Shown: positions 1 to 64,000 of the stretch, piece by piece | Position numbering within the stretch: the stretch's first letter is position 1 | Layout of the letters: each line of letters opens with the position of its first letter | Made by a program: the position numbers and the translations under genes | Virus record (IMG/VR): IMGVR_UViG_3300031992_004571 | DNA: 64,000 bases | Direction: 5' to 3' (one strand) | From: a virus | Notes under the pieces: generated by a model | The model's input: the letters and a program-made list of their open reading frames with translations, nothing else | Database searches by the model: none | What the model was told of the DNA's origin: nothing

Positions 1-630
1 TACAGGCTCCAAGTCTATCTCCTGTACGTTGGTGGCTTTCTGCTGTTTCTTATCGCACAGCTTAAAACGGATCTCATCAATGTCAAACTGAAGGTTTGTC
101 TTGTTCTGAACACTGAAATCAATGAAGAAATACTCACCAACAGTATAGACATTGTTCAAACGCATCTGCATATGATGCTTATTGGTCTTGATATTACGGT
201 ACTTAGCCGGACTGTTCCAAATCCTACGGGCATAACGCACCATTTCCTCTGTGCTCATGCTGACAGCAGGGTTATGGAAAGCGTTACGCTCATTGAGTTG
301 CACTTCCTTATCAGATACGGCTTCCTCCAGTCGCGTAGTGTAGATAAGAGCATACTGAGAGCGATAACGCTCGGTAACTACGGTAACGATAGCCAGAACA
401 GCACCATCCTCATGACCGCCCTCCTTGGGCTTTAAACGAATAGTGTTCTCAATAGGCTTGTCGCCGACAACCTTGTCGGTGGAGATGTCTACCAGACGGA
501 TAGGCTCTGAGGCAGTGATGACAGTAGTCACATTTTCGTTCACTGTAAGCTGTTCCATCTCATTGTACGTCTGCTGACCCATCATCTGGACAGCCGACAA
601 GGCGCAGAACAATAAAGCGCCCATTCTCAT
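1..630 (-). CDS. traN: Conjugative transposon protein TraN, N-terminal ~210 aa (gene continues beyond window start)
   Basis: Minus-strand ATG at 628-630 opens a frame with no stop down to position 1. N-terminus MRMGALLFCALSAVQMMG looks like a signal peptide. Sits immediately downstream of traM as in CTnDOT-type operons. Absent from the ORF track because it is truncated. Confidence 0.6.
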   Translation of the reverse strand, partial: MRMGALLFCALSAVQMMGQQTYNEMEQLTVNENVTTVITASEPIRLVDISTDKVVGDKPIENTIRLKPKEGGHEDGAVLAIVTVVTERYRSQYALIYTTRLEEAVSDKEVQLNERNAFHNPAVSMSTEEMVRYARRIWNSPAKYRNIKTNKHHMQMRLNNVYTVGEYFFIDFSVQNKTNLQFDIDEIRFKLCDKKQQKATNVQEIDLEPV

Positions 631-723
631 GTTAATCTTGCTTTTCATATCACGAAATATTAATATTTTTCTATTACCATATTATCGTATTACAATATTA
701 CAAATAATATTTTCATACTCAAA

Positions 724-1962
724 CTAACGCTTTTTCTCCTTCTTAGAATTCACAAGGTACACCTGTGTACCATACTTGATACGTACCTTATTCTTCTTAA
801 TGGCCTTGCTAATGGCATTAGAAGTACGCTGGTAGGCATTCTGCAAAGCCTGTCCGGCCCACTGGGTCATACTGTTGCCATTGCCCATCGTATTCATATT
901 CATGTTACTCTGCATGGCAGAACTACCGATATCCTTGGCAGTCTCACGGAACGAACTTGCAGGAACATAAAGACCCTCCAGACCATCCGTAGTGTCATAG
1001 ATAGAGAGACCAATCTTTAAGATTTCGTCACCAATAAGAACACTCTCAACCTTACCCTTCACGCGCTGCTGACCGAAACCGCTCATAGTAGCATAAAGGT
1101 AACTACCCTTTGTCAGCAAAGTACCGTTAACCTCAATATCATCCAAGAGACGCAGACGAACACGGCTACCCTCCACAGCCTTCACCTCTTCATCAATGAT
1201 AGCCTTGATGAGATTGCTACTCTTCTCATTCTGAGAAAGGGTATTGAAGTAGTCGGAATCTTCCTTCGACTTCTTAACAACGATATTATTCTCTGCATCA
1301 TCAGAGAGTTCCTTCACGGCATTCTCTTCCATCTTGACAGCCTTATCCTTAGCAGCCTGGGCGGCGGCTTGGGCAGCGGCAGCAATACTATCCTGGGCAT
1401 CGGCAACATCACCGATAGCAGCAGCACCCTTCGCACGGGCATTATTCAGGTCACGCTCCAACTCAGCCATCATACCCTTACGGCGCATCTCTAAGGCTCG
1501 CGCACGCTCTTCCTCACTCATAGGAAGAGAAAACTCATCACTGCTCATAGACTCGCCTTTCTGGGCAGACTGCTTCAAACGCTCCTGCAGACGCTTGATC
1601 TCTTCGGCCTGGGCCTCTTTCTCCTGCAGCAGCTTCAATTCCTCTTCTGAATATTTCGACTCGAAATCTTCCTTTCTCTTGATAGTGGTATCGGCATCTT
1701 CAACGAAGTCCTGGACGGCACTTCTGTCAACGATATCACCGAACACATCACGCACATTTTTACGCTTGCTGCCAATATCCTTGGCAACATTCGCTGTGGG
1801 AAGCTCTGAGTTCAAATACTCCGTAGTCTGCAAGTCCTTGGGTTCCTCGTCCTTGATCTCCACGTTAAAAAGGTCTATGAACAGCCAACCCAACACCAGC
1901 AAACCAACGTATGCTATCGTCGGGATAATATATTTCGGCTGTTTGAAATTAATCTTCTTCAT
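724..1962 (-). CDS. traM: Conjugative transposon protein TraM (N-terminal TM, long coiled-coil, C-terminal domain)
   Basis: 412 aa. TM helix IIPTIAYVGLLVLGWLFIDLF, a central charged coiled-coil (EELKLLQEKEAQAEEIKRLQERLK) and position between traL and traN. Confidence 0.7.
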   Translation of the reverse strand: MKKINFKQPKYIIPTIAYVGLLVLGWLFIDLFNVEIKDEEPKDLQTTEYLNSELPTANVAKDIGSKRKNVRDVFGDIVDRSAVQDFVEDADTTIKRKEDFESKYSEEELKLLQEKEAQAEEIKRLQERLKQSAQKGESMSSDEFSLPMSEEERARALEMRRKGMMAELERDLNNARAKGAAAIGDVADAQDSIAAAAQAAAQAAKDKAVKMEENAVKELSDDAENNIVVKKSKEDSDYFNTLSQNEKSSNLIKAIIDEEVKAVEGSRVRLRLLDDIEVNGTLLTKGSYLYATMSGFGQQRVKGKVESVLIGDEILKIGLSIYDTTDGLEGLYVPASSFRETAKDIGSSAMQSNMNMNTMGNGNSMTQWAGQALQNAYQRTSNAISKAIKKNKVRIKYGTQVYLVNSKKEKKR

Positions 1963-1994
1963 ATCACTATACCTTACTTGATTACTAACATAGT

Positions 1995-2318
1995 TTACTC
2001 ATGAGGGTGCAGACGCTCTTGTAACGCACTATCCACACGCTCCACGGCAACAGCCTTAGAAGGCACTCCCTGGTTATAGACACGCACCAGACGGTAGACA
2101 TTCACGATGAGACACATGAACACAAAGCCAAAAACGATAATGATAAATGCCATCTTATGAGCCTGGCCCCAGGCCTGCAGGTTCCTTGCAAGCCAACTGA
2201 TTCCGCTCTTCTGGGCAAACATACGTCCGGCTTCCACCTCACGCTCATAACGCTCCTTATACTTCGGGTCGTTCTTGTCAGGCATCGGCTCACCGATAAT
2301 CATCTTCTTAAAACTCAT
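1995..2318 (-). CDS. traL: TraL-like small membrane protein
   Basis: 107 aa with a single TM (AFIIIVFGFVFMCLIVNV), located between traK and traM. Confidence 0.45.
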   Translation of the reverse strand: MSFKKMIIGEPMPDKNDPKYKERYEREVEAGRMFAQKSGISWLARNLQAWGQAHKMAFIIIVFGFVFMCLIVNVYRLVRVYNQGVPSKAVAVERVDSALQERLHPHE

Positions 2319-2360
2319 AGTCTATTGCTTTTTTCTGCGAAAACATAAAGGGAATAACAA

Positions 2361-2978
2361 TTAATAGATGGTCTTGTTCTTCTGCTCCAAATCCTTGTTG
2401 AGCAAGGTACGCCAGTTGGTAATCAACAGACCATGAGGATTATTTTCCGTACGAGGGACACGCTTCAGGTTACCGGCGGTGACTAACTGACGCATGAGAA
2501 TATTCGTCCTACGCTCAATGCGCTGACGACCATAATAGGTGAAAGACATCTTTTCCTTATCAAAATCGATACTGTCACAAAAGATGCTGAAAACAGCACT
2601 GGTACCCATGATATTATTATAGAAGCCTTTCTCCTTCAAGGCATTATACTGGGCCACACCAGTCTCATCAACGAGATACATGGCTTTCTCCATCGTATAG
2701 TTGATATACTTATCATCCGGGGCCAACGTGAAAAACAGATGATGAAACAACTCGACATGACTCTTCGCTTCCACATCCAACGTCTCATCCATCGTCGTGC
2801 GCTGCACAAGGATAGGAACAGTACCGTCTAATACGTACACTTTCTTCTGGGCATCATCAACCATGCCTTTGGCGGTAAAGATGCTGCCTAACGAGATAAT
2901 GATACAACCAGCCATGAAAACACAGCTGACGATCATCACCAACTTGATCTTGTTTTCGAGATTCTTAATAACTGCCAT
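2361..2978 (-). CDS. traK: Conjugative transposon protein TraK (VirB8-like position)
   Basis: 205 aa with an N-terminal TM (LVMIVSCVFMAGCIIISL). Size and position match TraK. Confidence 0.65.
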   Translation of the reverse strand: MAVIKNLENKIKLVMIVSCVFMAGCIIISLGSIFTAKGMVDDAQKKVYVLDGTVPILVQRTTMDETLDVEAKSHVELFHHLFFTLAPDDKYINYTMEKAMYLVDETGVAQYNALKEKGFYNNIMGTSAVFSIFCDSIDFDKEKMSFTYYGRQRIERRTNILMRQLVTAGNLKRVPRTENNPHGLLITNWRTLLNKDLEQKNKTIY

Positions 2979-3006
2979 AGTTCTTTATATTTAGAAAATC
3001 AAACAT

Positions 3007-4188
3007 TTACTTCATAATACTCATAGCCTCACGCTTCGCATCACCGGCGATACCCTCACCAAAGTTACGGGTACTGAAAGCTGTATCACCCTCAGGGATA
3101 ATCCATGCGGCCAAATCAGGAACGAGGTTCAGACACTTCAAAGCCACAAGGCTTGCAACCAACAGATATCCAGCAGTCATAAAGGCATTCTGGAGATAGC
3201 CGGAGAAACCACCATCGAGAATACTCTGCAGATTCTCATACTGAATACTCAGCACGATATCAAACAGCAGCAACACATAGAAACCGACGAAGTATAACAT
3301 TGCACCGTAGAAATGTACGGTCATATACCTCGTTATCCATTTCGCCCAAGCGCTTTCCCACTTGGGCAAGATACTGAACGCCCACATCAATGGGCCGAAA
3401 ATTGTCAGCATTCCCAAAAGGATCTGCTGCACGAAGATGGTTCCCCACCAACCTACCCTGAACAGGGCAAGAGCAAGGAACATCACTATCTTATCCAGTC
3501 CTATCATCAGACCGGTATAGGTGCTCTGTAGATAGAACTTACAGGCTTTCTTCTCAGAGTCGGTTAACGTCTGATAACCGACATACTGGGTAATATCGCT
3601 GACACCAGCCTTATTCATACCATCAACGGTAGTCTTAGCAACGGCCATATAATGGTCGATACTATCCTGACGCTGCTTCAACGGCTGATGCAACTCATCA
3701 AACTTCGCCTGCACCTGTGCGGCCTCTATCTCATAGAGGTCATGGGTATAAGAACCTATACAGTTGGGAATATACGCGAGAACACCCAACACGCTGCCAC
3801 CAGTGCCATCATGCGGGTACCAGTAGAACATAACAATGGCAATACCAAGGACGCGCAGAATCTTCAGCACGTCAAACGGCTCACCCTTCACCATCATCTT
3901 ATACGCCATGCCTCCGGCAAGGATCAGGGCAAACAAGGCTCCAAGGGCCATACAGCACTCCAGAATCCACCAAAACGGACCGCTACCGCCAATAAATGTC
4001 GCATCGGTCAAAAACTCATTCGTCTGGAAGATGACATCATCAATCTCTTCATCGAACAGGTCAATGCCGATATTATTCACCAGACTGTCAGCAAGCTCCA
4101 TGCCCCCCTGGGCGTGAATAGACAATGCAGACACCATCATCAACATGATGGTTAACAGCATTCTTGAATGTCTCATCAATCTTTTCAT
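3007..4188 (-). CDS. traJ: Conjugative transposon protein TraJ (polytopic membrane, VirB6-like)
   Basis: 393 aa with a signal peptide plus multiple TM helices. Canonical position after traI. Confidence 0.7.
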   Translation of the reverse strand: MKRLMRHSRMLLTIMLMMVSALSIHAQGGMELADSLVNNIGIDLFDEEIDDVIFQTNEFLTDATFIGGSGPFWWILECCMALGALFALILAGGMAYKMMVKGEPFDVLKILRVLGIAIVMFYWYPHDGTGGSVLGVLAYIPNCIGSYTHDLYEIEAAQVQAKFDELHQPLKQRQDSIDHYMAVAKTTVDGMNKAGVSDITQYVGYQTLTDSEKKACKFYLQSTYTGLMIGLDKIVMFLALALFRVGWWGTIFVQQILLGMLTIFGPLMWAFSILPKWESAWAKWITRYMTVHFYGAMLYFVGFYVLLLFDIVLSIQYENLQSILDGGFSGYLQNAFMTAGYLLVASLVALKCLNLVPDLAAWIIPEGDTAFSTRNFGEGIAGDAKREAMSIMK

Positions 4189-4258
4189 TGTTCTTATTGT
4201 TTAATTGCGAAATAGAAATTCTTATTAGTCTCATTGAAGGCCGAAAATTCACGGCAAC

Positions 4259-5011
4259 TTATTCACTGGTTCCCACGCCGCCGCTACCAGCAGCCATAGC
4301 AACCTTCCAACGGCCATGAGCAGTACGGGCTATCAACCCGAACTGTGTCCTCGGTAAAGGACGGGAATTGTCATTGATACGCTTCACCTCCTTAGCAGAA
4401 CGGAGGTAAGCGATATACTCACATACCTCGGTATTCTGCAAGAGAATATCCTTATAGATAGCGATATACTGCTCCTTGCGCTTACCTTGCGGCATGTAAG
4501 CGTCACGGACAGCCTGCAAACCGCAGTTGATGGCATTATAACGCTCCATCCAGACAATATACTCTCTGGCTGGAGCACCCTCCTTCGTCAAAGACTCTAT
4601 ATTCTTCTTATAGATGGAAAGTTTGGACTCAATCTTGCTCTTCTCAACCTGCCAGGCGACATCAGTAACACCCGGTGTACGGTCTGCAATATTCAAAGCC
4701 TCGACACGCTTTCGCTCATTGAGCGCACTGTCAAGATTCTCAGCGTGACTTTCCTCTGGGGTCAACGCAAGTTTCAACTGACTACGATAGAACTGCTTAT
4801 TAGTCATCATGGCACCATTACGATAACTCTTATGAAAAGCATCGTAATAGAGATCAGGCGTGAAACTACCCGCACCGATCTCGCCAATGGTGAACTGGTT
4901 CATCACACTGGCATCATGGTTATAGGTCACATACTGGGCCTGAACCATCACAGCAGTCATCAAAACGACTGCCATCATCACCATCCTCCGTATGTCTCTT
5001 ATATATATCAT
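4259..5011 (-). CDS. traI: TraI-like secreted protein
   Basis: 250 aa with an N-terminal hydrophobic signal (MVMMAVVLMTAVMVQAQ), located upstream of traJ. The real start is possibly the internal Met near 4984. Confidence 0.45.
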   Translation of the reverse strand: MIYIRDIRRMVMMAVVLMTAVMVQAQYVTYNHDASVMNQFTIGEIGAGSFTPDLYYDAFHKSYRNGAMMTNKQFYRSQLKLALTPEESHAENLDSALNERKRVEALNIADRTPGVTDVAWQVEKSKIESKLSIYKKNIESLTKEGAPAREYIVWMERYNAINCGLQAVRDAYMPQGKRKEQYIAIYKDILLQNTEVCEYIAYLRSAKEVKRINDNSRPLPRTQFGLIARTAHGRWKVAMAAGSGGVGTSE

Positions 5012-5034
5012 AGCCTTTCTATTTATATTTTATA

Positions 5035-5781
5035 TTAATAGTTCACACCCGATGCCTCCAAGGCACCACGCTTCCAACGCTCGAAGGCACTACCGCACAT
5101 CTCACCAATAGTCTTAGCCTGATAGAGAGAACGCTTGAAATAATGCGTCCTCACAGTCACATACTTCCAGATAACATAATAGGTATGATCAATACATCCC
5201 CGGATGTTATCAAGGCCCTCGTTGATATTACCAATCACAGTGAGCAATCCTTCAGTAGTAATATGGCGCAAGCCAGTGGCATACTGCGCCAACTCAATCA
5301 AACTATTCACAAGTTGATGACCATCCTCGCCGACCTGTTCAACACAGCGACGGCAAGCACCGACAATAATAGTGTCAGAAGATAAAATATCCCCCCGAGC
5401 AGTACACTTGGTCATAAAATCCTCAATTAGTGTGGATAACTGGCTGATTTTGTCTGACACATCAGAATAGGTATTCCTGACATTAATAACCATTACACCA
5501 CTGTTATAGATAACATCAATGACATCAAAACACTTCGTGTATTTATCAAGTTTCACGTTCAGCGAGTCATAATCAACACTCGCTTCCTTACTATACTTAT
5601 GCAGCAACTCGTTTGCCTGCTCCAGACCACTACGGGCCAACAGCACGCTACGAACACGCTTATGATCGTCAATCAACGCTTCGACAGACAGAAAATCAAA
5701 ACTCCACTGCGCACGACCCACCATGGGGACGAGCGTCAGCAGTAATACTGCAATCTGAAATATCTTTATAGTCCGTTTCAT
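5035..5781 (-). CDS. Secreted hypothetical protein in the tra operon (TraH position)
   Basis: 248 aa with signal peptide MKRTIKIFQIAVLLLTLVPMVGRAQ. No recognisable motif. Confidence 0.5.
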   Translation of the reverse strand: MKRTIKIFQIAVLLLTLVPMVGRAQWSFDFLSVEALIDDHKRVRSVLLARSGLEQANELLHKYSKEASVDYDSLNVKLDKYTKCFDVIDVIYNSGVMVINVRNTYSDVSDKISQLSTLIEDFMTKCTARGDILSSDTIIVGACRRCVEQVGEDGHQLVNSLIELAQYATGLRHITTEGLLTVIGNINEGLDNIRGCIDHTYYVIWKYVTVRTHYFKRSLYQAKTIGEMCGSAFERWKRGALEASGVNY

Positions 5782-5801
5782 CGTTCTTTTACTCTTTATT
5801 A

Positions 5802-8369
5802 CTAATCTTCATCCATATCGGCCATCACACTGGAGATGTCCTCACCAGAAGCAGCAGCCCTGGCACTACGACGCCAACGCTTGAAACTCTTCCTGCCGAA
5901 ATGTGTGCGGCCAGCACCATTCAACTGAGTAAGGCCCAAGGCACGTTTCAAGTAGTCCAACAGTGACTCACGAGAACGCATAAACTTCTCAATCAATACC
6001 AGTTGGGCGTAGATCTTCGACAATCGGTAATCGACATCACGGGCGACCTTCAGACGATCACAGACCCACAACAGATGAATAGCATCGGGGTCTTCGCCCG
6101 TGTCGGGTGGCGCACTATAGGCATAGTTCGCCTCAATGTCACAATCAGGATGCTCCTGCTGCAACTGATGCAGACGCTCATTGACCTGACGGGCCTTCTC
6201 TCTGTCATCCAAAGTAGGATCCATCTCAATGTAATCAACAATTTCACTGCTGTCAAAGTTCGCTGTCAGCGTCCAATGAACAGCAAGGATGGCACGGTGA
6301 TAACGGCCTATCAGCCAGTTATGACTTTCTGGACGCTCCAAAGTCAAATCAGCACGAAACTCCACCTCACCATGAAGGTTCGGAACATTGGCGTGTCGGA
6401 TATAGGAATAACCGACCCAGCCACCGGCATCAGTCCACGACAAACGATAGGCTGATTCCAACTCGTGCATGACAGCAGGAATACGGTATGTACCATCCCG
6501 TTCATCCGCATAGTCATCAACAATCTCTTGCTTCAAAGCAAGCCACTGATCGAGTTCACGCTGGGCAGTATTCAATTCTGCCTGCAAAGAACTAATCTGA
6601 GATTGGTTTGCCCTATACTGAGCACGTAACTCAGCAGCTTCCTCTACGCTGGCCTCGCTAATAGCGGCCAACAGTTGATTGTTCTCATTCTTCAAACGCT
6701 GAATCTCATTAGTGAGATTCGTCACCTGAGTGGTTAATTCGGAAATTCTCTGGTCTGCCTCAGGCGTTTCCGGCATTTCTGGAAGAGTAGTTTCCATAGC
6801 ATAACGCTTGGAATCTTCATCGAGAGCATGTTCTTGATCACCATTCTCTTTCCAAGAAAAACTTCCCTCACCAAGTTTTGCATTATCATGGCACTCCATG
6901 GTAAAGCTGACAGTGGCACAGCCCTTCATCTTGGCTTCATCGGCAGCATTGTAATAATGTTTCTCATCCTTACCAATATAATAAACCTTACCCTCTTCGT
7001 TGTCATTATATTCCGCAAGTTTTGCATTGAAACGAGCCTGGATTGCCTGCACGGCATCATACTGACTATCGAAAAGTTCCTCATAGACTTCCTCAGACTC
7101 ATTCCACCATCTATAGACATAGATACTATGTGCGTAGGCGAATGCCTTCGTATTACCAGACTTACTACCGTAAATTCTACTCGAAGACAAATAATTATAG
7201 AAACTATAATGATACTTATCACCGTTGTTCGTCAAACTCTCACATTGTGAACGACTCCAGCCTGCATAGTTCTCACTATTCCTTAATGAGTTCTCGTAGT
7301 CAGCAGAGGTGTAATGATAATTAATATCAGAAGTACTGACACGATACCACTGAGGACCATCAATGATGTTCCAGGAGTCCGAAGGTGGCTCATACTGACA
7401 AACGTAATCACCACCTTGATCACGGCTATAGATATACCACCTTTGAGTATAATACTGTCCTTGAAGCTCTTTGATATAGTCGCTGACATAACTGGTGATG
7501 TTATAGCCATCCAACGTAAAGAGGTTGGCAACACCGATACTATCAGTGCTGATAATCTTCTCCATTAGCAAATCCTTGATATTGCCAGGATCAGAAAAGT
7601 CCTCGTACATTTCCTTAAAGTCATCATAAAGCTCCAGTATCTCACCGGGCTTCATGTGGAAAATATCACCAACCTTACTACCGTTGATCCAAGCATCATT
7701 CAATACCGAACCGCCTGCGGATGCAATAGCACCTCCGGCGGTCATCAGACCATCCAGATCTTCCTGAAGGTCTTCCTTGGTGATACCACTACCGAAATCC
7801 GACAATTTATCCCAGAGACTCTTCCAGTCAACCTCACCTAACTTTGTCAAGTCAAAGAGGTCTTTGAGGTTATCATTGATAGCCAAAAAGGCTATATCTT
7901 GAAAGGTCAACTTACCATTGGCGACAACCGTCTCAAAAATCATGCACAACTGCTTTGTCTGCTCACAGACACGGAACAGGTAAGGCCCCCAATACATGGC
8001 TTTCTCGGGGTACTTAATCATCAACGTAGCAACGTCGATAATCTTCGGCATGATACGTGCACTTACCATCGTATAAATACGACGATAATAGAAATTCTCT
8101 TCAGCATTATCGAAAAGACCGGCATTCTGCAGGGCTTTCCTGTCAAGCCACTTTGAGGCAAAGATGCCAGCGGTGGCAACCTCAGCACTGGTATAATGGT
8201 CGAGAATCTTCTGCACACTCTCATCATTCATGGCCTCAGTAGCAGCCTCAGTAGCGTAGGCAGCAGTCATGGCCGCAATAGTCTTGGTATCTATATTGAT
8301 GCTCGCCCATGCTGCATGACACAGCACGGGGAACATCAGACTCAAGATGAAGAAGCCAATCCTACGCAT
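5802..8369 (-). CDS. Large secreted protein (855 aa) with a Tyr/Trp-rich middle, a central coiled-coil and a basic C-terminal tail, embedded between traG and traI
   Basis: Signal peptide MRRIGFFILSLMFPVLCHAAWA. Coiled-coil segment ISELTTQVTNLTNEIQRLKNENNQLL...LQAELNTAQRELDQWL. C-terminus FGRKSFKRWRRSARAAASG...DMDED. Not a canonical Tra protein of this size. Confidence 0.7.
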   Translation of the reverse strand: MRRIGFFILSLMFPVLCHAAWASINIDTKTIAAMTAAYATEAATEAMNDESVQKILDHYTSAEVATAGIFASKWLDRKALQNAGLFDNAEENFYYRRIYTMVSARIMPKIIDVATLMIKYPEKAMYWGPYLFRVCEQTKQLCMIFETVVANGKLTFQDIAFLAINDNLKDLFDLTKLGEVDWKSLWDKLSDFGSGITKEDLQEDLDGLMTAGGAIASAGGSVLNDAWINGSKVGDIFHMKPGEILELYDDFKEMYEDFSDPGNIKDLLMEKIISTDSIGVANLFTLDGYNITSYVSDYIKELQGQYYTQRWYIYSRDQGGDYVCQYEPPSDSWNIIDGPQWYRVSTSDINYHYTSADYENSLRNSENYAGWSRSQCESLTNNGDKYHYSFYNYLSSSRIYGSKSGNTKAFAYAHSIYVYRWWNESEEVYEELFDSQYDAVQAIQARFNAKLAEYNDNEEGKVYYIGKDEKHYYNAADEAKMKGCATVSFTMECHDNAKLGEGSFSWKENGDQEHALDEDSKRYAMETTLPEMPETPEADQRISELTTQVTNLTNEIQRLKNENNQLLAAISEASVEEAAELRAQYRANQSQISSLQAELNTAQRELDQWLALKQEIVDDYADERDGTYRIPAVMHELESAYRLSWTDAGGWVGYSYIRHANVPNLHGEVEFRADLTLERPESHNWLIGRYHRAILAVHWTLTANFDSSEIVDYIEMDPTLDDREKARQVNERLHQLQQEHPDCDIEANYAYSAPPDTGEDPDAIHLLWVCDRLKVARDVDYRLSKIYAQLVLIEKFMRSRESLLDYLKRALGLTQLNGAGRTHFGRKSFKRWRRSARAAASGEDISSVMADMDED

Positions 8370-8408
8370 AGCCTATATATTACTTTATTACTAAATTACA
8401 ATATTTCT

Positions 8409-11393
8409 TTATGATAAATTTTTCTTCGGTGGAAGGTTCAAAACCTTACCGCCTTTGTTGACCTTCTGGGCAAACTCCAGAGACTTACTAATACCACTAC
8501 GATCCCAATCACGCACGAATGCTTCCAAGGCGTGCTGGTAGTCACATTTCAACTCTCGCTTATACAACTTCAAAGCCTCTTTCTCAGCCTTCTCAGTGGT
8601 ATAGCACATATAACACTCCCGAGGTTCCTCAATACCGAACACGTCACCCTCGGTACCACGCTTGATAAAGACCTCCTTGAAAGGACTGCGGCCAGCCTTG
8701 TTGTCAAGGCGGTTAATCGTAAAGATCTTCTTACAGTCGATATCAGTAAGGGCCAGTGTGGCCTTGATGTCGTCGAACTTATCCTTGAACTTGCTCTGAT
8801 CCAGCAACATGAACACGTCACTATTGCTAATGATAGCCTCCTTAACGATAGGGGAGGAAGTGATGTCCTGAATCTCCTGTGTCACAACACCGACCATTGC
8901 CCAGTGCTTACGGGCCGTCTTATACAGATACTTGATATATTCGGCCATGACAGGGGTGGCAATGGCTTTCCACGCCTCTTCGATAACCAAGCATTTCCTG
9001 CATTTACTCTTGATACGCATTTTTTGTGTAAACACGTCCATGATAATCAGAACAATAATCGGGAACAGAACGGGGTCATCCTTCACCTTATCAATCTCAA
9101 AGACGATGAACTGCTCATCGAATAACGAACTATCCATATCGTTGTTGAGGGTGTACTCCAGGGTACCACCACGATAGAACGGCTTCAGAATAGCGGCAAA
9201 CTCGTTGATATCAAAATTGATGGAGTCCTCACGCATAATCTGAGGAATACGCTGACGAGCGAACTCATAGTAACTGTTGAAAGACAGTTCAGTGACACGC
9301 AACGACTTACGCTGCTGCTCACGCTTCGTAATCTCGCGCTCGATCTTTTCCAAAAACTTACCTTCGATAATCTCAGGAGTCAATCGCTGCAACTGATTAC
9401 GGGCAGCGGTCTTCTCACCTTCGGTACTGGCTTCATCGTCAATCTTCGCCTGCAGTTTCTCACTCAGGCGCATCTTCTTCTCGTAGCGTTCACGCTCTTC
9501 ATCGGTGATATCATAAGAGCCTGTACCGTTCCTGGTCTGTAACTCTTCCTCGTACTTCTCATACTCGCCGTTACTCTTAGCGGCAATGACAAGACTCTGG
9601 TGAAGCTCTTCTCTCTCCGCTTCAGTATAACCCTTAAAGGGGGTAAAGTATTCACGATAATACTCCATGATAGTACGCTCTATGATATAACTCTCAATCT
9701 TCGTGGGTTCCTGCGTACCCTTGAAGATAAGGAAAATGAGCGACATCAGGAAGTTCTTCTTCTCACCAAAGTTCTGGGTGTACTCCACCTCAGTAACCTT
9801 GAATGGGTTCATAGAGATAGGATTCTCCTTAGTATAGGAGATATACGTTCCTCCAAAATAACTGCACTGCCCCTCGTAGCTGTCACCGGTATCCACAATG
9901 ACAACATCCGTATTCTGTTCGTAATACTGGCGTACAACGGTATTCATGAAGAATGACTTACCGCTACCCGAGGGGCCGAGAACGAAAAAATTGGAATTGT
10001 TCGTATATTTGATTTTACCTTCCTTACCCGTCGTGTCGATAGGCATCGGCACACCTTGACGGTCAGTATAATAACACTTGACTGGAGTGTCATCACCCTT
10101 GGTCTGACGCTCCTTATACATCAGACATAACGCTGCATCACTCAGCGTCAGGAAACGGTCGTAATCAGGACTCATCCTGAACACGTTACCGGGGAACGAG
10201 GCCACAAACAACTCCAACTGGTTGTAAGCCCGCTTGGAGATATGAATACTCTGACGGGCAAAGATATTCTCCAGATGGTTTGTCACCTTCTGCATGTCCT
10301 TATCGGCATCCATAGCGACAATCAAATTGAAATGGGCATAGACAAGTTGCTTGCCCTCTCTGGCAATGACCTCCTGCACCTTCTTAATATCCTCAACAGC
10401 CATCGCATTAGACGGGTTGGGGACAGAGGCATGACGGTTCTTCTTCTTATCGAGCATAGCCAGCTCTCTCTTCTGGTTGGGAAGGAAAACAACCTGGTTA
10501 TAGATGACCGTATCAACCTCTGGAATATGGTCTATCTCACTCATCAGGTCAACAGGCATTACAGCATTGTTCACCGTCATATCTACATAAGGACGGAGAA
10601 CACCAGGCAGGCCCACAGAGTCCACATCCAACAGGCTATAGACCTTTGCCTGACGGTTGCCCATATGAATCTCTTCACTGTCAACCTTGAAGTTTGTCAT
10701 GGAGAAATTCTTATCCCTGAAATTCACGGCAAAGAAACGATCGGCATACTCACGAGCCTCACTGACATTAAGGAAACGGGCCGTCTTAATGCCTCCGTCA
10801 TGTAACTGGTCCGAAACCTTACGGATCTTTACAAGGAAGTCACGCCATTTGCTGCTGTCATAACTCAGCAAGGCGCTCTTCTTACATTCCTGCGTAATAA
10901 TAAGATAGGTACTGGCAGCGGTATACTCGCGGCCATCAAAGAACCTGAAATAGGCATCGGACAGAAAGCGACGGCTCTCATCCTTGCCGCTATTGTCGAT
11001 TTGACTCATGTCAAAATGGCGTCTCACAAAGATATCCTGTTTATGCAGGGCATAGCCCTCACCCAACGTCTGGACGATAGCGGTCATCAGATTGGTGAAA
11101 TCATAATAACAATCGGTGTCTGCAGAGAACTTCTGCACAGGGTTCTCCATCTTCAGGATGGCAGAATACTCACCACTCTTCGTATAGAGGACTCCGACAC
11201 CATCCGCTTCCTCTATACTATAATAGATATCCTTGAAGACATTGGCACGCTTACCGCCTGTGCCAAAGGCCCAAACGGATACTCCCATGCCCACAAGGAA
11301 ACAAATAAATCCTATGATAACAATAACTGTCCACATAACATTAGTATTTAATGCGCCGCGAATGAGCGAAGATAAAGATACCTTTCTCTTCAT
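8409..11393 (-). CDS. traG: Conjugative transfer ATPase TraG (VirB4 family) with an inserted charged coiled-coil segment
   Basis: Walker A GPSGSGKS, N-terminal TM, and an extra E/K-rich insertion (EEELQTRNG...EKKMRLSEKLQAKIDDEAST). The true start may be the internal Met at ~11336, which would avoid the 53-nt overlap with traF. Confidence 0.9.
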   Translation of the reverse strand: MKRKVSLSSLIRGALNTNVMWTVIVIIGFICFLVGMGVSVWAFGTGGKRANVFKDIYYSIEEADGVGVLYTKSGEYSAILKMENPVQKFSADTDCYYDFTNLMTAIVQTLGEGYALHKQDIFVRRHFDMSQIDNSGKDESRRFLSDAYFRFFDGREYTAASTYLIITQECKKSALLSYDSSKWRDFLVKIRKVSDQLHDGGIKTARFLNVSEAREYADRFFAVNFRDKNFSMTNFKVDSEEIHMGNRQAKVYSLLDVDSVGLPGVLRPYVDMTVNNAVMPVDLMSEIDHIPEVDTVIYNQVVFLPNQKRELAMLDKKKNRHASVPNPSNAMAVEDIKKVQEVIAREGKQLVYAHFNLIVAMDADKDMQKVTNHLENIFARQSIHISKRAYNQLELFVASFPGNVFRMSPDYDRFLTLSDAALCLMYKERQTKGDDTPVKCYYTDRQGVPMPIDTTGKEGKIKYTNNSNFFVLGPSGSGKSFFMNTVVRQYYEQNTDVVIVDTGDSYEGQCSYFGGTYISYTKENPISMNPFKVTEVEYTQNFGEKKNFLMSLIFLIFKGTQEPTKIESYIIERTIMEYYREYFTPFKGYTEAEREELHQSLVIAAKSNGEYEKYEEELQTRNGTGSYDITDEERERYEKKMRLSEKLQAKIDDEASTEGEKTAARNQLQRLTPEIIEGKFLEKIEREITKREQQRKSLRVTELSFNSYYEFARQRIPQIMREDSINFDINEFAAILKPFYRGGTLEYTLNNDMDSSLFDEQFIVFEIDKVKDDPVLFPIIVLIIMDVFTQKMRIKSKCRKCLVIEEAWKAIATPVMAEYIKYLYKTARKHWAMVGVVTQEIQDITSSPIVKEAIISNSDVFMLLDQSKFKDKFDDIKATLALTDIDCKKIFTINRLDNKAGRSPFKEVFIKRGTEGDVFGIEEPRECYMCYTTEKAEKEALKLYKRELKCDYQHALEAFVRDWDRSGISKSLEFAQKVNKGGKVLNLPPKKNLS

Positions 11394-11643
11394 TCTTGGA
11401 GTGCAAACCCTTACGCTGCTTAACGAAGGTCATCACACCGCCAAAGGCAAGGATGCACGTCAACAATACCAGCGCAACGACAAAGCCGACGGCAACATAA
11501 CCTATAAGAAACGCGACGATACCGCCACCGGCAGTACCAGCCGCCCAATAAATGTAGCGACCTTGAAAACCCAGAAATTCAAGAGGCCGCTGAAGCCCCT
11601 TGAACACTGGATAATCTGGATAGAGATCGTTAACCTGTTCCAT
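11341..11643 (-). CDS. traF: TraF-like small membrane protein
   Basis: Internal ATG confirmed (cat at 11641-11643). Protein begins MEQVNDLYPDYPVFKGLQRP with a C-terminal double TM. Sits between traE and traG. Confidence 0.55.
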   Translation of the reverse strand: MEQVNDLYPDYPVFKGLQRPLEFLGFQGRYIYWAAGTAGGGIVAFLIGYVAVGFVVALVLLTCILAFGGVMTFVKQRKGLHSKNEEKGIFIFAHSRRIKY

Positions 11644-11662
11644 GCTAAAGCATTTTCGCAGA

Positions 11663-12061
11663 TTACTCAGAAATACCGAAGAACAGAGGCAGAGCCTGGG
11701 CTGCTGCAATCAGGAAGATACAGGCACCCACGAGCATCATGATGCTCTTCTTGACATCCTGCTCCTCGTTGTTCATCTTGATGTACACGCTGATGGCACC
11801 AACCACAGCGACCACACCGGCGATGGCGTAGCACAGCTTCACAGCAACGGGAACATACTTCGCGATCTCAGTGGTGACAGTGCCGAGAGCAGTAGTACCG
11901 GCAGAATAGTCACCGGCAGAGTTCTGGGCGAACACAAAAGAGACCATGCAGAGCATCATAAGCGTAGCTCCGAAACGAGGCGACATCAACGCCTTCTCAC
12001 ACTTGTCGACGAGTCCCATCAGGGCACCCTTGACAACCTTAGAAAAACCTTTCTTGTTCAT
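11663..12061 (-). CDS. traE: TraE-like pilin-type membrane protein
   Basis: 132 aa with a signal/TM, a Gly/Ala-rich segment and a C-terminal TM. Confidence 0.55.
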   Translation of the reverse strand: MNKKGFSKVVKGALMGLVDKCEKALMSPRFGATLMMLCMVSFVFAQNSAGDYSAGTTALGTVTTEIAKYVPVAVKLCYAIAGVVAVVGAISVYIKMNNEEQDVKKSIMMLVGACIFLIAAAQALPLFFGISE

Positions 12062-12131
12062 TTTACTGAAAAAACGGTTAAATTAAACTTTGTGTTAACT
12101 GAAAATTGAGATATGGAATTTGATATTCTAA

Positions 12132-12512
12132 TCAACCGAAGGGAGACCCGGACGAGCCGACACTATAGCCGAAGAAGGCCGGCATGACAATGGTGGCACC
12201 AATGAGAAAAAGGATGGCTCCAAGGAGCATCAAGACTGACTTCGTAAAGCCTTCCTCACCAGCCTGCATCTTGATATAGATAACAGTGGCATTGTAGATA
12301 GCCAAGAGCGAAGCGACGGCATACAAAAGGCCGACGACATAACCCATCGTCAGCACGACTTCCTCCGTCATCTCAGCCAAAGCCTGAGCAGTCAGGGAAT
12401 AGTTGACACCACCATTGCTGACCGTGACAGCACCAACGCTGCCTACCGTCTGTAAACAGAACAGTAGCATAACCAATCGCCTGTATATCGTATTATTCTT
12501 CATCTTCATCAT
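12132..12512 (-). CDS. Second TraE-like paralog
   Basis: 126 aa with the same architecture as 11663-12061 (N-terminal TM, central segment, C-terminal TM AILFLIGATIVMPAFFG). Confidence 0.5.
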   Translation of the reverse strand: MMKMKNNTIYRRLVMLLFCLQTVGSVGAVTVSNGGVNYSLTAQALAEMTEEVVLTMGYVVGLLYAVASLLAIYNATVIYIKMQAGEEGFTKSVLMLLGAILFLIGATIVMPAFFGYSVGSSGSPFG

Positions 12513-12538
12513 CCTTTATCACGCTGTCCTTACAGCAG

Positions 12539-13054
12539 TTACATGTTCACGTAATGTCGAAGAATACGGGACTTCTGACTCATGGGCTGGGCCATCAGCA
12601 CAGCGAAGTCCTCACTGCGATACTCATCCTGGTAATGGGGAGAAACAGGATCCATCTGTTCTTGTACGGCCTTCAGACTCTCGTAAGCAGCCTGGCTCTC
12701 CTGACTCTCCTGATTCAGCAACTCTTCATCATCGGGACTTTCCACCACCAGTTGCTCCTTCTGGTCCACTTCGTCATCGTAGTGCTCATCATCCTCAGAA
12801 TCATCCTTCTCTTCAGGAGAAACACCGTCACCAGCATCACTGGCGCTACGGGTGGAATAGCCGTCAGGAGTCTCGTCAACGAGGGTGCCTCCCTCGCTGT
12901 CATCTTCACCACCAGACATATCGCTGTTGTTAAACTCTTCCGCACTGTCTTTCTTCTGGCCCTTCTTACCGAACAGATCCATCAGAATGGCAACGGCCAT
13001 ATAAACGATGTATAGGCCGGTAACGACAAAGGCGTAAATTGCAAATGCACTCAT
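12539..13054 (-). CDS. TraD-like protein: N-terminal TM followed by a highly acidic tail
   Basis: ATG confirmed at 13052-13054 (MSAFAIYAFVVTGLYIVYMAVAIL). Tail is very D/E-rich (EDDSEGG...DDEHYDDEVD). First gene of the minus-strand tra operon. Confidence 0.45.
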   Translation of the reverse strand: MSAFAIYAFVVTGLYIVYMAVAILMDLFGKKGQKKDSAEEFNNSDMSGGEDDSEGGTLVDETPDGYSTRSASDAGDGVSPEEKDDSEDDEHYDDEVDQKEQLVVESPDDEELLNQESQESQAAYESLKAVQEQMDPVSPHYQDEYRSEDFAVLMAQPMSQKSRILRHYVNM

Positions 13055-13135
13055 ATTCTTCTTTTTCTTTTCGTCTTTTACTCTCAGGCGACAAAGGCCA
13101 ACAGACACAATGCAACGCCTGATTTTTCGGTGCAA

Positions 13136-13470
13136 AGAAACTGTTTTTACGCCGCAAAAGCCGTCTTGAAAAATTTTATCTCGTATATTAACATTTTCAC
13201 GACCCGCAAAGTCGTAAAACGCTTCATATAAGACTTTTACAGAGATTTTCCTGTTTTACACACTCGAAAACAGGACATGAGATAACATAGAAAAAGACAC
13301 AGTTCAGCCGTCCCGTAAAGCAACATCTTTACAGGACTAAACCAACGCACATATATTATAAAATAAGGTACGCGCGTATAAGAACACAACAACTTCACAT
13401 CCATTGTAGCCGTCCGTGTTCTCCTTTTTTATCGAGTACGTCCAGACTCCCGGACTATACCATCATCGTA
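13136..13470. promoter_or_regulatory. Intergenic control region upstream of the tra operon containing a perfect 8-bp-stem hairpin and two CCGCAAA(A)G motifs
   Basis: Hairpin cctgttttacacactcgaaaacagg at 13250-13274. Motifs tacgccgcaaaagccgtc (~13150) and gacccgcaaagtcgtaaaacg (~13201). No ORFs. Confidence 0.35.
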
Positions 13471-13471
13471 T

Positions 13472-13665
13472 TTGCCATTTTCCTTGCAAAGGTAGGGAGG
13501 CCCGTAGCCATGCCAAGTACCAGTCGCACACTCCCTATTTCAGAAAAATTTGGTAAAGCCCCAGGGCATTTTCTTTTGGCACAAGACACAAAACAAAATC
13601 AAAATTTTACCGAAATTCCTTGGCGAAGGCCACTCTTTAGCCTCTCTCAAAAAACGGCAAGTAAA
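13472..13665 (+). repeat. R1 conserved noncoding module, copy A (5'-truncated), upstream of dnaN
   Basis: Matches the core ttccttgcaaaggtagggagg(c/t)cgtagccatgccaagtaccagtcgcacactccctatttcagaaaaattt... of copies B, C and D with a few substitutions. Confidence 0.8.
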
Positions 13666-13772
13666 AAGGCATACGGATGACGGATATACTCGATGTTCAA
13701 AAAAAAGATCTCACGGACACAATGAAAAGTGAATAAAATAAAAGGCACGGAATCTGGAAACCCGATATTCCT

Positions 13773-13819
13773 GAACGCAATAAACGCAAAGAACGCAATA
13801 AACGCAAAGAACGCAATAA
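13773..13819. repeat. Tandem 9-bp iteron-like repeat (gaacgcaat/aaacgcaaa, about 5 units) ~50 bp upstream of dnaN
   Basis: Direct reading: gaacgcaataaacgcaaagaacgcaataaacgcaaagaacgcaataa. Confidence 0.85.
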
Positions 13820-13862
13820 CAAACATAATTTTTCATTAGAGGTTGCGCACGACACGGAATAA

Positions 13863-15005
13863 GTGCATACAACTATGACATTTACAGTTTCAAACAAGAC
13901 CCTCGGTGACGCTCTGAACCTTCTCATTAAGGTGGTAAGTTCAAAGAACGTACTCCCCATCCTCGACAACTTCATCTTCTCGGTGAAGGGTGAAGAACTG
14001 ACACTGACAGCAGCAGACACAGAGAACATGATGACTGCCCGCATCAGCCTCACGGATGCCAGTGGAGAGGGTGACTTCGCCGTCAACGCCAAGAGCATGA
14101 TGGATGCAGTGAAGAATATCGCTGACATCCCCCTGACCTTCACCTTTGAAGAGGACAACAACAGCGTGAAGGTGGCATACCAGAATGGCATGTTTACCCT
14201 GCCGACGGATAACACCAACGAGTTTCCGAATATCGGTGACATCAAGGCAGATGCTCTGACCTTCGACATCCCAGAGAATATCCTACAGGAGAATATAGCA
14301 CGTACCGTTTTCGCAACGGCACAAGACGAACTGAGACCCGTGATGAACGGCATCTTCTTCGACCTCACAGCAGAGAGTCTGAACATCGTAGCATCAGACG
14401 GCCATCAACTGGTACGTAACAAGATACTCAACATCAAGGGTGAGGACACGAACATTGGTTCCTTCATCCTGCCGAAGAAACCGGCCCATATCCTCAAGAA
14501 CACACTCCGTAAGACGGACGGCACCGTCAGCATTAAAGCCGACGACCAGAGGGTAGAGGTGGTGACAGAGACATTCACACTCAACTGCCGACTCATTGAG
14601 GGACGCTACCCAAACTATAATAGCGTCATCCCCAAGAGTAACCCGAACATCCTCATAGCAGACAGAATGAGCCTGATCGGTGCGCTGAAGCGTATCAACC
14701 CCTTCGCCAACACAAGCAGCTGCCTCGTGAGGGTACACGTAGAGCCTGGCACCCTGCAACTCGAAGCCGAGGATTACGACTTCTCGAAGATGGCAACGGA
14801 ACGGATGGCATGTGAGTATGAGGGTGCTACCTTCACTATCGGTTTCAAAGGATCTTCATTCATAGAGATTCTTGACAACATCAAGAGCGCAGAGATACAG
14901 ATGCAACTGGCAGACCCCAGCCGCGCAGCTCTCATCCTTCCTGCAGAGCAGACGGAAGAGCAGGAGATACTGATGCTCCAGATGCCGATGCTTATCAACG
15001 ACTGA
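13863..15005 (+). CDS. dnaN: DNA polymerase III beta sliding clamp (DnaN) homolog
   Basis: 380 aa. The MTFTVSNKTLGDALNLL start resembles DnaN MKFTV... The three-domain length matches. Probable true ATG at 13875. Confidence 0.7.
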   Translation: MHTTMTFTVSNKTLGDALNLLIKVVSSKNVLPILDNFIFSVKGEELTLTAADTENMMTARISLTDASGEGDFAVNAKSMMDAVKNIADIPLTFTFEEDNNSVKVAYQNGMFTLPTDNTNEFPNIGDIKADALTFDIPENILQENIARTVFATAQDELRPVMNGIFFDLTAESLNIVASDGHQLVRNKILNIKGEDTNIGSFILPKKPAHILKNTLRKTDGTVSIKADDQRVEVVTETFTLNCRLIEGRYPNYNSVIPKSNPNILIADRMSLIGALKRINPFANTSSCLVRVHVEPGTLQLEAEDYDFSKMATERMACEYEGATFTIGFKGSSFIEILDNIKSAEIQMQLADPSRAALILPAEQTEEQEILMLQMPMLIND

Positions 15006-15075
15006 TAATGTACTCCAGTGTACCAGAGTGTACTTCACTGAACTACACTGAATTTTCTTTTGTTCATACGATCCG

Positions 15076-15103
15076 AAAGTCCTGCCTGTGAAGGTGGGAC
15101 TTT
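15076..15103 (+). terminator. Weak hairpin downstream of dnaN (7-bp stem, no clear U-tract)
   Basis: aaagtcc-tgcctgtgaaggtg-ggacttt. Confidence 0.2.
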
Positions 15104-15185
15104 CCCATGATAACAATTAACATCATTTTAACAATTTCCGTTCCAAAAATGGCAATTTCTGTGCTATTTACGGCAAGAAACGGTC

Positions 15186-15250
15186 TATTTCTGGAAATAA
15201 ATGTACCATTCTTGGAATTATTCTTGGAAATGTTGGAAATCTTGGAAATT
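15186..15250. repeat. Cluster of five TGGAA(A/T)T repeats, partly palindromic (atttctggaaat)
   Basis: atttctggaaataaatgtaccattcttggaattattcttggaaatgttggaaatcttggaaattt. Confidence 0.8.
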
Positions 15251-15299
15251 TCCTCGCGGCGGGATGCTCCCTACAGTCGCATCCCCGGCCAAACCGTTC

Positions 15300-16264
15300 A
15301 GCTTTGACCGTAACAAGGTAGCCGGTGGCTGACTCTCTTCAAACGCATCCGCTATCCGTGCTGAAAAACTATTATCCGTTTCCGTTATCCGTACCCTTAC
15401 GGACTATCCGTGGTGATAATCCGTGCCTGGGCCACTACGTGGAAAGGTAATCCAGAAGCATGTCCGTGTCACTCTAAGGCAATCCGTACTGCCGCTATTA
15501 GTCCCACTCTGGGCAGCATGGCATACCAATGTCGAACTCATTCAGAGGCGAACAATGTTCTGCTTCACCAGTATCGACGTTGGTGTGCTACATGCTTTGG
15601 TCGCCGGACATGATGGCAACGGTACGGATCTGTATCGCCACACAGACGAATGACAACAGGGGCGATGGCGTGCCTCGCGGACAGAACACCCGCAGGAAGG
15701 CGACTTAACGGACGGCGTGATGCTAAGATTTGTGCCAGAGAGGTGCTGCACTATGTCGATGGGTGCAACCAGTTACCACCTATCGCCATTTCCCGACGGC
15801 ATACTGCTGTCAGAAACCCCTTGCACGTCACCGCCGCAAATCCACATCCCTGCACGTTCCTATCACTTTCCTCCAGGTGTCCATGCCATGAGTCACTGAT
15901 GCCACCACACCCCTAACGTCATTCCCGCATAGTACGGGAACACAAGGCACCACATACTATGCCGCTTCCTCCGAGACGGTTTTCAACTAACTTCGTTAAA
16001 CACTTTTCTACCTTTGTACTTACATTTCCATCATTCAATTCAAGAAACACCAATAACAGCCCCATCACCATTCGTCCATCTGATAAGACCTTATTGTTCT
16101 CCCTGTTAGTGCAAGCATTAACCTGGAGTACACCCGGACACATCATCTGGAAGTCGGGCGATAACAAAACTTCCGTCGGGAACAGAAGCATAGTTATCGT
16201 GCCGATGGCACAAGCCCGTCTGGCGAATGGATCTTTGGACTGTATTAAATATTCAAATCAGGGT
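15300..16264. other. GC-rich (~52%) ~1 kb segment with no ORF over 90 aa. Either a decayed gene or a structured ncRNA.
   Basis: Six-frame track shows only short overlapping ORFs. Composition differs from the flanks. Confidence 0.4.
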
Positions 16265-16550
16265 GCTTCGCAATACCATTCCAATCCTATTTCCTTAATC
16301 CTACGCCCACACCAAAGAGTATGTTTCATCCTGGCACAGAACCTTCTCATACTCAGCAGCAGAGCCGCAGGGTAGGATAAGGCACTGTTTACAGGAACAT
16401 GGGCGATGACAGACGCTTTCAATTCCTTAGACAAACCACTGGCAATCTCCGACAAGGCTCCGAAGCATCAGCAGTTTGTCTCTTCCTTGAAAACGACACT
16501 CATCCTAATGCCCATGTGGTGAAACATCACTCTTTCCCAACCCCCAAAAA
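16265..16550 (+). repeat. R2 conserved noncoding module, copy 1
   Basis: About 286 bp, colinear with 51575-51860. Conserved core gtttcatcctg.cacagaaccttctcatactcagcagcagagccgcagggtaggataaggcactgtttacaggaacatggg.gatgacag with a variable middle. Confidence 0.8.
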
Positions 16551-16584
16551 TCCGAACTTCCAGATAATTTTATACCTCCATTGT

Positions 16585-16615
16585 ACCAAATACCGCCTAT
16601 TTGGTACTTTTTAAT
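16585..16615 (+). terminator. Rho-independent terminator-like hairpin following R2 copy 1
   Basis: taccaaata-ccgcc-tatttggta followed by ctttttaatt. Confidence 0.5.
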
Positions 16616-16790
16616 TATTTCATAGAATAAACAAAAAAACGCATTTTTCCACATCGATGCGTTAATAATCGTTTTTTCTCCACGGAGTAGTAAAAACTCA
16701 ATGATAAATGGTGGAACAAAAAATGCAAACTTGAACAAAACATGAAGGTCTCATCAATGTCAGGTTATGTGGGTGTTTTTCACCCTAAAC

Positions 16791-17180
16791 GGTTCATTCC
16801 GCTTACGCGACGCCGTTTTCCTTGCAAAGGTAGGGAGGCTCGTAGCCATGCCAAGTACCAGTCGCACACTCCCTATTTCAGAAAAATTTTGTAAAGCCAG
16901 GGCATTTTCTTTTGGCACAAGGCACAAAACAAAATCAAAATTTTATCCGAAATTCCTTGGCGAAGGCTACTCTTTAGCCTCTCTCTTTTAATGGCAAGAA
17001 AAAGGCTATAAGCGAAACGAAGTCGATGACGACTAAAAAACATTAAACATAACTGCTGACTTGATGAGAGAATCAAGATAAGAAAAAGGCAAAGCTCACT
17101 CAGCCGATAACTCTCAAACAGCAGCACACAACAACAAACAAACACCGAAGGCGACGGAATAGAAAAAGCCAACAAACAGT
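16791..17180 (+). repeat. R1 conserved noncoding module, copy B (core plus 3' extension ending at the ATG of the next gene)
   Basis: Core is identical to copy D over ~165 bp apart from one substitution (ctcttta vs ctcctta). Extension gctgacttgatgagagaatcaag...agctcactcagccgataactc...caccgaaggcgacggaata is shared with D and C. Confidence 0.85.
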
Positions 17181-17435
17181 ATGAACGTAAATATTAAGTA
17201 CATCTTCGAGTGCAAGGACGGTTTCAAGTTCGAGCGTGAGACTCCAGAAGAGATTATCCGTATCATGCAGGAGAACTACGATGCGCTGAAGAAGATAGCA
17301 ACAGGCAACGGAGATTTCTGTAACTACTTCATTGATGCTTCCAACGAGTATTTCCCCAAGGGTACAATATGCACCAGCATAGACGGTACTTATAGAGTCT
17401 ATACATTGAGAACGGAGATAACTCAAATAAAGTAA
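17181..17435 (+). CDS. Hypothetical small protein (84 aa), first gene after R1-B
   Basis: ORF immediately 3' of R1. No recognisable motif. Confidence 0.45.
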   Translation: MNVNIKYIFECKDGFKFERETPEEIIRIMQENYDALKKIATGNGDFCNYFIDASNEYFPKGTICTSIDGTYRVYTLRTEITQIK

Positions 17436-17456
17436 TATTGTAAGTAATATTGTAAT
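17432..17456. promoter_or_regulatory. TTGTAATATT direct-repeat motif (reverse orientation of ATTACAATATTACAA)
   Basis: gtaatattgtaagtaatattgtaat. Related sites at 689-703, 46877-46898 and 49136-49150. Confidence 0.4.
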
Positions 17457-17487
17457 AAAACAATAATAACATATAAACATAAGTATT

Positions 17488-17880
17488 ATGGGTAATATCA
17501 CAATCATCCCGAAGCATGTGGACTTCTCACAGAAGATGAAGGAACTCCACCTGGCAATGTGTAAAGAGATTGCCTTTGTTATGGCAGCGACAGGAACGAA
17601 AGAACTGGATCTGCTTGGTACTGATACATGTCACGTCACCATCAAGATGGAACATAAGTTCACTGGAGAGACGGTAGATATTGAGGTGAAAAATGTAATC
17701 CTCAAAAACGACAACTTTTCTGAGGTTAACTTCGGAGAGGTCTATGTCACCTCACCTGACTGGAATTTCTGCGAGGATGAAATCTGTATCAGTAAAAACC
17801 AATACGTCATCCCTTGCAGCATCGAGGAACTGTATGAGGCAGTCTTTGAAAAATGTGACACCAACAGGGAAAAAAAGTAA
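17488..17880 (+). CDS. Hypothetical protein (130 aa)
   Basis: ORF in a co-directional array. Confidence 0.45.
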   Translation: MGNITIIPKHVDFSQKMKELHLAMCKEIAFVMAATGTKELDLLGTDTCHVTIKMEHKFTGETVDIEVKNVILKNDNFSEVNFGEVYVTSPDWNFCEDEICISKNQYVIPCSIEELYEAVFEKCDTNREKK

Positions 17881-17928
17881 GAAGGTAACGGGAGGTCTAA
17901 CCAGCCTCCCACCAAATAAATAATTGTA

Positions 17929-18777
17929 ATGAATACCCAGACCGACAAAAACAGAAACTACAAGTACCAGGGCGATAACCCTATAGTAACAGGAGAAAAG
18001 GGAAAGTTCCGCTGTTACTATATCAATCACGATGACAAGGCCGTGAGCCGGGTACTCGAACTGGAACAACTGAACCATCCGATACTCACCGAAGCGGGAG
18101 TAAAGGCATGGATGGAGCGTGATATGGACTGTTACAACCAGAGGTATGGAATAATTTACATCCAACTGACTGATAAGATCTGCTACCGCCCGATAAGGAC
18201 TGTATGTGATGCAACAACACTGGATATCTTAGACGGCCAGACCGTTAAAGGATGGTATGACGGTTATGCCGAGGACTGTGAAAAGAACCTCAATAAGATG
18301 TTTACAATGATTGCCGCCATCCCCAAGGCACAAATGAAAGGTGAATACTATCCTAATAAGGCCGTCATCGATGCCTATCTGGCAGCGGGTATGATAAACG
18401 AGGCAGGGCAGCTCAGTGAACACCGTAATGCCATTATCGCACAGCGCGAAGCCGAGGAAAACCGCCGCCGCCAAGAGACAGAAGAGCGTGAACGTAAAGC
18501 CAAGGAGGAAGAGGCAGCGGAGATAGCACGGCAGATTGCTGAAGAAGAAGAGTCCCTGCGCACCAAAGGGCATATCACTGGATGGGGAGTAGTACAACTG
18601 TGTGACCGTGAAGGTATCAACATACACCTTCGCACACGTCACAATCTTCTGGAGGTAATAACCTATTTCGAGGGTGGAGCAGCACACTACAGATATTACG
18701 GCAAGAGAAAGCCAAATCTGGACGGTTGTTTCAACACCCTTCGGGAACTGAAAAACAAATTAGGAATAGCAGCGTGA
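17929..18777 (+). CDS. Hypothetical protein (282 aa) with a central E/R-rich coiled-coil
   Basis: Segment REAEENRRRQETEERERKAKEEEAAEIARQIAEEEE. Confidence 0.5.
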   Translation: MNTQTDKNRNYKYQGDNPIVTGEKGKFRCYYINHDDKAVSRVLELEQLNHPILTEAGVKAWMERDMDCYNQRYGIIYIQLTDKICYRPIRTVCDATTLDILDGQTVKGWYDGYAEDCEKNLNKMFTMIAAIPKAQMKGEYYPNKAVIDAYLAAGMINEAGQLSEHRNAIIAQREAEENRRRQETEERERKAKEEEAAEIARQIAEEEESLRTKGHITGWGVVQLCDREGINIHLRTRHNLLEVITYFEGGAAHYRYYGKRKPNLDGCFNTLRELKNKLGIAA

Positions 18778-18778
18778 T

Positions 18779-19027
18779 ATGGTTATCATCAACGGACATA
18801 CTTTCTACGAGGAACCTGGTTGTTGTGGCACATGCCCCTTCCTCATGACCGGCAACACCGACGTGCCAGGGATAGGGCATACCGCACAACGGGGTCTCTG
18901 TATCCAATGGAACGAGGAACACCATACTTGGGCGCATATCCCCAGACGGTGTGCCAAACTCTTCAAGAGAGCATTCCAACTTTATGACAACAGCGGACAA
19001 GAATTAGTAATAACCTCTAAAGAATAG
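18779..19027 (+). CDS. Hypothetical Cys/His-rich small protein (82 aa)
   Basis: Motif CCGTCPF...H...HH...C. Start overlaps the previous stop. Confidence 0.4.
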   Translation: MVIINGHTFYEEPGCCGTCPFLMTGNTDVPGIGHTAQRGLCIQWNEEHHTWAHIPRRCAKLFKRAFQLYDNSGQELVITSKE

Positions 19028-19032
19028 AAAAG

Positions 19033-19200
19033 ATGAAAATAAAGGTATTTTTGGCTATTACGATTTTCAATGGTAAAGCCGAAGCAAATCAGATTTCAGA
19101 GAAATACTTCAATGATTTCAACTGGAGATTGAAGATGCAGGAGAAAGCTAATGAAGGCGAGTATCAGATTTATTTTACTGAAACGGAAATAACTAAATAA
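19033..19200 (+). CDS. Small ORF (55 aa), not in track
   Basis: ATG at 19033 and TAA at 19198 fill the gap in the gene array. Protein MKIKVFLAITIFNGKAEANQ... Confidence 0.3.
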   Translation: MKIKVFLAITIFNGKAEANQISEKYFNDFNWRLKMQEKANEGEYQIYFTETEITK

Positions 19201-19208
19201 CAAAAGGT

Positions 19209-19532
19209 ATGAAAACAATTATCTGCAAGTTCAAGTCCGATGGTAAGGACATTAAAAAGACGGCTATCCTCGGTGACTGTCTTCTCTTCCTCTCGAAGTC
19301 TAAGAAGAACGAGGCTACAGACATCCTGCAGCCGGAAGAGTTAGATAACGAAAACGCATGGGCGATTTTCTTTGCAGTCACAGAAACACTCGGCTATGAA
19401 GTGCAATTCGAGTATGACCGCGAAGTAAACAGACAGACCTTCAAACCGATCAAGGCCATCACCTGGGACGGCTCAGAGCCGGACAAGGTGACTATAACGG
19501 ATGTTCAGAATGTTACAGTAACAGTCAAGTAA
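19209..19532 (+). CDS. Hypothetical protein (107 aa)
   Basis: ORF in the array. Confidence 0.45.
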   Translation: MKTIICKFKSDGKDIKKTAILGDCLLFLSKSKKNEATDILQPEELDNENAWAIFFAVTETLGYEVQFEYDREVNRQTFKPIKAITWDGSEPDKVTITDVQNVTVTVK

Positions 19533-19537
19533 AACCT

Positions 19538-20083
19538 ATGAGAACGAGCAAAGAAGAATGGGGGAGTTGGACTGACCGCTCCCTTTCATGGGACAGACAG
19601 AAGGAAATATCCCTTTCCTTCAAGGAGGGTACGACACCAGAACAGATGGTGATAGCCGCCATCGGGATAGCAAAGAGATATAACTGCAATATCCTAAAGC
19701 CTGTTGAATATACCTATGATGAGAGCAAGGCAGATCCTCACAAAATCGCCTTTACGGTGGAATGCCATAAGTTCACGTATAAATACTTCTATGAGGACGG
19801 CATCGGGCAACACCATAACAGCGAGACGGTGACGGAAAAGGATATCGCCAGATACAAGGAGCGTTTCGGTACCGACAAGTGCATCCACAGGGATTTCAAG
19901 AAGAAATTCTGGTACTCCAGTAACTGGAACGGTGAGACACGTGAGTTTCATTCGCTTAAGAAAGCCAAGGAGGCAGCAGCGAAAGAGATAGGGATGACAG
20001 TCTGGATCTACACCAACTTCCCATACGGCAGACCGTCAGAGATAGTATTTAAAGCCGAAGCATCAGGGATTACGCCTCCCTGA
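19538..20083 (+). CDS. Hypothetical protein (181 aa)
   Basis: Last ORF of array 1, convergent with the minus-strand block. Confidence 0.45.
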   Translation: MRTSKEEWGSWTDRSLSWDRQKEISLSFKEGTTPEQMVIAAIGIAKRYNCNILKPVEYTYDESKADPHKIAFTVECHKFTYKYFYEDGIGQHHNSETVTEKDIARYKERFGTDKCIHRDFKKKFWYSSNWNGETREFHSLKKAKEAAAKEIGMTVWIYTNFPYGRPSEIVFKAEASGITPP

Positions 20084-20383
20084 TGCTTTTGACTCTCTAC
20101 GTGCCTCCCTTATCAGCCGTCTCATGGCACACCGGGCAAAATGCTTGTTGCCCCGGCCTTTCTTATAATAGCGGTAGTGCCATTTCGACATTCCTCTCCA
20201 GAGTTGGTAATACGAACACCGTTCACTCCACGGCTTTCCAAAAACCGCAAAGCGAAGGTTTGCCAGGGATGGTGAAATATCCCTGTCCCAGAGCGTCCAA
20301 AAAACGACGAAAAACACACTGACGGCAATAAAGCCTATTATCACCCACACCACAACACCTGTGTAATAGAACAAACTACTCAT
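20063..20383 (-). CDS. Small membrane protein (start at internal Met)
   Basis: cat at 20381-20383. Protein MSSLFYYTGVVVWVIIGFIAVSVFFVVFWTL. The longer track ORF would overlap the upstream gene by 98 nt. Confidence 0.4.
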   Translation of the reverse strand: MSSLFYYTGVVVWVIIGFIAVSVFFVVFWTLWDRDISPSLANLRFAVFGKPWSERCSYYQLWRGMSKWHYRYYKKGRGNKHFARCAMRRLIREARRESKASGRRNP

Positions 20384-20816
20384 GCTCTTTCTCCTTTCCT
20401 GACTTATAGAAAAACTCCAGTTCCCCACCAGTGAGGAACCTGATAATATTCTGCAATGAATGGATATAGGCACATTCTATCCTGGTCCAACGCTTCTGGG
20501 TAAAGTCAGGCTGGAACTTGAATGTGCTATAGTGCTTCCTTTTGTCATACTTCCAATAGAGACGCATATCTCCGAAATAATATACCAGTTTCCATGCTCT
20601 TTCGTTAGACTCGATGAACCCTATATGACGAAGGATGTCACCAGTGATGGGCAATCCATTCACCTTATCATGCTTGGCACACAAGAGATTGTCATCCCAT
20701 AATACAGTAAGTGTGTCAGTATTTAACTTGACTACCTCACATGGCCCATATTCTATGCCGTCAACTTCGATAATAACCAGACTACCTAATGATAACTCTC
20801 GTATATTCATAATCAC
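20376..20816 (-). CDS. Hypothetical protein (146 aa)
   Basis: ORF with no recognisable motif. Confidence 0.45.
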   Translation of the reverse strand: MIMNIRELSLGSLVIIEVDGIEYGPCEVVKLNTDTLTVLWDDNLLCAKHDKVNGLPITGDILRHIGFIESNERAWKLVYYFGDMRLYWKYDKRKHYSTFKFQPDFTQKRWTRIECAYIHSLQNIIRFLTGGELEFFYKSGKEKEHE

Positions 20817-21301
20817 TTCTCGTTAAGTTTGACATATTTCCCTTCAATACAACACTGGCGAAGCACATCATCATTGTGCTTTCCCCATGCCACCAAACAA
20901 CTGCCGAAAAACGGCTCACTCTTGCGCCCGTCAGGGCAAATGAACTTCACCCTGTGACGCATAAACAGCATACTGTCTGCAGACGGAAAGATAACTTCCT
21001 GAAACAATAGGTTATCAGTACGGTTTACCAACAACGCTATGCCGTTATTATGAGCGGCCAGACGCTCCACAAACTGACGTAAAAGTATCCGTGAATAGGG
21101 TGGGTTAAGCCACACCCTGCCAGTCCATACCTTACTCAGACCGTCATCATTCTTAGTATAATGAACTTTTGCCGTATCAAACGGACGGTCTATCGGGCTG
21201 CACGGATCAAGGTCAAACTCACCCAATGCGTCAAGGATCCATTTCGGGGTGTACCATTCATCAGAGGACACCTTCTTATTCTTTTGCTGTCTTGTATCCA
21301 T
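20813..21301 (-). CDS. Orphan DNA N6-adenine methyltransferase, phage T1-type Dam family
   Basis: Motifs EWYTPKWILDALGEFDLDPCS and VWLNPPYS, which are diagnostic of the small phage Dam family. Confidence 0.75.
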   Translation of the reverse strand: MDTRQQKNKKVSSDEWYTPKWILDALGEFDLDPCSPIDRPFDTAKVHYTKNDDGLSKVWTGRVWLNPPYSRILLRQFVERLAAHNNGIALLVNRTDNLLFQEVIFPSADSMLFMRHRVKFICPDGRKSEPFFGSCLVAWGKHNDDVLRQCCIEGKYVKLNEK

Positions 21302-21420
21302 ATATTATTTAGCAACGTACAAATTTAACGTCAATTTCTTGTTTCTAAGAGAACAATACGCGCTGCACGGTGCATCTTATCTTCTCCATAGTACGCTCTT
21401 CTTATGCTTCACAGCAACAG

Positions 21421-22320
21421 TTACTTCTCTTCAAACAGACTCCAGTCACGACCGACGGACACCATCTTATTTCCAAACACATAAGCATCATTGAAATCGC
21501 TGGCCGCAAAATTCCTGATGCTATCCTTCCAATAGATCTTCATACTCTTCTCAATGGCTATCAGGGTAGTCTTATACAGAAACTCATTACACTCCTTTAT
21601 GTCGTATGGCTCAAAGCCATTGGCATGACGGTTAGACATCAGCCCGATAAGGTGCTGATTACAGAAACCCGCAGTCTGCTCAATCATCCGGAAGCTGCTC
21701 TCAAAGTCCACTATTGGCTCGACACTTACAAAGGTCTTTAATCCCCACTGGCGACACCACCGCATAGTCTCGATACGCTCAGCGTTCGACGGAGCATGTG
21801 GCTCCAAGTCGTCACGTCCTGTAAGCGTAAAACCGAGTGCGATATTTATCCTATACGGACTGTCAATGAACTTACGAAACAAAGCCTTTCCTGTTCCGGC
21901 ATTCTTTGTGAGAATCTTCACAGGAATGTTATTCTTGGCAGCATATAAAGCCGCCTGAATAGTCAACTCGTAAGTATCTTGTGATAATGGATCCGTAGTA
22001 AACGAGAAGAAAATACCATGCTTAGCCAGATGGCTATACCATTTCTCACACTCACGCTTGAATACCAGGAGGGCATACTGCTCACCTGTCAGGTTACGGT
22101 ATTTCTTGGGTACATTACACTCCTTACTGAAGGAGTCCTGCAGATGGGCGTAAGGGAGTCCATTCACTGGGGCTGTGATACCCGTCCGATTATAGCAATA
22201 CTCGCATTGAAACGGACAACCACGATAGAAGTTACAACCCACTGCTGCATACTCTCTGGCAGCACCGCCAGGAGTATACAGACATTTTCCGTTTAACTTA
22301 ATCTCTTTCATAATCTTCAA
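21421..22320 (-). CDS. Radical SAM protein, SplB/DNA-photolyase-like
   Basis: GCPFQCEYCY fits the CxxxCxYCY radical SAM cluster motif of the COG1533/SplB type. 299 aa. Confidence 0.55.
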   Translation of the reverse strand: MKIMKEIKLNGKCLYTPGGAAREYAAVGCNFYRGCPFQCEYCYNRTGITAPVNGLPYAHLQDSFSKECNVPKKYRNLTGEQYALLVFKRECEKWYSHLAKHGIFFSFTTDPLSQDTYELTIQAALYAAKNNIPVKILTKNAGTGKALFRKFIDSPYRINIALGFTLTGRDDLEPHAPSNAERIETMRWCRQWGLKTFVSVEPIVDFESSFRMIEQTAGFCNQHLIGLMSNRHANGFEPYDIKECNEFLYKTTLIAIEKSMKIYWKDSIRNFAASDFNDAYVFGNKMVSVGRDWSLFEEK

Positions 22321-22616
22321 TTATAATTTACGTCATTATCTTTCTTGTCTGGGTGCCTGAAATGATGACTGGTAGCATGGATCACATTCTCAATGATACG
22401 CTCAATGAAATGTTGTGGGCCAGTCTCACCATTCACGGCTGCACAGAAAATCATATCAGCAATAGAATCAATACCATTATCGGTTTTAACACCGACAATA
22501 CCTTCAACAGACTTGCCGGGCACATGATTGGCGACACAAAGCACATAGTCAAGGTTCTCGGCCTCCAGTTGGTCGCGAATGTCGGACAATAATTCATCAA
22601 ACTTCTCAGAATCCAT
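22317..22616 (-). CDS. Hypothetical protein (99 aa), translationally coupled to the radical SAM gene
   Basis: 4-nt overlap with the downstream gene. Confidence 0.4.
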   Translation of the reverse strand: MDSEKFDELLSDIRDQLEAENLDYVLCVANHVPGKSVEGIVGVKTDNGIDSIADMIFCAAVNGETGPQHFIERIIENVIHATSHHFRHPDKKDNDVNYN

Positions 22617-22618
22617 GG

Positions 22619-22912
22619 TTATTCCTCATTTTGATTATTAGACTTCATATACTTCAACCGCTTGTATGCTCTACTGGCGGTATCGTATTTCAACACGTCT
22701 TGGTTCTGAATAGTGCCGTTCTGTACTTCATCAGAATGAAGCAACAGATATCGTCCAAAGAAGAAATTCACTCTTTGGGCAACTCCCATCATCCAGTCAC
22801 AACAATAGTAGAGAATGCCAAATACCAGATAGCAGACGGCAAAGGGCAGGAATACCAACAGTATGACAACTGCCAAGGTATATTGCATATTTCTTGCATT
22901 ACGTAACGTCAT
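22619..22912 (-). CDS. Small membrane protein (97 aa)
   Basis: Two TM helices. Confidence 0.4.
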   Translation of the reverse strand: MTLRNARNMQYTLAVVILLVFLPFAVCYLVFGILYYCCDWMMGVAQRVNFFFGRYLLLHSDEVQNGTIQNQDVLKYDTASRAYKRLKYMKSNNQNEE

Positions 22913-22915
22913 AAC

Positions 22916-23740
22916 TCAATTCCTGTTAAACAACTTACTGTAATCATTCTTCATCTCCTGCTGACGCATACCGTCACGGTTCAGGAAATAGTACGGATCA
23001 TTCTCCAAGAGTTTGTCGTGTATGTCGTACAACTTTACGACATCACCGTAGATATCCTGCTGACCCTTGTAAAAATCCTCACGGTCAACATACGTCAGAT
23101 AACATTCGTAACGCTTACCTGGTCTTGAAACACCAAGGATGATACCGTGACGGGTAAACAGTGCCAGGTTATCATATCCCTCACAACGGGGAATGTTCTG
23201 ACTACGTAAGAAGTCATTTTCTTTCTCGCTGTGTCCGAAGTGGTGATATACAGCATCACTCACCATGGTAACACGCAGGGCATCGATAGCCATCAGGGCC
23301 ATTTCGTCAAAACCGTCCACCACAATATTGTTACGTTCCAAGTAACGCTGCTTGAAACGATGGAAGAAATGGGGTGAAAACTCGTAAAACGATATACCCT
23401 GCTGAATACCATCAGAGCGCATGGAACCGCCAATCATATAGATACCGGCACCGATATTCTCTGCCTTTGCACCATAGTCAACATAGAACTTCTGATAGGC
23501 GTTTGAAGAGAACATCACTCCTTTACGGAAGTTCGGCTTTTCACTGAAGCCAAGGATGATGTTCCATTTACCCATGCCTTTGTATTCACGACGGATTACA
23601 TGACGGAAAGGGTAAGTCTTTCTCTTTTTCAAAGTACGCTGGTTATTCTCTACCCAAGACAGCGCACTACTGCGAAGATCCAGTTCCAGACGTGAAGCCT
23701 GGCGTATCTTCTCTTCCGGGGTCATATTCTGTAAAATCAT
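22916..23740 (-). CDS. Hypothetical protein (~274 aa from internal Met)
   Basis: cat at 23738-23740 gives MILQNMTPEE and overlaps the ASCH stop by ATGA. Confidence 0.45.
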   Translation of the reverse strand: MILQNMTPEEKIRQASRLELDLRSSALSWVENNQRTLKKRKTYPFRHVIRREYKGMGKWNIILGFSEKPNFRKGVMFSSNAYQKFYVDYGAKAENIGAGIYMIGGSMRSDGIQQGISFYEFSPHFFHRFKQRYLERNNIVVDGFDEMALMAIDALRVTMVSDAVYHHFGHSEKENDFLRSQNIPRCEGYDNLALFTRHGIILGVSRPGKRYECYLTYVDREDFYKGQQDIYGDVVKLYDIHDKLLENDPYYFLNRDGMRQQEMKNDYSKLFNRN

Positions 23741-24105
23741 AGATGCTCTGTTTTGTTTCCCAAACGAATAATAAACACATCCTCGGCAGGAGCACCCCAT
23801 TCGGATTTTCCTTTGCCGATAACAATCTCCTTGATCTCAAAGAGAACACGACGAGAAGTATCACTTTTCTTCGGATAGCCCATAGTCAACTCTACATGGG
23901 TAAAGCCGCCAAAAGTCTTTCCGTTAAAACAGGAAAAGTCTTTCTTTTCGATGGCTATATCCATCAATATACGCCAAGATATCGGGTAGTTCTTCATGAT
24001 GCGTTTTGCCCAATACGGTGTAATGGCACGGTATTCCTCGGGCTTTATTCCAGAACACTCCATTTCAAACCATTCCTTTTTGACTGGCAAATACAGTATC
24101 TTCAT
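23737..24105 (-). CDS. ASCH (PUA-like) domain protein
   Basis: MKILYLPVKKEWFEM...KPEEYR matches the ASCH N-terminal signature. Confidence 0.55.
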   Translation of the reverse strand: MKILYLPVKKEWFEMECSGIKPEEYRAITPYWAKRIMKNYPISWRILMDIAIEKKDFSCFNGKTFGGFTHVELTMGYPKKSDTSRRVLFEIKEIVIGKGKSEWGAPAEDVFIIRLGNKTEHL

Positions 24106-24118
24106 CGTCGTAAAGTCC

Positions 24119-25276
24119 TTAGAACTCTTCGTATTTCACCACCTTTACGGGCTGCTGGAGTTTCCATCCGGCACCCTTCAACAGAAAAGCACACTCCTTG
24201 AAAAGCAGTTCCAAGTCGTTGGACGGCTCCTGACTCTGTTTCTCTTTCAGATAACACAGACAGAAGGCCGACATATCAAGACAACTGATATCGAGGTCAT
24301 CACATACTTGCTCGAAGAAATCAGCAAACTTTTCCTTTTTCGTGGGAAGAGTATAGCCTTTTTTCTCAGACTCTTCTTTCTTCGTCACAAGACCTTCCTT
24401 TGCCAGCGTGTCACGCTTGACAAACTTGATATTCTTCATGTCTTCCGTCGAATACATCTTCATTACCTCAACTGTCACCATGTCCGACTTCTTTGAGGTG
24501 TTACGGCTGATATGAAGGTAGAAGGCATCCTCTACGGTAACCTTGAAGAAAGAACATACAGCCTTACTGACTGTCAGGTCGCTGACAGAAAAACCATCAT
24601 TACGCTTGTACCATTTCAGATTACGATTCTTTGTCTTCTTAGCGAAGGACAGAAACAGATGACCCTTACGCTTCACCACTGAGGCAGAGTTAAGACCTTT
24701 GGCCTTAATGTCTGCAGCCAACTCAGGACTAAAGAAAATTCTGTTCTGACTATAGACGGCATGATAGGCCGACATTTCGATGGTGTGGTTCTCATCAGAG
24801 GAACATGCCTTGCAGTAGTTCCACAGATGATCGGGAGTGTTTGCATTGGAAACAAACTCCGATACTCTCTTCAACTTAAAGCAGCTGGGACAAAACTTGT
24901 AACCACTGGCAAGGGAATAGATATTCTCACCCTCACGGATGTCCGCGACTTCTGCTTTCGTCTCGGCAGCAGTAGTGTTTTGTGGTGCTTCTTTTTTCAG
25001 TTCCTCTAACCATAACTGGTTGATGTCGCCCTGCCACTCAGCTAACTCAATGTGACGCTTGAAACCAGCAGTGAACACGTCAGGCGCACAGACAGAACGA
25101 AGGAAATCATCATAATCCTTCATGGGTTCCCAAACCAACAATGAAGGTTTGGCACCCTCTGGGGTCATCCTATAACAGGAATGGGAATGATGACGGTTGT
25201 ACATCACATAGAACTTATCCTGTAAGTCCAAGACTGACAGAAAACTTTGAAATTTAGCAATCTCTGATTGTGTCAT
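24119..25276 (-). CDS. Hypothetical protein (385 aa) with Cys pairs
   Basis: CPSC...CKAC suggests a zinc ribbon. Confidence 0.45.
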   Translation of the reverse strand: MTQSEIAKFQSFLSVLDLQDKFYVMYNRHHSHSCYRMTPEGAKPSLLVWEPMKDYDDFLRSVCAPDVFTAGFKRHIELAEWQGDINQLWLEELKKEAPQNTTAAETKAEVADIREGENIYSLASGYKFCPSCFKLKRVSEFVSNANTPDHLWNYCKACSSDENHTIEMSAYHAVYSQNRIFFSPELAADIKAKGLNSASVVKRKGHLFLSFAKKTKNRNLKWYKRNDGFSVSDLTVSKAVCSFFKVTVEDAFYLHISRNTSKKSDMVTVEVMKMYSTEDMKNIKFVKRDTLAKEGLVTKKEESEKKGYTLPTKKEKFADFFEQVCDDLDISCLDMSAFCLCYLKEKQSQEPSNDLELLFKECAFLLKGAGWKLQQPVKVVKYEEF

Positions 25277-25303
25277 AATATTCTCGTTTTTGATTTCTCT
25301 TTA

Positions 25304-26320
25304 TTATTTATTTTCCTCGTGTTTTTTCAGATATTCTTCCGGCCAACATTTGTAACGCTTACGGAAAGCATCTCGCATACTGGCTATACCATCCTTATCG
25401 AGGTTATAGATGTTGTCAATAACCGCATGAGCGGAATGACATCCTGCTTCAATCTCAGAAACAACCTGGATCTTATTACGGACTTTCCCCGAATCATCGA
25501 CAATATCCTCCTGCACGGACTTCTGGGGACGGAGCCTATATCGTACTGACATATGGGGAAAGTACTTACGGAATGTAGATGCAAAAGCATCAATATTTTC
25601 TTTCTCCAAAAGTTCGTACTGCTCCTTTGTCACAGACAGTTGAATAAGCCTGTCTGAAACGAAAATCGTATCAATATAAACGTCGCTTACGATATTCTTT
25701 GTTTCTTTATCAGGAAAAAGACTACAGAAGTCACGAAGAAACTCCGGCCACTGACGGTAAACCGACTGACGAAGATTCTCTTCATTCTGCCGTCGGGCAA
25801 GATATTCTTCATTCATATATTCTTGACGCTTTGCTTCACATTCTTCAGCAAAATCCTTCAAGGCACAGGTGATAACCATCGGGTCAACCTTCCCGTAGAA
25901 CTTACCGAAATGACCGCACTTGAAACGATAGAAGAACATTTGCATCACAGAATACTTCATATCCTTGTACTCCTGGGCCAACAGCAGAGCCAGTTTCTTA
26001 GTCTGTTCATCGTCCATATTCTTGGAACCAGTGAACTTGTTCAGATTGGCAAGGGCTGTGACAAGCCACGACGAAGCAGACTCTGGCCCAAAAGCAGAGT
26101 CAAGCATCCCCAAAGTGGAATAACCCTCCATGATGGACTTACGTTCATCAGAGGCAAAGATTGCCTGCGTATCAGGATTCACTTCAACATTGAAGTTCTC
26201 ATACGACTGGTAACTCTTTCTGAGGTGTTCCACCGCCAGAGCGCAAGTCTTTGATGATGTTGACTGCGCCTGTATAGATGTCCTCGCCTGTGCGATAGCC
26301 GTTGTTACTGTCTGTTCCAT
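25304..26320 (-). CDS. Hypothetical protein (338 aa, probably shorter from an internal Met)
   Basis: The track ORF overlaps the upstream gene by 122 nt. An internal Met at ~26131 is the likely start. Confidence 0.4.
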   Translation of the reverse strand: MEQTVTTAIAQARTSIQAQSTSSKTCALAVEHLRKSYQSYENFNVEVNPDTQAIFASDERKSIMEGYSTLGMLDSAFGPESASSWLVTALANLNKFTGSKNMDDEQTKKLALLLAQEYKDMKYSVMQMFFYRFKCGHFGKFYGKVDPMVITCALKDFAEECEAKRQEYMNEEYLARRQNEENLRQSVYRQWPEFLRDFCSLFPDKETKNIVSDVYIDTIFVSDRLIQLSVTKEQYELLEKENIDAFASTFRKYFPHMSVRYRLRPQKSVQEDIVDDSGKVRNKIQVVSEIEAGCHSAHAVIDNIYNLDKDGIASMRDAFRKRYKCWPEEYLKKHEENK

Positions 26321-27167
26321 TAGTTCTATTTTTTTTGTTCAACTTATCTTCCTGGATAATCATCCAACTGCTGAAATGATGCTTTGCATCTCCGAGATTC
26401 TGATGACGTTTGCCGGAGATCTTGACTTCCTGCCCCCAACGCTGTAGGTATTCATCAAGAAGTTGCTCATTGACACCAAGAAACTTGAAACGCATGAAAA
26501 CCTGTTCCTTCCAGATGGGACTGGCGCGAAGCACGGTAATTTCTGCATCTACATCGGCGCACACCGTCTGGTCATCGGCACCTACCACCGGCCCCTCACC
26601 CTCGCGTGCACGGGTATCCGCACTCGAAGAGTGCTCTCCTTTACTTTCCTCTCCTTTACTTTGTGTACTTTTTCCGGAGTTATTCGGGGTTTCTTCCAAA
26701 TTATTATTTATTTCTTCCGAATTAAATATGGTTTGTTCCGAAGAAACTACCTTTTTATCGGAATTAACCTGATTAGGATTCAAGTTCACAACTAAATATG
26801 GAGTGTTATCCGGAAACTTACGTTTGGCGACAGTACAGAAGGAAATATAACGCTCCTGAATACCATGCGAAGTGAGTACCTGATGAGTATCGAAAACAGT
26901 CTTATCAAAAAGACCGATAGTGATGCAGTAATTGATAATGTCTTGAATTGTATCTTCCTCTAAACCAGAGATTTCAGAGACAATGAAAGGCAAATCTTCA
27001 TCCCAAGGCAGATAGTAGCCAGAGGCATATATCTGACATAACAGAATATGATAGACCGATACCGCCTGAACACCTTTATGGCGTATCAGTTTACGAATCT
27101 TAATGTCCTGATAGAAATTCACATCGTTCGTGAAATAATCAAGACCTTGCTTCTTTGGTCGTGCCAT
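26199..27167 (-). CDS. DUF4373 (Lin1244/Lin1753-like N-terminal) replication-initiator-like protein with a low-complexity SEE(T/I) linker
   Basis: MARPKKQGLDYFTNDVNFYQDIKIRKLIRHKGVQAVSVYHILLCQIY matches the DUF4373 phage replisome-organizer N-terminal pattern. Confidence 0.55.
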   Translation of the reverse strand: MARPKKQGLDYFTNDVNFYQDIKIRKLIRHKGVQAVSVYHILLCQIYASGYYLPWDEDLPFIVSEISGLEEDTIQDIINYCITIGLFDKTVFDTHQVLTSHGIQERYISFCTVAKRKFPDNTPYLVVNLNPNQVNSDKKVVSSEQTIFNSEEINNNLEETPNNSGKSTQSKGEESKGEHSSSADTRAREGEGPVVGADDQTVCADVDAEITVLRASPIWKEQVFMRFKFLGVNEQLLDEYLQRWGQEVKISGKRHQNLGDAKHHFSSWMIIQEDKLNKKNRTNGTDSNNGYRTGEDIYTGAVNIIKDLRSGGGTPQKELPVV

Positions 27168-27645
27168 AACAGGTGTTATTTAAGAGTAAACAATCATTGT
27201 TAGTAGTTTCTTCCGAAATAATTCGGGTTTCTTCCGAATTAACTACCGTTTCTTCCGAGGAAACTGTCTGTTTCTTTGGAATATCAAAAAAGTAAGGTAT
27301 AGACTCACTGTCTATCACTCCATCACCAGAGAGAATAAACTTGGATGGGATGGCTACCATACGACGCTGGGTGAAAGCCTCTTTGTCAAGAAGATCATTC
27401 TTTGCCATACGGCGTACAACCATCCCTACCAAGTTAGGGGTAATACCATCATGACGAGACGCAACCTTATGAAGGAAACGACTATCATAAGGCCGCTCAA
27501 AGCCCTCACTCGTAACCTCAAACAAGATGGTTACAATAAGGAAGGCTCCCTTGAAGCCAAACTCCTTCTGGATAGCCTTCACACAGGGGAATGTGTAAAA
27601 ACTACGACTAAGGTGAACTGCTTCGGCTGTTAAAGTCTTACTCAT
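27139..27645 (-). CDS. Second DUF4373-like protein (paralog) with a C-terminal SEET x3 repeat
   Basis: FYTFPCVKAIQKEFGFKGAFLIVTILFEV plus VSSEETVVNSEETRIISEETT. Confidence 0.45.
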   Translation of the reverse strand: MSKTLTAEAVHLSRSFYTFPCVKAIQKEFGFKGAFLIVTILFEVTSEGFERPYDSRFLHKVASRHDGITPNLVGMVVRRMAKNDLLDKEAFTQRRMVAIPSKFILSGDGVIDSESIPYFFDIPKKQTVSSEETVVNSEETRIISEETTNNDCLLLNNTCYGTTKEARS

Positions 27646-27665
27646 AATAATACAAAGGATAAATA

Positions 27666-28232
27666 CTATATGTCTTCACTAATACCGGCAACCAGAACGG
27701 CCATAGCACACTCCTGGGCCTCGAACACACTCATGCCGTCACGCCGACGTTCCTCATACTCTATCTCAGCAGCGTCGGCGCGCTCATTGATAAAGGTCTC
27801 ATCGTTCTTCTTCGGACTGTCTATCTCTTCGAGAAACTTACGGAGATACATCCCGTAGTACGACAGTTCTCTGGGGACATTATTTTCCATATTATTATTG
27901 GTTTTACTAACATAATTAACACAACCACCGTAGTACATCCATGCTGACAGTTTATCAACTACACGCAGGAGATCGAAAGTCATATCTTCATCATAATCAA
28001 GTTCCTTTAGGTTCTTGACGATGTTAGGGTTAGCCAACAGACCCTGAAGGGCTGCGGCTCCATACACATCCCGCCCACTCTCAGGGAGGTCAGGGAACAA
28101 AAGTTCGTCATCGGAATAACCTTCATCCATCCCACTATCATTGAGGTTAGGATAACCATTACTTTGACGGTACACCATGAAAGGCCCATGATCCGGCTCT
28201 TTCTTAAGCTTTGCTAAAATCCTGTTAAACAT
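27666..28232 (-). CDS. Hypothetical protein (188 aa)
   Basis: ORF with no recognisable motif. Confidence 0.4.
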   Translation of the reverse strand: MFNRILAKLKKEPDHGPFMVYRQSNGYPNLNDSGMDEGYSDDELLFPDLPESGRDVYGAAALQGLLANPNIVKNLKELDYDEDMTFDLLRVVDKLSAWMYYGGCVNYVSKTNNNMENNVPRELSYYGMYLRKFLEEIDSPKKNDETFINERADAAEIEYEERRRDGMSVFEAQECAMAVLVAGISEDI

Positions 28233-28239
28233 AATTCAA

Positions 28240-28470
28240 TCAGTTACTTTGTTTCTTTTCGGGCAGTGCCGTAGTCCAACCAATGAAATTGAGCACGACA
28301 AACGCCACAACAGTTAATACTTTGACAAACCATAAACCGAATTTGTCAACCTCAGTCTCTTCGGAAAGCATCACCACGTTACAACAGATAAACAGCGACG
28401 CTAATGTGTACAACGACAGTTGACACACTTCAATTAAAATCAACCAATTCTTAGAACCTTTCATAAACAT
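28240..28470 (-). CDS. Small membrane protein (76 aa)
   Basis: Two TM helices. Confidence 0.35.
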   Translation of the reverse strand: MFMKGSKNWLILIEVCQLSLYTLASLFICCNVVMLSEETEVDKFGLWFVKVLTVVAFVVLNFIGWTTALPEKKQSN

Positions 28471-28789
28471 AAGTTATATTATCATATTGGACAAATTCAT
28501 AACTGACGGGACCTGAAACAGGTTCACATTCATACGTATCACCGTAATCATTCTGTTCATCCCTGAGAGCAACAAAAGAGAACAACAGGCACATGAGCAT
28601 CAGCATAATCATGTACACAGCAACGGTAACACCATGCTGGCCTGTCTCTTCGCCATGCTTGCGGATGTAATACCCACAGCATATCAGAAGACAGATGACA
28701 ACAAAGATAGAAGTCCAGAAATACTCCATCGCGAGCACCTTGATGAAGTCACCTGTAAAAAACACTGGGGAGAAAATAGTCATTGACAT
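28451..28789 (-). CDS. Small membrane protein (112 aa)
   Basis: Two to three TM helices. Confidence 0.35.
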   Translation of the reverse strand: MSMTIFSPVFFTGDFIKVLAMEYFWTSIFVVICLLICCGYYIRKHGEETGQHGVTVAVYMIMLMLMCLLFSFVALRDEQNDYGDTYECEPVSGPVSYEFVQYDNITYVYERF

Positions 28790-29151
28790 TCTTTTTTAAG
28801 GTTAAACATCTTCCTGCACGGACAGTTGGGATTATGAAAAATCTCACGATCCTTGAATATCAAATACTCGTGATTCTCATACTCAACTTTCTCAAAGGGT
28901 TCCTGCTTCTTTTCGTTGACACGTAAAGCCTTCTCAAAAAAGTAACAGATGGAAAAAAAAGCCACGAAAGCAACAGCACCACAAAGGGCAACACACCAGG
29001 ACATCCATTCTTTCCTTAAAGCTGCAGCTCTTCTGAATCCATACCACATCAGATATCCGAACATCACCATCACACAGATGCTGATAGCAATCTCAACGGC
29101 ATAGGGCTTATCCATAATCCCTGAGCCTAAGATATAACAGAACATATTCAT
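28780..29151 (-). CDS. Small membrane protein (123 aa)
   Basis: TM helices. Confidence 0.35.
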   Translation of the reverse strand: MNMFCYILGSGIMDKPYAVEIAISICVMVMFGYLMWYGFRRAAALRKEWMSWCVALCGAVAFVAFFSICYFFEKALRVNEKKQEPFEKVEYENHEYLIFKDREIFHNPNCPCRKMFNLKKECQ

Positions 29152-29162
29152 AACTACCTCCT

Positions 29163-29819
29163 TTATTTAAATGCGTTAGACTTGTCATTGATACAATGTT
29201 CCGTCTGAGGGTCATTGCAGATGTTCTCACTCGGATCATCACAGAGGTCTGCACAATGGCTGCAGAGAGTACAGTCATCATCAACCCACCAACATGTACC
29301 ATGGTCGGGATGCTCACAAGGATTGTCCTCGGTACATCCGCATATACGGCATACGCCCGGAATGGGCTTATCAACGGCTTGATAAAGTTCCTCAAAATCG
29401 AAGAAATAATCGTCGAGAGCCAGATACATCAGTTCTGGAGTCACCTCCTTACTGGTATCCATCACAAAGACACGCTTTCCCATGCCGTTCATGTGACCGG
29501 CCTCGATATGCGAGGAACGTCCGGCAGGAAGCAACAAGATACAAGTATCTGCATCCTGCATGGCAGCGAAATGCTCTTCAAAGCGTTTGATGCTCTGGCG
29601 ATCCAAGAGCATACGCTTGAAATCCTTACCTTTCAGACATTTCTCTACGTAAGCACTACGGAGGTTCTGAGTGACTGAGACGGACTCCCAGACTGGAACA
29701 TCGTTACGACCATAGGGATGCTTGAAGTCATAGACCTTATGACCGCGCTTCCGTAACTCTTCTACTAACTGCTGCTGGAACTTATTCTTCCAACTGCTTG
29801 CAATATAAATCCGTGACAT
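29163..29819 (-). CDS. Nucleoside 2-deoxyribosyltransferase-like domain protein with a C-terminal Cys-rich (probable metal-binding) tail
   Basis: MSRIYIASSWKNKF... flavodoxin-like NDT/DNPH1-type N-terminus. Tail CRICGCTEDNPCEHPDHGTCWWVDDDCTLCSHCADLCDD. Confidence 0.45.
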   Translation of the reverse strand: MSRIYIASSWKNKFQQQLVEELRKRGHKVYDFKHPYGRNDVPVWESVSVTQNLRSAYVEKCLKGKDFKRMLLDRQSIKRFEEHFAAMQDADTCILLLPAGRSSHIEAGHMNGMGKRVFVMDTSKEVTPELMYLALDDYFFDFEELYQAVDKPIPGVCRICGCTEDNPCEHPDHGTCWWVDDDCTLCSHCADLCDDPSENICNDPQTEHCINDKSNAFK

Positions 29820-29826
29820 AGGCTTT

Positions 29827-30531
29827 TTATTTTGAGGGTGAATATTCCTTTATCAGACAGTCGCAGATTTCCAAAACCTGCTCTACCTTATCTAAATCAA
29901 ACCAGTCTTCAGTCCTAACACGGGTTTCCATGTCAATCCAGAACATTTCATCAGAGGGGTATTCCAACAGGGTACGCAGCTTTTCAGCCACATTGTCAGG
30001 GCCAATACCTCCCGCATAGCCGATATGTACTCCTGGGGAGGTGATAATCTGAATGGGTGTGTCGATACCACAACCACATGAGGCATCTAAAAGGTAAGAT
30101 GCAAAAGGAGGACGCTGGCCGTTCAAGAACTGCTGACACAACTCCGGGGTGTGCATCTGGATAATCACCTCGTCAATATAAGGGATGGGTGCCAGACGGC
30201 GTAACTCAGAAAACAATCTTTCAGCATTAAGGTTCAACTGGCAGCGACGGAAAATCCTCGAATTGTTGCCTAACAGTTTTTCCATCTTAAACTTCTTACC
30301 GACAGCAACGTCAATAGCAGCCTGACCGCAGAAATGAGCAGAGAGGTTCAACCCTCTGCCTCTGAGAACAGAGAGAATAAGCGGATCCAAGAATCGGTTA
30401 CCGTTTTCCTGCCAGTCATACGACAGCAACACACCGAACTCCACAAAGGGGTATTTCTTCTGGAGCTGTACCAGACGCTTCACGTCTGTACGCTCATCAA
30501 AACCTGTAAATGTTACTTTTGTTAGTTTCAT
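29827..30531 (-). CDS. Ribulose-phosphate-binding (beta/alpha)8 barrel protein, TrpF (phosphoribosylanthranilate isomerase)-like
   Basis: LLDASCGCGIDTP and GYAGGIGPDNV resemble the PRAI motifs DAxxGGxGxxFDW and LAGGLxPxNV. Confidence 0.4.
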   Translation of the reverse strand: MKLTKVTFTGFDERTDVKRLVQLQKKYPFVEFGVLLSYDWQENGNRFLDPLILSVLRGRGLNLSAHFCGQAAIDVAVGKKFKMEKLLGNNSRIFRRCQLNLNAERLFSELRRLAPIPYIDEVIIQMHTPELCQQFLNGQRPPFASYLLDASCGCGIDTPIQIITSPGVHIGYAGGIGPDNVAEKLRTLLEYPSDEMFWIDMETRVRTEDWFDLDKVEQVLEICDCLIKEYSPSK

Positions 30532-30548
30532 ATCTTCGATAATTTAAA

Positions 30549-31367
30549 TTAGAATAGTTTCGGTTCCAAATCATAGTTATACACCATCACCTCCTGCTTG
30601 CGTCTCGCTTTTCCCTTGAAGTTCGCAACACGCATCGGCATATCCTTCACGGCCATGTTCCATCCATTCTGGGTGACATACTTACGAAGCATATCAGAGT
30701 CGAAGTTACACAACAGGAACTTTCCATGAAGGTGTGTGAGCATTTCGAGCAATTCCTCGAAATGCTCAAAGGTATAACCCTTATAGTGCTTCTGTTCACA
30801 ACCCGGATAAGGTGGATCAAGGAAAAAGAAGGTCTCTTCACGGTCACGCTGCTGGATAACCAAAGAGGCATCACGGCAGCTTATCTGCACATTCTTCAAC
30901 CGCTCATGGAGCGCAGGGGTGAATGCCTGACGGTAGTGTTCCATCACGATACCGCTATGACTGCCAGCAGTACCGTTGTCCCACTTCCAACCGCCACTCG
31001 GCGAACCAGAGAAAGACATATTGGTAACAAGCCATACCGCCCAGGCTAACTCTACCTTATTACCATAGCAACGGTCAGGATCAAGCCACCACTGATAGGC
31101 TGTCTTGTAATATCTCTCACTGTGAAGCGTCTGCTGCACTCGCTCCATCAACTCAGCAAACATCTTTTCGTCCTGGCACACCTCATAGAAGGTTATCAGA
31201 CGGTCATTGGTGTCATTGATAACCTCCAGATAACTCTTACCCTTGGCAAAGAAAACAGCACCACCGCCAAAGAACGGCTCACAATAGATTTTGTGAGACG
31301 GCATCATGTTAATGATGGTCTCTGCCAGCTGCTGCTTTCCTCCATAGTATGTTATAGGTGTACGCAT
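30549..31367 (-). CDS. Orphan DNA adenine methyltransferase, D12 class (Dam-like)
   Basis: PITYYGGKQQLAETII...YCEPFFGGGAVFF (motif I) and FFFLDPPYPG (motif IV DPPY). The track ORF begins at a TTG codon at 31403. ATG Met13 lies ~31366-31367. Confidence 0.8.
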   Translation of the reverse strand: MRTPITYYGGKQQLAETIINMMPSHKIYCEPFFGGGAVFFAKGKSYLEVINDTNDRLITFYEVCQDEKMFAELMERVQQTLHSERYYKTAYQWWLDPDRCYGNKVELAWAVWLVTNMSFSGSPSGGWKWDNGTAGSHSGIVMEHYRQAFTPALHERLKNVQISCRDASLVIQQRDREETFFFLDPPYPGCEQKHYKGYTFEHFEELLEMLTHLHGKFLLCNFDSDMLRKYVTQNGWNMAVKDMPMRVANFKGKARRKQEVMVYNYDLEPKLF

Positions 31368-31369
31368 AA

Positions 31370-32305
31370 TCAGAGATTTATAACATTGGATTTCCTTTCC
31401 CAAATCATCTTCTCAGAATCGGCAGCAATGATGGCATCCACATCCATGCCGAAATGGAGATGCAGACTCTCTAACAGGTCTTCAAGTTCCGTCAATGACT
31501 TCTTACCGAAATTGCGAAACTTCATCAAATCGGTCTTGTTACACTTCACAAGGTCGTAAAGTGTATCAACGTCAGCACCTTTTAAACAATTCAAAGACCT
31601 GACAGAAATGCCTAAATCATAGACTGGCGTATTCATCATGGCGGTAAAGGTTCCACCTTTATCACCTAACAGGTAATCATATTCTGATACTGGTGCAGTA
31701 TCGATATTGTTGATACGCTCCAGTTTCTTGACACGGTTCTGCAATGCTTCAATAACATTCTGGAAATTGGTATTGTCAAAAACAAGTTGCTTATATTCCC
31801 TACGTAACTCAGAGAACGTCTTCACCGTGGCAAGTTTGCGCACGGCATGACTGACAATCTGCATGATACGACTACGGGTAAGACCGTACTCTTCAGCCAC
31901 ATATTCCACATCCTTACCTTCAAGAAGCATCGTAAGAATAGTTTTCTCACGTTCTTTCAGTACATCGTCACCACTGGCCTCGATGATAACCGAAAAAATC
32001 TCATTGATAAGATGTGCGGGAACACCTTTTCCTAACAGGTGGATGGCAGAACGGGTATCATCAAGATTCTTCTCTAACTCCTTCTCTGCCAACTGAAGGT
32101 CACGCTTCGCCGCAAAGATTCTCTTTTCAATGAAAGCCAAGTCTGACAACGTATCGAAATACTTCTCGATAGTCGCTTTGTCTATCTTTAACAGACGGTC
32201 AACAAAATGACCTTTCAACACGCCCTTCTCAACCCAGTTGGAAATGGTCTGAGGGGTGACATCCAACAGCAGAGCTGCTTCGTCTCGGGATAAAAGCCTT
32301 GCCAT
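31370..32305 (-). CDS. Multidomain regulator: N-terminal excisionase/MerR-type HTH, central sigma-70 region-4/LuxR-like HTH, and a C-terminal RNA polymerase alpha-CTD-like (HhH) domain
   Basis: [114 protein letters not shown]. Confidence 0.5.
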
Positions 32306-32609
32306 ATAATACTTCTTTTTATCGTTAATTACTCGTGGAAAGGAAAGCACTTCTGCTTTCTACATCACAATTGGACATCCAAGAATAACCAGATGCATGG
32401 TTATCAATCCGCTGCCCCACTATGTAACGCTGACACTGCCCTTTTAAAAGGCAGTTGACACCCTCACAAAACAGATATAGTTCATTCTTTTCCATAATCA
32501 CTTATCATCTAAATTCAACCTGCTACAAGCGGCCAGACCAGCCATGATAAAACCCATGAGAGTACCAAGGAGGAAACCGATGCCTCCGAAAACAAAATTC
32601 ATTAACATG

Positions 32610-34313
32610 TTACACTGCAATTTTTTGGAAATCAGATAAACGCTCTGCCAGGGCCTCACAGAGAACCCTTGACTGATTCACTTCAACGGCATTGCCAAGG
32701 AACTTTTTCTGTTCCGCCTGGCTGCCTATCAACACATAATCTTCAGGGAAACCCTGAATACGCTTTAACTCACGGATATTAAGCATCCTCATCTTGATAT
32801 CTATAATCCCATAAAGACCCATAAACTCCTTGATCTTACGGGTCATAGGGCTGTCTTCTTCGCATATGACAATACCCAACTCACCTTGACTGGTACTGAT
32901 GATATACGGCGGCATCTTATCCATCCGGGCAATCAGTGTGAAACAGGGATTATCAATACTGCCCCCATCACTCTTGAACGAATAGGGATTCATCAGGAAC
33001 TGGTCTGCTGAGACTAATTTCTGTTTGGGATTACAAAGAACAGCAGGATTAACTGTCTCAACAGATCCCAACTGACCGCCACCGCTGTACTCGTTGGCAA
33101 GGAATCTGTTGCCGACAATCTCTACCTCGTCAAGAGGTACATCAGGGATGGGAGAATCCAGGTCAATGTTCCCGTCATTGATGGGGACAACGGAAACAAG
33201 GGCATTCCTATCCTTCTGTGTCTCTGTAGGCGCAGGACTTTCGATGGAACTGTTATAGCCGTTCCCGAAGAAGACGGAAAGAAAGGCATTATGATCAATG
33301 CACGTTACAGTTCCAGCAGGCTTATCAAGCGTCTGGTTCTTGCTCATGGGGTCGCCGGAGAACTGCTTACTGAGAAAGTTAAACTTGACATAGCCAAGAC
33401 GGTTCTGGCAGGCAACGGTCGGTGATGGCTGATCAGTAGGCACAGGCTTGTAATTACCAGCCCTATTCATTGAATTGTACTTCAGAATCATATCATCATA
33501 CTCTTTCTTGCCTCCGGCTACAAACTTCACCAAACCAGCGTAAATACGTTCCAATGTCTTTTCACACAAAGGCTTTTTCTTTCCGAAGATGCTTGTGCCT
33601 TCATCATCGATGTCAAGCACCTCACGGACGGGCTTCCATTTCTTGTACTGATGGAACATACCGCCTTCGTCACCATTCTTGGCATATGTCTGTTCCGGGA
33701 AAACAATGGGAAGTCCCTTCTTAGCAAAGATACCGAAGAAACGCCTACGGCTGGTATAGGCCCCGAAGTCAGCGGCATTCAACAAGCGCCAGTCGTAGTC
33801 ATAGCCGTAACTCATGACTTGCTTGACCCATTTAATATAGGAACGCCCCTGGTCCTTGCTGACAGGCTTGCCGTGTTCATCAAGATCGCCCCAATACATG
33901 AATTCCCTCACATTCTCGATGTATATGTAATCGGTATATAATACGTCCATGTAACGGAAGAGGTGTTCAGCAAGGGTGCGGCTGTCTGCGTCGCGGGGCT
34001 GGCCACCCTTGGCATTACTGAAATTGGTGCACTCAAGACTGGCCCAAAGGACCGTTTTTGCATCTGGGTACTTCTTCTTCATCTTATCCAAATGCTTAAC
34101 CAGCGGACTCAACTCTAACGTCCTGATGTCCTCTGTGAAGTGCAGAGTATCAGGATGATTAGCCTGATGGGACTTGATAGCATTGGCATCATGGTTTACA
34201 CAAGCCACCACCTTGGCACATTTCTTTCCATGCAGACGTGCGTTTGCCACACCTGTAGATGTGCCGCCAGCACCGCAAAACAGGTCGATATATAAAAGAT
34301 TTACGTTATTCAT
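32610..34313 (-). CDS. Orphan DNA cytosine-5 methyltransferase (Dcm family)
   Basis: Motif I LYIDLFCGAGGTSTG (ATG at 34311-34313), motif IV-like IYIENVREF, 567 aa. Confidence 0.8.
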   Translation of the reverse strand: MNNVNLLYIDLFCGAGGTSTGVANARLHGKKCAKVVACVNHDANAIKSHQANHPDTLHFTEDIRTLELSPLVKHLDKMKKKYPDAKTVLWASLECTNFSNAKGGQPRDADSRTLAEHLFRYMDVLYTDYIYIENVREFMYWGDLDEHGKPVSKDQGRSYIKWVKQVMSYGYDYDWRLLNAADFGAYTSRRRFFGIFAKKGLPIVFPEQTYAKNGDEGGMFHQYKKWKPVREVLDIDDEGTSIFGKKKPLCEKTLERIYAGLVKFVAGGKKEYDDMILKYNSMNRAGNYKPVPTDQPSPTVACQNRLGYVKFNFLSKQFSGDPMSKNQTLDKPAGTVTCIDHNAFLSVFFGNGYNSSIESPAPTETQKDRNALVSVVPINDGNIDLDSPIPDVPLDEVEIVGNRFLANEYSGGGQLGSVETVNPAVLCNPKQKLVSADQFLMNPYSFKSDGGSIDNPCFTLIARMDKMPPYIISTSQGELGIVICEEDSPMTRKIKEFMGLYGIIDIKMRMLNIRELKRIQGFPEDYVLIGSQAEQKKFLGNAVEVNQSRVLCEALAERLSDFQKIAV

Positions 34314-34454
34314 TGTCTTTAATAAAATCTGGTTTGAACGAATAAGCATGAAGGTTACCGCCGCCCTCTCGCCAGGCGAAACCACCGTTCCATAGATGAA
34401 CCACCTCGGCATCATCCGGAATACGGCTTATCAGTTCCTTCAACTTCTTACCAT

Positions 34455-35075
34455 TCATAGTTGTTCAACTTCGTCAACCCCAGAGGACAACCGCTGCTGC
34501 AGGGTGTCTAAGTGGGCTGTCATGGAAAGCATACGCTCTGACAGACGATCCAACAATTCTATATCACCGGCATTCATCAGAATGGCCTTGATACTCTGGA
34601 TGTCGCTCTTCAAATCCTTGACGCTGCCGCGTCCTGTCTTCAGGCGACTCTTGTAGAACATCACATCATTACGGTGTTGGAGCCAGTAGGCATAGAGATT
34701 CATGAACTTCTCATATTCTGAGGCAGTCATATCGCCAGACTCCATGAGTCCACGCAGTTCTGGAGCAAACAACGGCTCCTGCTTCTTACGCAACTTCTCG
34801 ACATTCGTCTGGAGTTTGGCATTCTCTTTCTTTAGTTCGCTGTTCTCACTTTCAAGGCGGTCAACAAGGTCTTGAATATTCTTATAGTACTCTTTGCGCT
34901 CTTCGTCGTATTTCTTGAATTTCTCAATGAGTGCATTCTTCTCTTCGACGACCTTACGGAGACGCTTAATCTCCGTTTGGCCGACGAAACGAGGCAGACC
35001 TTTGTTCAAAACATAAGGCTGTATGTTTTCATCGGTCTGAGCCATGTCTGGCTTCTCTATATCGGGCTGTTTCAT
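34455..35075 (-). CDS. Coiled-coil protein (206 aa)
   Basis: K/E-rich heptad-like central region. Sits downstream of the flotillin operon. Confidence 0.45.
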   Translation of the reverse strand: MKQPDIEKPDMAQTDENIQPYVLNKGLPRFVGQTEIKRLRKVVEEKNALIEKFKKYDEERKEYYKNIQDLVDRLESENSELKKENAKLQTNVEKLRKKQEPLFAPELRGLMESGDMTASEYEKFMNLYAYWLQHRNDVMFYKSRLKTGRGSVKDLKSDIQSIKAILMNAGDIELLDRLSERMLSMTAHLDTLQQRLSSGVDEVEQL

Positions 35076-35077
35076 AA

Positions 35078-35785
35078 TTACAGTTGTTTTACGTCATTGA
35101 TGGTTACATTCTTGATTTCCACAGGAAGAAGAGACTTTTCAGAGATAGACTTGATGATATAATTTCCTATTTCGATAAAATGGTGTTCCACACCCTTTTC
35201 ACGAATGGCATATTGCAGGTCATGCACTGTGAGGTTTCCCTTCACATATTCCTTGACGGCTTCGTTGAACTCAGACGCGAAAACGACGTAGAACCAGTTA
35301 CCGCCATAGTTCTGCATGAGAGGCTTTTCCATATCCTTATTGATCTGTGAGGTGATACCTGTCTTGATTGTGACAGAAACACCATCTGACGTTTCTACGC
35401 CTTTAATCTCATGCTGCCATGTGTAAGGACTTGAAATAACTGATAACGTCACGGTAGTCTCTACAACACCAGAAGAAGTTGTATGGTGCTCTGGAACTGC
35501 AACATGGTAGGCTACTGCTGGGACTGTAGGAGCAACGGAGGCAACTTGGGATACCTCAACTTGTTCCTGCTCTTTATCTTGGCTCTTCTTAGAGTCCAGA
35601 TTAAAGATATATAAGGCACTGTATATAATGACTGCCAAGGTTACAAGAATACAGAAGACTTCACGAAAAGTTATACCAGAACTTTCCTTCTTTTTCTTGT
35701 TTTCAGGACTGCCATAAATGCCAAGATCTCTATTCATAACTGGAGTATTTAATATTACTTTTTGTTGGGAAGGGAATGCGCCCAT
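35078..35785 (-). CDS. Membrane-anchored protein downstream of flotillin
   Basis: TM ITFREVFCILVTLAVIIYSALYIF followed by an extracytoplasmic domain. Confidence 0.45.
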   Translation of the reverse strand: MGAFPSQQKVILNTPVMNRDLGIYGSPENKKKKESSGITFREVFCILVTLAVIIYSALYIFNLDSKKSQDKEQEQVEVSQVASVAPTVPAVAYHVAVPEHHTTSSGVVETTVTLSVISSPYTWQHEIKGVETSDGVSVTIKTGITSQINKDMEKPLMQNYGGNWFYVVFASEFNEAVKEYVKGNLTVHDLQYAIREKGVEHHFIEIGNYIIKSISEKSLLPVEIKNVTINDVKQL

Positions 35786-35809
35786 CAGGACGCACCCCTT
35801 AACTCTGTG

Positions 35810-37273
35810 TTATGCCTCGGGCTTGTCAACGATGGATTCAACAACCTCACCGGCACGGCTGCCTACAGGACCTCCCAGATTGATGTTACGGGTAGTCTTG
35901 GCATCAAAGGTTCCAGCCTTCATAATCTCTGCCATGTCAACACCCGTTGCAGACTGGATGACATCGAAAGCCTGCTTGATAGCCACAGGAACATTACCGC
36001 TGATAGAGGCAATACCACCACCGTCAGAACCTCCACTGTAAACGCGGACATCCTTGATGGAGCTGATAGGCTCAGCGACGTTCTTAACGACCTCTGGGAG
36101 TACTCCAACGAGCATCTGAATAACAGCGGCATTGTTATACTTCTTATAGGCTTCGGCTTTCTTGTCCATAGCCTGAGCTTCGGCCTCGCCCTTCTTCTGG
36201 ATGGCGTATGCCTCGGCTTCACCTTTGGCACGGATACCTGCGGCCTCCTGCTCCATAGCATATTTCTTAGCCTCTGCCTCGCGCTTCTGCTGTTCCAGCT
36301 TTGCAAGGGCATCCTTTTCTACCTTATACTTGTCAGCATCAGCTTTCTTCTCAATCTCGGCCTTCAACTGGTTGGCCTTGATCTCAACCTGCTCCTGAGT
36401 AAGAATCTTCTCTTGCTTGGTCTTCTCAATCTCAGCTTCTACGGTCTTTGTGTTGATGGTCTTCTGCTGCTCCTGCTTCTGAATCTCATAAGCTGCATCA
36501 GCATCGGCCTTGGCGGTGTCAGCCTGCTTCTTTAAATCAGCCTGTTTCAGGGCAAGGTCATTCTTCTTAATTGCGATAGCCTTGTCGGCTTCGATGCGGG
36601 CATCGTTGGCCTCCTTCTCAGCCTTGGCAGTCTCAATCTTCACGTCACGCTCTGCCGTGGCACGATTGATGGCAGCATCCTTCTTGATGCGGGCCAGGTT
36701 GTCAGCACCCAGATCCTTGATGGCACCTTCCTTGTCGGTGACATTCTGAATATTGCAACTGATAATCTCAATACCGAGCTTCGCCATATCCGGGGATGCT
36801 TTCTTCATCACCTGATCCGAAAATCCGTCACGGTCATTGTTCAGAGGCTTCAACTCCAGTGTACCGATAATCTCACGCATGTTACCTTGCAGGGACTCCT
36901 TCAACTGTTCCGTAATCTGTGAAGGGGTCATATTCAGGAAGTTCTTAGCGGCCAGACGCGTTCCTTCACTGGTGGGAGTCACGCGAACCTTGGCAATAGC
37001 ATCCACATCGACATTGATGAAATCCTTCGTAGGAACACTTACATCAGTCTTGATGTCAACGGAGATCTGTCCGAGATACACCACATCCAGACGCTCAAAG
37101 AACGGAATACGGAAACCACCAGAGCCAATGAGCACACGAGGCTCCTTGGAGAGACCGGAAATGATGTAGGCATTCGAGGGTGGTGCCTTTACATACGAAA
37201 TAAAAACTACTACTACCAGCACTAATACTGCAATGCAGATCCAAAAGATACTGGATGAAAATAAGCTAATCAT
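35810..37273 (-). CDS. Flotillin-like SPFH/band-7 family protein
   Basis: N-terminal TM, SPFH core (GGFRIPFFERLDVVYLGQISVDIKTD) and a long Ala/Glu-rich coiled-coil tail typical of flotillin/YqiK. Confidence 0.75.
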   Translation of the reverse strand: MISLFSSSIFWICIAVLVLVVVVFISYVKAPPSNAYIISGLSKEPRVLIGSGGFRIPFFERLDVVYLGQISVDIKTDVSVPTKDFINVDVDAIAKVRVTPTSEGTRLAAKNFLNMTPSQITEQLKESLQGNMREIIGTLELKPLNNDRDGFSDQVMKKASPDMAKLGIEIISCNIQNVTDKEGAIKDLGADNLARIKKDAAINRATAERDVKIETAKAEKEANDARIEADKAIAIKKNDLALKQADLKKQADTAKADADAAYEIQKQEQQKTINTKTVEAEIEKTKQEKILTQEQVEIKANQLKAEIEKKADADKYKVEKDALAKLEQQKREAEAKKYAMEQEAAGIRAKGEAEAYAIQKKGEAEAQAMDKKAEAYKKYNNAAVIQMLVGVLPEVVKNVAEPISSIKDVRVYSGGSDGGGIASISGNVPVAIKQAFDVIQSATGVDMAEIMKAGTFDAKTTRNINLGGPVGSRAGEVVESIVDKPEA

Positions 37274-37304
37274 AATACTTTGTTTTTAAAGATGAATAAA
37301 AAAG

Positions 37305-37538
37305 TTACATAATCTCGCTAAGTGCGCTAATGGCAGCGGTGATGTCGCTCTGACGCTGCATAATCTCATGTTTCAGGCTCTCTTTGGCGGCTTCGACGGT
37401 TCCCATCGGCTCACCAGTCATCACCTTCTCTTTACCGTCAGGTCTTGTGACTGTCACAAACCCCTGATACTTCAACACAATCTCGCCAGTCCATGCGACA
37501 GGCTTGATTTCCACTTTTGGTTCTACACTTTTTGCCAT
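37305..37538 (-). CDS. Hypothetical small protein (77 aa)
   Basis: ORF upstream of flotillin. Confidence 0.35.
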   Translation of the reverse strand: MAKSVEPKVEIKPVAWTGEIVLKYQGFVTVTRPDGKEKVMTGEPMGTVEAAKESLKHEIMQRQSDITAAISALSEIM

Positions 37539-37553
37539 AATACTTATTTTTAA

Positions 37554-37769
37554 TTAGTTACTTAAATGTTCATTGGAAAGGGAAGGACTTTCACAAGGGC
37601 TTCCCTCATTGTTTTTATGAATTTCACTTTGTTGAGTAACATCTATATCTGTGTCATCGGCTGTACTCCGATTGCCAGCATAAAACATGGCATAGCAGAG
37701 CAAAATCTGTACGGCAAATCCTATGAGGATGCACAGCACGATAATTGAAACAATACCCCAGTCACTCAT
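37554..37769 (-). CDS. Small membrane protein (71 aa)
   Basis: One TM (IVSIIVLCILIGFAVQILLCYAMFYAG). Confidence 0.35.
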   Translation of the reverse strand: MSDWGIVSIIVLCILIGFAVQILLCYAMFYAGNRSTADDTDIDVTQQSEIHKNNEGSPCESPSLSNEHLSN

Positions 37770-37776
37770 AGTCTCA

Positions 37777-38355
37777 TCACTTTAATGTTCCCTGACACAT
37801 CTGTTGAACATAGTTCAGAACATCACTGGCAAGGTTAAAACTCTCCTTGCCTAACTTAGCGTGCTTCAATTTATCCAGAAGCGTAGCGAAAGCATCCGGG
37901 TTATCATTGAAACGGTCTTTGAGGAAGTAGGCAAGCCATTGCTCAGAACCTTCCGGACGGGGAAGATGAAGATAACGGAGAATCATCACAGACAACGCAA
38001 TCTGCTGACTGCGGTTGATGACAACACTCTTAGCCTTCTCTCGATCGTTGAAGTCAAAGAGCATGTGAGCGGTATTCGTACTGCGATCAATGGATATCTG
38101 GAAACAATCTATCTTGTACCACTGCTTGATGAGATCGGCCATACCTCTCAAATCATCAATGGTGGTGCTGTCCTTCACAAGGAACACACCCTCACGGAGA
38201 GGCTGCATGTTCTTAGAGGCTGACAGTCCCGTAACTTTCACGATATTATCCATAATCGCATCCCAACGGACATCAACAGTGTCACACTGCCAGAACTCTT
38301 CGGTTCTGTCAAGGTCCGTACTGCGACAGGTAAACTTTATTACTGAGTCATGCAT
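37777..38355 (-). CDS. Hypothetical protein (192 aa)
   Basis: ORF with no recognisable motif. Confidence 0.4.
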   Translation of the reverse strand: MHDSVIKFTCRSTDLDRTEEFWQCDTVDVRWDAIMDNIVKVTGLSASKNMQPLREGVFLVKDSTTIDDLRGMADLIKQWYKIDCFQISIDRSTNTAHMLFDFNDREKAKSVVINRSQQIALSVMILRYLHLPRPEGSEQWLAYFLKDRFNDNPDAFATLLDKLKHAKLGKESFNLASDVLNYVQQMCQGTLK

Positions 38356-38372
38356 AATTCTAAACTTTTACG

Positions 38373-38528
38373 TTATTCATTTGCTGAATTGGTAGCATCT
38401 TTCCCTTTTTCTTTACAGAAAACCACCTTAACCGCCACATAGGCTACGCTTATTGCAATGGCCGCTACAGCGGTCAAGATGGTAATCCAGAGAATATATA
38501 TAATCGTATGAAAAAACATCTCAATCAT
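38373..38528 (-). CDS. Small TM ORF (51 aa), not in track
   Basis: MIEMFFHTIIYILWITILTAVAAIAISVAYVAV. Confidence 0.25.
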   Translation of the reverse strand: MIEMFFHTIIYILWITILTAVAAIAISVAYVAVKVVFCKEKGKDATNSANE

Positions 38529-38540
38529 AATTTCATGTTT

Positions 38541-39131
38541 TTATAGTTCTGACAACATTTCATTCATAGCCTGACAGGCATTATTACAGACAGTCTCATC
38601 AAGAAACATATTTCCCTTGCAGTAGCGATAGTGGTCACTCGTCCAGTCGTTCCACTGACATGCGACAACCTCAAAACTCTTCCTCGTAGGCATGGCACGG
38701 ATGTACCAGTAAGCGGCACCCTTTTCGGGTTTCTCTAACTTCACATCACCCTTATCTGTAAGGGCATTGAAGGCTGACAGTAATATCGGCAGAAACTTGA
38801 TACGTTCAAGCATCCGGTTCAACATCACATTGGCAGAAGAACACTCATCAAGGAGATCGTCACGCTTCTTTGTAAGTGCTTCAATCTCTGCATTGACCTT
38901 CTGCAGACGGCCTTCCTTGGTACGGCCATCAATCTTCTTTTCCTTCGACACGGAAACAGTCTCTGCAGACACTGGAGTCTCAGGCGACTCAACAGCCTTC
39001 TTAGGCTTGCGACCGCGCTTCACCACAGGCTTCTCTACCACTACAGGTTGCTCCACAGCCGGACTTTCTTTCTTCTTTCTCATAATCATATTATTATTTG
39101 TCATTTTCATTAGGTTCGTCATCATCACCAA
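38541..39131 (-). CDS. Hypothetical basic protein (196 aa) with an AT-hook-like KRGRKPKK
   Basis: ORF with the motif KRGRKPKK. Confidence 0.4.
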   Translation of the reverse strand: MVMMTNLMKMTNNNMIMRKKKESPAVEQPVVVEKPVVKRGRKPKKAVESPETPVSAETVSVSKEKKIDGRTKEGRLQKVNAEIEALTKKRDDLLDECSSANVMLNRMLERIKFLPILLSAFNALTDKGDVKLEKPEKGAAYWYIRAMPTRKSFEVVACQWNDWTSDHYRYCKGNMFLDETVCNNACQAMNEMLSEL

Positions 39132-40125
39132 AACTCATGAGATAGTCATAGAGAGAGGTATGACCGCAGAAATGGCGTCCCATGCTGACAGCACGGGGAG
39201 CGTCACGCTGAATAATCGTCTCTTCAAGACTCTTATGTAGGATGGTGTCAGGGAAAAAACAGAAGATGTAATCATAGGTATCAACAGATACCAGCATCTT
39301 CATGAAATTTGCAGAGTCATTCAACACGATACAGTCACAGTTCTTGGGGAACTCATCATAACCTGTCTCGTAAACAATGACAACATAACTGAGATAGTCC
39401 AGGATATTTGCAAAAACGCAGACGGCCTTCTGACGGCGATTGTTCACCATCGGGAATGTCAAGATACCATTCTTCTCAACGGTGAAAGTCGAAAGGGTGG
39501 TCTTCTGCTTTTCCTTATCGGCAATCTCGCTTTCTAACTCACCAATCAGCGATTCGAGTTGTAATATCTTGCAATAACTGGCTTTGTACGTGTCAATCTT
39601 ACGCTTGACCTGTGAAACCTTGGACTTTATATCGGTAATATCCTTACGAAGGATATAACGCTGACGTTCACGCTCTGTCTCTTCAATAACACCGGCTTTA
39701 CCTTGCTCGATGAGCTGCTGTAAATCAGCGTTCAGGCGTGAAAACTCTGCCTCCTTGGCATGAAGGTCAGTAGTCCATTCGTCAATATGCTCCGAACCTT
39801 CATCATAGATAGTCTGTTCCTCAGACAACTTAGTCTTCAAATCAGATAAATGGGAACGCAACTGTTCAATCAATTCCTCGGTGGTCTCAGCAAGACGCTG
39901 CTTGCTGTCCTCACTATAGAACTCCATACCGCCATTGTCATTACGGAATCCGAAACCGGTATAGATCCTGTTCATGCACGACACCTGTACATTCTTCGCA
40001 GCCAAGGGTACACAATGCCTTAATTTCGGGAAGGAGAGCGTGCTATTGGCAGCAGTCTCACCCTTCACGGTGGCATGGCTCCTGTAGAAGCCTGGATTGG
40101 CTGTTGTAGGCATACACATTATCAT
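39094..40125 (-). CDS. Coiled-coil protein (343 aa)
   Basis: Central heptad region. Sits upstream of the primase. Confidence 0.4.
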   Translation of the reverse strand: MIMCMPTTANPGFYRSHATVKGETAANSTLSFPKLRHCVPLAAKNVQVSCMNRIYTGFGFRNDNGGMEFYSEDSKQRLAETTEELIEQLRSHLSDLKTKLSEEQTIYDEGSEHIDEWTTDLHAKEAEFSRLNADLQQLIEQGKAGVIEETERERQRYILRKDITDIKSKVSQVKRKIDTYKASYCKILQLESLIGELESEIADKEKQKTTLSTFTVEKNGILTFPMVNNRRQKAVCVFANILDYLSYVVIVYETGYDEFPKNCDCIVLNDSANFMKMLVSVDTYDYIFCFFPDTILHKSLEETIIQRDAPRAVSMGRHFCGHTSLYDYLMSFGDDDEPNENDK

Positions 40126-40132
40126 AATGAAA

Positions 40133-41251
40133 TTATTTAGTTAAACTCTGAAAGGCAATAACAGAAGAAACAAGATCACTAAGCTCTTCGGCATCATGAC
40201 CGCTACGGAAGAAGTCGCTGATATCCTTCTCTTTTTTGGAACCAGAAAGCGGTAACTTAACAGAAAGAATCTGGCATTTTGTTGCAGAATCTTCCTTGGG
40301 ATAATTACGGCACTCCTGCACACGCAGGGCTGACTCACGAATGCCAGTCTCATCACAATCGTACAAGAATACGATATACGGGAACAGCTGAGCAATCTGG
40401 TTGAACGTTCGTGAGGATAACTTCGCTGTCTCACTGTTCAAACTGATGGCATAGAAGCCACGGGTTGATAAAGACATGACATCTTTCTCTCCACCAGTGA
40501 CAAATAAGCAAAAGTCCTTTGCTACGTCAAGGGTTTCTTTACGGGAACGGATCTTCTCTCGCTCCTGCTCAATCTGGGTCATCCCAAAGATATATGGACG
40601 CGGGAGATTCCCGGCGTACATGAAACGACCAATCTCAGCACCTGGACGGTAAACCTTGATACCAGTTCCTTCGTTAAAGGTATAGCCGAACATCGGCACT
40701 TCCTTTGTACCATATATATTATAATGGCTACCGTCTGCACGCTCAAAATAACAGGATGTGAGACATTTCACACCGAAACGCTGCAGCACGTCAATGGTAA
40801 TACCATACGACTGCCAGTATTCTAATTCGAACTTGTTGAAGTTACGATACTTAGGGGTAAACTTCACAGGACGGTTGTCGGTAGTTCTCTCCGTCACTAC
40901 TTTCTTCATCACAGGATGATGACCTACTGGAGCATCGTCGAGAATGAACAACTCACATTCCCTGTCGATAGTACGAAGGATTTCCATAAAATCATTACGG
41001 ACATCAAGACCGGTCAACTTACCAACCAGCCAGAAACAGTCACCATGCCAGGTGCTGTCACCAAAATCCTTCAAGATAAAACGGCCCTCACCGCCTGCAT
41101 TATCCTCATTATAATAGAGGTGACAGGAGGGATTATTGTCTGTGCGGAAGGAGTTACGAAACACCTTCTTCTTACAGTCACCACCCATATAATGGACGAA
41201 CACGTCAAGTCCACCGTTGGTCTTTTGTAATATTCTGTCTCGGTCTGTCAT
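40133..41251 (-). CDS. DNA primase, TOPRIM domain (DnaG-type) with an N-terminal Cys/His zinc-binding region
   Basis: TOPRIM signature FVTGGEKDVMSL...IVFLYDCDETGIRES. N-terminal ...NNPSCHLYY...HGDCFW. Confidence 0.6.
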   Translation of the reverse strand: MTDRDRILQKTNGGLDVFVHYMGGDCKKKVFRNSFRTDNNPSCHLYYNEDNAGGEGRFILKDFGDSTWHGDCFWLVGKLTGLDVRNDFMEILRTIDRECELFILDDAPVGHHPVMKKVVTERTTDNRPVKFTPKYRNFNKFELEYWQSYGITIDVLQRFGVKCLTSCYFERADGSHYNIYGTKEVPMFGYTFNEGTGIKVYRPGAEIGRFMYAGNLPRPYIFGMTQIEQEREKIRSRKETLDVAKDFCLFVTGGEKDVMSLSTRGFYAISLNSETAKLSSRTFNQIAQLFPYIVFLYDCDETGIRESALRVQECRNYPKEDSATKCQILSVKLPLSGSKKEKDISDFFRSGHDAEELSDLVSSVIAFQSLTK

Positions 41252-41252
41252 A

Positions 41253-41534
41253 TTAAATCTTCCTATAGTTATCTTGGATGTAAAACTTCAAATACGGACG
41301 GTCTTTCTGACTGCTGAAGATGATGAGATTATCATCATACGTGATACGGAGTCGAGGAACAGTTACCTGAAGGTCATTTTCAATGATGGCGTCCTTGATC
41401 TGCTGAATATTCGCCCGGGCCTCTTCAAGGGTATCTTTCACCTCATAAACCTTCGGGGGTAAAGACAGCAGAAAATGGAATAACCATTTCGGCTGATAAC
41501 GGACGAACTCTCTTCTCTGTACCTTGTATGCCAT
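41253..41534 (-). CDS. Hypothetical protein (93 aa)
   Basis: ORF with no recognisable motif. Confidence 0.35.
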   Translation of the reverse strand: MAYKVQRREFVRYQPKWLFHFLLSLPPKVYEVKDTLEEARANIQQIKDAIIENDLQVTVPRLRITYDDNLIIFSSQKDRPYLKFYIQDNYRKI

Positions 41535-41893
41535 TATTCAATTCCTCCTTCCTCTATAAACTCCTGGGGATAGACAGTTCTACTGTCCTTTCCCACCATT
41601 ACATGACCGCACAAGCGGATGTATTTCATACGCATCAAGTCACCATAACCGCCACGAGTACGGAAGATGGTCACCTCACCTCCAGTTTCATCAGAGGTAT
41701 GACTGAAACCAAGATAGTTGATTCTTGGCGCTCCAAGTTCCTTTACCCACTGTTCCAAACCAGTGAGGTAACGGCTCAGATGTTCCTCAGACTCAAAGGC
41801 ATGATGATTAGTCTTTCTCATCTCTGTACCAACAGGCTGGAGAAACTTGGGACAACTGCCACCTACAAATACATTTGTTACTACGTAGATCAT
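41534..41893 (-). CDS. Hypothetical protein (119 aa)
   Basis: ORF with no recognisable motif. Confidence 0.35.
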   Translation of the reverse strand: MIYVVTNVFVGGSCPKFLQPVGTEMRKTNHHAFESEEHLSRYLTGLEQWVKELGAPRINYLGFSHTSDETGGEVTIFRTRGGYGDLMRMKYIRLCGHVMVGKDSRTVYPQEFIEEGGIE

Positions 41894-41948
41894 CGGGATT
41901 GGTTTTTACTTGAAGTTATGATGTTATACGGTTTTTACTTATTCTGGA

Positions 41949-42224
41949 TCATTCGAAATAGTCCTGTTTGCGCTGCTGCAGTATTCGCAGGTCTGAAACG
42001 CGATATTCTATCTTTCCTGGACGTTTGCTGACAGGCTCCACAAGACCCTTCTTTCGCCATCGACGGATATTCCCTTGACCGAATATCTTGAAAGCCATGT
42101 TCTGGGAAATCAAATCGCTCGGATTCTCCATCGCTTCCAACAGCTTCGGCACCAAAGCCGTCGCAAGGTCGTTGATGAATGTGCTATAAGAAACACATTT
42201 GTCTGGGAACGTCAGTTGTATCAT
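41949..42224 (-). CDS. Small HTH DNA-binding protein (excisionase-like)
   Basis: FGQGNIRRWRKKGLVEPVSKRPGKIEYRVSDL resembles an HTH_17/Xis-type motif. Confidence 0.4.
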   Translation of the reverse strand: MIQLTFPDKCVSYSTFINDLATALVPKLLEAMENPSDLISQNMAFKIFGQGNIRRWRKKGLVEPVSKRPGKIEYRVSDLRILQQRKQDYFE

Positions 42225-42269
42225 ACTTACCTTTTGAAATTAGAATTTGCAAGGGGAATTTGTTAGTAG

Positions 42270-42608
42270 TTATACACGCGCAGAGATAGGTTGCTCTGCA
42301 CCGAACATAGAGAGTTGCGTCGGTTCTGTGCGCTTGATGATAAGCGGCTGCTCCGCACTCTTATAAATACCACAACGCTTCAGGATTTTCTTAACACCTT
42401 CGCCAGTCAGTCCCTTTGCCTTGGCAATGTTCTGGATAATGCGGTTCGGCTTAACCTGACCGGTCATAATCTCATGAGACCAACCGAGGTAAGTCTTACA
42501 AATTTCTTCGGCTCTGGTCCGGAGAAAAGTCTCATAAGTCGTTTCTAAAGTGTTAATTTTACCCATAAACTTTGTAGTTTGTACTAAATTTCGTATTTTT
42601 GCATCCAA
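42270..42608 (-). CDS. Small putative DNA-binding protein (112 aa), first gene of the long minus-strand block
   Basis: ORF abutting the divergent control region. Confidence 0.35.
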   Translation of the reverse strand: MDAKIRNLVQTTKFMGKINTLETTYETFLRTRAEEICKTYLGWSHEIMTGQVKPNRIIQNIAKAKGLTGEGVKKILKRCGIYKSAEQPLIIKRTEPTQLSMFGAEQPISARV

Positions 42609-42696
42609 AATTGCACTGAGTGTTGCATTAGTAGTTGCATCCGAAGTTGCATATTGTGGCGCAAGGAATTTTGTGCAAAGATAGATAATTATCTAT
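42599..42696. promoter_or_regulatory. Divergent control region with four TTGCAT repeats at 11-12 bp phasing and a perfect 16-bp palindrome (atagataattatctat)
   Basis: TTGCAT at 42599, 42624, 42635 and 42647. Palindrome at 42681-42696. Confidence 0.5.
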
Positions 42697-42751
42697 AAAA
42701 AATAGAGAAATGTCTATATTTTTAATGTAATTTAACTATAATTATAGAAAA

Positions 42752-43174
42752 ATGGCAATAAATATAGGCCTTTTCCATGTAGGAGAGGCAATTAAAGATA
42801 GAATAAAATCCCTGAAGATGACTCAGGCAGATTTCGCAGAAATACTCAAAATGACGCAACCAAGCGTCAATGCTATGCTGAAAAAATCAAGCATGGACAC
42901 TGATGATTTAAAACGCATCAGCATACATCTTGACTATAACTTCTTTGAGGACTTCTGTCCTGATCTGAAACAGAAAAGGGAACAGCAAATAGCACATGCA
43001 GAAGCTGAGGGTGAGAGCGAGACAATAAAAGAACTTGTTAGACAAATGTCTTACCTGCGAAGCGAAAACATACGGAAAGACAAAGAAATAGAAAGACTGC
43101 TTGCGGCAATCGACACATTCACGTCGATAAAAAACAAAGAAGCATCAGAAACCAAAAAAATCGCAAATGTGTAG
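42752..43174 (+). CDS. XRE-family HTH transcriptional regulator with a coiled-coil C-terminus
   Basis: LKMTQADFAEILKMTQPSVNAMLKK is a classic XRE HTH. Confidence 0.6.
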   Translation: MAINIGLFHVGEAIKDRIKSLKMTQADFAEILKMTQPSVNAMLKKSSMDTDDLKRISIHLDYNFFEDFCPDLKQKREQQIAHAEAEGESETIKELVRQMSYLRSENIRKDKEIERLLAAIDTFTSIKNKEASETKKIANV

Positions 43175-43233
43175 TCATCCGCTATGACTTCATTCGGAAA
43201 AAATACTTATAGGTGAAATCTTATATATAATAT

Positions 43234-43869
43234 ATGTATATAAAGAGCAAATATCCTATTCGCTGGAAAATGCAATATATTCCCACCTACTATGAGGGAT
43301 TGAACGAGGAACAGCAACGCGACCAGCGTATTGTCCTTGGCTTCAAAGATGGAATATATGATGAAGATCTCATGCACTGGTTCAGACAAAACATCTGGAA
43401 GATGACTGAGGGTGACGAATATTCCTGGTCTATCTGTTTCCTTCCCTGCAGCAGCGACGAAGAACAACAGAAGCGTTTCGGTAAATTGGAACAGTACCTC
43501 AAAGAGAACACAATGATAGAAACCCATCTGTCAACCTTCGGGTATGTAGAGAAGCCGGAGCCTTCACATTGCATAGGGAAATCCGATATCAACCTGATAA
43601 ATATCGCTCTCCATGTTCCTGATATCTACATGAAGAATGTCATCCTAATAGATGATATTATCACCACTGGCAAGACGTTCAACAGAACGGCAGAACAAGC
43701 CATGCGCATGGGTGCCAAGTCCATTCACGGCCTGTTCCTTGCAAAGACCATCCATCCAGACCTCCCCATGAAAGAGAAAAACTCCCATAGAGAGGACGAT
43801 GATTCTATTATACGAGAAGAAGCAGAGATTATGAATAAACTCAGCAATCTTCCTCCAGAAGATAATTAA
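43234..43869 (+). CDS. Phosphoribosyltransferase-domain protein (type I PRTase fold, ComF-like C-terminal half)
   Basis: PRPP-binding motif VILIDDIITTGKTF. Confidence 0.45.
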   Translation: MYIKSKYPIRWKMQYIPTYYEGLNEEQQRDQRIVLGFKDGIYDEDLMHWFRQNIWKMTEGDEYSWSICFLPCSSDEEQQKRFGKLEQYLKENTMIETHLSTFGYVEKPEPSHCIGKSDINLINIALHVPDIYMKNVILIDDIITTGKTFNRTAEQAMRMGAKSIHGLFLAKTIHPDLPMKEKNSHREDDDSIIREEAEIMNKLSNLPPEDN

Positions 43870-44074
43870 AACTTCAAAGATTTCTGCTTATGAACACCTC
43901 ATAACCAAAATACACCCAAAAATATGGCTTGAAAGCGTTCGCCATAAAAATGCTTTGAAATGTTGCGAAATTGTTAAGAGTATGCTCTTGAACTCCCTCT
44001 ATTTCCTCGAAAAAATTGCCGCCGCGCAGGCTGCTGTTGAGGAATAAACGAAAGATTCTGAATATGAGGAAGTT

Positions 44075-44109
44075 AGGCGTAACTCTCTTTTAAATAAGGG
44101 GTTACGCCT
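44075..44109 (+). other. 9-bp-stem hairpin (aggcgtaac...gttacgcct) followed by a T-run, upstream of int
   Basis: Direct reading of the sequence. Confidence 0.4.
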
Positions 44110-44160
44110 ACTTTTTACCCTCCAAGGTTTACATGATAAATATGTATTATTTAAGTAAAT

Positions 44161-44222
44161 GTTGAGAATATGTTGAGATGATTTATTGGGGCTGTTGAGA
44201 GCAAGTTGAGAATAAGTTGAGA
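44161..44222 (+). promoter_or_regulatory. Five direct GTTGAGA repeats ending 8 bp before the integrase ATG (candidate arm-type sites or operator)
   Basis: gttgagaatatgttgagatga...ctgttgagagcaagttgagaataagttgagaaaa. Confidence 0.6.
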
Positions 44223-44229
44223 AAAAATT

Positions 44230-45708
44230 ATGGCCACTTTTAAAATTACGGTACAAAAGCAAAGAACAGACGGATACTGGCCCGTCTATATCAGAGTCAT
44301 CCATCATCGAGAAAGCGCGTTTATGAAAACCGACAAAATGGTGGATAATAAAGGCATTGTCAAAACTACAAAAGAGGTTAAAGACCCTTTTGTAAGAAAA
44401 GCTTGTGACTTGCTCATAACAGATTACATTGATCGACTTAATAAAGTTGATACAAGCACCTGGTCTGCACAAGACGTAGTAAAGTTTCTGAAAGAAGGCA
44501 CATCTGATGTGTGTTTTTCAGATTACGCCCGACAATATCAGGCAAAAATGATACAGGAAGGTCATGCGCGTAACGCACGAACTTACGAACTTGCATATCA
44601 GAATATGGAACTGTATGCCGGTACAAATAAAGTGATGTTCTCACATATAACATCAGCTTTCATTAACGGATGGATAAAATCCCTATCAACAACGGCCAGA
44701 GCAAAAGAACAGTACCCCGTCTGCATCAGACAGATTTTCAAACAAGCCCTTCTTGATTATAACGACTATGATACAGGGCTGATACGAATAACAACGAACC
44801 CATGGCCCAAAGTGAAAATACCTAAGAGTGATAACCCTCAACACAGGGCTATCACAATGGAAGAGTGCCGGGCATTCTTTACTGCCCAACTACCGGAAAG
44901 CGATAGAAAATTCCCGTTATCAGAACTTGGAAGAGACGTAGCAATGATGATACTATGCCTTGCCGGTATAAATACCGTTGATATTTTCTTCCTCGAAAAG
45001 AAAAACTATCGCGACGGTATCATCTGCTACGAAAGAAGAAAAACAAGGGAAGCAAGAGCAGATAATGCTTACTTTGAAATTCGCGTTCCAAACATTCTAC
45101 AGGATATCGTTCAAAAATATCTTGATAAGACGGATTCTCCGTACTTATTCAACTTCCACAAGCGTCTATCATCTTATGACAGCTTTAATGCAAACGTAAA
45201 CATTGGTATCCGTCAGATATGTGAGAAAGTGCTTGGTATAGAGCATGGTAAAGGGTATAGCGGATATACCTTCCGTCATACCTGGGCGACTGTTGCACAG
45301 AATGAATGTGGTGCCTCTCTGGCAGAAGTGGATTTTGGCTTGAATCACGCTCATAAAACCAGGTTGGCACGTACTTATGTGAAGATTGACTTCACACCTG
45401 CTTGGATATTAAATGAAAAGGTAATTGAGAAAATCTTCTTCACAGAAGAAAACTCTCGTGAACACAAAGAAGAACAGGATAATCATTTTGAGCGTTTTTC
45501 CTTCAAACAACTTATCAAAGGTACACTGTACTTTCGTGGACGCATCATAAGTACAGTTGAAGATGTCGGTTTCAACAATGTTGAAGATGTCATCAAGGTA
45601 CTCATGAAAAACCTTCCTGATACCATCCCTACCAGATCTCTCGTTCAGATACGTATCGAAAACAAAGACAAGCAACAAACCAAAGACTATACCCGAACGG
45701 TAAAATAG
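44230..45708 (+). CDS. int: Tyrosine recombinase/integrase (Bacteroides CTn/NBU-type, N-terminal arm-binding domains)
   Basis: 492 aa. Catalytic region GYTFRHTWATVAQNE...LNHA (R-H-x-x-R...Y family). Confidence 0.8.
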   Translation: MATFKITVQKQRTDGYWPVYIRVIHHRESAFMKTDKMVDNKGIVKTTKEVKDPFVRKACDLLITDYIDRLNKVDTSTWSAQDVVKFLKEGTSDVCFSDYARQYQAKMIQEGHARNARTYELAYQNMELYAGTNKVMFSHITSAFINGWIKSLSTTARAKEQYPVCIRQIFKQALLDYNDYDTGLIRITTNPWPKVKIPKSDNPQHRAITMEECRAFFTAQLPESDRKFPLSELGRDVAMMILCLAGINTVDIFFLEKKNYRDGIICYERRKTREARADNAYFEIRVPNILQDIVQKYLDKTDSPYLFNFHKRLSSYDSFNANVNIGIRQICEKVLGIEHGKGYSGYTFRHTWATVAQNECGASLAEVDFGLNHAHKTRLARTYVKIDFTPAWILNEKVIEKIFFTEENSREHKEEQDNHFERFSFKQLIKGTLYFRGRIISTVEDVGFNNVEDVIKVLMKNLPDTIPTRSLVQIRIENKDKQQTKDYTRTVK

Positions 45709-45728
45709 ACTCTCGTAATCTAAAATAG

Positions 45729-45765
45729 CAGCCCTGACATTCTTACTGTCAGGGCTTTTCCGTTT
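45729..45765 (+). terminator. Rho-independent terminator after int
   Basis: agccctgaca-ttcttac-tgtcagggct followed by tttccgttttc. Confidence 0.6.
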
Positions 45766-46062
45766 TCTGATTGCACTTATATCATATTTTCTTATTTTGT
45801 TGAAAGAAAACTTTGTATTCTTTTTCTGTTTTTCGGGCGCAGTCAAACATAGATTTTCTGTGCTAAGGTAGCGGAAACCGTTCCCGGCAAGGGTCGCATA
45901 ATGCTTGGCTTCGGAAAACTTACAGAGAATTTTGGGTGCAGCAGCTCCGTAATCAAAATTCACAGGAACTTTCCCGGCCATCCCTTGACCTTATGGGACT
46001 ACCTTTCCTACGCTTCAGAATGCACATAAAATTCAAAGTTTAACTTCTAAAAACAGAACGAA

Positions 46063-46758
46063 ATGAATACTTCATCAGTTTCCAACCTTTCAATCAAAAA
46101 CTGGTCAAAAGATGACCAGCCCATTCAAAGAATGCAGTCATTAGGTACTCAAAGCCTTTCTGACGCAGAACTGCTTGCAGTACTAATCGGCAGCGGCACT
46201 AAGGGCCGTTCAGCCGTAGAAATCGCAAGAGACCTTCTCGCGAAGTTCAATAACAGTCTAAACGCCATTGGCAAGGCACGACTGGATGAGATAACATCTG
46301 TTGAAGGCATTGGTCTTACCACCGCCTGCAGAATATCCGCTGCCATTGAAATTGGCAAGCGTAGAACAAAAACTGACGAAACTCCTGACCTCGGTACAGC
46401 AGTCAGAATCTACAATTTTATGCTCCCAATCATGAAAGATCTTGATACTGAAGAATTTCATATCATACTGATGAACCAGAACTTCCACTTTATAAAGCGT
46501 TTACGCATTTCTAAGGGTGGTATCTCTGAAACAGCTGTTGACATCCGTATCATTATACGTGAAGCTGTTCTTAATAACGCTACCATTTTGGCCTGCTGCC
46601 ATAATCATCCCAGTGGTTCTCTCAGACCCAGTAGGGCTGATGAAGAACTAACACGTTCAATCAAAAACGCCTGTCAGCTGATGCGCATCCACTTTTTGGA
46701 TCATGTCATCGTGACGGATGGAGCTTATTACTCCTTCCACGAGGAAGGTAAAATCTAA
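46063..46758 (+). CDS. radC: RadC-like JAB-domain protein
   Basis: N-terminal HhH region (LSDAELLAVLIGSGTKG) and JAB motif HNHPSG. Confidence 0.8.
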   Translation: MNTSSVSNLSIKNWSKDDQPIQRMQSLGTQSLSDAELLAVLIGSGTKGRSAVEIARDLLAKFNNSLNAIGKARLDEITSVEGIGLTTACRISAAIEIGKRRTKTDETPDLGTAVRIYNFMLPIMKDLDTEEFHIILMNQNFHFIKRLRISKGGISETAVDIRIIIREAVLNNATILACCHNHPSGSLRPSRADEELTRSIKNACQLMRIHFLDHVIVTDGAYYSFHEEGKI

Positions 46759-46779
46759 AGGTTTTACATTCTCGCCCAT

Positions 46780-46816
46780 ATCGGGTAGTATCTAATGGTA
46801 CTATCCGATATTTTTT
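46780..46816 (+). terminator. Terminator-like hairpin after radC
   Basis: atcgggtagta-tctaatgg-tactatccgat (1 mismatch) followed by attttttat. Confidence 0.45.
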
Positions 46817-46876
46817 ATGTTCAATAAGAAATATTCCAAACCTACAATATTTCATTATAAATAGTAATATTAGCAT

Positions 46877-46898
46877 ATTACAATAAAACAATATTACA
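46877..46898. promoter_or_regulatory. ATTACAAT...CAATATTACA motif variant
   Basis: attacaataaaacaatattaca. Confidence 0.35.
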
Positions 46899-46972
46899 CT
46901 ATAAACTTATGGACAAGAACAAATAACACCATCTTTCCTATGTCCTTTCCGTTGTTTAATTTTCACCATAGA

Positions 46973-47337
46973 GGTTCATTCCGCTTTCTGACGTCTTTCC
47001 CCTTGCAAAGGTAGGGAGGCTCGTAGCCATGCCAAGTATCAGTTGCACACTCCCTATTTCAGAAAAATTTTGTAAAACCCAAGGGCATTTTCTTTTGGCA
47101 CAAGACGCAAAACAAAATCAAAATTTTATCCGAAATTCCTTGGCGAAGGCTACTCTTTAGCCTCTCTTTTTTAATGGCAAGGAAAAGGACTAAAAGCGAA
47201 ACGAAGTCGATGACGACTGAAAATTTATTGAAACAACGGCTGACTTGGAAAGAAAACCTTATGAAAAGGAACTTAGCTCACTCAGCCGATAACTCTCAAA
47301 AACCGAAGCCGACGGAATACAAACAGGCATATATAAA
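46973..47337 (+). repeat. R1 conserved noncoding module, copy C
   Basis: Core shares ~95% identity with B and D, with single-base indels. A shortened 3' extension ends at the ATG at 47338. Confidence 0.85.
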
Positions 47338-47556
47338 ATGAAACAGATGTGGCTACTTATCATTAAAAACCTCAGTAAGAGCGAAGTCTTTGATTTGTTC
47401 TTTGAGGGTCTGGAGTATGAAACCGTAAATGGTGAAATACATATCCAGTATGAGAGAAAGAAATACCTGATGGAAGATCTTAACGGTGCAAAGGCGAGAA
47501 CTTTAAAAGAAATTGCCTATGAGATAGATAAAATACAATTAACTCCAATATGTTAA
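47338..47556 (+). CDS. Hypothetical small protein (72 aa), first gene after R1-C
   Basis: ORF with no recognisable motif. Confidence 0.4.
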   Translation: MKQMWLLIIKNLSKSEVFDLFFEGLEYETVNGEIHIQYERKKYLMEDLNGAKARTLKEIAYEIDKIQLTPIC

Positions 47557-47560
47557 AACT

Positions 47561-47839
47561 ATGATAACAGTCAGTGAAATACAGAAAATTCTCAATGATG
47601 CAGGCATCAGCGGAGAAGTAGAACAAGATTCAATCCCTTTTCTGGTGGCAGTCACAATTTATTGGGGTGACTGGAAACACGACCACGGATATCTAAAATA
47701 CCTCATGCAGCAGCATGGTCTTACCCATGTCAAGGAAGAATTATTGGAAGAAGATGGAAGCGACTGTTATAGTGCCAAACATCTCTTCGGTGAGGATCAT
47801 TTTGTAGAAGGCGCAAGAAAACTCTTTCAACCGGCATAA
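47561..47839 (+). CDS. Hypothetical protein (92 aa)
   Basis: ORF with no recognisable motif. Confidence 0.4.
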   Translation: MITVSEIQKILNDAGISGEVEQDSIPFLVAVTIYWGDWKHDHGYLKYLMQQHGLTHVKEELLEEDGSDCYSAKHLFGEDHFVEGARKLFQPA

Positions 47840-47890
47840 TAACAAGGTAACGGGGAGCCTAACCAACTCCCCATAATATACTCCACAACA

Positions 47891-48196
47891 ATGAAAACTA
47901 TCTATCGAGTAATATTGGCTGTCGATTATAAAGGACATCGCGAACGTGAACAATATTACACAGAAAAAAGAGAGGAAGCGGTAAACCGCTATATCGAAGC
48001 CCAGATAAAAGTGAAACGCTTCGGTGAAGAGAAAGGGCTGAAGGTATATGACATGGTGAATAACAATAACTATATGACTACTTTCGCAGACGGAAACCAA
48101 AAAGGCAAGCCCTATACGGGTGCAATGGCTAAATTTTCTCGTAAAGAATTTGTGAAAGATGACTTCTTGAATTTGGGTAATACACCAATATTCTAA
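47891..48196 (+). CDS. Hypothetical protein (101 aa)
   Basis: ORF with no recognisable motif. Confidence 0.4.
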   Translation: MKTIYRVILAVDYKGHREREQYYTEKREEAVNRYIEAQIKVKRFGEEKGLKVYDMVNNNNYMTTFADGNQKGKPYTGAMAKFSRKEFVKDDFLNLGNTPIF

Positions 48197-48220
48197 CAAT
48201 AACCTAACAGATAGATAAAT

Positions 48221-48433
48221 ATGATAACAACAAAATATATAATGACCGTCCAGATAGGACGTAACGTGACAGATATTATTGCTCTGCCATGTGTGGATAG
48301 TGTGAGAAAATCCTACAAGGGTGTTCTAATCTATCAAGTAAACACTGGCAAGAGCCAACCAGAATATGCAAGGGAAGGTGACCTTATCTGCCAGGATAAT
48401 GATGGTGAATGGCATGTTGAATATAAGCAATAG
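48221..48433 (+). CDS. Hypothetical protein (70 aa)
   Basis: ORF with no recognisable motif. Confidence 0.4.
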   Translation: MITTKYIMTVQIGRNVTDIIALPCVDSVRKSYKGVLIYQVNTGKSQPEYAREGDLICQDNDGEWHVEYKQ

Positions 48434-48440
48434 AATTATG

Positions 48441-49094
48441 GAATATACTAACAGAGGAACAATAATGCACCTCACTCTACATAACTGTACGGTGCAGAAT
48501 AATGGAACCATCATGCACCTTGACGGTGAGGGTAACCATATAAACAACAAAGGGTCTATCATGCACAATGATGGAGGCAGGGTGATAATCATGGGTGCAG
48601 GAACATACCAACAGCAACCGGTGAAAGAAAAGATCGTCTATCAGGACAGAATCGTTTACCGTGACCGCCCTACTCCATCAAAGAAAGATGCACAACGCAT
48701 CAAGAGACTCGAAGAACAGGTTGAAAACCTGAAGGAACAAATCAGAAAATCCACTGAGGCAAGAAATGCTGAACGTCTGGAGAATACAATCAGTTTTTTG
48801 GAAAACGCTAACCGCGAACTGAAAAATAATATTGAAGAACTCAAAGCAGACCTCGAAGCGGCAGATAGAATGAAACTGCTACGGGAAATCGAGGAACTGA
48901 AAGAGAAAGTCCAGAGAGCGAAGAATCGCGAGCGTATCAGCAGGCACCAACAATACGAGAAGGGTTATCAGGCTGGTGTGGTGGATGGAAGTAATAAGAA
49001 AAAAGAAGTGTTTGATTGGGGTGTACACCCCACAAAGGAACAGGCAGAAGCACTTATGAAACAACTCCGAATATGGCTTGATTGTGAGGATTGA
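48441..49094 (+). CDS. Protein with N-terminal G(T/S)IMH(L/N) repeats and a C-terminal coiled-coil
   Basis: Start reassigned to MEYTNRG directly after the upstream stop. Repeats TIMHL x2 and SIMHN. Coiled-coil RIKRLEEQVENLKEQIRK... Confidence 0.45.
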   Translation, partial: EYTNRGTIMHLTLHNCTVQNNGTIMHLDGEGNHINNKGSIMHNDGGRVIIMGAGTYQQQPVKEKIVYQDRIVYRDRPTPSKKDAQRIKRLEEQVENLKEQIRKSTEARNAERLENTISFLENANRELKNNIEELKADLEAADRMKLLREIEELKEKVQRAKNRERISRHQQYEKGYQAGVVDGSNKKKEVFDWGVHPTKEQAEALMKQLRIWLDCED

Positions 49095-49135
49095 CCGATT
49101 AAGAAATAATAAAATATTGAAATATTTATGCTAAT

Positions 49136-49150
49136 ATTACAATATTACAA
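49136..49150. promoter_or_regulatory. Exact ATTACAATATTACAA motif (second copy of the site at 689-703) upstream of a candidate -7 box TATCTTTG
   Basis: Identical 15-mer at two loci. TATCTTTG lies at ~49162-49169. Confidence 0.45.
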
Positions 49151-49195
49151 GAAATATTTGTATCTTTGCAGACGAAAATATGATAATACTGAAAT

Positions 49196-50176
49196 ATGAA
49201 AGATTTCGATTTATATAGTTATGACAGATATATCGTCAGTTTCTCTGGGGGAAAAGACAGTACCGCCCTACTGCTCTTCCTCCTTGATAATGGTGTACCG
49301 GAAGAGAAAATAGAACTCTGGCATCAGGAAATAGACGGACGTGGCCGTAGTCTCTTTGATTGGGAGGTAACACCAGACTATTGCCGAAAGTTGGGTGAAG
49401 CATTTAATATCCCAGTTTACTTTCAATGGAAAGTCGGTGGTTTTGAGCGTGAAATGACTCGCACAGAAAGCCTAACGGCACCAGTCTGTTTTGAACTTCC
49501 TAACGGTTCAATACAACAGACTGGAGGTGACAGGGGTAAACCTTCCACGCGGAATAAGTTCCCACAACCGTCACCAGACCTTCGGGTGCGCTGGTGCAGC
49601 GCATATCTGAAAGTGGATGTATGTGCAACGGCTCTTCGTCATCAAGAGAGATTTCAGAACAGCCGTACTCTGGTATTGTCTGGTGAACGGGGTGAGGAAA
49701 GTAAACAGCGTGCAGGATATGCCATCATTGAACCTGACAGGGCAGATCTGAGGAATGGACGTAACCCCAGATACATTGACCGCTTCCGTCCTATTCGTGA
49801 CTGGAAGGAAAAGCAAATATGGGATATACTGGAGAAATACCGTGTTCGTCCTCATCCATGCTACTTCATGGGGTTCGGACGGTGCTCGTGCAAATTCTGT
49901 GTATTCGGTAACTGTCATCAGTTTGCCTCTGCTGCCTGTGTGAGTCACGACCAGGCCAATGACTTGATAAAGTTTGAGAAAGATTTCGGGTACACGATGA
50001 AACGTGATACAGACCTCGCTTCTCTTATCCGTAAGGGTGTTCCTTATGACTCCATCACGGAAGAATTAAGACAAATTGCCACTTCATACGAATATACTGC
50101 ACCTGTGTTTATCTCTGATAAAGAGACTTGGCAACTTCCTGCAGGAGCCTTCCGTAAATGCGGTGGCCCATCATAA
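49196..50176 (+). CDS. PAPS reductase-family (PP-loop) protein with a C-terminal Cys cluster
   Basis: PP-loop YIVSFSGGKDSTALLL. Cys cluster GFGRCSCKFCVFGNC. Confidence 0.65.
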   Translation: MKDFDLYSYDRYIVSFSGGKDSTALLLFLLDNGVPEEKIELWHQEIDGRGRSLFDWEVTPDYCRKLGEAFNIPVYFQWKVGGFEREMTRTESLTAPVCFELPNGSIQQTGGDRGKPSTRNKFPQPSPDLRVRWCSAYLKVDVCATALRHQERFQNSRTLVLSGERGEESKQRAGYAIIEPDRADLRNGRNPRYIDRFRPIRDWKEKQIWDILEKYRVRPHPCYFMGFGRCSCKFCVFGNCHQFASAACVSHDQANDLIKFEKDFGYTMKRDTDLASLIRKGVPYDSITEELRQIATSYEYTAPVFISDKETWQLPAGAFRKCGGPS

Positions 50177-50196
50177 TAACTTAAACTTTCTATGAT

Positions 50197-50688
50197 ATGG
50201 ATACAATCACAATGCAGACACTTAAACGCCTGGAGGCCACCAAAGGCCAGAAACACCAAACTTCAGCGAAAAAACGCTTGAAGGTGTTCTATGGATGGAG
50301 TAAAATCAATAAGATACAGAAGCGCGAGGCTATTGCCATCGCCTTCGAGAATGAGGAACTGGCGGGTTCCGACTGCCGCCGGTCAAGCAAATCCCTTCAA
50401 AAGGTGATGACTATCTGTTGCGAGAGATGGCAGACGGAAGAGGAAATGAAAGATGCACCCTATCATAATAGGGTATTCACGATGTATAATGTATTTCTCG
50501 ATGATAAGCGTATTGGCGGTAGCCTAAAAAAGGCTCTGGCAGACAACTCAGAGAAAGATAAGAACCATGTAAGTGAAAACGAGAGGAAAAGAATCTCTCA
50601 ATCACTTGAAACTGCCTTTATAGCCGCACATCCCGGCTATCAGGAGCCGACACGGGAATTGGAACTACCGTTTACGCCTGACAAATGA
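50197..50688 (+). CDS. Hypothetical protein (163 aa)
   Basis: ORF with no recognisable motif. Confidence 0.4.
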   Translation: MDTITMQTLKRLEATKGQKHQTSAKKRLKVFYGWSKINKIQKREAIAIAFENEELAGSDCRRSSKSLQKVMTICCERWQTEEEMKDAPYHNRVFTMYNVFLDDKRIGGSLKKALADNSEKDKNHVSENERKRISQSLETAFIAAHPGYQEPTRELELPFTPDK

Positions 50689-50708
50689 CAGACGTAAACG
50701 GCTTTTTT
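50668..50708 (+). terminator. Rho-independent terminator ending array 2
   Basis: ccgtttacg-N16-cgtaaacgg followed by cttttttc. Confidence 0.55.
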
Positions 50709-50774
50709 CAAAATTCCGCGCCGGGCTGCTTCCATAAGGTCGCAGCCCCAGACGACACAAGTATGCGCCGCCTG

Positions 50775-51053
50775 TTACAAGGTTGCCGTACCGGCAGGCT
50801 TTCTTTTCTTTGACAGATTCAGACGTTCCAAAACTTCATCCTTACGGTATTTCCAAATAGCAGACATAAGCCTGCCTTCAGGAGTTTGAAGTTTCTCCAT
50901 TCTTTTGAAATACGCTTCCACCTTTTCAAGGCGATCGTCACGAAAGACATTCTCTGATCTTTGGAACTTAATAGGCCGTCCAATAATACGGCCCTGTTTG
51001 AACTCACACATTGACTGTGCCAGTGTTCTGGCAGAATAACATTTCTTTCTCAT
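50775..51053 (-). CDS. Small basic protein (92 aa from internal Met)
   Basis: MRKKCYSARTLAQ... The N-terminal 17 codons of the track ORF are encoded by a terminator hairpin. Confidence 0.35.
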   Translation of the reverse strand: MRKKCYSARTLAQSMCEFKQGRIIGRPIKFQRSENVFRDDRLEKVEAYFKRMEKLQTPEGRLMSAIWKYRKDEVLERLNLSKKRKPAGTATL

Positions 51054-51082
51054 AATAAAAACCTCCATGATTTTAAATAGGT

Positions 51083-51112
51083 GAAACAAAAAGAAGGGAA
51101 TCAAGCCCCTTC
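51083..51112 (-). terminator. Minus-strand rho-independent terminator
   Basis: On the minus strand: gaaggg-gcttgatt-cccttc followed by tttttgtttc. Confidence 0.5.
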
Positions 51113-51574
51113 TATTTGTATTTTATCCTACTCTCTGCACAAATTGGGCATAGCAACCATACTTTAACATAAATTTAACACTTTTCTAACAAAAAATCAT
51201 ATATCCCTCGCTTCGCAGTGTAATAGGTACACCGCTCATGGCCTCTATTGGTTGAGGGAAAATCCCTGATTACGGGCCTCCGTCGGATGGAACACATCAA
51301 ATTTGCAAAGCGTAGAGTATAACGGTCATCTTTATCGTAAACGCCGTTGGTCTCTGTATGACAAGTATGCAAACATACACATCATACAGTGCTCGCTACT
51401 CCTTCACAAGCTCGGAGGTATCAATCACCGACTAACAATGTTTACGGATGATCATCATACACTCCTTCTTTGCATGATGGTTTCATTACCGATGGTTTCC
51501 CTGATGTAATCCGAGATATTCCACACAACCAGTCCGTGAGCGACTATATACCCAAATTAGAAAAACGTACAAAA

Positions 51575-51860
51575 TGCTTCGCAATACCATTTCTATCCAA
51601 ACTCTTAATCCTATCGCCCAACCAAAAGAGCATGTTTCATCCTGACACAGAACCTTCTCATACTCAGCAGCAGAGCCGCAGGGTAGGATAAGGCACTGTT
51701 TACAGGAACATGGGTGATGACAGTCGGTTTTAATTCCTTTTACTAACAGCGGAGTCACGTCGGCAAGCTCCTGAGAACTCAGCAGTTAGTATTTCCTTAA
51801 AACGGACACTCATCATAATGCCCATGTAGTGAAACATTACTCTTTCCCCACCCTTTTTTA
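51575..51860 (+). repeat. R2 conserved noncoding module, copy 2
   Basis: Colinear with 16265-16550 with a variable middle. Followed at ~52105-52135 by a similar taccaaata...tatatggta hairpin plus T-run. Confidence 0.8.
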
Positions 51861-52272
51861 TCGAATCAACCTGGATCTGATAATAACAACCTTTTTGTTG
51901 ATATAATGATTACCGTCATTAGTCAACTGATGGCGCAAGCGTATCTCACTGATGCCAATGTCATCAGCCGAAAACTTCCGGAAGATGGCAGATACACTAC
52001 CGAAATAATAATTCTTATGCCCATGCAGAAAATGAACATGCACAATTTTGATGCCTTTTGTTTGTTGTTCCATAACAAAATATTTTTGCAAAGATACCAA
52101 ATAACTCTTATATGGTATTATTTTAACCTGCATAAATAAGAATTATTAACCAATACAAACAGTTAAAGACTGACCTATAATCAAATAATTATGTTGTGTG
52201 GTGAGTACCACAAACTTGAACAAAGATGAAATCTCATCTACGTCCTGTGCGTTACGTCTGTTGTCACCGTAA

Positions 52273-52660
52273 AGGTTCATTCCGCTACTTGGTGCCTTTT
52301 TTCCTTGCAAAGGTAGGGAGGCTCGTAGCCATGCCAAGTACCAGTCGCACACTCCCTATTTCAGAAAAATTTTGTAAAGCCAGGGCATTTTCTTTTGGCA
52401 CAAGGCACAAAACAAAATCAAAATTTTATCCGAAATTCCTTGGCGAAGGCTACTCCTTAGCCTCTCTTTTATAATGGCAAGAAAAAGAGGCGATAGCGAA
52501 ACGAAGTCGATGACGACTGACAACAAAAAGACATAACGGCTGACTTGATGAGAGAATCAAGAAAAGAAAAAAGGTTCAGCTCACTCAGCCGATAACTCGT
52601 AAATTAACAACAGTACAAACAAACACCGAAGGCGACGGAATATAAAAAGCCACAAACAGT
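52273..52660 (+). repeat. R1 conserved noncoding module, copy D
   Basis: Core identical to copy B apart from one substitution (ctcttta vs ctcctta) over ~165 bp. 3' extension conserved and ends at the ATG at 52661. Confidence 0.85.
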
Positions 52661-52831
52661 ATGAAGCAAATGACAGAAGCACAGCAGAAACTCGTCCGGG
52701 AACTGGGTCTGGTAGGTCTCTTCCTTCAATGGATGGAGAACCATAAGAAGATATCAGACTTTATTCTCTGGTTGGAAATTATCGCCCTGATATGGGCAGT
52801 ATTCACTTATAACTTCACAACTAATATTTGA
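52661..52831 (+). CDS. Small TM protein (56 aa), not in track
   Basis: MKQMTEAQQKLVRELGLVGLFLQWMENHKKISDFILWLEIIALIWAVFTYNFTTNI. Confidence 0.35.
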   Translation: MKQMTEAQQKLVRELGLVGLFLQWMENHKKISDFILWLEIIALIWAVFTYNFTTNI

Positions 52832-52835
52832 GATT

Positions 52836-53105
52836 ATGATTATCACAAGACCAAACTTCAAGCAGGCGTATCTCGTGTTTGCCGCTAACGGTACAATACG
52901 ACTGAATAAGAAAACCATCGGAATCTGGAAGCGGACAAGCCCCAAATGGGGCATCCGCAAGCTACCGAAAATGGTGTTCACGGCTAATGTTCATTATAAC
53001 AGAAACAGTATGGTACAGCTCTCTAACGAGAGTAAACTTCAATTGATGATGGCAGTAGGAAGAAATATCCCGAATACGATGCTGACACCTATCGCTCAGT
53101 CGTGA
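52836..53105 (+). CDS. Hypothetical protein (89 aa)
   Basis: ORF with no recognisable motif. Confidence 0.4.
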   Translation: MIITRPNFKQAYLVFAANGTIRLNKKTIGIWKRTSPKWGIRKLPKMVFTANVHYNRNSMVQLSNESKLQLMMAVGRNIPNTMLTPIAQS

Positions 53106-53196
53106 AAATGTTAATATAAGACTTTTAATTTATTTCTCATCAGTGTGTAGCTGAAAATACTTAATTTCGCACAGTAATTATTTAAATAATACGATT

Positions 53197-53631
53197 ATGA
53201 ACAGTCATTTTATTGGACGCATCGGTAAGGATGGTGCAAAGGTTATCGAAGGTAAGAATGGTAAGTTCCTCTCTATGGATGTAGCAACGGACTACTATAG
53301 CAGAGGTGAGAACAGAACACTATGGATCCGTGTACGTAGTAACATCCCTCGATACGTCGAGAAACTGGCCCCCCATTTGACTAAGGGTAGTTTGATAACA
53401 GTAGAGGGTCAGCAGCTTGAACCCAGTACCTGGATAGGTAAGGATGGTGAAGCACATGCCCAGATTGTTATCGTGGCTAACTTCATTGACTTCGTGAGAA
53501 CCGGCAAGAAGAAGGATGATACCAACAGTAACCAGACTGCAGCACAGGGACAGCCTGTAACGGTGGAAGCACAGCAACAGGATGCTCCTTTCCCCGCTCC
53601 TGCAGATAATACGGACGATTTACCCTTCTGA
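53197..53631 (+). CDS. ssb: Single-stranded DNA-binding protein (SSB)
   Basis: OB-fold N-terminus, a Q/P-rich linker and a C-terminal acidic tip DDLPF. Confidence 0.8.
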   Translation: MNSHFIGRIGKDGAKVIEGKNGKFLSMDVATDYYSRGENRTLWIRVRSNIPRYVEKLAPHLTKGSLITVEGQQLEPSTWIGKDGEAHAQIVIVANFIDFVRTGKKKDDTNSNQTAAQGQPVTVEAQQQDAPFPAPADNTDDLPF

Positions 53632-53635
53632 TTAT

Positions 53636-53808
53636 GGCACGAAATCATAACGAACAGGTCAATTACCTGATGAAGGTAAGACGTGGAAAACACGGTGGTA
53701 TGAGTGACAAGGATTACCGTACGGAATTGGAAAGGCTCTTCTCTCTCGGTGTTGATGAGGGTATGAATTATGACAATGCTTTACCAACAGATTCAGTCAG
53801 ATCATGAA
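53636..53808 (+). CDS. Small ORF (57 aa), not in track
   Basis: MARNHNEQVNYLMKVRRGKHGG... fills the gap. Confidence 0.25.
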
Positions 53809-54226
53809 TATCAAAGAACTTAGAATAGGCAACCTCATTATTTACGAGGCTTGTACCTTTGAACTGAAGGCTATTTCTATAAAACAACAGCCAGGATGGG
53901 ACGGTGGTCCACATATACTACTCGTAAAATCTTGTAATCATCCTGAATGGGAGCCTGAAATGTGTGGTATCAACGAAGTTCAAGGCATCGATATAACAAC
54001 GGACTTCCTGAAGAAAAATGGCTTCGAAATGCTTAACAAGGCTATGCCGGAACTTTGGATAAAACCTCTTGGCGGGTACAGATATATCAGATACCATTCT
54101 GGAGTCAGATATATGGACTTCGAGGACATTCATAGTTTTCAGCGGGTACCCTGGGCCATAAGATATGTTCACCAGATGCAGAACGCATGTATAGACTATG
54201 GCATAGACATTACTTTTAAGGCATAA
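53804..54226 (+). CDS. Hypothetical protein (140 aa), paralog of 61059-61406
   Basis: Shared motifs ...IGN(L/W)... and C-terminal IR(Y/F)VHQ(M/L)Q(N/D)A. Confidence 0.45.
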   Translation: MNIKELRIGNLIIYEACTFELKAISIKQQPGWDGGPHILLVKSCNHPEWEPEMCGINEVQGIDITTDFLKKNGFEMLNKAMPELWIKPLGGYRYIRYHSGVRYMDFEDIHSFQRVPWAIRYVHQMQNACIDYGIDITFKA

Positions 54227-54242
54227 TATCTATATACAACAG

Positions 54243-54280
54243 TCCCTGTCTCTTCCGAGGCAGGGATTATTGTTATTTGT
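54243..54280. terminator. Bidirectional terminator-like hairpin between convergent genes
   Basis: tccctg-tctcttccgagg-caggga followed by ttattgttatttg. Confidence 0.45.
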
Positions 54281-54461
54281 AGGGATATAAGTCCCATTCC
54301 TGTAATGCCTCGTCCGGGGTATCGCCCTGTTCCAGGGACATAAGAACCTCGGACTCCAGATGATACTTCTTGGCTATCTCCAACGCTTCATCCTTCGTAA
54401 AGCGTGACGGTGGCTGATGGTGGCGATACCACCACCGCCAGAACTTCGTGATAATCCTCAT
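54273..54461 (-). CDS. Hypothetical small protein (62 aa)
   Basis: ORF downstream of the ParA partner. Confidence 0.3.
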   Translation of the reverse strand: MRIITKFWRWWYRHHQPPSRFTKDEALEIAKKYHLESEVLMSLEQGDTPDEALQEWDLYPYK

Positions 54462-54466
54462 GACGG

Positions 54467-54835
54467 TCAGAGACTGGAGAGTTTATCGGTATCTCCTTTC
54501 TTCCCTTTTTTACGGGCAACACGGATGGTTCCGTTCTTTGCCTCGTATGCGCTGATGATACGTCTCAGACCTTCTTCATAGACTTCACGGATGTTCAGAT
54601 CTTCACGCTCGGCTATCTTGCGGGCCTTGTATGCCAACTCATAGTTAATGATAGTGCATACTCGCTCATTCTCTTCTGCATATTTTTTCTGCTTAGGAGA
54701 GACAGGTGCCGTTCCTGATACAGCAGGAGAGGTGTCCTGTTGACCTGATGGTGACTCTGATGCGGTGGTTGCAGGGTTTGTTAAACCTCCAAACAACTGG
54801 TCCATAGCAGCGTCTTTTTGTTCTTTCTTTGTCAT
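54467..54835 (-). CDS. Partition/RHH-type partner of ParA (ParG- or TraB-like)
   Basis: Disordered S/T/P/Q N-terminus then a helical C-terminus (INYELAYKARKIAEREDLNIREVYEEGLRRII). Immediately downstream of parA. Confidence 0.4.
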   Translation of the reverse strand: MTKKEQKDAAMDQLFGGLTNPATTASESPSGQQDTSPAVSGTAPVSPKQKKYAEENERVCTIINYELAYKARKIAEREDLNIREVYEEGLRRIISAYEAKNGTIRVARKKGKKGDTDKLSSL

Positions 54836-54925
54836 GTCTTTATGCCTTTATGTTATTATTACCATATAATTGTGCGCAAAGTTATAAATATTTTCTGACA
54901 TACGGAAATATTTATTGCAATATTT

Positions 54926-55681
54926 CTATATTCTTAAACGCGTAAGCAATTCCTCGGTGAATGTACGGTAGTCCTGGGAGCCGTTACATTTGGGATCAAA
55001 CTCCACAATGTTCTTGCTCTCCAAGGGTGCTTCTGCAATGGTGATATTCTTGCGGATCTTGACATCGAACACTAAATTACCCAACTGGTTACGCAGACGG
55101 CTTTCTATCTCCTTGGTTAACTTGGTAGCCTCCCATCTGGTAAGAAGAATACCGGAGATATGCGCTTCCCTGTTGAGCCGGTGCTGCACCTGTTTGATGA
55201 AATCGTTAATCATAGTCAGGCCCTTGAAGGGAAGTACCTCTGCAACCAAAGGAATAATGATTTCGTTGGATGCCGTGAAGGCATTAAGGGTAAGAAGCCC
55301 TAATGAGGGTGGACAGTCGATAAGAATGAAGTCATAGCCTGGCTTCACCTTCTCTAAGAGTTCTGCAAGAATCCGCTCACGGGAAATGGCGGCTGTAAGT
55401 TCCATCTCTGCCATGGCAAGTTGAAGAGAAGCTGGTACGATACTGAGATTGTCGGTGACAGGGATAATAGGCAACTCTGACGCCTTCCCCGTCAGGGCAT
55501 AGTAGATACTGTTTTCTGGCTCTTCCTTTAGAAGACTGACAGTAAGATTGGCTTGTGCATCAAGGTCTATCACAAGAACCTTGTAACCTTTGGATGCTAA
55601 AATGCTTCCTACATTGGTTGTTGTTGTGGTCTTGGCAACGCCACCCTTGTGGTTTCCGAATGAAATAACTTTTGTTTTCAT
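54926..55681 (-). CDS. parA: ParA/Soj-family ATPase (possibly TraA of a CTn tra operon)
   Basis: Deviant Walker A HKGGVAKTTTTTN. Confidence 0.8.
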   Translation of the reverse strand: MKTKVISFGNHKGGVAKTTTTTNVGSILASKGYKVLVIDLDAQANLTVSLLKEEPENSIYYALTGKASELPIIPVTDNLSIVPASLQLAMAEMELTAAISRERILAELLEKVKPGYDFILIDCPPSLGLLTLNAFTASNEIIIPLVAEVLPFKGLTMINDFIKQVQHRLNREAHISGILLTRWEATKLTKEIESRLRNQLGNLVFDVKIRKNITIAEAPLESKNIVEFDPKCNGSQDYRTFTEELLTRLRI

Positions 55682-55711
55682 AATGTAAAAGTTTTATTTG
55701 TTATACATATA

Positions 55712-56134
55712 TTATATATCAATATTGATGAGTGTTATGAATTCATCTTTCCAGTTATCACAGTTACACTCATATCTGACAACTCCCAAACAGACGCTAC
55801 TTCGCCGCTTCTGGACTCTTCGGAGTTTTTCTCCCTCTTCCTCTGTTTCATACTGGGAACAGATAATGAACTTACCGACGGTATCTCCGGCCAGTTCATC
55901 CAACTCTTCCATAATTAACTCTGCCATGTCTGGATGCAGATCGTAAGGATTGCTGTCATAGAACGGCAGACAGTTATCTACAACGATAATGTTGTAGTTT
56001 CCTGAATAGCCCTTCTTGACTCCTTCAGCATAGGAGGTGGCGGTATCAATCTCTGTCTGGGGCAGATTCTCCTGCAGGCATTTTACAATGTCCTTGCATT
56101 TGAAGGCATCATCTTCAATAATAAGTATCTTCAT
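55712..56134 (-). CDS. Stand-alone response-regulator receiver (REC) domain protein
   Basis: MKILIIEDD..., a phospho-Asp context IIVVDNCLP and a conserved Lys region. No output domain. Confidence 0.5.
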   Translation of the reverse strand: MKILIIEDDAFKCKDIVKCLQENLPQTEIDTATSYAEGVKKGYSGNYNIIVVDNCLPFYDSNPYDLHPDMAELIMEELDELAGDTVGKFIICSQYETEEEGEKLRRVQKRRSSVCLGVVRYECNCDNWKDEFITLINIDI

Positions 56135-56144
56135 TGTATATTGT

Positions 56145-56432
56145 TTATTGTACTTCTATGAAACATTCTCTGAATATATCCTCTGGCATGATATGCTTGC
56201 CTCCTGCATATCTGACATACATTCCGAAGTTATCACGATCAGCCGTATATTCGCAACCGACCTTGATAGCGGGATTCTTTAGTTCTTTGATACATTTCAC
56301 TCTCATGTCTTTTCTTTTTTGGTGTATAAGGGGGGAGTCAATGGTCTTGTTCGCCATGCGGGTTGCTGTTTTGGTGCTGGCCGCTTCGGGGTATGCCCCG
56401 ATCCCCTCTTTTTTATTATTTTTATATTGCAA
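56145..56432 (-). CDS. Hypothetical small protein (95 aa, or ~70 from an internal Met)
   Basis: ORF with no recognisable motif. Confidence 0.3.
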   Translation of the reverse strand: MQYKNNKKEGIGAYPEAASTKTATRMANKTIDSPLIHQKRKDMRVKCIKELKNPAIKVGCEYTADRDNFGMYVRYAGGKHIMPEDIFRECFIEVQ

Positions 56433-56639
56433 AACATAAATATTACAATGTTTTCGGGTGCAAATATATAAATATTTCTTGAAATATAAAAATATTTATT
56501 GCAAAAATTTGGTAGTTTCATTTATTTTTTGTAATTTTGCCCTCAGAATAAGGAATTTGCGCGTGTATTTTGCCATTTAATGAAAAATTTAGTGCATCTG
56601 AAAGCGAATAAAAAGTATAGGGATTTCCCTCCAGAAACA

Positions 56640-56690
56640 TAGGGTTTTTCCTTTCCAAAACTCACAGAAAATGTGTATATTTGCAATAGA
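56640..56690 (+). promoter_or_regulatory. Candidate Bacteroides sigma-ABfr promoter (-7 box TATATTTG at 56676-56683) for the lipoprotein gene
   Basis: Perfect TAnnTTTG ~45 bp upstream of the ATG. T-rich -33 region. Confidence 0.35.
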
Positions 56691-56729
56691 AAAAGAATAA
56701 TATTAGTAACAATTTAAAACGGTAAGATT

Positions 56730-57281
56730 ATGAAAAAGTTATTGATTTCAATCGTAAGCGTGATGGTCGCCATGAGCACCTTCGCACAGAGTAAGAATTT
56801 TGAGCCTGAGTACATCGGTCAGGTCGTAGTGATTAACGCTGACAGCACGACAACGCTGCTCCAGAAGGAACAGGCTGCTATGAAAACCAGCTCGTCGAAG
56901 TTTGGATACATCCCCATCCCTGGCAGTGGCCTGCTCGATAAGAGTAAGGTGAACCTCACCGTAAAGGGTGCAGAGTCAAAGACAATACTTCCGGAGGGTC
57001 GCCTGATATTCATCATCAAGACGGGAGATAACAACAAGGATCCAAAAGATGTGTTCGGTATCTTCCAGTTCGAGGTGAAGAAGAACAAGCGTCAGTATCA
57101 GCTGGCAGAAGCCGGTGTGCTGAGTGGAGTGAAATCCACTATGACATTCAACACCGTTCCGTCAGAGGCAAAGAAGTATGGTGAGGATTGTTATCTGGTA
57201 GTAATTGAGAACGCAGAACCAGGTCAGTATGCTATCATTACAACGGATATATCACAGGTTTCTACCTTTGGTGTTAAATAA
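56730..57281 (+). CDS. Lipoprotein/secreted protein (183 aa)
   Basis: Signal peptide MKKLLISIVSVMVAMSTFAQS. Confidence 0.5.
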   Translation: MKKLLISIVSVMVAMSTFAQSKNFEPEYIGQVVVINADSTTTLLQKEQAAMKTSSSKFGYIPIPGSGLLDKSKVNLTVKGAESKTILPEGRLIFIIKTGDNNKDPKDVFGIFQFEVKKNKRQYQLAEAGVLSGVKSTMTFNTVPSEAKKYGEDCYLVVIENAEPGQYAIITTDISQVSTFGVK

Positions 57282-57348
57282 CTCTCTTTAATAATATAAT
57301 AAGGTACGCGAGAAATGAAAATTAGGTCGGATTAAAAACAATATAACT

Positions 57349-57513
57349 ATGGGACTCTTATTATTTGGGTTACTGTTAATGGCGGCTTTTGGAGGTGACT
57401 CCAGCGGTAACAAAAAACATAAAAAACAAAAGAAAACCTACCGCCGCAGGGTTAGGAGAAGTGACTATACTGACGGTCTGGCTTGGTTCCACGATCACGG
57501 TCAGAGAATCTGA
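57349..57513 (+). CDS. Small basic ORF (54 aa), not in track
   Basis: MGLLLFGLLLMAAFGG + K/R-rich segment. Confidence 0.25.
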   Translation: MGLLLFGLLLMAAFGGDSSGNKKHKKQKKTYRRRVRRSDYTDGLAWFHDHGQRI

Positions 57514-57800
57514 TGATGAAGTGCAGACTGAGTAAGTGTAATGCACAGTGTTGCTATAACCTCGCTTTTGAGAATGGTGAACTGGAGCGTTTTAAGGATA
57601 AGATAGTCAATCCTGTGATTGATATTGTCTGGTTTGGTGGTGTGCGTCTGACGATTACATCAACGAACATGGATAGTAATAAATGTCCCTTCTTGCGTCG
57701 AGACTTCAAGTGTAACATCTACGAGAACCGTCCTGATGTCTGCAGAAAATTCGGAGAGATAGATAAACTACCTTGCAAATTTATGAAAAATAAAAGATAA
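57513..57800 (+). CDS. YkgJ-like Cys-cluster (Zn/Fe-binding) small protein
   Basis: CNAQCC...CPFLRRDFKCNIYENRPDVCRKF. Confidence 0.45.
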   Translation: MMKCRLSKCNAQCCYNLAFENGELERFKDKIVNPVIDIVWFGGVRLTITSTNMDSNKCPFLRRDFKCNIYENRPDVCRKFGEIDKLPCKFMKNKR

Positions 57801-57820
57801 ACAGATAAAACTTGTAATGG

Positions 57821-58372
57821 ATGAGTGCGACAAATTCCCTTCATTACCAACTTTGCTGTGAAGGAGCAAAATGGCTTCGTAACAAGAAAAACCGTGAACG
57901 CTGGCGCGGACACTGGAAGTATGTTTGGGTGGAGCCTGGTCTTGTTGGCGAAAACCCGGATATCTGGGCTTTTAATGGTGATGACACTATCTGTATTGAG
58001 GTAAAAACCTCACATGCTGATTTTGTGGCAGACCAGAAAAAGTGGTGGCGCAGGGCTGAAAATGACTCAAAAGTGGGAATGTTTCGTTATTATCTCGCTC
58101 CAAAGGGTGTTATTAAACCTGAAGAACTTCCGGAAGGGTGGGGTTTGTTGGAATGGGACGGTACTATTATTCGGGGTCGATTCCATATTGAGAAAATTAC
58201 CAGTCCAATGCAGATCTTTCCACCGTCACAGGGCGACCTTCATATTATCGGTTCGCTGTTGAGACGTGAAGGGCTGAAAGAGGGAATTTATAACTACCGC
58301 GGCCAGGCTACAACAATCAAACCTAAAACAGTTAACGGTGTTATTGTTAAAACAAAATATAAAAGGGAATGA
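57821..58372 (+). CDS. Putative PD-(D/E)xK-fold nuclease-like protein
   Basis: ...ENPDIWAF...ICIEVKTSHADF fits a D-x(n)-E-x-K arrangement. Confidence 0.35.
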   Translation: MSATNSLHYQLCCEGAKWLRNKKNRERWRGHWKYVWVEPGLVGENPDIWAFNGDDTICIEVKTSHADFVADQKKWWRRAENDSKVGMFRYYLAPKGVIKPEELPEGWGLLEWDGTIIRGRFHIEKITSPMQIFPPSQGDLHIIGSLLRREGLKEGIYNYRGQATTIKPKTVNGVIVKTKYKRE

Positions 58373-58483
58373 TTATGGAAGAGAAAATGAGACAGTGTTT
58401 TCACTTGATACAGGAAATTATCAGTGATGATCCAGATAAGTTTAACAATATGTCTGTAGAAGATTTTACCTTCTATCTTCTCG

Positions 58484-58825
58484 ATGAAATTCAAAAATAA
58501 GAAGCTTATGACAGAACAGATGAAACAAGCCTTGGAAAAGGCAGTAGTAGAAGATACTGGTAAAAAGAAAGATTATCCTATCAGTACACAGGATGCTTGT
58601 ATGCATGGTGCCTTGATATTCTTGTCCCTTCTTTGGAATCCGGCAAGTAAAAAGCCAGATCCAGGGCGGGAACTGATAATATTGAGTTCTAAGGGGATTA
58701 AGATATATCCAAATCCGTCAAATACCAAGATGGCTTGGGAGTTCTTTGTAAGAATATCCCACGTGGAAAAATGGGCATATTCAGAGGATATTCTTCCAAT
58801 GCAGGAAACGTCTGAAAAAGAATAA
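58484..58825 (+). CDS. Hypothetical protein (113 aa; alternative Met at 58508)
   Basis: ORF with no recognisable motif. Confidence 0.4.
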   Translation: MKFKNKKLMTEQMKQALEKAVVEDTGKKKDYPISTQDACMHGALIFLSLLWNPASKKPDPGRELIILSSKGIKIYPNPSNTKMAWEFFVRISHVEKWAYSEDILPMQETSEKE

Positions 58826-58829
58826 CACT

Positions 58830-59213
58830 ATGGATTTCGGACAGCCTCATAAGAATACTGTCTATGCTGAAAATCTTGATTTTGAGCAGGAACTTGACAG
58901 GGAACTGGAGAATGAAACATCTTGGGAAAAACGGGAACATCAGCGTTTTGTAAACTCGTGCCGTAAAGCAAAATGTAATATCACAACGATAAAGAGGTGT
59001 GAGAAAGAAATAGATCGACAGACATCCTCAATCCGTAAGAATATAGCGACGCTCGAATCCCAAATCAAGAACCTGGAAATACAAATTAGATATCGGAGTA
59101 CAGTTAAGAAGCAGAAAGAACTTGAAAAGGCTAAGAAGGAACTTGCATCTAAAAAACAACTCCTTGATAAGACTATCACAAGCATAAGCAAAGAAATATT
59201 CGGAAATATTTAG
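58830..59213 (+). CDS. Coiled-coil protein (127 aa)
   Basis: Heptad-like K/E region. Confidence 0.4.
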   Translation: MDFGQPHKNTVYAENLDFEQELDRELENETSWEKREHQRFVNSCRKAKCNITTIKRCEKEIDRQTSSIRKNIATLESQIKNLEIQIRYRSTVKKQKELEKAKKELASKKQLLDKTITSISKEIFGNI

Positions 59214-59220
59214 AATAATT

Positions 59221-59445
59221 ATGACACCGGAAGAGTATATTGAAAAGCTGAAGGAGGCGCAGCGCACCCTTGACAGCGTGAAAGAAGATCTTGACCGTGC
59301 CATCGACAGGATGCAGCGACGGATAGAGACGGGATATGAGAGTATGGAACAGGACAGCCGTCTGGCAGCTCTGGCAGGCCGCGAATACATAAAGTTAGCG
59401 GACAATAAAATCTATGAAACAGCAACGGCTAAAATTGAATATTGA
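59221..59445 (+). CDS. Hypothetical small protein (74 aa)
   Basis: ORF with no recognisable motif. Confidence 0.35.
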   Translation: MTPEEYIEKLKEAQRTLDSVKEDLDRAIDRMQRRIETGYESMEQDSRLAALAGREYIKLADNKIYETATAKIEY

Positions 59446-59476
59446 AAAAGACATCTAACAAATGTAAAGTATAGGA

Positions 59477-59725
59477 GTGTTTATGGATTATTCATCAGTG
59501 AAGAAGATTCCCTTTAAGGGATATGCAAGGGCATACGAGACAACGGTTAAAAAGTTGGTCACCGATCCCGACACAGGAAAAGAGGTGGTCAAGGAAGAAA
59601 AAATTATCCAATTCGGCGAGTTCGTCGAGAATAAGAAAAAGCTTCCCAATTATCACGAATATGCTGTATCTTCATCTAAGCATATCGGTATCGTAAAAGT
59701 TATGATAGAACCCGACGAAGATTAA
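59477..59725 (+). CDS. Hypothetical small protein (82 aa)
   Basis: ORF with no recognisable motif. Confidence 0.35.
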   Translation: MFMDYSSVKKIPFKGYARAYETTVKKLVTDPDTGKEVVKEEKIIQFGEFVENKKKLPNYHEYAVSSSKHIGIVKVMIEPDED

Positions 59726-59728
59726 ATC

Positions 59729-60487
59729 ATGAAGAAAGAGAACGTTATACAAAAGATCCAGAAGTTGCTGAAGTTACAGTATGGTGCTGAGAGCATCGGC
59801 AGCACCGGCGAGGCATTTCAGGCCGCGAAGATGGTGCAGAAACTGCTGATGGAGTATAACCTTTCCATGAGTGATATCGACACCTCAGACGGACAGGACA
59901 CCATGAAGATGGATAAGTCCATCGATATGTCCTCCAGCAGTAAGTTCGGCAATCGCTGGAAATTCCAGTTATTAGGCGTGATAGCCATGAATAATCTGTG
60001 CCAGGCATACAAAAGGATGGACAATAAGATGTTCGTGGTAGGCACGGAGGGCAATGTGACCATCGTGAAAGAGTTCTACGACTATCTGGTGAAGGTGTTT
60101 GTCAGACTGGCTGAAGAACACTGGATTGAAAGTCTTAAAGAACTGGAGAAAGAATATGGTCCACGGCTTCAAACAGAAGAGACCGATAAGATGATGGAGA
60201 AAGTAAGAAGAAAATATATCCGTTCATACTTGGAGGGTGTTCCCTTCGGCCTGCAGGAGAACTACGACAGTCTGAAACCTACGTCTGCAGAGACGGCACT
60301 GGCGGTATGTCATAAAGAGGCCATTGAGGATTATATTAACGATAATTTCCAATGGTCGGAGAAAAAGACGCGCAAGCGTACCCGCCATGTGTACGGCGAC
60401 GCCTACGACTTAGGCCATGCTGACGGTAAGAGTGTGAGTCTGAATAGACAGATAACCCAGAAGGTAACGGAAGGGTCCTTGTTTTGA
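59729..60487 (+). CDS. DUF2786-like protein
   Basis: N-terminus VIQKIQKLLKLQYGAESIGSTGEAFQAAKMVQKLLMEYNL matches the DUF2786 signature (KIRKLLALAE...EAAL..AQ.LM.KYNI). Confidence 0.5.
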   Translation: MKKENVIQKIQKLLKLQYGAESIGSTGEAFQAAKMVQKLLMEYNLSMSDIDTSDGQDTMKMDKSIDMSSSSKFGNRWKFQLLGVIAMNNLCQAYKRMDNKMFVVGTEGNVTIVKEFYDYLVKVFVRLAEEHWIESLKELEKEYGPRLQTEETDKMMEKVRRKYIRSYLEGVPFGLQENYDSLKPTSAETALAVCHKEAIEDYINDNFQWSEKKTRKRTRHVYGDAYDLGHADGKSVSLNRQITQKVTEGSLF

Positions 60488-60505
60488 CAGAAATAAATAT
60501 ATATT

Positions 60506-61042
60506 ATGGCAAAGAAAGTAAAAGACGCTTATAGCGAGATCCTGAGACTGAAAAATGAGTTCTACCAGAAATGGCAGGAGGTTCCTCAGTATGATGAGAA
60601 CAGGGACGCATACAAGGCGAAGTACGAGGCTTTCGACAAAGCCCTGGAGCTGCTGACACCTTCCATCGTGGATCCTCAGCCGAAAGATTCTGGTAAACTT
60701 ACTCACTCGGTGACCAAGATGAGTGACCAAGATGAGACTGTGAGCGACGATTTGAGGAAGTTCGCTGAAGAATGGGATGAATCCCTATATCGATCAGATG
60801 CTGTTATTGCCGGTGCAAAATGGCATAAACAGCAGATGATAAAGTCTGCCAAGTTATCTGGCTGGGTTGCCAGGGATGAAAACGGCTCCCTTCATTTGTT
60901 TGAGGTAGAACCCAGCAGAATAATGCATCGGTGGTGGGATAGGGATTACCATAGCACCACTCTTGATAAAAAAGATTTCCCAGATTTGGAATGGGAAGAT
61001 GAACCTGTTTATGTTAAATTACCAATTATTGTGGAGGATTGA
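60506..61042 (+). CDS. Hypothetical protein (178 aa)
   Basis: ORF with no recognisable motif. Confidence 0.4.
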   Translation: MAKKVKDAYSEILRLKNEFYQKWQEVPQYDENRDAYKAKYEAFDKALELLTPSIVDPQPKDSGKLTHSVTKMSDQDETVSDDLRKFAEEWDESLYRSDAVIAGAKWHKQQMIKSAKLSGWVARDENGSLHLFEVEPSRIMHRWWDRDYHSTTLDKKDFPDLEWEDEPVYVKLPIIVED

Positions 61043-61058
61043 AAAGAAATATATAAAT

Positions 61059-61406
61059 ATGGATAAAATTATAACCAACATTACCATCGGAAACTGGTAT
61101 CTGGTAAGGGGTAAACCTACGAAGATAACTTCGGCAAATGTAATATGGGCGTTTCGGGATGGATGCTTCCCGTTGCCTTTAACTGATGATATTCTAAAGA
61201 AATTTGGTTTTAGTCGGGAAGGCGGTGCAAGTTATTGGCATGACGGTGAACACGACGCTTGCATCTTATACTGGAACAAAGATAAAACTGAGTTAATAGT
61301 CAGTAATAGTGAGGTGACTCCACAAATAAGACTCAATATCCGTTTCGTTCATCAACTACAGGATGCCATGAGATTGGTGGGGGTTAATAAAGAAATAGAA
61401 TTATAA
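61059..61406 (+). CDS. Hypothetical protein (115 aa), paralog of 53804-54226
   Basis: ATG at 61059. MDKIITNITIGNWYL... and IRFVHQLQDAMRLVGV. Confidence 0.45.
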   Translation: MDKIITNITIGNWYLVRGKPTKITSANVIWAFRDGCFPLPLTDDILKKFGFSREGGASYWHDGEHDACILYWNKDKTELIVSNSEVTPQIRLNIRFVHQLQDAMRLVGVNKEIEL

Positions 61407-61410
61407 TAAT

Positions 61411-61668
61411 ATGGCAAAGAAAGTTATATACCTTCCTAATAGTGAACAGGCAGCACAGTTAATGGAAAATGCCTGGCAAGATTTCGCCGTTCAGATGAAA
61501 GAGAACGGTATGAACTTTGATGGTACAAAGGTGGCAGGATTACTGAAGGATATATTTATGTCTGGGTATTCTTACGGTCATAATGACTGTCTTACAATCA
61601 TCCGCGACCAAATGGAGGTCGATGATCTTGCAAAATATGCAAATTTGCTTGGGCAAAGAGAATCTTAG
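61411..61668 (+). CDS. Hypothetical protein (85 aa)
   Basis: ORF with no recognisable motif. Confidence 0.4.
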   Translation: MAKKVIYLPNSEQAAQLMENAWQDFAVQMKENGMNFDGTKVAGLLKDIFMSGYSYGHNDCLTIIRDQMEVDDLAKYANLLGQRES

Positions 61669-61692
61669 AAAAAAGGAAATGGTGGTTAAGAT

Positions 61693-61935
61693 ATGAAATG
61701 TCCCGTATGTAATGGCATCGGTCAGGTGGATAACCCAAGATACTACCGACACTCTGCAAGTTGGTCCTGGGAGCATGATATCCCATCAAGGATAACATGC
61801 AGAAAGTGCGGAGGGATCGGTTATATCATCGGTAACATGGCTGACATAGTAGAACGCCTGAAATGTGCGGCAAACGGTGTCACCATTACAACAAGGGAGG
61901 CAAAACAGATGTATGAAGCAATAATAAAATATTAG
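61693..61935 (+). CDS. Zinc-ribbon small protein (80 aa)
   Basis: CPVCNG...CRKCGG. Confidence 0.4.
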   Translation: MKCPVCNGIGQVDNPRYYRHSASWSWEHDIPSRITCRKCGGIGYIIGNMADIVERLKCAANGVTITTREAKQMYEAIIKY

Positions 61936-61938
61936 AGT

Positions 61939-62094
61939 ATGGCAGTATATGAATTGATTCAATACGCCTGTGATAACTGCGGTAAGTTGTCAGCAGTGCA
62001 GGATCCAGATAAGGGCATTCCCAAAGGGTGGGTGTTCGGTGAGAACCACCGCATCTGCTATTGTCCTGAATGTGCAAAAAAGTTAGGAATTTGA
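61939..62094 (+). CDS. Zinc-ribbon small ORF (51 aa), not in track
   Basis: CDNCGK...CYCPEC. Confidence 0.3.
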   Translation: MAVYELIQYACDNCGKLSAVQDPDKGIPKGWVFGENHRICYCPECAKKLGI

Positions 62095-62192
62095 TATACA
62101 CCTTTACCGGTGGTCAAAAAGGTGGTCAAATGAGTGGTCAAAAGTGTATAAAAACGACGAATTTACGAAGTAGGATTTAAATATACAAAATT

Positions 62193-62549
62193 ATGGCAAA
62201 TAGAAGATTCAAGGTCAAGGTGACCGTAGAAGCGGATTTTGAGATTGTCGTTGATGATGAAATCTTCAATGAGAAACTGGCCGACGGCATTTCCGACGGT
62301 TTCCACCCGATTGATTACGATGAAGACAAACCAGCTATACAGGCTCTTGTAGAGGATGTTGCAGAGTTGTATCTACGTACCGATGGGGACGGTGATAAGA
62401 TGGAACCATACGGAGCTATCGCTGAAGAAGGTAATAAGTACCAGGAAGAAATGTCTCATCAAGAAAAATCACCGTACTGTGGAGGTGTTACCATTAAACG
62501 CATCGGTGAGGATTATGTTGAAGTTGAATCTGAAGAAATGAAGAATTAA
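62193..62549 (+). CDS. Strongly acidic small protein (118 aa, ~30% D/E), candidate DNA mimic
   Basis: Composition read directly from the sequence. Confidence 0.4.
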   Translation: MANRRFKVKVTVEADFEIVVDDEIFNEKLADGISDGFHPIDYDEDKPAIQALVEDVAELYLRTDGDGDKMEPYGAIAEEGNKYQEEMSHQEKSPYCGGVTIKRIGEDYVEVESEEMKN

Positions 62550-63263
62550 ATGATAACAACAGGTACGAGACATCTGAAGGATATTACCGATGATGAGTTG
62601 GCAACACTGGTTGAGTTGTCGGGAGAATGGGGTGTGAAGAAATTCTGGGGTGACATCAAAATCACAGAAATTGATCGCCTGATGTTCGACAATACTATTT
62701 GTATTGACTACGAGCAGGATCGTATCAGGGATGGCGAGAAAGCAACATCTACAATGTTTTTCAATTATAACGAACTATCCTATCATGTTGCCCATCACTA
62801 TCCCTATGAGCGTATGGGTGATTGTCATTCCGTCTGTGAGAGAACACAGATGTTTCTCTGGCTTTTGGAACAGGATTTCAACGTTCTTGAAATGCTAACA
62901 CACGCGCCTGTTGATCCAAAGGGTAGTATGTCATATTTTACCTGTGGATATGTTGTTGGTAATATACATACGGACTGGTTCGATTTTGAACACGCTAAAT
63001 ACTTTGGAGTTGAAAACAAGAAAGATGCTAAAGAATATCTTGAAAAGGAAAAATCTGAAGGTCGTCGGCATCGGCTGTATCGCCTAATAGATGACAATCT
63101 TCATGAAGAAAACAACAACTGGCGTAACAATGAAGGTATCGAGGAACTTGCAAAGTTCATCCGGGGACACCTGACAGAGATACCAGAGAATGCCCAGAAG
63201 GAGTTTGAACGTATCTATACTAAGACTACAGGCAAGAAAATGTACGGAGGATTTAAAGATTGA
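62550..63263 (+). CDS. Hypothetical protein (237 aa)
   Basis: ORF with no recognisable motif. Confidence 0.4.
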   Translation: MITTGTRHLKDITDDELATLVELSGEWGVKKFWGDIKITEIDRLMFDNTICIDYEQDRIRDGEKATSTMFFNYNELSYHVAHHYPYERMGDCHSVCERTQMFLWLLEQDFNVLEMLTHAPVDPKGSMSYFTCGYVVGNIHTDWFDFEHAKYFGVENKKDAKEYLEKEKSEGRRHRLYRLIDDNLHEENNNWRNNEGIEELAKFIRGHLTEIPENAQKEFERIYTKTTGKKMYGGFKD

Positions 63264-63266
63264 GTT

Positions 63267-63653
63267 ATGGCGAAAGTAGAAATATACAAAGGGTTTTGGA
63301 CAAGAGAACAGGTAGCCCACCAACAGGATAAGGTTTTCTTATTTGGTGATAACACCTATGACAGGACAAAAACCCACTATATCCCAAGTATGACTCAGGC
63401 AGTCATAAGGGGACTACCTAATGCTATCGGGATAGACACCAAGAAAAACAGGTGGAAATCAGCAGATTCTTATTTCAGTGACGAAGACTTTGAAATGTTC
63501 AAGGCTCAGGTAGATGCTGCCATTGCCCAAGCAAAAGCATCTGGTAAGATCATTGTCATTCCTGCTGACGGCATCGGTACTGGCAAGGCGGTGCTGCAGG
63601 AAAAAGCCCCTCGATGTTTCGAGTATTTACAGTCAGAATTACAAAAATTGTAA
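63267..63653 (+). CDS. Hypothetical protein (128 aa)
   Basis: ORF with no recognisable motif. Confidence 0.4.
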   Translation: MAKVEIYKGFWTREQVAHQQDKVFLFGDNTYDRTKTHYIPSMTQAVIRGLPNAIGIDTKKNRWKSADSYFSDEDFEMFKAQVDAAIAQAKASGKIIVIPADGIGTGKAVLQEKAPRCFEYLQSELQKL

Positions 63654-63664
63654 CATAGAGGATT

Positions 63665-64000
63665 ATGGCAACAAAAACAAATCCTGATAAGGAAATGTGG
63701 GAGAAAACCGGTTTTCCGAACTATCCTAAATATGAATATGTGCCGTTGCCTAAAGAGGTGGCACGTATGTTAAAACGTAAATATAAGGACTATGTACTGA
63801 TGTCCTACTATTGGACGGACGATAAAGGTGCAAAGGTGGCATTCCTTGAATATATTTCTTATGATGGTATGAACGTCCATCGCGGCCCTGGCTATTGCTG
63901 TAACCGCATCGATGACCCTGCTATGTGGAGTCTGGTGGCAAGGTCACTGGCAATGGATAATATACAACTTCAAACAAGAACCTTCAAGAAAGAATTATGA
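63665..64000 (+). CDS. Hypothetical protein (111 aa)
   Basis: ORF ending at the window edge. Confidence 0.35.
   Translation: MATKTNPDKEMWEKTGFPNYPKYEYVPLPKEVARMLKRKYKDYVLMSYYWTDDKGAKVAFLEYISYDGMNVHRGPGYCCNRIDDPAMWSLVARSLAMDNIQLQTRTFKKEL

Follow-up and report, generated by a model that had tools for sequence, protein, structure and literature searches.

The gene order of R388 is VirB2-B3-B4-B5-(Eex)-B6. VirB5 proteins are too divergent for detection by sequence or fold, and their only common traits are a signal peptide and an N-terminal helix-loop-helix; for F TraH (UniProt P15069), the only grounds for assignment as a VirB5 were a predicted interaction with VirB6 and immunogold labelling at the tip (10.64898/2026.07.31.741991; PMC12624023). 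In the Cag system of Helicobacter, CagH, CagI and CagL are operon-linked pilus-biogenesis proteins with no homologues in other types of type IV secretion system (T4SS). They share a C-terminal motif that is needed for function and localisation, and CagL is regarded as a VirB5-like tip protein (PMC3164655). In Bacteroidota, the gap between VirB4 and TraJ encodes two to four Sec-signal proteins in every T4SS examined. In a CTnDOT-type operon (L048), the corresponding TraG-TraJ gap holds only a 118-aa DUF3876 lipoprotein (TraH, LQSC) and a 209-aa DUF4141 protein (TraI). No structure of an MPF-B machine was found in the literature searched. Several MPF-B machine genes are still annotated as "DUF" or hypothetical.

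The window analysed here, a stretch of 64,000 nucleotides from IMG/VR record IMGVR_UViG_3300031992_004571, has a much larger gene where VirB-type operons encode VirB5, after VirB4 and before the VirB6-like TraJ (Table 1). Its open reading frame, first singled out in an earlier note on this DNA, is a real one of 855 codons from ATG to stop; it runs on the minus strand from its start at 8369 to its stop at 5802-5804. Since more than 1,268 homologues of its product, X855, align over the full length, it is not a chance ORF. The earlier note placed it between traG and traI; TraG is indeed upstream, but downstream are Y248 and then a DUF5045 protein, and not a CTnDOT TraI (DUF4141). X855 is separated from VirB4 by 39 nt and from Y248 by 20 nt, with no terminator-like site in either gap, and it lies within the mating-pore operon, as had been proposed. 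In pE2-28, the X855 homologue overlaps VirB4 by 8 nt. Relative to CTnDOT-type operons the gene is non-canonical, as had been suggested. The same was said of the neighbouring 248-aa ORF, and it does fall in no named family; a Y248 profile run against a 5.8-billion-protein database found only unannotated orthologues.

Table 1. X855, its operon neighbours and its internal features in window coordinates (columns: feature; residues; position in nt; strand; remarks).
X855		5802..8369	(-)	855-aa exported protein; orphan family; core gene of its T4SS lineage
VirB4/TraG ATPase, 994 aa		8409..11393	(-)	directly upstream of X855; P-loop_TraG E 4e-117
Y248, 248-aa Sec-signal protein		5035..5781	(-)	directly 3' of X855 in every case
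DUF5045 protein, 250 aa, Sec signal		4259..5011	(-)	third member of the trio; Pfam E 1e-21
TraJ-like polytopic protein, 393 aa, VirB6 position		3007..4188	(-)	NCBIfam TraJ E 2e-8, below cut-off; synteny
Two DUF4134 (VirB2/TrbC-like pilin) genes and one DUF4133 gene (VirB3 position)		11341..12512	(-)	operon head
TraK, 107-aa protein and TraM		724..2978	(-)	downstream core, same operon as X855
Sec (SPase I) signal peptide, predicted	1-19	8313..8369	(-)	hydropathy and family N-termini
Mature N-terminal motif S-x-N-x-D-x-x-T-x-x-A-M	23-34	8268..8303	(-)	D27 invariant
N-terminal helical domain	25-302	7464..8297	(-)	AF2 pLDDT 77-93 over core
β-rich domain 1	303-531	6777..7463	(-)	β-hairpins packed by helices; AF2 pLDDT 83-95
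Optional Tyr/Trp-rich insert	~321-425	7095..7409	(-)	divergence 0.38; low conservation
Antiparallel coiled-coil hairpin	536-621	6507..6764	(-)	AF2; divergence 0.46; most variable folded segment
β-rich domain 2	630-752	6114..6482	(-)	AF2
Conserved C-terminal helices	769-841	5847..6065	(-)	AF2; divergence 0.18 for residues 756-812
C-terminal R-W motif of X855, KSFKRWRRSARAAASG	827-842	5844..5891	(-)	W832 in 98% of family
R-W motif of Y248, AFERWK		5071..5088	(-)	
R-W motif of DUF5045 protein, AHGRWK		4304..4321	(-)	

When 1.84 billion representatives were searched with a HMMER profile, X855 homologues fell into 469 clusters at 50% identity. Among the 150 matches listed, none links the protein to another family: all cover the family's own profile, most of them at full length. 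The gene order DUF4134-DUF4134-DUF4133-VirB4-X855-Y248-DUF5045-TraJ-TraK-107aa-TraM is kept, as far as each contig reaches, in related Bacteroidales loci (n=46), including representatives of Prevotella, Segatella, Hoylesella, Hallella, Xylanibacter, Phocaeicola and Parabacteroides. The exceptions are one rearranged locus (L042) and two with a truncated copy. The same order is found in the most distant system tested, where the X855 homologue is 26% identical. Carriers include Prevotella/Segatella megaplasmids and an integrase-bearing Parabacteroides element with T6SS genes, and X855 is absent from the pBF9343-, Pontibacter-, Hymenobacter-, Sphingobacterium- and CTnDOT-type operons examined. X855 is a fixed core gene of one T4SS lineage, a Bacteroidales (MPF-B-type) conjugative lineage found on plasmids and integrative elements of gut and rumen species. 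The gene had been described as inserted into the operon, with a comparison of gene content across related elements proposed as a check; the constancy of its position argues against insertion.

The possibility that X855 would turn out to be a widespread and already characterised TraH-family protein had also been raised. The family is widespread, but it does not belong to a TraH family, and no characterisation of it appears in Coyne 2014, the PvCTn paper, the pMMCAT preprint or the T4SS reviews consulted. X855 represents a new orphan family of T4SS components. In the rows of the PvCTn gene table that were consulted, traJ is preceded by small hypothetical proteins only.

In scans of X855 against Pfam, NCBIfam and PHROGs, the only matches were to coiled coils and fell below threshold (FlxA, Seryl_tRNA_N, SMC, tape measure), and there was no toxin or enzyme domain; in Pfam there was no match at E<=0.01 for the whole protein or at E<=10 for its N-terminal 286 aa. 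Searched against the PDB by sequence, X855 alone had no match, and a 61-sequence profile matched coiled-coil proteins only. An AF2 model built from a 61-sequence alignment gives a domain layout, one of the checks proposed earlier, and in a PDB fold search it has no significant match outside the coiled coil. Neither sequence nor fold similarity to VirB5, TrbJ, CagL or F-TraH was detected. An assignment to VirB5/TrbJ (PF07996) fails by sequence (no Pfam match; hhalign probability against TrwJ <=1.3%) and by fold, in that the helical bundle of about 220 aa seen in TraC (1R8I) and TrwJ (8RT9) is not matched. Also rejected were CTnDOT TraH (DUF3876, PF12992; no profile match, no conserved lipobox Cys), CTnDOT TraI (DUF4141, PF13605; no profile match, hhalign probability <=0.9%), F-type TraH (PF06122; no profile match) and T9SS cargo (no TIGR04183-type C-terminal sorting domain, and a C-terminus predicted to be helical). 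For the membrane-fusion proteins (HlyD, MacA, AcrA), Pfam and NCBIfam gave no HlyD-family match.

Profile-profile comparison with hhalign was extended to Y248, DUF5045 and the gap proteins of the pBF9343, Pontibacter, Hymenobacter and Sphingobacterium systems, in addition to CTnDOT TraI and R388 TrwJ. Against Y248 or the small gap proteins, probabilities of 6-73% were obtained, the highest for the X855 N-terminus and one small gap protein; these values are inflated by signal peptides and are not robust. Because the matches are motif-level or not robust, homology of X855 to its small neighbours is not claimed. DUF5045 itself appears to have relatives in other systems, namely the second of their small gap proteins, with an hhalign probability of 93% for the Pontibacter type and a weaker 45% for the pBF9343 type.

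The signal peptide proposed for X855 in the earlier note is borne out by hydropathy and by the family. The sole hydrophobic segment is residues 3-26 (Kyte-Doolittle >1.5), between MRR and CHA↓AW, and the signal peptides of the homologues are typical of Bacteroidetes, ending in ...[R/K]AQ↓[Y/W]. No Cys is conserved across the family N-termini as part of a lipobox. X855 is predicted to be a soluble, Sec-exported protein with a cleavable signal peptide. In profile comparison, the motif at its mature N-terminus weakly resembles D-x-x-S-x-E-A-M, a motif of the Y248 family.

Alignments and structure models used the query without Met1; the residue numbers given here are the true ones. The long helices of the N-terminal domain (about 28-81, 93-118 and 121-149 in AF2) begin straight after the signal peptide, and residues 24-150 are the most conserved stretch of the protein (divergence 0.16). 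The PDB fold search gave no significant match for β-rich domain 1. This domain includes the Tyr/Trp-rich middle noted earlier, with 27 Tyr or Trp in residues 301-450, but much of that region is optional: residues ~321-425 are missing from about 30% of the family (gap fraction 0.23-0.32), which identifies them as an insert, and family members of ~745 aa match X855 in two stretches that skip it. The coiled coil, first described as a heptad stretch of ~110 aa, is present but is not continuous; AF2 predicts a two-helix antiparallel hairpin of about 86 aa (helices 536-572 and 575-621), and this stretch is matched by coiled-coil families only. Cys493 in domain 1 and Cys743 in domain 2 occur in 99% and 100%, respectively, of 91 representatives, and X855 is probably stabilised by a disulfide between this pair. 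Overall, the protein has conserved ends (divergence 0.16-0.18) and a variable middle (0.46 in the coiled coil, 0.38 in the Tyr/Trp-rich insert), and this middle evolves more quickly than the core machinery.

The Arg/Lys-rich C-terminal stretch that drew attention originally is present: it reads GRKSFKRWRRSARAAASG and spans residues 825-842, and the end beyond it is acidic. It had been likened to a T4SS translocation signal, and a co-transferred effector had been envisaged. However, such signals serve cytoplasmic substrates, and X855 has a family-wide Sec signal and a Cys pair, a trait typical of exported proteins; the translocation-signal reading is thus unsupported. The length and charge of the extreme C-terminus vary across the family. 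The part that is conserved is a helix motif, Φ-[A/C]-x-x-A-Φ-x-R-W-[K/R], common to X855, Y248 and DUF5045 and carried by no other of the 196 ORFs in the window. Its Trp is kept in 98-100% of sequences within each of the three families, and the motif is also kept in the 26%-identical system. The recurrence of this R-W helix in the two secreted proteins encoded downstream suggests that it serves docking or assembly.

Among relatives with VirB4 less than 85% identical, the three gap proteins have median identities of 40% (X855), 33% (Y248) and 39% (DUF5045), and the core machinery has values of 67% (VirB4), 60% (TraJ), 75% (TraK) and 44% (TraM). TraM also diverges fast, so rate by itself is not a marker of exposure.

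The explanation preferred here, tentatively and with somewhat less than even confidence, is that X855 is a structural subunit of the periplasmic stalk or the distal part of the pilus and acts with Y248 and DUF5045. This view draws on the core-gene status, the export signal and the long helices after it, the VirB5 position, the R-W motif with its Cag precedent, and the divergence rates. The two conserved ends, namely the helical bundle at the N-terminus and the C-terminal helices with the R-W helix among them, may form a docking base that binds the transfer machine, or through which X855, Y248 and DUF5045 bind each other. The faster-evolving β-rich, aromatic domain and the coiled-coil hairpin would then extend from this base to the outer-membrane channel or to the recipient. 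A stalk or tip location, assembly of the three proteins into a complex and contact with recipient cells are inferences, and a pilus or tip role is the best guess for X855. A bolder and unlikely version is that X855 is a giant VirB5-type protein with a novel fold, forming a heteromeric stalk-cap or pilus-tip complex with Y248 and DUF5045 via the R-W helix, and that the variable Tyr/Trp-rich insert and hairpin set which Bacteroidales cells are used as recipients. X855 would in that case determine the host range of a dominant class of conjugative elements in gut and rumen, among them T6SS-carrying ICEs and Prevotella megaplasmids. Size speaks against a VirB5 assignment, X855 being about four times as large as a VirB5. 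A better candidate for VirB5 proper is Y248, whose mature form has about 220 aa, given that its counterparts encoded first after VirB4 in other lineages begin VVFDP/WVVTDP, similar to the IPVFDG of TrwJ.

X855 could instead be a scaffold or adaptor that spans the periplasm, is never surface-exposed and links VirB4/TraJ to the TraM/TraN outer-membrane core, with the coiled-coil hairpin, roughly 65 Å long, acting as a spacer as in membrane-fusion proteins. Such a role would suit a soluble, periplasmic product of a core gene adjoining VirB4, with a hairpin between β-domains in the AF2 model and no signal for surface export (no lipobox, no T9SS C-terminal domain). However, X855 has no N-terminal membrane or lipid anchor of the kind seen in membrane-fusion proteins, and an apparent fold match to the MacAB complex disappeared with a better model; the best membrane-fusion-protein match is now at E 0.06, with none reaching E 1e-3. 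The hairpin is also the most variable segment, which would be odd for docking onto a conserved channel, and the scaffold is judged unlikely. A function after contact, as a mating-pair-stabilisation adhesin or a surface or entry-exclusion determinant, with F TraN or the C-terminal periplasmic domain of F TraG as its analogue, is improbable. X855 is large and exported, its aromatic-rich and coiled-coil parts are variable, and it is specific to its lineage, being absent from five other Bacteroidota operon types; R388 even has an entry-exclusion lipoprotein within the same gene gap. The exclusion proteins known so far are small, however, and X855 has neither an outer-membrane β-barrel nor a lipobox nor a T9SS signal that could bring it to the surface. 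Conserved ends, and a motif shared with two neighbours, fit integration into the machine better than a free adhesin.

As a co-transferred effector or toxin, X855 would present its Arg/Lys-rich C-terminus to the T4SS coupling protein, and a basic stretch is certainly there. Export by Sec and the Cys pair indicate the periplasm, out of reach of the coupling protein. No toxin or enzyme domain was found, the extreme C-terminus is variable, the conserved element is an R-W helix that two structural neighbours also carry, and a fixed core-gene position is unlike that of cargo; an effector role is very improbable. That X855 is a recent cargo insertion with no link to conjugation is harder still to credit. 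CTnDOT-type operons and the T4SS operons of several further Bacteroidota lack it, which could suggest an acquired gene, but X855 occupies the same place in the 46 loci, within the reach of their contigs, and in the 26%-identical system, and it co-diverges with the operon. The spacings of 20-39 nt to its neighbours and the overlap with VirB4 in pE2-28 likewise contradict it, and the insertion reading is effectively refuted.

Much of the mobile DNA of gut and rumen communities travels by way of Bacteroidota-type (MPF-B) conjugation machines. The present analysis defines a large orphan family fixed in one major MPF-B lineage, and a three-protein module with a common motif. X855, Y248 and DUF5045 are thus targets for asking what forms the MPF-B stalk or tip, and what sets the recipient range.

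Among known systems, VirB5, TrwJ and TrbJ resemble X855 in that their genes lie between VirB4 and a VirB6-like gene, and in that the proteins have a Sec signal, are soluble and periplasmic, have helices after the signal and diverge more quickly than the ATPase or the core of the channel. They are about 220 aa in size, whereas X855 has 855 aa with two β-rich domains and a hairpin. F TraH is also exported and larger than usual, and neither its sequence nor its fold reveals it as a VirB5, but its size and domain content differ, and X855 has no match to its family (PF06122). CTnDOT TraH (DUF3876) and TraI (DUF4141) are encoded in the same TraG-TraJ gap; TraH is a lipoprotein, while X855 has no lipobox and matches neither DUF. 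The gap proteins of the pBF9343, Pontibacter, Hymenobacter and Sphingobacterium systems occupy the same VirB4-TraJ interval and are all exported, but at 190-280 aa they lack the β domains and hairpin of X855. The paralogues in one such gap can share a C-terminal motif of their own, as in three Sphingobacterium proteins with ...DK-x-[I/L]-[I/F]-x-x-I-x-x-N. By analogy, the trio of X855, Y248 and DUF5045 may be comparable to CagH, CagI and CagL, likewise encoded by three side-by-side genes of a T4SS operon and likewise bearing a common C-terminal motif. The sequences are unrelated, and the Cag motif is a terminal hexapeptide, whereas the R-W helix is internal to terminal in position. The Cag system delivers effectors, and the X855 system, in which the three proteins would form a complex, serves conjugation.

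The 855-codon ORF at 5802-8369 is real (minus strand, ATG at 8369, stop at 5802-5804), and its product, X855, carries the Sec signal peptide proposed in the earlier note, the N-terminus being its sole hydrophobic stretch. Its homologues have standard Bacteroidetes SPase-I signal peptides (...[R/K]AQ|[Y/W]), with no conserved lipobox cysteine at their N-termini. The gene belongs to a Bacteroidota-type (MPF-B) conjugative T4SS operon that is not of the CTnDOT subtype. It is separated by 39 nt from the upstream VirB4/TraG ATPase gene and by 20 nt from the downstream gene for Y248, a 248-aa Sec-signal protein, with no terminator-like site in either gap; in Prevotella sp. pE2-28, the homologous gene overlaps VirB4 by 8 nt.

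Features of the window, and domains of X855 in true residue numbering (Met1 counted)
Feature	Position	Strand	Basis or remark
DUF4134 (VirB2/TrbC-like), first copy	12512-12132	-	Pfam
DUF4134, second copy	12061-11663	-	Pfam
DUF4133	11709-11341	-	Pfam
VirB4/TraG	11393-8409	-	Pfam, NCBIfam
X855	8369-5802	-	no family
Y248	5781-5035	-	no family
DUF5045 protein	5011-4259	-	Pfam
TraJ-like protein	4188-3007	-	NCBIfam, E 2e-8 only
TraK	2978-2361	-	NCBIfam, E 1e-83
107-aa protein	2318-1995	-	no family
TraM	1962-724	-	Pfam, NCBIfam
Radical-SAM protein	21421-22320	-	cargo-like
DUF6633 protein and Lin1244_N/DUF7833 protein, adjacent genes	25304-27167	-
D12-class N6-adenine methyltransferase, 284 aa	cluster 30549-34415	-
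HTH, sigma-70 region 4 and RNA polymerase alpha C-terminal domain fusion, 326 aa	cluster 30549-34415	-
C5-cytosine methylase, 601 aa	cluster 30549-34415	-
Flotillin/SPFH protein, 487 aa	35810-37273	-	cargo-like
492-aa protein, weak phage-integrase SAM-like domain	44230-45708	+	cargo-like
PAPS-reductase-domain protein	49196-50176	+	cargo-like
X855 signal peptide	residues 1-19
X855 helical domain	residues 25-302		AlphaFold2; long helices ~28-81, 93-118, 121-149
Flexible Gly/Ala-rich part of helical domain	residues ~190-240		AlphaFold2
X855 β-hairpin/helix domain 1	residues 303-531		AlphaFold2
X855 antiparallel coiled-coil hairpin	residues 536-621		AlphaFold2
X855 β domain 2	residues 630-752		AlphaFold2
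X855 C-terminal helices	residues 769-841		AlphaFold2

X855 forms an orphan family, and its gene is part of the conserved core of one MPF-B T4SS lineage. A word-indexed search of 5.8 billion proteins returned at least 1,268 homologues; among the 120 matches listed, nearly all align over the full length, most lack any Pfam domain (two have a sub-threshold Seryl_tRNA_N coiled-coil match), and the sole source name shown is "hypothetical protein". Searched exhaustively with the family profile, 1.84 billion cluster representatives yielded 469 clusters; every listed match, typically 740-950 aa long, covers the family's own profile. By tblastn, X855 occurs on five PLSDB records spanning four Bacteroidales genera, with identities of 69% in Prevotella sp. 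pE2-28 and 38-43% in Phocaeicola, Parabacteroides and Segatella. A further 44 loci (one genome per species) come from Prevotella, Segatella, Hoylesella, Hallella, Xylanibacter, Phocaeicola and others; one is a rumen Prevotella MAG (97% identity). The order DUF4134-DUF4134-DUF4133-VirB4-X855-Y248-DUF5045-TraJ-TraK-107aa-TraM is kept in 46 loci as far as contigs extend, except in L042, where the segment that follows X855 is inverted or rearranged; L037 (7483-9903) and L044 (5141-7644) carry truncated forms of both X855 and VirB4. Even the most distant homologue compared (P0223, 948 aa, 26% identity) lies in the same neighborhood. This fixed position refutes the earlier suggestion that X855 had been inserted into the operon.

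The X855 lineage has a tandem pair of DUF4134 pilin genes, whereas the CTnDOT-, pBF9343-, Pontibacter- and Hymenobacter-type operons compared have one; the filament may thus contain two pilins, or one pilin may be major and the other minor. At 994 aa, the VirB4/TraG ATPase is longer than its counterparts in the other Bacteroidota operons compared (766-946 aa); its match to TraG family models lies mainly in the C-terminal ~260 residues, and its N-terminal part has weak TraC-like matches only. The Parabacteroides distasonis locus (L002; 1-3203 and 15453-16223, 19648-20130), though deposited as a plasmid, resembles a T6SS-carrying ICE, since T6SS genes (vgrG) and an integrase adjoin its T4SS operon. 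Interspersed among the genes of that operon are two for DNA methyltransferases and one for a 212-aa cytoplasmic-looking product, and a gene for an RNAP-alpha-CTD protein similar to the one in the window adjoins its coupling-protein gene. No tRNA gene was found within the 64-kb window, and megablast of 14000-38000 against the plasmid collection gave no match.

AlphaFold2 modeling of X855 gave a pLDDT of 63 with a 24-sequence alignment and of 82 (pTM 0.43) with 61 diverse sequences. The previously noted ~110-aa heptad coiled coil is predicted to be an antiparallel hairpin of about 86 aa instead. The Tyr/Trp-rich middle is likewise borne out (27 Tyr/Trp within residues 301-450); about 30% of the family lack residues ~321-425, and this piece is thus an optional insert. 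Of 91 representatives, 99-100% have Cys493 and Cys743, and 92% have Cys142; the invariant pair likely forms an inter-domain disulfide, consistent with export. The ends of the protein are conserved and the middle is variable: divergence among close homologues is 0.16 in the N-terminal core and 0.18 in the C-terminal helices, against 0.46 in the coiled coil and 0.38 in the Tyr/Trp insert. PDB sequence and profile searches returned coiled-coil proteins only, and Foldseek no match at E<=1e-3. A match to the MacAB-TolC complex (E 7e-4) obtained with the pLDDT-63 model was not reproduced with the pLDDT-82 model, and a membrane-fusion-protein relationship is therefore not relied on. X855 is best classed as a lineage-specific structural or accessory T4SS component without detectable family or fold relatives.

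X855, Y248 and the next protein downstream, a secreted 250-aa DUF5045 protein, rank with the fastest-evolving components of the machine. Measured against the window proteins, median identities in relatives with VirB4 less than 85% identical and in the closer group, respectively, are 40% and 69% for X855, 33% and 70% for Y248, and 39% and 73% for DUF5045, compared with 67% and 87% for VirB4, 60% and 86% for TraJ, 75% and 94% for TraK, and 44% and 66% for TraM.

One motif ends all three proteins (X855, KSFKRWRRSARAAASG; Y248, SAFERWKRGALEASG; DUF5045, TAHGRWKVAMAAGSGG; 4259-8369, minus strand). Counting every frame, the window has 196 ATG-ORFs of 60 aa or longer, and these three alone have [A/S]-x(2,3)-R-W-[KRQLHE] in the last 35 residues. 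The family column consensus is Φ(-8)-[A/C](-7)-x-x-A(-4)-Φ(-3)-x-R(-1)-W(0)-[K/R](+1), with the Trp in 98%, 100% and 100% and the Arg in 59%, 94% and 96% of X855, Y248 and DUF5045 family sequences; a Trp motif is kept in all three proteins of the 26%-identical system. In X855 it falls in a predicted helix, beyond which length and charge vary, and we favor a common docking or assembly helix.

In five other Bacteroidota systems, the gap between VirB4 and TraJ encodes small proteins, all with a hydrophobic signal-type N-terminus, and X855 is thus lineage-specific and unusually large. As stated earlier, the CTnDOT-type operon lacks X855 and has a small TraH (a 118-aa DUF3876 lipoprotein), alongside a 209-aa DUF4141 protein, TraI. 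The others encode 224 and 218 aa (pBF9343), 223 and 207 aa (Pontibacter plasmid), 194, 217 and 217 aa (Hymenobacter plasmid, the first lipoprotein-like, as is CTnDOT TraH), and 219, 218, 226 and 278 aa (Sphingobacterium plasmid). DUF5045 is related to the second small protein (hhalign probability 93% for Pontibacter and a weaker 45% for pBF9343), and Y248 resembles the first, at motif level only (D-x-x-S-x-E-A-[M/L]-I-x-[D/N]-H-K versus ...LDITCMETLIANHK / VVFDPAVVSTLVVNH). Just past the signal peptide, CTnDOT TraI (AQ|WVVTDPGNLAQ, L048 7291-7920) and those first small proteins (in Pontibacter AQ|QVVFDPAVV, L051 4676-5347) resemble R388 VirB5/TrwJ (AQ|GIPVFDGTRAL, L049 5206-5886). This likeness is a lead and not a statistical result; DUF4141 proteins may be MPF-B VirB5 homologues. 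Three Sphingobacterium paralogues end in ...DK-x-[I/L]-[I/F]-x-x-I-x-x-N (L053 2909-4912), the same principle as in the R-W trio with a different motif, and the two ~220-aa Hymenobacter proteins end in ...[E/H]-[K/E]-L-Y-G-V (L052 4592-5902). Common C-terminal tags may be typical of this gene slot in general.

Export, orphan core status, the VirB4-VirB6 gap, the common C-terminal motif and the conserved ends with a variable middle together lead us to propose, tentatively, that X855 is a structural subunit of a periplasmic stalk or pilus-distal assembly with Y248 and DUF5045. A non-exposed periplasm-spanning scaffold would be a somewhat unlikely alternative, and a mating-pair-stabilisation or exclusion factor a distinctly improbable one. 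The C-terminus is basic, as described (GRKSFKRWRRSARAAASG, residues 825-842, then an acidic end), but its reading as a T4SS translocation signal is rejected because the coupling protein is cytoplasmic and cannot access Sec-exported X855; an effector role is very improbable. That a gene kept at one position throughout its lineage encodes unrelated cargo is the least credible reading.

The possibility that X855 is a widespread, already characterised TraH-family protein, raised earlier, holds for its distribution but not for its characterisation, of which none was found in the literature searched. We would guess that the "SMC" genes of two transferred regions in Coyne et al. 2014 are of the X855 type; in the PvCTn gene table, the entries that precede traJ, those immediately following traG1 aside, are all small hypothetical proteins. 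For a T4SS to have an accessory subunit specific to one lineage is not very surprising in itself, and the function of X855 is inferred; the family is nonetheless widespread and still lacks an explanation, while the motif module of three proteins provides a testable handle on MPF-B architecture.

In VirB systems, the stalk/pilus-distal role belongs to VirB5, and the X855 gene falls between VirB4 and VirB6. VirB5 escapes sequence or fold detection between T4SS types, and F TraH was assigned as VirB5 only via a predicted VirB6 interaction and immunogold labelling (preprint 10.64898/2026.07.31.741991; PMC12624023). Judged by size and N-terminal motif, Y248 may be VirB5 proper, in which case X855 would be an enlarged partner. 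The nearest precedent for the motif trio is Helicobacter CagH/CagI/CagL, three operon-linked, system-specific proteins with a common C-terminal motif on which localisation, pilus formation and secretion depend (PMC3164655).

Follow-up and report, generated by a model that had tools for sequence, protein, structure and literature searches.

Strand-specific hairpins head gene cassettes in a rumen Prevotella conjugative element and may act as single-strand promoters

The accessory half of a conjugative element from rumen Prevotella carries five cassettes of plus-strand genes, each of which lies behind an imperfect hairpin of ~190 nt and four of which also have a conserved leader of ~170 nt. These hairpins, here called R1, may be the Bacteroidota-type counterparts of the Frpo/ssi single-strand promoters, and we give the reading that the cassettes they head are Frpo-like single-strand promoter or priming cassettes a probability of roughly 45%. 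The window (the whole stretch of DNA that was analysed, 64,000 nucleotides) belongs to a large conjugative element or replicon that probably measures ~153 kb, of which it would represent about 40%. Its assignment to a Bacteroidales conjugative element is supported by an MPF_B (Bacteroidetes-type) tra operon on the minus strand (1-13135), which was recognised from the Pfam labels of an identical contig, L007, and from the synteny and protein identity (63-94%) that it shows with the tra genes of the Prevotella plasmid pE2-28, and includes TraE/TraF (DUF4134/DUF4133), TraG/VirB4 (8409-11393), TraM (724-1962) and the start of TraN. Neither the window nor the flanks that were covered (about -9 kb to +20 kb) contained a relaxase, a T4CP or an oriT. 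The accessory/establishment half (13136-64000) combines three kinds of module in a mosaic and is not the uniform 51-kb anti-defence island that a sequence-only reading had proposed, as about half of it consists of a block co-oriented with tra (primase, SPFH/flotillin, radical SAM and regulators) together with parAB. Nor are its genes 'dozens of small same-strand ORFs', since after curation each strand has 41 called genes, 35 of those on the minus strand forming that block.

R1 is present in four copies and one diverged copy, all on the plus strand and each followed by plus-strand genes, which bears out the strand specificity first read from the letters. The hairpin of R1A (13483-13666) is located 209 nt upstream of dnaN, that of R1B (16821-17005) is followed by its conserved leader up to the ATG at 17181 (16821-17180 in all), and those of R1C (47002-47188, with leader 47002-47337) and R1D (52304-52488, with leader 52304-52660) are organised likewise, the four scoring 188, 186, 194 and 188 CM bits, respectively. 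The diverged fifth hairpin, E (45850-46030), lies 33 nt upstream of radC and folds as DNA at -35.9 kcal/mol (z -4.2). R1B folds at -34.0 kcal/mol on the plus strand (z -4.1) and at -37.5 kcal/mol on the minus strand (z -5.1), and none of 200 shuffles folded as well as R1 single-stranded DNA (-34 to -37.5 kcal/mol). Outside this element the family extends to about 35 further Prevotella/Bacteroidales contigs in four to five sequence types, and all 26 distinct members form a single long hairpin of -25 to -38 kcal/mol, which is more stable on the minus strand in 21 of them (mean difference 2.5 kcal/mol). In an alignment of the four to five types from 34 contigs, 94.3% of the stem cells are paired, compared with 30-58% when the partners are slid; compensatory changes occur in 14 of 33 pairs (1-3 with slid partners), and the covariation score of 0.34 (0.04-0.08 with slid partners) was reached by none of 500 shuffles. 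The leader downstream is also conserved between types, and every R1 lies in a conjugative-element context, confined to a single strand and accompanied by its leader and cassette. Its orientation is fixed, being the same for all five copies in the window, for R1C in the nine independent assemblies carrying it and for R1D in nine of nine. Relative to the leader it is identical in all 18 independent assemblies, which were fetched through neighbouring proteins without regard to hairpin orientation and report the majority orientation only, so that a rare inverted state would stay hidden.

At the base of the stem all 26 variants carry a Bacteroidetes-type promoter motif, TTG-N19/20-TAccTTTG, on the minus strand; the -7 box formed part of the search pattern and its invariance across types is therefore partly by construction, which leaves the spacing of the -33 TTG as the independent evidence. 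R1A reads TTG-N19-TAccTTTG at 13487-13516 and hairpin E the variant TTG-N17-TAccTTaG, and four of the eight motifs of this type on both strands of the window belong to R1. In duplex DNA the motif points away from the cassettes, whereas in a folded minus strand it points into them. It is proposed that the minus strand is the one transferred and that upon entry it would fold and recreate, in its stem, a promoter of the sigma-A(Bfr) type, with TTG at -33, TAccTTTG at -7 and bulges around the -7 box. RNA polymerase would leave the stem base and read the single-stranded template into the cassette, an activity that possibly also primes complementary-strand synthesis, and SSB, clamp, RadC and small-ORF products would thereby be made ahead of double-stranding. 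Once the complement has been made the motif would face the other way and the cassettes would fall silent.

The closest known systems are the Frpo/ssi/ssp promoters of F-like and IncI plasmids, which like R1 are long imperfect hairpins whose stem contains the promoter boxes, the proximal one with mismatches, are present in several copies per element on one strand, each before a same-strand cassette including ssb, and are found at the relaxase-proximal start of gene arrays pointing to the relaxase (Masai & Arai 1997; PMC11541004; PMC13478746). R1 has no evident sequence relationship to them, as judged without formal comparison, and its boxes are the Bacteroidetes -33 TTG and -7 TAnnTTTG rather than TTGACA and TATAAT. 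It differs from Frpo in being shorter (~190 nt), in its conserved 170-nt leader and in the spread of its copies over 40 kb, and its single-strand activity is predicted here. The ssoA and ssoU origins of rolling-circle plasmids are also hairpins (150-200 nt) with a specific strand and orientation, whose promoter-like stem boxes are recognised by RNA polymerase; unlike R1, they yield only a short primer and have no conserved leader and coding cassette behind them. Promoter and priming functions are not exclusive, because Frpo does both.

R1 could instead be the structured 5' leader of ordinary mRNAs, with the duplex promoter farther upstream. The RNA stem-loop would then stabilise the transcript, be cut by RNase III or act as an attenuator, the cassettes would be normal operons and the minus-strand motif would be incidental or serve leftward genes. 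The consensus stem has G·T wobbles in about 32 cells when read as the plus strand and in 7 when read as the minus strand, which mildly favours folding of the plus strand or of RNA; hairpin and leader together fold as RNA at -84.5 kcal/mol (z -2.5), and this and the retention of the leader 3' of the hairpin between types are consistent with an mRNA leader. At copy D an ordinary plus-strand promoter motif lies 215 nt upstream (52058-52088), so that this hairpin could be within a transcribed leader. However, copies A, B and C have no such plus-strand motif upstream of the hairpin or next to the leader, the DNA fold is more stable on the other strand in most variants and Rfam contains no match for R1. 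An mRNA leader also leaves unexplained that the best-conserved blocks coincide with a -33/-7 promoter on the opposite strand and that the hairpin is repeatedly sited just upstream of relaxases, and we regard it as unlikely. It is rather improbable that the motif is a real duplex promoter firing leftward from a divergent regulatory region, the palindrome being a cruciform or protein-binding control element. The minus-strand motif does face the first tra gene (at 350 nt for R1A in the window and at 158 nt in L073), a 91-aa gene at R1D (51858-52133) and minus-strand genes of 525-530 aa in L042 and L039, but there is no minus-strand gene to the left of copies B and C or in pE2-28, L041 and L045. 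Moreover, the constant part is the right-hand leader with a cassette at fixed distance, and a simple promoter does not need covariation along an entire 190-nt stem.

The genes behind the hairpins lend support to the single-strand promoter reading, in that ssb and dnaN follow hairpins directly, much as Frpo precedes ssb and psiB in the F plasmid (PMC11541004). R1A precedes dnaN (13875-15005), encoding a beta sliding clamp with all three domains (PF00712/PF02767/PF02768, E 3e-27 to 2e-18). Cassette B (17181-20083) comprises seven close-packed ORFs of 55-282 aa without family assignment, and in L052 and L046 it is found behind another copy of R1. Hairpin E precedes a radC-like JAB gene (46063-46758; PF04002 E 4e-37, PF20582 E 8e-23), and plus-strand genes with weak Pfam/NCBIfam matches to an HTH regulator (42752-43174), a PRTase-like protein (43234-43869) and a tyrosine recombinase (44230-45708) lie to its left. 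Cassette C (47338-50688) has seven ORFs including a PAPS-reductase/DndC-like protein (49196-50176; Pfam PAPS_reduct E 3e-7, PHROG 9e-30), and cassette D (52661-54226) has five including ssb (53197-53631), which matches Pfam weakly (9e-5) and the PHROG SSB family at 4e-15 and ends in the canonical DDLPF. The idea that the small-ORF arrays are headed by R1 applies to these five sets of plus-strand genes and fails for the largest array (56730-64000), whose 18 plus-strand ORFs run on ~4.8 kb beyond the window end and are preceded by an ordinary TTG-N20-TAatTTTG motif (56509-56539). This array includes CxxCxxCC (57513-57800), DUF2786/DUF7168 (59729-60487, Pfam) and DUF7831 (63267-63653) proteins and the acidic 118-aa protein (62193-62549), which is as strongly acidic as had been reported (pI 4.26, net charge -18, 26% D/E) and whose structure was predicted only at low confidence (pLDDT 38).

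The context in relatives also favours the single-strand promoter reading: in five of them the hairpin, one to four small ORFs and a relaxase follow one another on the same strand within 1.7-4 kb, with the hairpin pointing to the relaxase. The relaxase genes are Mob_Pre (L037, L045), NikA and Relaxase (L041/L015) and Relaxase and MobC (L016, L042), and no R1 copy points away from a relaxase. Only the cases linked to PF03432/NikA/MobC fit the classical 'relaxase last' geometry. In pMV158, the MOBV prototype, the nick is located upstream of mobM and in its coding strand (PMC5863519), and by this rule the MobV-linked hairpin arrays (L037, L045 and pE2-28) would enter last and as the wrong strand. 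The scattering of the hairpin copies (13-57 kb apart; spread over 40 kb), which are not bunched at one end, also counts against a single-strand promoter.

The block on the minus strand (20063-42566, about 22.5 kb) has a larger median gene size and contains all three methyltransferases: a T1-type Dam (20813-21301; PF05869, E 8e-13), a D12 Dam (30549-31367; PF02086, E 3e-24) and the C5 methyltransferase Dcm (32610-34415; PF00145, E 2e-27), for which the coordinate given earlier, 34313, is an ATG inside this ORF. Together with the SSB, RadC, PAPS-reductase-like and DUF2786 proteins these were correctly located by the sequence-only reading, and as far as HMMs show the methyltransferases are indeed orphans, since PADLOC matched methyltransferase models but no nuclease model in the 17.9-39 kb scanned. 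The block further encodes radical SAM (21421-22311), DUF6633 (25304-26320), Lin1244_N (27139-27645), DUF1896 (27666-28232) and SPFH/flotillin (35810-37273) proteins and one combining HTH, sigma70_r4 and RNAP-alpha-CTD (31370-32305), all from Pfam, and a primase (40133-41251, PHROG); homologues of the three genes directly upstream of the pE2-28 tra operon are located at 37777-38355, 39094-40125 and 41253-41534. Conjugative leading regions are characterised by SSB and many small uncharacterised ORFs, preceded by a long hairpin that is specific to one strand, and their methyltransferases and SSBs are reported to be exclusively in T-strand orientation (Samuel et al. 2024, PMC11541004). The leading-region signature had been claimed for this DNA, and the MPF_B tra operon, SSB, small ORFs, orphan methyltransferases, hairpins before arrays and the hairpin upstream of the relaxase in relatives agree with it, whereas the methyltransferases are opposite to the SSB, RadC and PAPS-reductase-like genes and the hairpin cassettes, so that at most one group could be expressed from the entering strand. 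We read the minus-strand block as an expansion of the tra-proximal region that is unreadable from the entering strand proposed above, so that its methyltransferases would give protection by methylating the DNA beforehand, while still in the donor, or would act late. The remainder comprises the parAB module and a small-ORF array under an ordinary promoter. Unlike leading-region islands (Samuel et al. 2024), the region has tra-co-oriented and partition/replication genes over half its length, and Pfam and PHROGs detected no anti-restriction, anti-CRISPR or SOS-inhibitor family (ArdA/B/C, KlcA, Psi or Acr) in 13136-64000; anti-defence activity of the small ORFs is conceivable, and the homology screen lends the earlier suggestion no backing.

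This absence would suit an ordinary cargo region or plasmid backbone for replication, partition and modification, with no special tie to transfer polarity or anti-defence, in which R1 is a selfish MITE-like repeat or recombination scar common to related elements. The dnaN, primase, parA and tyrosine recombinase genes, none of which the sequence-only reading had listed, together with parB and candidate iterons, suggest such a backbone, and in L052, L046, L036 and L073 cassettes have been joined by recombination at R1 copies. This explanation as a whole is nevertheless highly improbable, as R1 is confined to conjugative elements with strand, leader and cassette preserved, its compensatory evolution argues for function, and orphan methyltransferases, SSB and RadC are typical establishment genes. 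Invertible promoters of the TAnnTTTG consensus, set between inverted repeats and with a tyrosine recombinase nearby, are common in Bacteroidales. That R1 is such a phase-variable promoter in its OFF orientation is the least probable explanation of all: the geometry is exact, with the 10-bp basal stem halves as inverted repeats, the -7 box just inside the left one, and inversion, perhaps by the tyrosine recombinase that adjoins hairpin E (97% identical in L036, where an R1 hairpin directly follows it), placing TTG-N19-TAccTTTG on the plus strand directly upstream of the leader, but the inverted state is absent from all 25 copies (18 independent assemblies, five in the window and two in pE2-28) and the whole segment is palindromic with covarying internal helices, which an invertible promoter does not require.

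The plasmid pE2-28 (Prevotella sp. E2-28, NZ_CP091789.1, 205 kb) shares with the element the T4SS, the three genes upstream of tra, ParA and topoisomerase III (74%), and has a type P R1 hairpin before three small ORFs. The distance from tra to the topoisomerase is ~12 kb in pE2-28 compared with ~54 kb here, and the topoisomerase neighbours are MobV and T4CP in the plasmid but a GldK/L/M/N-like and Mfa fimbrial cluster in this element. The partition/regulatory module (54273-56134, minus strand) consists of a small ORF (54273-54461), a 122-aa protein in the ParB position (54467-54835), ParA (54926-55681; AAA_31/CbiA E 3e-51, PHROG ParA 9e-60) and an acidic receiver-like protein of 140 aa (55712-56134). 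Candidate iterons are located at 15210-15630 and 26680-27273. A second palindromic element, R2 (13165-13241, assigned to neither strand), lies in the intergenic stretch from which the tra operon and R1A/dnaN diverge, folds only weakly and is probably an operator or bidirectional control site; it is seen again between other divergent genes, both in this element and in relatives (L007 17045-17121 at 92%, L002 9345-9427, L001, L027 and L031).

The R1 hairpin is present in four direct copies on the plus strand (A 13483-13666, B 16821-17005, C 47002-47188 and D 52304-52488) which consist of a nearly invariant core of ~185 nt, and copies B, C and D share a further ~170 nt that extends to the first ATG. 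As single-stranded DNA the core is predicted to form a long imperfect hairpin with a folding energy of -34.0 kcal/mol (z -4.1) on the plus strand and -37.5 kcal/mol (z -5.1) on the minus strand. A fifth, diverged hairpin (45850-46030; -35.9 kcal/mol and z -4.2 in a sliding-window fold) is located 33 nt upstream of radC. The units headed by these hairpins all lie on the plus strand and comprise dnaN, a seven-gene cassette at 17181-20083, radC, a seven-gene cassette at 47338-50688 that includes the PAPS-reductase-like gene, and a five-gene cassette at 52661-54226 that includes ssb. The longest gene array, which runs from 56730 to the end of the window, is preceded by an ordinary promoter-like motif, and the earlier proposal that R1 heads the arrays of small genes does not extend to it.

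R1 is a conserved structure that is under selection. A single 24-base pattern built from two blocks at the stem base recovers 11 genome contigs and 23 metagenome contigs (34), one metagenome match (L053) being due to chance. Four or five sequence types (W, P, R1, R2 and S) can be distinguished among the copies, and every copy folds into a single long hairpin. In an alignment of 15 representatives 94.3% of the cells pair, as opposed to 30-58% once the partners are shifted by 1-3 columns; 14 of the 33 pairs are changed on both sides (1-3 when shifted) and the covariation score is 0.34 (0.04-0.08 when shifted), values which are reached in none of 500 shuffles. The copy on pE2-28, a 205-kb plasmid of Prevotella sp. 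E2-28 (NZ_CP091789.1), is of type P and has an identical stem base and an interior that differs by matched changes on both arms. A covariance model derived from the alignment detects more diverged copies in two other elements, where they are located on the strand of the mob/T4CP (coupling protein) genes. Rfam holds no match to the window at the gathering threshold, nor to 13.1-17.5 kb at E<=1, and scans of viral contigs for the hairpin found none.

The left arm of R1, read on the minus strand, contains the motif TTG-N19/20-TAccTTTG which ends ~10 nt from the stem base. Bacteroides promoters have the consensus TTTG at -33 and TAnnTTTG at -7, and the R1 motif fits both elements. It is found at the stem base on the minus-strand arm in all 26 distinct variants, where the -7 box belonged to the search pattern and the -33 element and the spacing are the only independent observations. 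Eight such motifs are present on both strands of the whole window, four of which are the R1 copies. In duplex DNA the motif points left and away from the cassettes, and no equivalent is present on the plus strand beside the leader of copies A-C. Like Frpo and ssi, the single-strand promoters of F-like and IncI plasmids, R1 is a long imperfect hairpin formed from one DNA strand (-25 to -38 kcal/mol, z -4 to -5) with host-type promoter boxes within the stem, an exit towards the downstream genes and an imperfect proximal box, with bulges of 2 nt and 5 nt at the -7 box in the predicted folds; this geometry is deduced from sequence.

A possible explanation for this arrangement is that the promoter, of the sigma-A(Bfr) -33/-7 type, would form only once the transferred strand folds. 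When the minus strand folds alone, the motif-bearing arm would serve as the non-template strand and the other arm as template, and RNA polymerase would run to the stem base and then rightward on single-stranded DNA. The product would be a plus-sense RNA of leader and cassette whose 5' ends lie at the stem base, around ...GCAAGAAAAAGG, and which would provide early expression of SSB, the sliding clamp, RadC and the arrays of unknown small proteins. The hairpin may in addition prime synthesis of the complementary strand, and the double-stranded state would reverse the direction of the promoter such that it switches itself off. In F, Frpo lies upstream of ssb and psiB (PMC11541004), and R1 would follow the same logic of an in-stem promoter hairpin ahead of ssb; the promoter consensus differs, so no sequence similarity between R1 and the known Frpo/ssi elements is expected. 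The best explanation of the hairpin-headed cassettes is that they are putative establishment units of the entering strand, expressed early ('zygotic'), which may also serve as priming sites. A tentative reading with a probability of about 40% takes R1 as the first single-strand (zygotic) promoter to be recognised in Bacteroidota, early-expressing, possibly priming and self-silencing.

R1 might instead act as RNA, as a structured mRNA leader. This is unlikely: copy D does have a plus-strand promoter motif 215 nt upstream, and G·U-compatible pairs are commoner on the plus strand, but the other copies are without such a motif and the minus-strand fold is the more stable in 21 of the 26 variants. 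A genuine leftward promoter in duplex DNA, for which R1A and the copy in L073 would be suited as they face the tra operon, is hampered by the lack of any constant target to the left and has rather slim prospects. A selfish or scar repeat would agree with R1 forming the joint between different cassettes in related contigs (L052, L046, L036 and L073), although the selected structure and the fixed context argue for a function. An invertible promoter caught in its OFF state would fit the geometry and the adjoining tyrosine recombinase, but is highly improbable, since no inverted copy occurs in 18 independent assemblies reached via neighbouring proteins or among 7 other unbiased copies (assemblies reveal the majority orientation only, whereas Bacteroidales invertible promoters occur in both orientations in populations) and since the internal helices covary, which such a promoter would not require. 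In variants of the element the 17181-20083 cassette stands behind copy D, R1 directly follows the tyrosine recombinase gene, or the cassette of copy C lies beside the tra start. Compared with the window, where the copies concerned begin at 16821, 47002 and 52304, the four contigs join cassettes at R1 in other combinations, and the hairpins thus double as recombination joints by which cassettes are shuffled.

The single-strand promoter model depends on which strand is transferred and from which end. When related loci are oriented by their hairpin, five independent contexts have the order hairpin, one to four small ORFs and relaxase gene on the same strand, the relaxase being Mob_Pre in L037 (1.7 kb from the hairpin) and L045 (2.1 kb), NikA with Relaxase in L041/L015, Relaxase in L016 and MobC with Relaxase in L042. 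Both pE2-28 and L024 have a topoisomerase gene on the minus strand followed by four small ORFs and MobV on the plus strand, and in pE2-28 a shorter R1-like element precedes the four small ORFs. No copy is directed away from a relaxase. Of the cassettes behind other copies, some converge on the end of the tra operon (pE2-28 and L048) and some diverge from its start (R1A of the window and L073), and in elements with several copies all hairpins are, in every case, on one strand, opposite to the tra coding strand. As a rule of thumb, Samuel et al. (2024) quote the order oriT, accessory gene and relaxase, with the relaxase entering last. Applied to the classical NikA/MobC arrangement, it would have the hairpin cassettes enter first with the minus strand as the transferred strand, as the model needs. 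In pMV158, the MOBV prototype, mobM lies downstream of a nick in the coding strand (PMC5863519); if the MobV-linked cassettes followed pMV158, they would be the last to enter and would do so on the wrong strand. Transfer polarity is thus the weak point of the single-strand promoter model, and what the MobV-linked relatives imply is ambiguous.

Neither the window nor ~30 kb of flanking sequence contains a relaxase, a T4CP or an oriT (relaxase and T4CP by Pfam, PHROGs and NCBIfam on ORFs). The left flank, reconstructed via identical contigs, encodes TraN, an M23 peptidase and a 6493-aa polyvalent protein, and the right flank carries small ORFs, NERD, topoisomerase III, GldK/L/M/N-like genes, Mfa fimbrial genes and a 788-aa protein, after whose gene three contigs end at an R2-like repeat; a scan of viral contigs for the 788-aa protein found none. 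A search for T4CP homologues seeded with pE2-28 gave 120 matches, none of them on contigs of this element, and those looked up (L024-L026 and L075) are other elements. Searches for two nick motifs found no convincing site: the MOBV-like TAGTGTG is present upstream of mobV in pE2-28 and absent in L024, L037 and L045, and the MOBP-like ATCCTG matches at chance level. The R2 palindrome was rejected as oriT as it is multi-copy and occurs in several divergent promoter regions.

Judged by its gene set (TraE/TraF/TraG(VirB4)/TraJ/TraK/TraM/TraN), the stretch 1-13135 on the minus strand is a Bacteroidetes-type conjugation operon of the MPF_B (CTnDOT-like) class. Pfam identifies DUF4134 (TraE), DUF4133 (TraF), P-loop_TraG (VirB4), DUF5045, Transposon_TraM and DUF4138 (TraN) on an identical metagenome contig, and TraK, TraM and TraN are annotated in pE2-28, whose operon is syntenic and shares 63-94% protein identity. 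The 42-64 kb half of the window is without a nucleotide match in the plasmid collection, and the related sequences found all derive from MAGs or metagenomes of rumen or gut Prevotella/Bacteroidales. The identical SSB is encoded on five contigs that stem from different samples and measure 152.6-156.0 kb, which hints at a circular replicon of ~153 kb rather than an ICE. Contigs of ~153 kb with this SSB include ENA ERZ1024287 scaffold_117, ERZ27279997 k141_543017, ERZ1667810 scaffold_122, ERZ28613628 scaffold_245 and ERZ28633997 scaffold_91. The mark of an ICE would be chromosomal flanks with att repeats; the T9SS-like genes past the topoisomerase accompany the element in several contigs. A prophage was rejected, as PHROGs (39-64 kb half) and Pfam (whole region) gave no structural or lysis match, and a tRNA search of the window found none.

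The sequence-only reading had described 13136-64000 as the leading-region anti-defence island of a conjugative element, and the eight genes it named are all present by Pfam, PHROG and NCBIfam. Three encode DNA methyltransferases on the minus strand, assigned by Pfam: Dam PF05869 (20813-21301), a D12 methyltransferase (30549-31367) and a C5 methyltransferase (32610-34415; position 34313, formerly taken as its start, is an ATG inside this ORF). The plus strand encodes RadC (46063-46758; Pfam), a PAPS-reductase/DndC-like protein (49196-50176) and an SSB with a DDLPF tail (53197-53631), both by profile matches, a DUF2786+DUF7168 protein (59729-60487; Pfam) and a strongly acidic 118-aa protein (62193-62549; pI 4.26, net charge -18), for which an AlphaFold single-sequence model, the sole structure prediction run, has a pLDDT of 38. 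PADLOC returns methyltransferase models only and no nuclease across the 17.9-39 kb scanned, so the description of the three enzymes as orphans stands within the detection limits of HMMs. The notion of a single same-strand array does not hold, as the 41 curated genes of the plus strand are matched by 41 on the minus strand. All three methyltransferases lie in a 22.5-kb minus-strand block (20063-42566) which also encodes a radical-SAM protein, DUF6633, a Lin1244_N protein, DUF1896, an SPFH/flotillin protein, a primase and a regulator with sigma70_r4 and RNAP-alpha-CTD domains. Three of its genes (37777-38355, 39094-40125 and 41253-41534) are homologues of the three immediately upstream of the pE2-28 tra operon, and by this homology the block looks like an expanded tra-proximal region. 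With dnaN (13875-15005, plus strand, terminator 15075-15104), a tyrosine recombinase (44230-45708, plus strand) and parA with its partner (54467-55681, minus strand), the rest of the region most likely serves replication, partition, recombination and regulation. Genes reminiscent of nucleotide metabolism are scattered at 21421-22311, 29163-30531, 43234-43869 and 49196-50176; they include radical-SAM, PRTase-like and PAPS-reductase/DndC-like genes as well as nucleoside-deoxyribosyltransferase-like and TrpF-like TIM-barrel genes, the latter two judged by eye, and could, without a strong family match, be part of a DNA-modification pathway.

The island itself is borne out in part. Orphan methyltransferases and SSB are shared with the leading-region islands described by Samuel et al. 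(2024), and the hairpin with its in-stem promoter motif also speaks for it, but those islands have known anti-defence genes and one strand orientation, and this region has neither. Pfam and PHROGs give no match to ArdA, ArdB, KlcA, ArdC, PsiB or Acr, and none to anti-restriction, anti-CRISPR or SOS-inhibition families anywhere in the region. ArdC and polyvalent proteins are found only in related loci: ArdC in L001 and L075, an ART-PolyVal protein in L049 and, left of the window, the 6493-aa polyvalent protein (L007 19770-21239 and beyond), which lies just past the distal end of the tra operon and has helicase, LPD23, nucleotidyltransferase, MutS_I and other domains. The recognisable anti-restriction-type functions of the element family are thus located outside the window. 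As the methyltransferases are encoded on the strand opposite to SSB, RadC, the PAPS-reductase-like protein and the hairpin cassettes, they do not belong to the early set as first proposed; methylation of the element within the donor, or an action once the second strand has been made, is more likely. Of the ~45 small ORFs, those behind the hairpins (for example 17181-17435, 47338-47556 and 52661-52831) are reasonable anti-defence candidates, none having homology. A 74-aa coiled-coil ORF (59221-59445) recurs with 83-88% nucleotide identity in L016 and L042, where it is among the first genes behind the relaxase-adjacent hairpin, and is therefore a preferred candidate for a function that acts early.

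Gene flow in the gut and rumen is dominated by Bacteroidales conjugative elements. To our knowledge, almost all leading-region biology, including single-strand promoters, zygotic induction and anti-defence islands, comes from Proteobacteria and some from Firmicutes, and a literature search found no publication tying single-strand promoters to Bacteroidota. If the single-strand promoter model holds, the Frpo principle would have been reinvented under a different sigma-factor code, and expression of SSB and the clamp ahead of second-strand synthesis would be accounted for. The hairpin would then be a simple sequence and structure handle by which early establishment and anti-defence cassettes could be found in mobile elements of gut and rumen Bacteroidales, and the small proteins of the marked cassettes would be prime candidates for new anti-restriction and anti-CRISPR functions, of which we know none in these organisms.

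Several further repeats accompany R1. Between the dnaN terminator and R1B, 15006-16800 forms 1.8 kb without a convincing ORF that contains 9-nt tandem TTGGAAAT(N) repeats (15210-15254), at least seven (T)ATCCGT repeats (15350-15630) and a core of ~170 nt (15478-15650) bounded by a 17-nt inverted repeat. The core is conserved at 88-89% in L042 and L045 and at 72% in L041, always no more than a few kb from a relaxase, and matches neither Rfam nor the plasmid database; one frame is open in three loci and the substitutions are without codon periodicity. The stretch could represent iterons, a centromere, an oriT accessory site or an ncRNA. Direct repeats of the GTTTCTTCCGAA type at 26680-26756 and 27176-27273, in and beside the Lin1244_N (DnaD-like) gene (27139-27645), could be iterons of a replication origin. 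R2 is a palindromic element of ~80 nt in the divergent intergenic regions tra/dnaN, topoisomerase/86-aa ORF and M23 peptidase/DUF4099 (window 13165-13241, L007 17045-17121, L002 9345-9427, L001 16935-17011, L027 9875-9913 and the end of L031, with a half-site at window 53093-53131), and probably serves these regions in common as an operator or bidirectional promoter. To the right of the window and of topoisomerase III, several differently composed contigs carry a GldK/GldL/GldM/GldN-like set with DUF3575, DUF5119 and Mfa-like fimbrial genes (L002 9548-13888, L031 6742-19797 and L027 1-9737). A reading of these OmpA/PorK/L/M genes as chromosome at the end of an ICE was rejected because the cluster follows a 99%-identical topoisomerase in differently composed contigs. 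Between contigs GldL is 73-98% and the topoisomerase 99% identical, and the T9SS-like/fimbrial module appears to travel with the conjugative element.

Follow-up and report, generated by a model that had tools for sequence, protein, structure and literature searches.

The locus examined here raises the question of whether the DNA between a tra operon and a dnaN homolog is an origin of replication or serves the expression of the genes around it. It lies in a stretch of 64,000 nucleotides from the virus record IMGVR_UViG_3300031992_004571, which was analysed at full length (the window). In the first-pass annotation, the interval 13136–13862 was read as a candidate autonomous origin, based on an iteron-like array of five tandem 9-bp units immediately upstream of dnaN. 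The results described below indicate that the tra–dnaN gap is most likely a composite regulatory region centred on a long imperfect hairpin, R1 copy A, and not an iteron origin.

Results

Extent and small features of the tra–dnaN gap

The gap had been described as a 730-bp intergenic region without ORFs. The actual non-coding gap spans ~820 nt, from the ATG of the first tra ORF (13055) to the dnaN ATG (13875), and the only ORFs in it are of 60 aa or less; these overlap the hairpin that is conserved at the nucleotide level. The coordinates of all features are collected in Table 1.

The two CCGCAAA(A)G motifs reported for the gap were found as CCGCAAAAG at 13152–13160 and CCGCAAAG at 13204–13211. 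Both belong to a tra-side block that is 79–87% identical in the relatives L001, L004 and L006, while the remainder of the gap diverges. The same block holds an imperfect palindrome (13171–13203 versus 13205–13239), of which a related copy is present at 53093–53131, and the conserved AGTTTCTTTGCA on the minus strand at ~13129–13140. As judged from its sequence, the block probably serves the tra operon as promoter/operator region. Dispersed copies of CCGCAAARNCGT were not found above chance. The small perfect hairpin described earlier is present, with a stem that is 9 bp rather than 8 bp long, and L001 carries a hairpin of another sequence at the equivalent position. At the dnaN end, the 39-nt block TTAGAGGTTGCGCACGACACGGAATAAGTGCATACAACT is almost invariant in every dnaN relative, including those in which an ORF extends into it, and is probably a dnaN-specific translation or mRNA signal. 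A scan of the gap for sigma-70-type promoters and for terminators gave nothing above chance.

Table 1 Features of the tra–dnaN gap, the R1 copies and the candidate origin (window coordinates).
Feature	Position	Strand	Description
Conserved tra-side block	13064–13257	−	Both CCGCAAA(A)G motifs, imperfect palindrome and AGTTTCTTTGCA
Small perfect hairpin	13249–13277		9-bp stem, 9-nt loop; followed by a T-run on neither strand
R1 copy A	13398–13732	−	Near-invariant core 13478–13666; ssDNA fold −62.8 kcal/mol, z −6.06
−7 box TACCTTTG	13487–13494	−	Fits TAnnTTTG; upstream half mostly unpaired in the folds
−33 element CTTG (consensus TTTG)	13514–13517	−	19 nt upstream of the −7 box; pairs with 13619–13624
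Predicted leader of a hairpin-initiated transcript	13662–13874	+	A-rich, unstructured; RNA fold z +0.61
Array flagged as iteron-like	13773–13819	+	Five tandem 9-mers AACGCAA(TA/AG), 55 nt before the dnaN ATG
39-nt block TTAGAGGTTGCGCACGACACGGAATAAGTGCATACAACT	13836–13874	+	Directly before the dnaN ATG
dnaN homolog (beta sliding clamp, 376 aa)	13875–15005	+	~58% identity to chromosomal Prevotella DnaN
R1 copy B and conserved leader	16748–17119	−	z −5.3/−5.4; followed by + ORFs 17181, 17488 and 17929
Candidate vegetative origin	26689–27281		Two clusters of GTTTCTTCCGAA iterons, 21-nt spacing
R1 copy C	46928–47301	−	z −5.5; followed by small + ORFs from 47338
R1 copy D	52229–52604	−	z −5.5; followed by + ORFs 52661, 52836 and ssb 53197

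Replication-type proteins of the element

That the element encodes its own beta-clamp was borne out: the reading frame at 13863–15005 specifies a three-domain DNA_pol3_beta protein, for which the real start is taken as the ATG at 13875 because the homologs are 376 aa long. The arrangement of the tra operon and dnaN on either side of the gap is retained in L001–L008. A tblastn search of plasmids with DnaN returned chromosome-like records only; the match to a Bacteroides finegoldii "plasmid" falls in a housekeeping region (murB, coaBC, recN) and is irrelevant here.

The previously assigned SSB (53197–53631) matches PF00436, and the two proteins assigned to DUF4373 (26199–27167 and 27139–27645) belong to that family, now named Lin1244_N; both also match the PHROG "replication initiation protein/replisome organizer". 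The assignment of 40133–41251 as a TOPRIM primase stands in part: the protein matches a PHROG DNA-primase family (5e-20), and searches of Pfam, NCBIfam and PDB sequences gave no match, so that support for a primase comes from PHROGs only. The element is an integrative one of rumen Prevotellaceae/Bacteroidales. Since it encodes beta-clamp, SSB, primase-like and initiator/replisome-organizer-like proteins, a replicative phase is plausible.

The 9-nt array and the proposed origin

The reported array is real. It consists of an 18-nt unit repeated 2.6 times at 100% identity, which equals five 9-mers AACGCAAWR, and is not a chance feature. This motif has five matches in the 64-kb window, all in tandem within the array, and no dispersed copies above chance.

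An iteron vegetative origin next to dnaN would imply that the 9-mers bind an element-encoded initiator, such as a Lin1244_N protein, and support plasmid-like replication after excision. Consistent with this reading are the perfection of the tandem repeat, the initiator-like, primase-like, SSB and clamp proteins of the element, and the presence of three units at the equivalent position in a relative whose DnaN is only 68% identical. Iteron origins (oriV) contain several direct repeats of ~17–22 bp in phase with the DNA helix, and the Rep gene adjoins or contains the iterons. In contrast, the units of the array are 9 nt long and abut one another, rather than lying 17–22 nt apart on one helical face, and the initiator-like genes are 12.4 kb away and have repeats of their own. 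Nor is the number of units conserved in related replicons: there are five in the window, four in L020 and L046, three in L006–L008 and none in some relatives. The array is missing where an ORF fills its place, as in L001 (DnaN identity 91%) and in L004 (72%); this includes the closest dnaN relative with an ORF upstream of dnaN. Other marks of an origin are also lacking at the gap. No match to the DnaA box TTATCCACA (at most one mismatch) was found in 13000–13900; the GC content of 35–42%, versus 40–48% elsewhere, is ordinary for intergenic DNA and forms no AT-rich unwinding trough; and the suggested GC-skew check revealed no skew turn. The likeness to a chromosomal oriC–dnaA–dnaN arrangement does not hold either, as the flanking ORFs encode a tra membrane protein and dnaN, with no dnaA and no cluster of DnaA boxes. 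An origin at 13136–13862 is therefore very improbable, and the array is most likely a slippage-prone, length-variable A/C-rich segment of a leader.

A textbook iteron arrangement is instead found inside the initiator-like genes, at 26689–27281. Here GTTTCTTCCGAA recurs at 26689, 26710 and 26731 and again at 27206, 27227, 27248 and 27270; each cluster has an overlapping inverted copy, and both clusters lie within the two Lin1244_N genes. The 12-mers have 17 matches versus 6.0 expected, a value reached in 0 of 100 shuffles. Iteron origins within an initiator gene are known from lambda (ori in gene O) and SPP1 (oriL in gene 38). Like these, the interval has direct repeats at a spacing of two helical turns, together with an inverted copy, inside replisome-organizer-like genes; unlike them, its repeats are 12 nt long and form two clusters in two adjacent paralogous genes, and it is a candidate identified from sequence. 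It is a better candidate for the vegetative origin than 13136–13862, and the target for origin cloning moves accordingly from 13.1–13.9 kb to 26.7–27.3 kb.

Copies, folding and covariation of the R1 hairpin

The R1 copy A noted previously was confirmed (core 13478–13666), and further copies were located at 16816, 46999 and 52299. R1 is an imperfect hairpin of ~320 nt with four co-oriented copies in the window, each followed by genes on one strand (Table 1); a PAPS-reductase-like gene at 49196 also follows copy C. The folds are more stable than those of shuffled sequences throughout (z −4.7 to −6.2), including the diverged copies in L001 (z −4.7), L075 (z −6.2) and L077 (z −5.4). The 190-nt core alone has an unimpressive z of −0.8 to −1.4, and the hairpin becomes clear only with its non-conserved outer arms. 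The outer stems of copy A differ from those of copies B–D yet stay complementary. Similarly, R1 sub-families have unrelated, self-complementary sequence in place of the apical part and of the spacer stem.

Compensatory changes are seen in R1 homologs from ~60 rumen Bacteroidales loci. Among 40 non-redundant homologs, pairing holds in 95.9% of cells and 12 of 29 pairs have compensatory changes; none of 500 shuffles reached any of five measures, and slid controls pair at 32–56%. The fold energy is better for the minus strand in 53 of 54 copies, a preference that may be compositional because the shuffle z-scores are equal on both strands, and G–T wobbles favour the minus strand by only 82 versus 41 cells. 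No Rfam family was matched by the whole window at gathering thresholds or by 13100–17300 at E ≤ 1. A blastn search of 72,556 plasmid records with R1 gave no match, and a scan of viral_contigs with the promoter-box pattern gave 0 matches.

A putative promoter in one arm of R1

The consensus of the Bacteroidota sigma factor sigma-ABfr, as quoted in PMC7366714, is −33 TTG / −7 TAnnTTTG. On the template strand, one R1 arm carries a sequence match to such a promoter, nTTG-N19-TAccTTTG; when the minus strand folds, this stretch (nTTG-N19-TACCTTTG) forms part of the 3' arm. In the duplex the boxes face the side opposite to the genes, and folding of the template strand turns them towards the genes. 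In at least 90% of 54 copies the −33 element is base-paired, and the TAC of the −7 box is paired in 20–70%. Because most R1 homologs were retrieved with a pattern that included both boxes, conservation of the boxes among these homologs is a circular observation, and the case depends on a smaller independent set: TACCTTTG and nTTG at 19-nt spacing are kept in L001 and L006, copies found without the box motif in the gaps upstream of their dnaN. L075 retains TACCTTTG and has no TTG at −33. A second class of R1 copies carries TACCTTTG or TAAATTTG, that is TAccTTTG or TAaaTTTG, which vary at the free positions only, with a shorter −33/−7 spacing of ~17 nt.

As a good consensus match, the duplex promoter should fire leftwards, although the mechanism proposed below has no need of that. 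From the geometry of the fold, the start of a hairpin-initiated transcript is placed at ~13661–13670. The AT skew of the predicted dnaN leader is +0.39 to +0.56. On the gene strand, TAnnTTTG occurs between hairpin and ORF in only 1 of 52 cassettes.

A different function, at the level of RNA, was also weighed, in which R1 is part of long plus-strand transcripts and acts as a structured RNA (a processive antitermination module, RNase III site or operon insulator). Repeated long structured sequences upstream of the establishment operons of the pLS20 family work in this way (PMC8708921); the neighbour upstream of R1 is co-oriented in 25 of 45 copies, making read-through possible; and the leaders contain conserved motifs after the hairpin, such as GTCGATGACGAC and CCGATAAC. 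At copy A, nothing obvious feeds a plus-strand RNA, because the tra operon upstream is divergent and the plus strand of 13136–13480 has no TAnnTTTG. Moreover, conservation in R1 is highest over a host promoter that occupies the opposite strand with constant geometry, the wobble pairs lean towards the minus strand, and Rfam offers no family. We thus regard an RNA-level role as unlikely.

Genomic context of R1

In nearly all R1 copies, the start of the first ORF on the same strand falls between +326 and +391. The left-hand neighbours have mixed orientation (25 on the plus and 20 on the minus strand) and lie at distances of 11–1474 nt. Downstream cargo comprises ssb, dnaN, DUF2851, HNH, LPD28, an RnlB-like antitoxin and many small unknown proteins, and is typical of leading regions; for 37 representative small proteins, Pfam returned six families at E ≤ 0.001, and the others had no match. 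Class-2 copies always lie directly upstream of an SSB of 116–118 aa. All elements are co-oriented in 22 of 22 loci with at least two R1 copies when read manually with weaker opposite-strand self-matches set aside (6 of 33 in the raw script count).

This anatomy bears on whether R1 could be a mobile or recombination repeat, either a MITE with long terminal inverted repeats or a series of integron attC-like sites between cassettes. The long inverted repeats, the several copies per element and the small, promoterless-looking ORFs between them recall such repeats. R1 shows the opposite pattern to a MITE, with outer arms that differ around a conserved inner core. Sites of the attC type measure 57–141 nt, compared with ~320 nt for R1, and no IntI-type integrase was identified, the sole integrase found matching a general phage/ICE integrase family. 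Furthermore, the copies are always co-oriented and keep a fixed distance to the next ORF start, not to the previous stop, and none was found outside ICE-like contexts among the loci fetched. In view of the anatomy of R1, both possibilities are very unlikely and were rejected.

R1 might also be a single-strand origin only, with the hairpin recruiting RNA polymerase or the element primase to make a primer and any mRNA being incidental. Such a role has precedents, as Frpo RNA primes DNA synthesis according to the title of Masai & Arai 1997 (as cited in PMC11541004), and ICEBs1 has a functional sso (PMC4595007); in addition, a clamp, an SSB and a primase-like protein are encoded by the element itself. 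Gene expression is instead suggested by the conserved leaders and by the narrow, conserved interval between hairpin and first ORF, and at least four copies, each heading an operon, exceed what priming needs. Priming as the sole function is thus quite improbable, although it is compatible with the explanation favoured below and does not exclude it.

Neither a relaxase nor an oriT was found in the 64-kb window. The cassettes of L029, L049 and L050 are 3–4 kb upstream of a PF03432 relaxase and co-directional with it, an arrangement that would suit a position of the cassettes in the leading region; a mobC-like gene precedes the relaxase in L029 and L050, the two of these loci whose upstream ORF was scanned. 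The relaxase usually belongs to the lagging region (PMC11541004). Unlike in F, the tra operon of the window is on the strand opposite to the R1 cassettes.

Discussion

R1 as a probable single-stranded-DNA promoter

Based on these features, it is rather probable that the gap is a hairpin-promoter cassette in which R1 acts as a single-stranded-DNA promoter, with the array in its leader. After conjugative entry, the minus strand of the window, which serves dnaN, ssb and further downstream genes as template, would fold on itself. The R1 stem would restore a duplex Bacteroidota promoter, nTTG-19 nt-TAccTTTG, with the −33 element fully paired and the −7 box partly open. This folded promoter would read to the base of the hairpin and then into the single-stranded template, so that host RNA polymerase would make sense mRNA before the complementary strand exists. 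The array would lie ~100–150 nt into the A-rich, unstructured leader predicted for dnaN. Because the boxes point the opposite way in the duplex, conversion to double-stranded DNA would redirect or shut off expression. That the minus strand is the transferred strand, that transcription takes place from single-stranded DNA and that R1 has any priming role are inferred. By analogy with Frpo, R1 could also prime complementary-strand synthesis, as a single-strand initiation site and not as an oriV.

An extension of this proposal, to which only a small chance is given, is that the state of the DNA sets the direction of R1. The single-stranded fold would drive the clamp, SSB and small anti-defence genes and perhaps priming, and in the duplex the boxes would be reversed: copy A would read into the tra operon, and transcription from the remaining copies would enter the operon before them in antisense. 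Once the second strand is complete, the element would thus pass from establishment to transfer or silencing, with a single DNA segment serving both programmes.

Comparison with known systems

In F, Frpo1 and Frpo2 are 92% identical, lie 5 kb apart upstream of ygeAB and ssb, and are required for early expression from single-stranded DNA (PMC9849209). Like these and ssi1–3 of ColIb-P9, R1 is an imperfect hairpin of ~300 nt that would rebuild host sigma promoter boxes with mismatches at the downstream box. It too is present several times per element in near-identical form, the copies sharing one strand and each heading an operon with ssb or small establishment/anti-defence genes, and its direction is sensible only with the folded strand as template. 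In contrast to Frpo/ssi, the R1 boxes fit sigma-ABfr rather than TTGACA/TATAAT, R1 resides in an integrative element of rumen Prevotellaceae/Bacteroidales with a beta-clamp among its cargo, and the copies, known from sequence, are spread over ~40 kb rather than one compact leading region. R1 is thus regarded as an analogue of Frpo/ssi and not as a homologous member, given that neither the blastn search of plasmids nor Rfam gave a match.

With ssoA/ssoU of rolling-circle plasmids and sso1 of ICEBs1, the proposed R1 would share a strand-specific folded DNA that recruits RNA polymerase after transfer and functions in one orientation only. Unlike R1, sso elements make short primers, have no fixed distance upstream of operons and usually occur once per replicon. 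EGeRS1/conAn of the pLS20 family are likewise long, repeated structured sequences before several establishment operons; they act in RNA as antitermination modules with no promoter in the fold (PMC8708921), whereas the R1 stem has a consensus host promoter.

Implications

Single-stranded-DNA promoters explain how SSB and anti-defence genes are expressed within minutes of the entry of a conjugative plasmid, and they have so far been documented for enterobacterial plasmids. Large surveys cannot detect such promoters in Bacteroidota because they were searched with a sigma-70 consensus; in the literature searched, no treatment of single-stranded-DNA promoters in Bacteroidota was found, although the two topics co-occur in places. 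If the proposal is true, R1 would provide a searchable signature of sequence plus structure and would mark which small unknown genes are "early" and hence candidates for anti-defence functions. It would also extend the single-stranded-DNA promoter mechanism to a phylum that is dominant in gut ecosystems and whose members exchange resistance genes by conjugation.

Gene content of the element

The window represents a conjugative element of Bacteroidota type, with two DUF4134 pilin-like genes, a TraG P-loop ATPase, TraM, an integrase, DNA methylases and ParA. The beta-clamp, the SSB and the two DUF4373 (now Lin1244_N) proteins named in the first-pass annotation are all present. The dnaN translation start was placed at its ATG since DnaN relatives are mostly 374-386 aa long among the best 120 database matches, with the closest at 376 aa; the protein is ~58% identical to chromosomal Prevotella DnaN. 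The larger Lin1244_N protein matches PHROG replication-initiator/replisome-organizer families at 2e-50. For the proposed TOPRIM primase, the single supporting hit is to a PHROG family (5e-20), and Pfam, NCBIfam and PDB sequence searches gave no match; it is kept here as a candidate primase. The window also encodes an unusual fusion of HTH_17, sigma-70 region 4 and an RNA polymerase alpha C-terminal domain (PF03118, 6e-20), which might steer host polymerase to element promoters. Homology to a related element in locus L073 starts immediately upstream of the integrase gene, at a point that in L073 falls inside a chromosomal gene for pyruvate-phosphate dikinase, within its 3' end. To the left, the window instead holds element DNA (HTH, PRTase, primase-like) and may therefore contain a circular or tandem junction, or two neighbouring elements.

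Features of the window and of related loci (L handles)
Feature	Position	Strand	Remark
dnaN homolog	13863-15005, ATG 13875	+	all three beta-clamp domains
ssb	53197-53631		SSB protein
Two Lin1244_N genes	26199-27645
Candidate primase	40133-41251
Polymerase-domain fusion	31370-32350	-	326 aa
Start of L073 homology	~44018		L073 4967
Tandem array	13773-13819		five 9-mers
R1 cores A, B, C, D	13478, 16816, 46999, 52299		same strand
Repeat beside B and D	16264-16436, 51575-51747		173 nt, 86%
tra-proximal block	13064-13257
Imperfect palindromes	13171-13239, 53093-53131		80-85%
Small hairpin	13249-13277		9-bp stem; L001 counterpart about 4948-4975
Pre-dnaN block	13836-13874		39 nt
GTTTCTTCCGAA cluster 1	26689/26710/26731 (span 26689-26747)		within Lin1244_N gene
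GTTTCTTCCGAA cluster 2	27206/27227/27248/27270 (span 27206-27281)		within Lin1244_N gene
Class-2 hairpins	L011 2513-2669; L016 5270-5428; L018 1252-1385; L030 9480-9685; L039 4122-4294; L065 1066-1216		others exist
Mob_Pre relaxases	L037 2116-3663; L055 3828-5375		MOBV-type

The tandem array and the origin question

The array upstream of dnaN, flagged as a candidate autonomous origin, is a perfect repeat (GAACGCAATAAACGCAAA x2.6), and the two CCGCAAA(A)G motifs, the perfect small hairpin and the R1 repeat reported with it were also found. In relatives fetched via DnaN homologs, the order of tra operon, gap and dnaN is kept and the array is not: the near-identical L020 and L046 have four units (one degenerate), L006-L008 have three, and L001 (91% DnaN identity) and L004 have none, an ORF in its place reaching up to the near-invariant block that precedes the dnaN ATG. 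The 9-mer does not occur outside the array across the 64-kb window. The gap contains no match to DnaA boxes and no AT trough, no initiator gene adjoins the array, and the cumulative GC skew does not turn at the gap. Iterons would not be expected to behave as this array does, and a replication origin at this site is very improbable. A much better candidate for the vegetative origin is the pair of GTTTCTTCCGAA clusters, one inside each Lin1244_N gene, which have a spacing of exactly 21 nt and each carry an overlapping inverted copy. At ≤2 mismatches, GTTTCTTCCGAA has 17 matches versus 6.0 expected, a count reached in 0 of 100 shuffles. Origins within initiator genes are known from lambda and SPP1, and the clusters share this layout.

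Next to the tra operon, a block that is 79-87% conserved in relatives contains both CCGCAAA(A)G motifs together with a palindrome (centre near 13204); it is probably a tra promoter/operator site. A related copy of this palindrome lies just upstream of ssb, and the two may be a shared operator. The small hairpin between this block and R1 copy A is followed by no T-run and is therefore not an obvious terminator; L001 has a hairpin with a different sequence in the same place. The array itself lies inside the predicted dnaN leader, an unstructured, A-rich stretch (RNA z +0.61; AT skew up to +0.56). These properties suit a phylum in which mRNAs have no Shine-Dalgarno sequence and tend to have A-rich leaders (PMC7366714). 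The 39-nt block that abuts the dnaN ATG is near-invariant in the window, L001, L004 and L006, though the relatives' DnaN proteins are only 68-91% identical, and even under the overlapping upstream ORF; this points to an mRNA or translation signal particular to dnaN.

R1 forms a conserved hairpin

The dominant feature of the gap is the R1 hairpin. Its ~190-nt core is near-invariant in four window copies and by itself folds unremarkably; core plus flanks form a ~320-nt imperfect hairpin in every copy (ssDNA z -5.3 to -6.1). Copy A has flanks of another sequence than copies B-D, and these still pair with each other. One 20-mer scan of species genomes gave six more copies, each from a rumen MAG assigned to Prevotellaceae, Bacteroidales, Bacteroidetes or Prevotella, and a two-box pattern matched 57 metagenome loci. 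For 40 non-redundant copies, RNAalifold gave 29 arm-to-arm pairs, 12 with compensatory changes, and 95.9% of cells were paired by counting; 0 of 500 shuffles attained any of five measures, and slid controls were 32-56% paired. Sub-families have wholly different apex sequences that keep self-complementarity. Folding-strand tests were only suggestive for the minus strand. Copies B and D share 98% identity in their cores, which points to a recent exchange. A further repeat lies ~550 nt to the left of both, so the duplicated unit there exceeds the hairpin.

A predicted promoter sits in the R1 stem

The stem holds a predicted host promoter: on the minus strand, the R1 left arm reads CTTG-N19-TACCTTTG, and TAnnTTTG at -7 with TTTG near -33 is what the housekeeping sigma factor of Bacteroidota recognizes (PMC7366714). 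In duplex DNA this promoter points leftward, away from dnaN, and is expected to be active in that direction; the single-stranded-DNA promoter reading leaves this leftward activity unexplained. In the folded minus strand, the promoter would lie on the 3' arm and face the base of the hairpin. Its template would be the 5' arm and then, farther on, the dnaN template, so that the RNA would be sense for the downstream genes, probably starting near 13661-13670. Over 54 copies, at least 90% of folds have the -33 element paired and only 20-70% the TAC of the -7 box. Most R1 homologs were retrieved with a pattern that included the boxes, and independent copies were therefore sought. Inspection of the gap before dnaN in L001 and L006 revealed diverged hairpins that keep TACCTTTG with nTTG at 19 nt and have a spacer stem rebuilt from other complementary sequence (such as GTGACTGC/GCAGTCAC). 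A search with an nhmmer profile gave a second hairpin class (class-2) with the -7 box TACCTTTG or TAAATTTG, and more distant elements reached via SSB homologs likewise have hairpins with a matching -7 box. A gene-strand TAnnTTTG between hairpin and ORF is present in only 1 of 52 cassettes.

Cassettes precede genes of the conjugative element

R1 cassettes go with the genes to their right: nearly all copies have their first same-strand ORF starting at +326 to +391 relative to the box, and the genes to the left are oriented either way (25 to 20) and lie 11-1474 nt off. Counted by eye, elements are co-oriented in 22 of 22 loci with at least two, a count that omits weaker opposite-strand self-matches of the hairpins (raw script count, 6/33). 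The cargo includes dnaN, ssb, DUF2851, HNH, an LPD28 domain, an RnlB-like antitoxin and many small unknown proteins. Class-2 hairpins share only the apical part with R1 and in every case are followed at once by the gene for a 116-118 aa SSB with an acidic tail (PF00436 above cutoff).

In L029, L049 and L050, cassettes lie 3-4 kb upstream of a co-directional PF03432 relaxase, preceded in L029 and L050 by a mobC-like gene. Since the relaxase is usually within the lagging region (PMC11541004), this layout places the cassettes in the predicted leading region, and their transcription from the transferred strand would, as in F, head toward oriT; the identity of that strand we infer from context in relatives. 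In L037 and L055, Mob_Pre takes the place of the MobA/VirD2 type, 2-4 kb downstream of a co-oriented cassette, and R1 therefore occurs in elements of differing relaxase families.

Comparison with known systems

In F, Frpo1 and Frpo2 are 92% identical, 5 kb apart and upstream of ygeAB and ssb-psiB; their stem-loops rebuild -35/-10 boxes, are needed for early expression from ssDNA and are switched off by conversion to dsDNA (PMC9849209). R1 shows no sequence similarity to any of 72,556 plasmid records (blastn) and no Rfam match, and is therefore Frpo-like in anatomy, not a homologous member. A large leading-region survey, which searched by similarity to five known sequences plus a sigma-70 consensus, does not mention Bacteroidota (PMC11541004), and our literature search found no paper treating ssDNA promoters in this phylum. 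The main rival is that R1 acts in RNA, like the repeated EGeRS leaders of pLS20, which act at that level and fold without a promoter (PMC8708921); this model fits copy A poorly because the upstream tra operon is divergent. By sequence and analogy, we therefore lean, with moderate confidence, toward R1 being a Bacteroidales analogue of single-stranded-DNA promoters, in which the array would be a variable leader segment.
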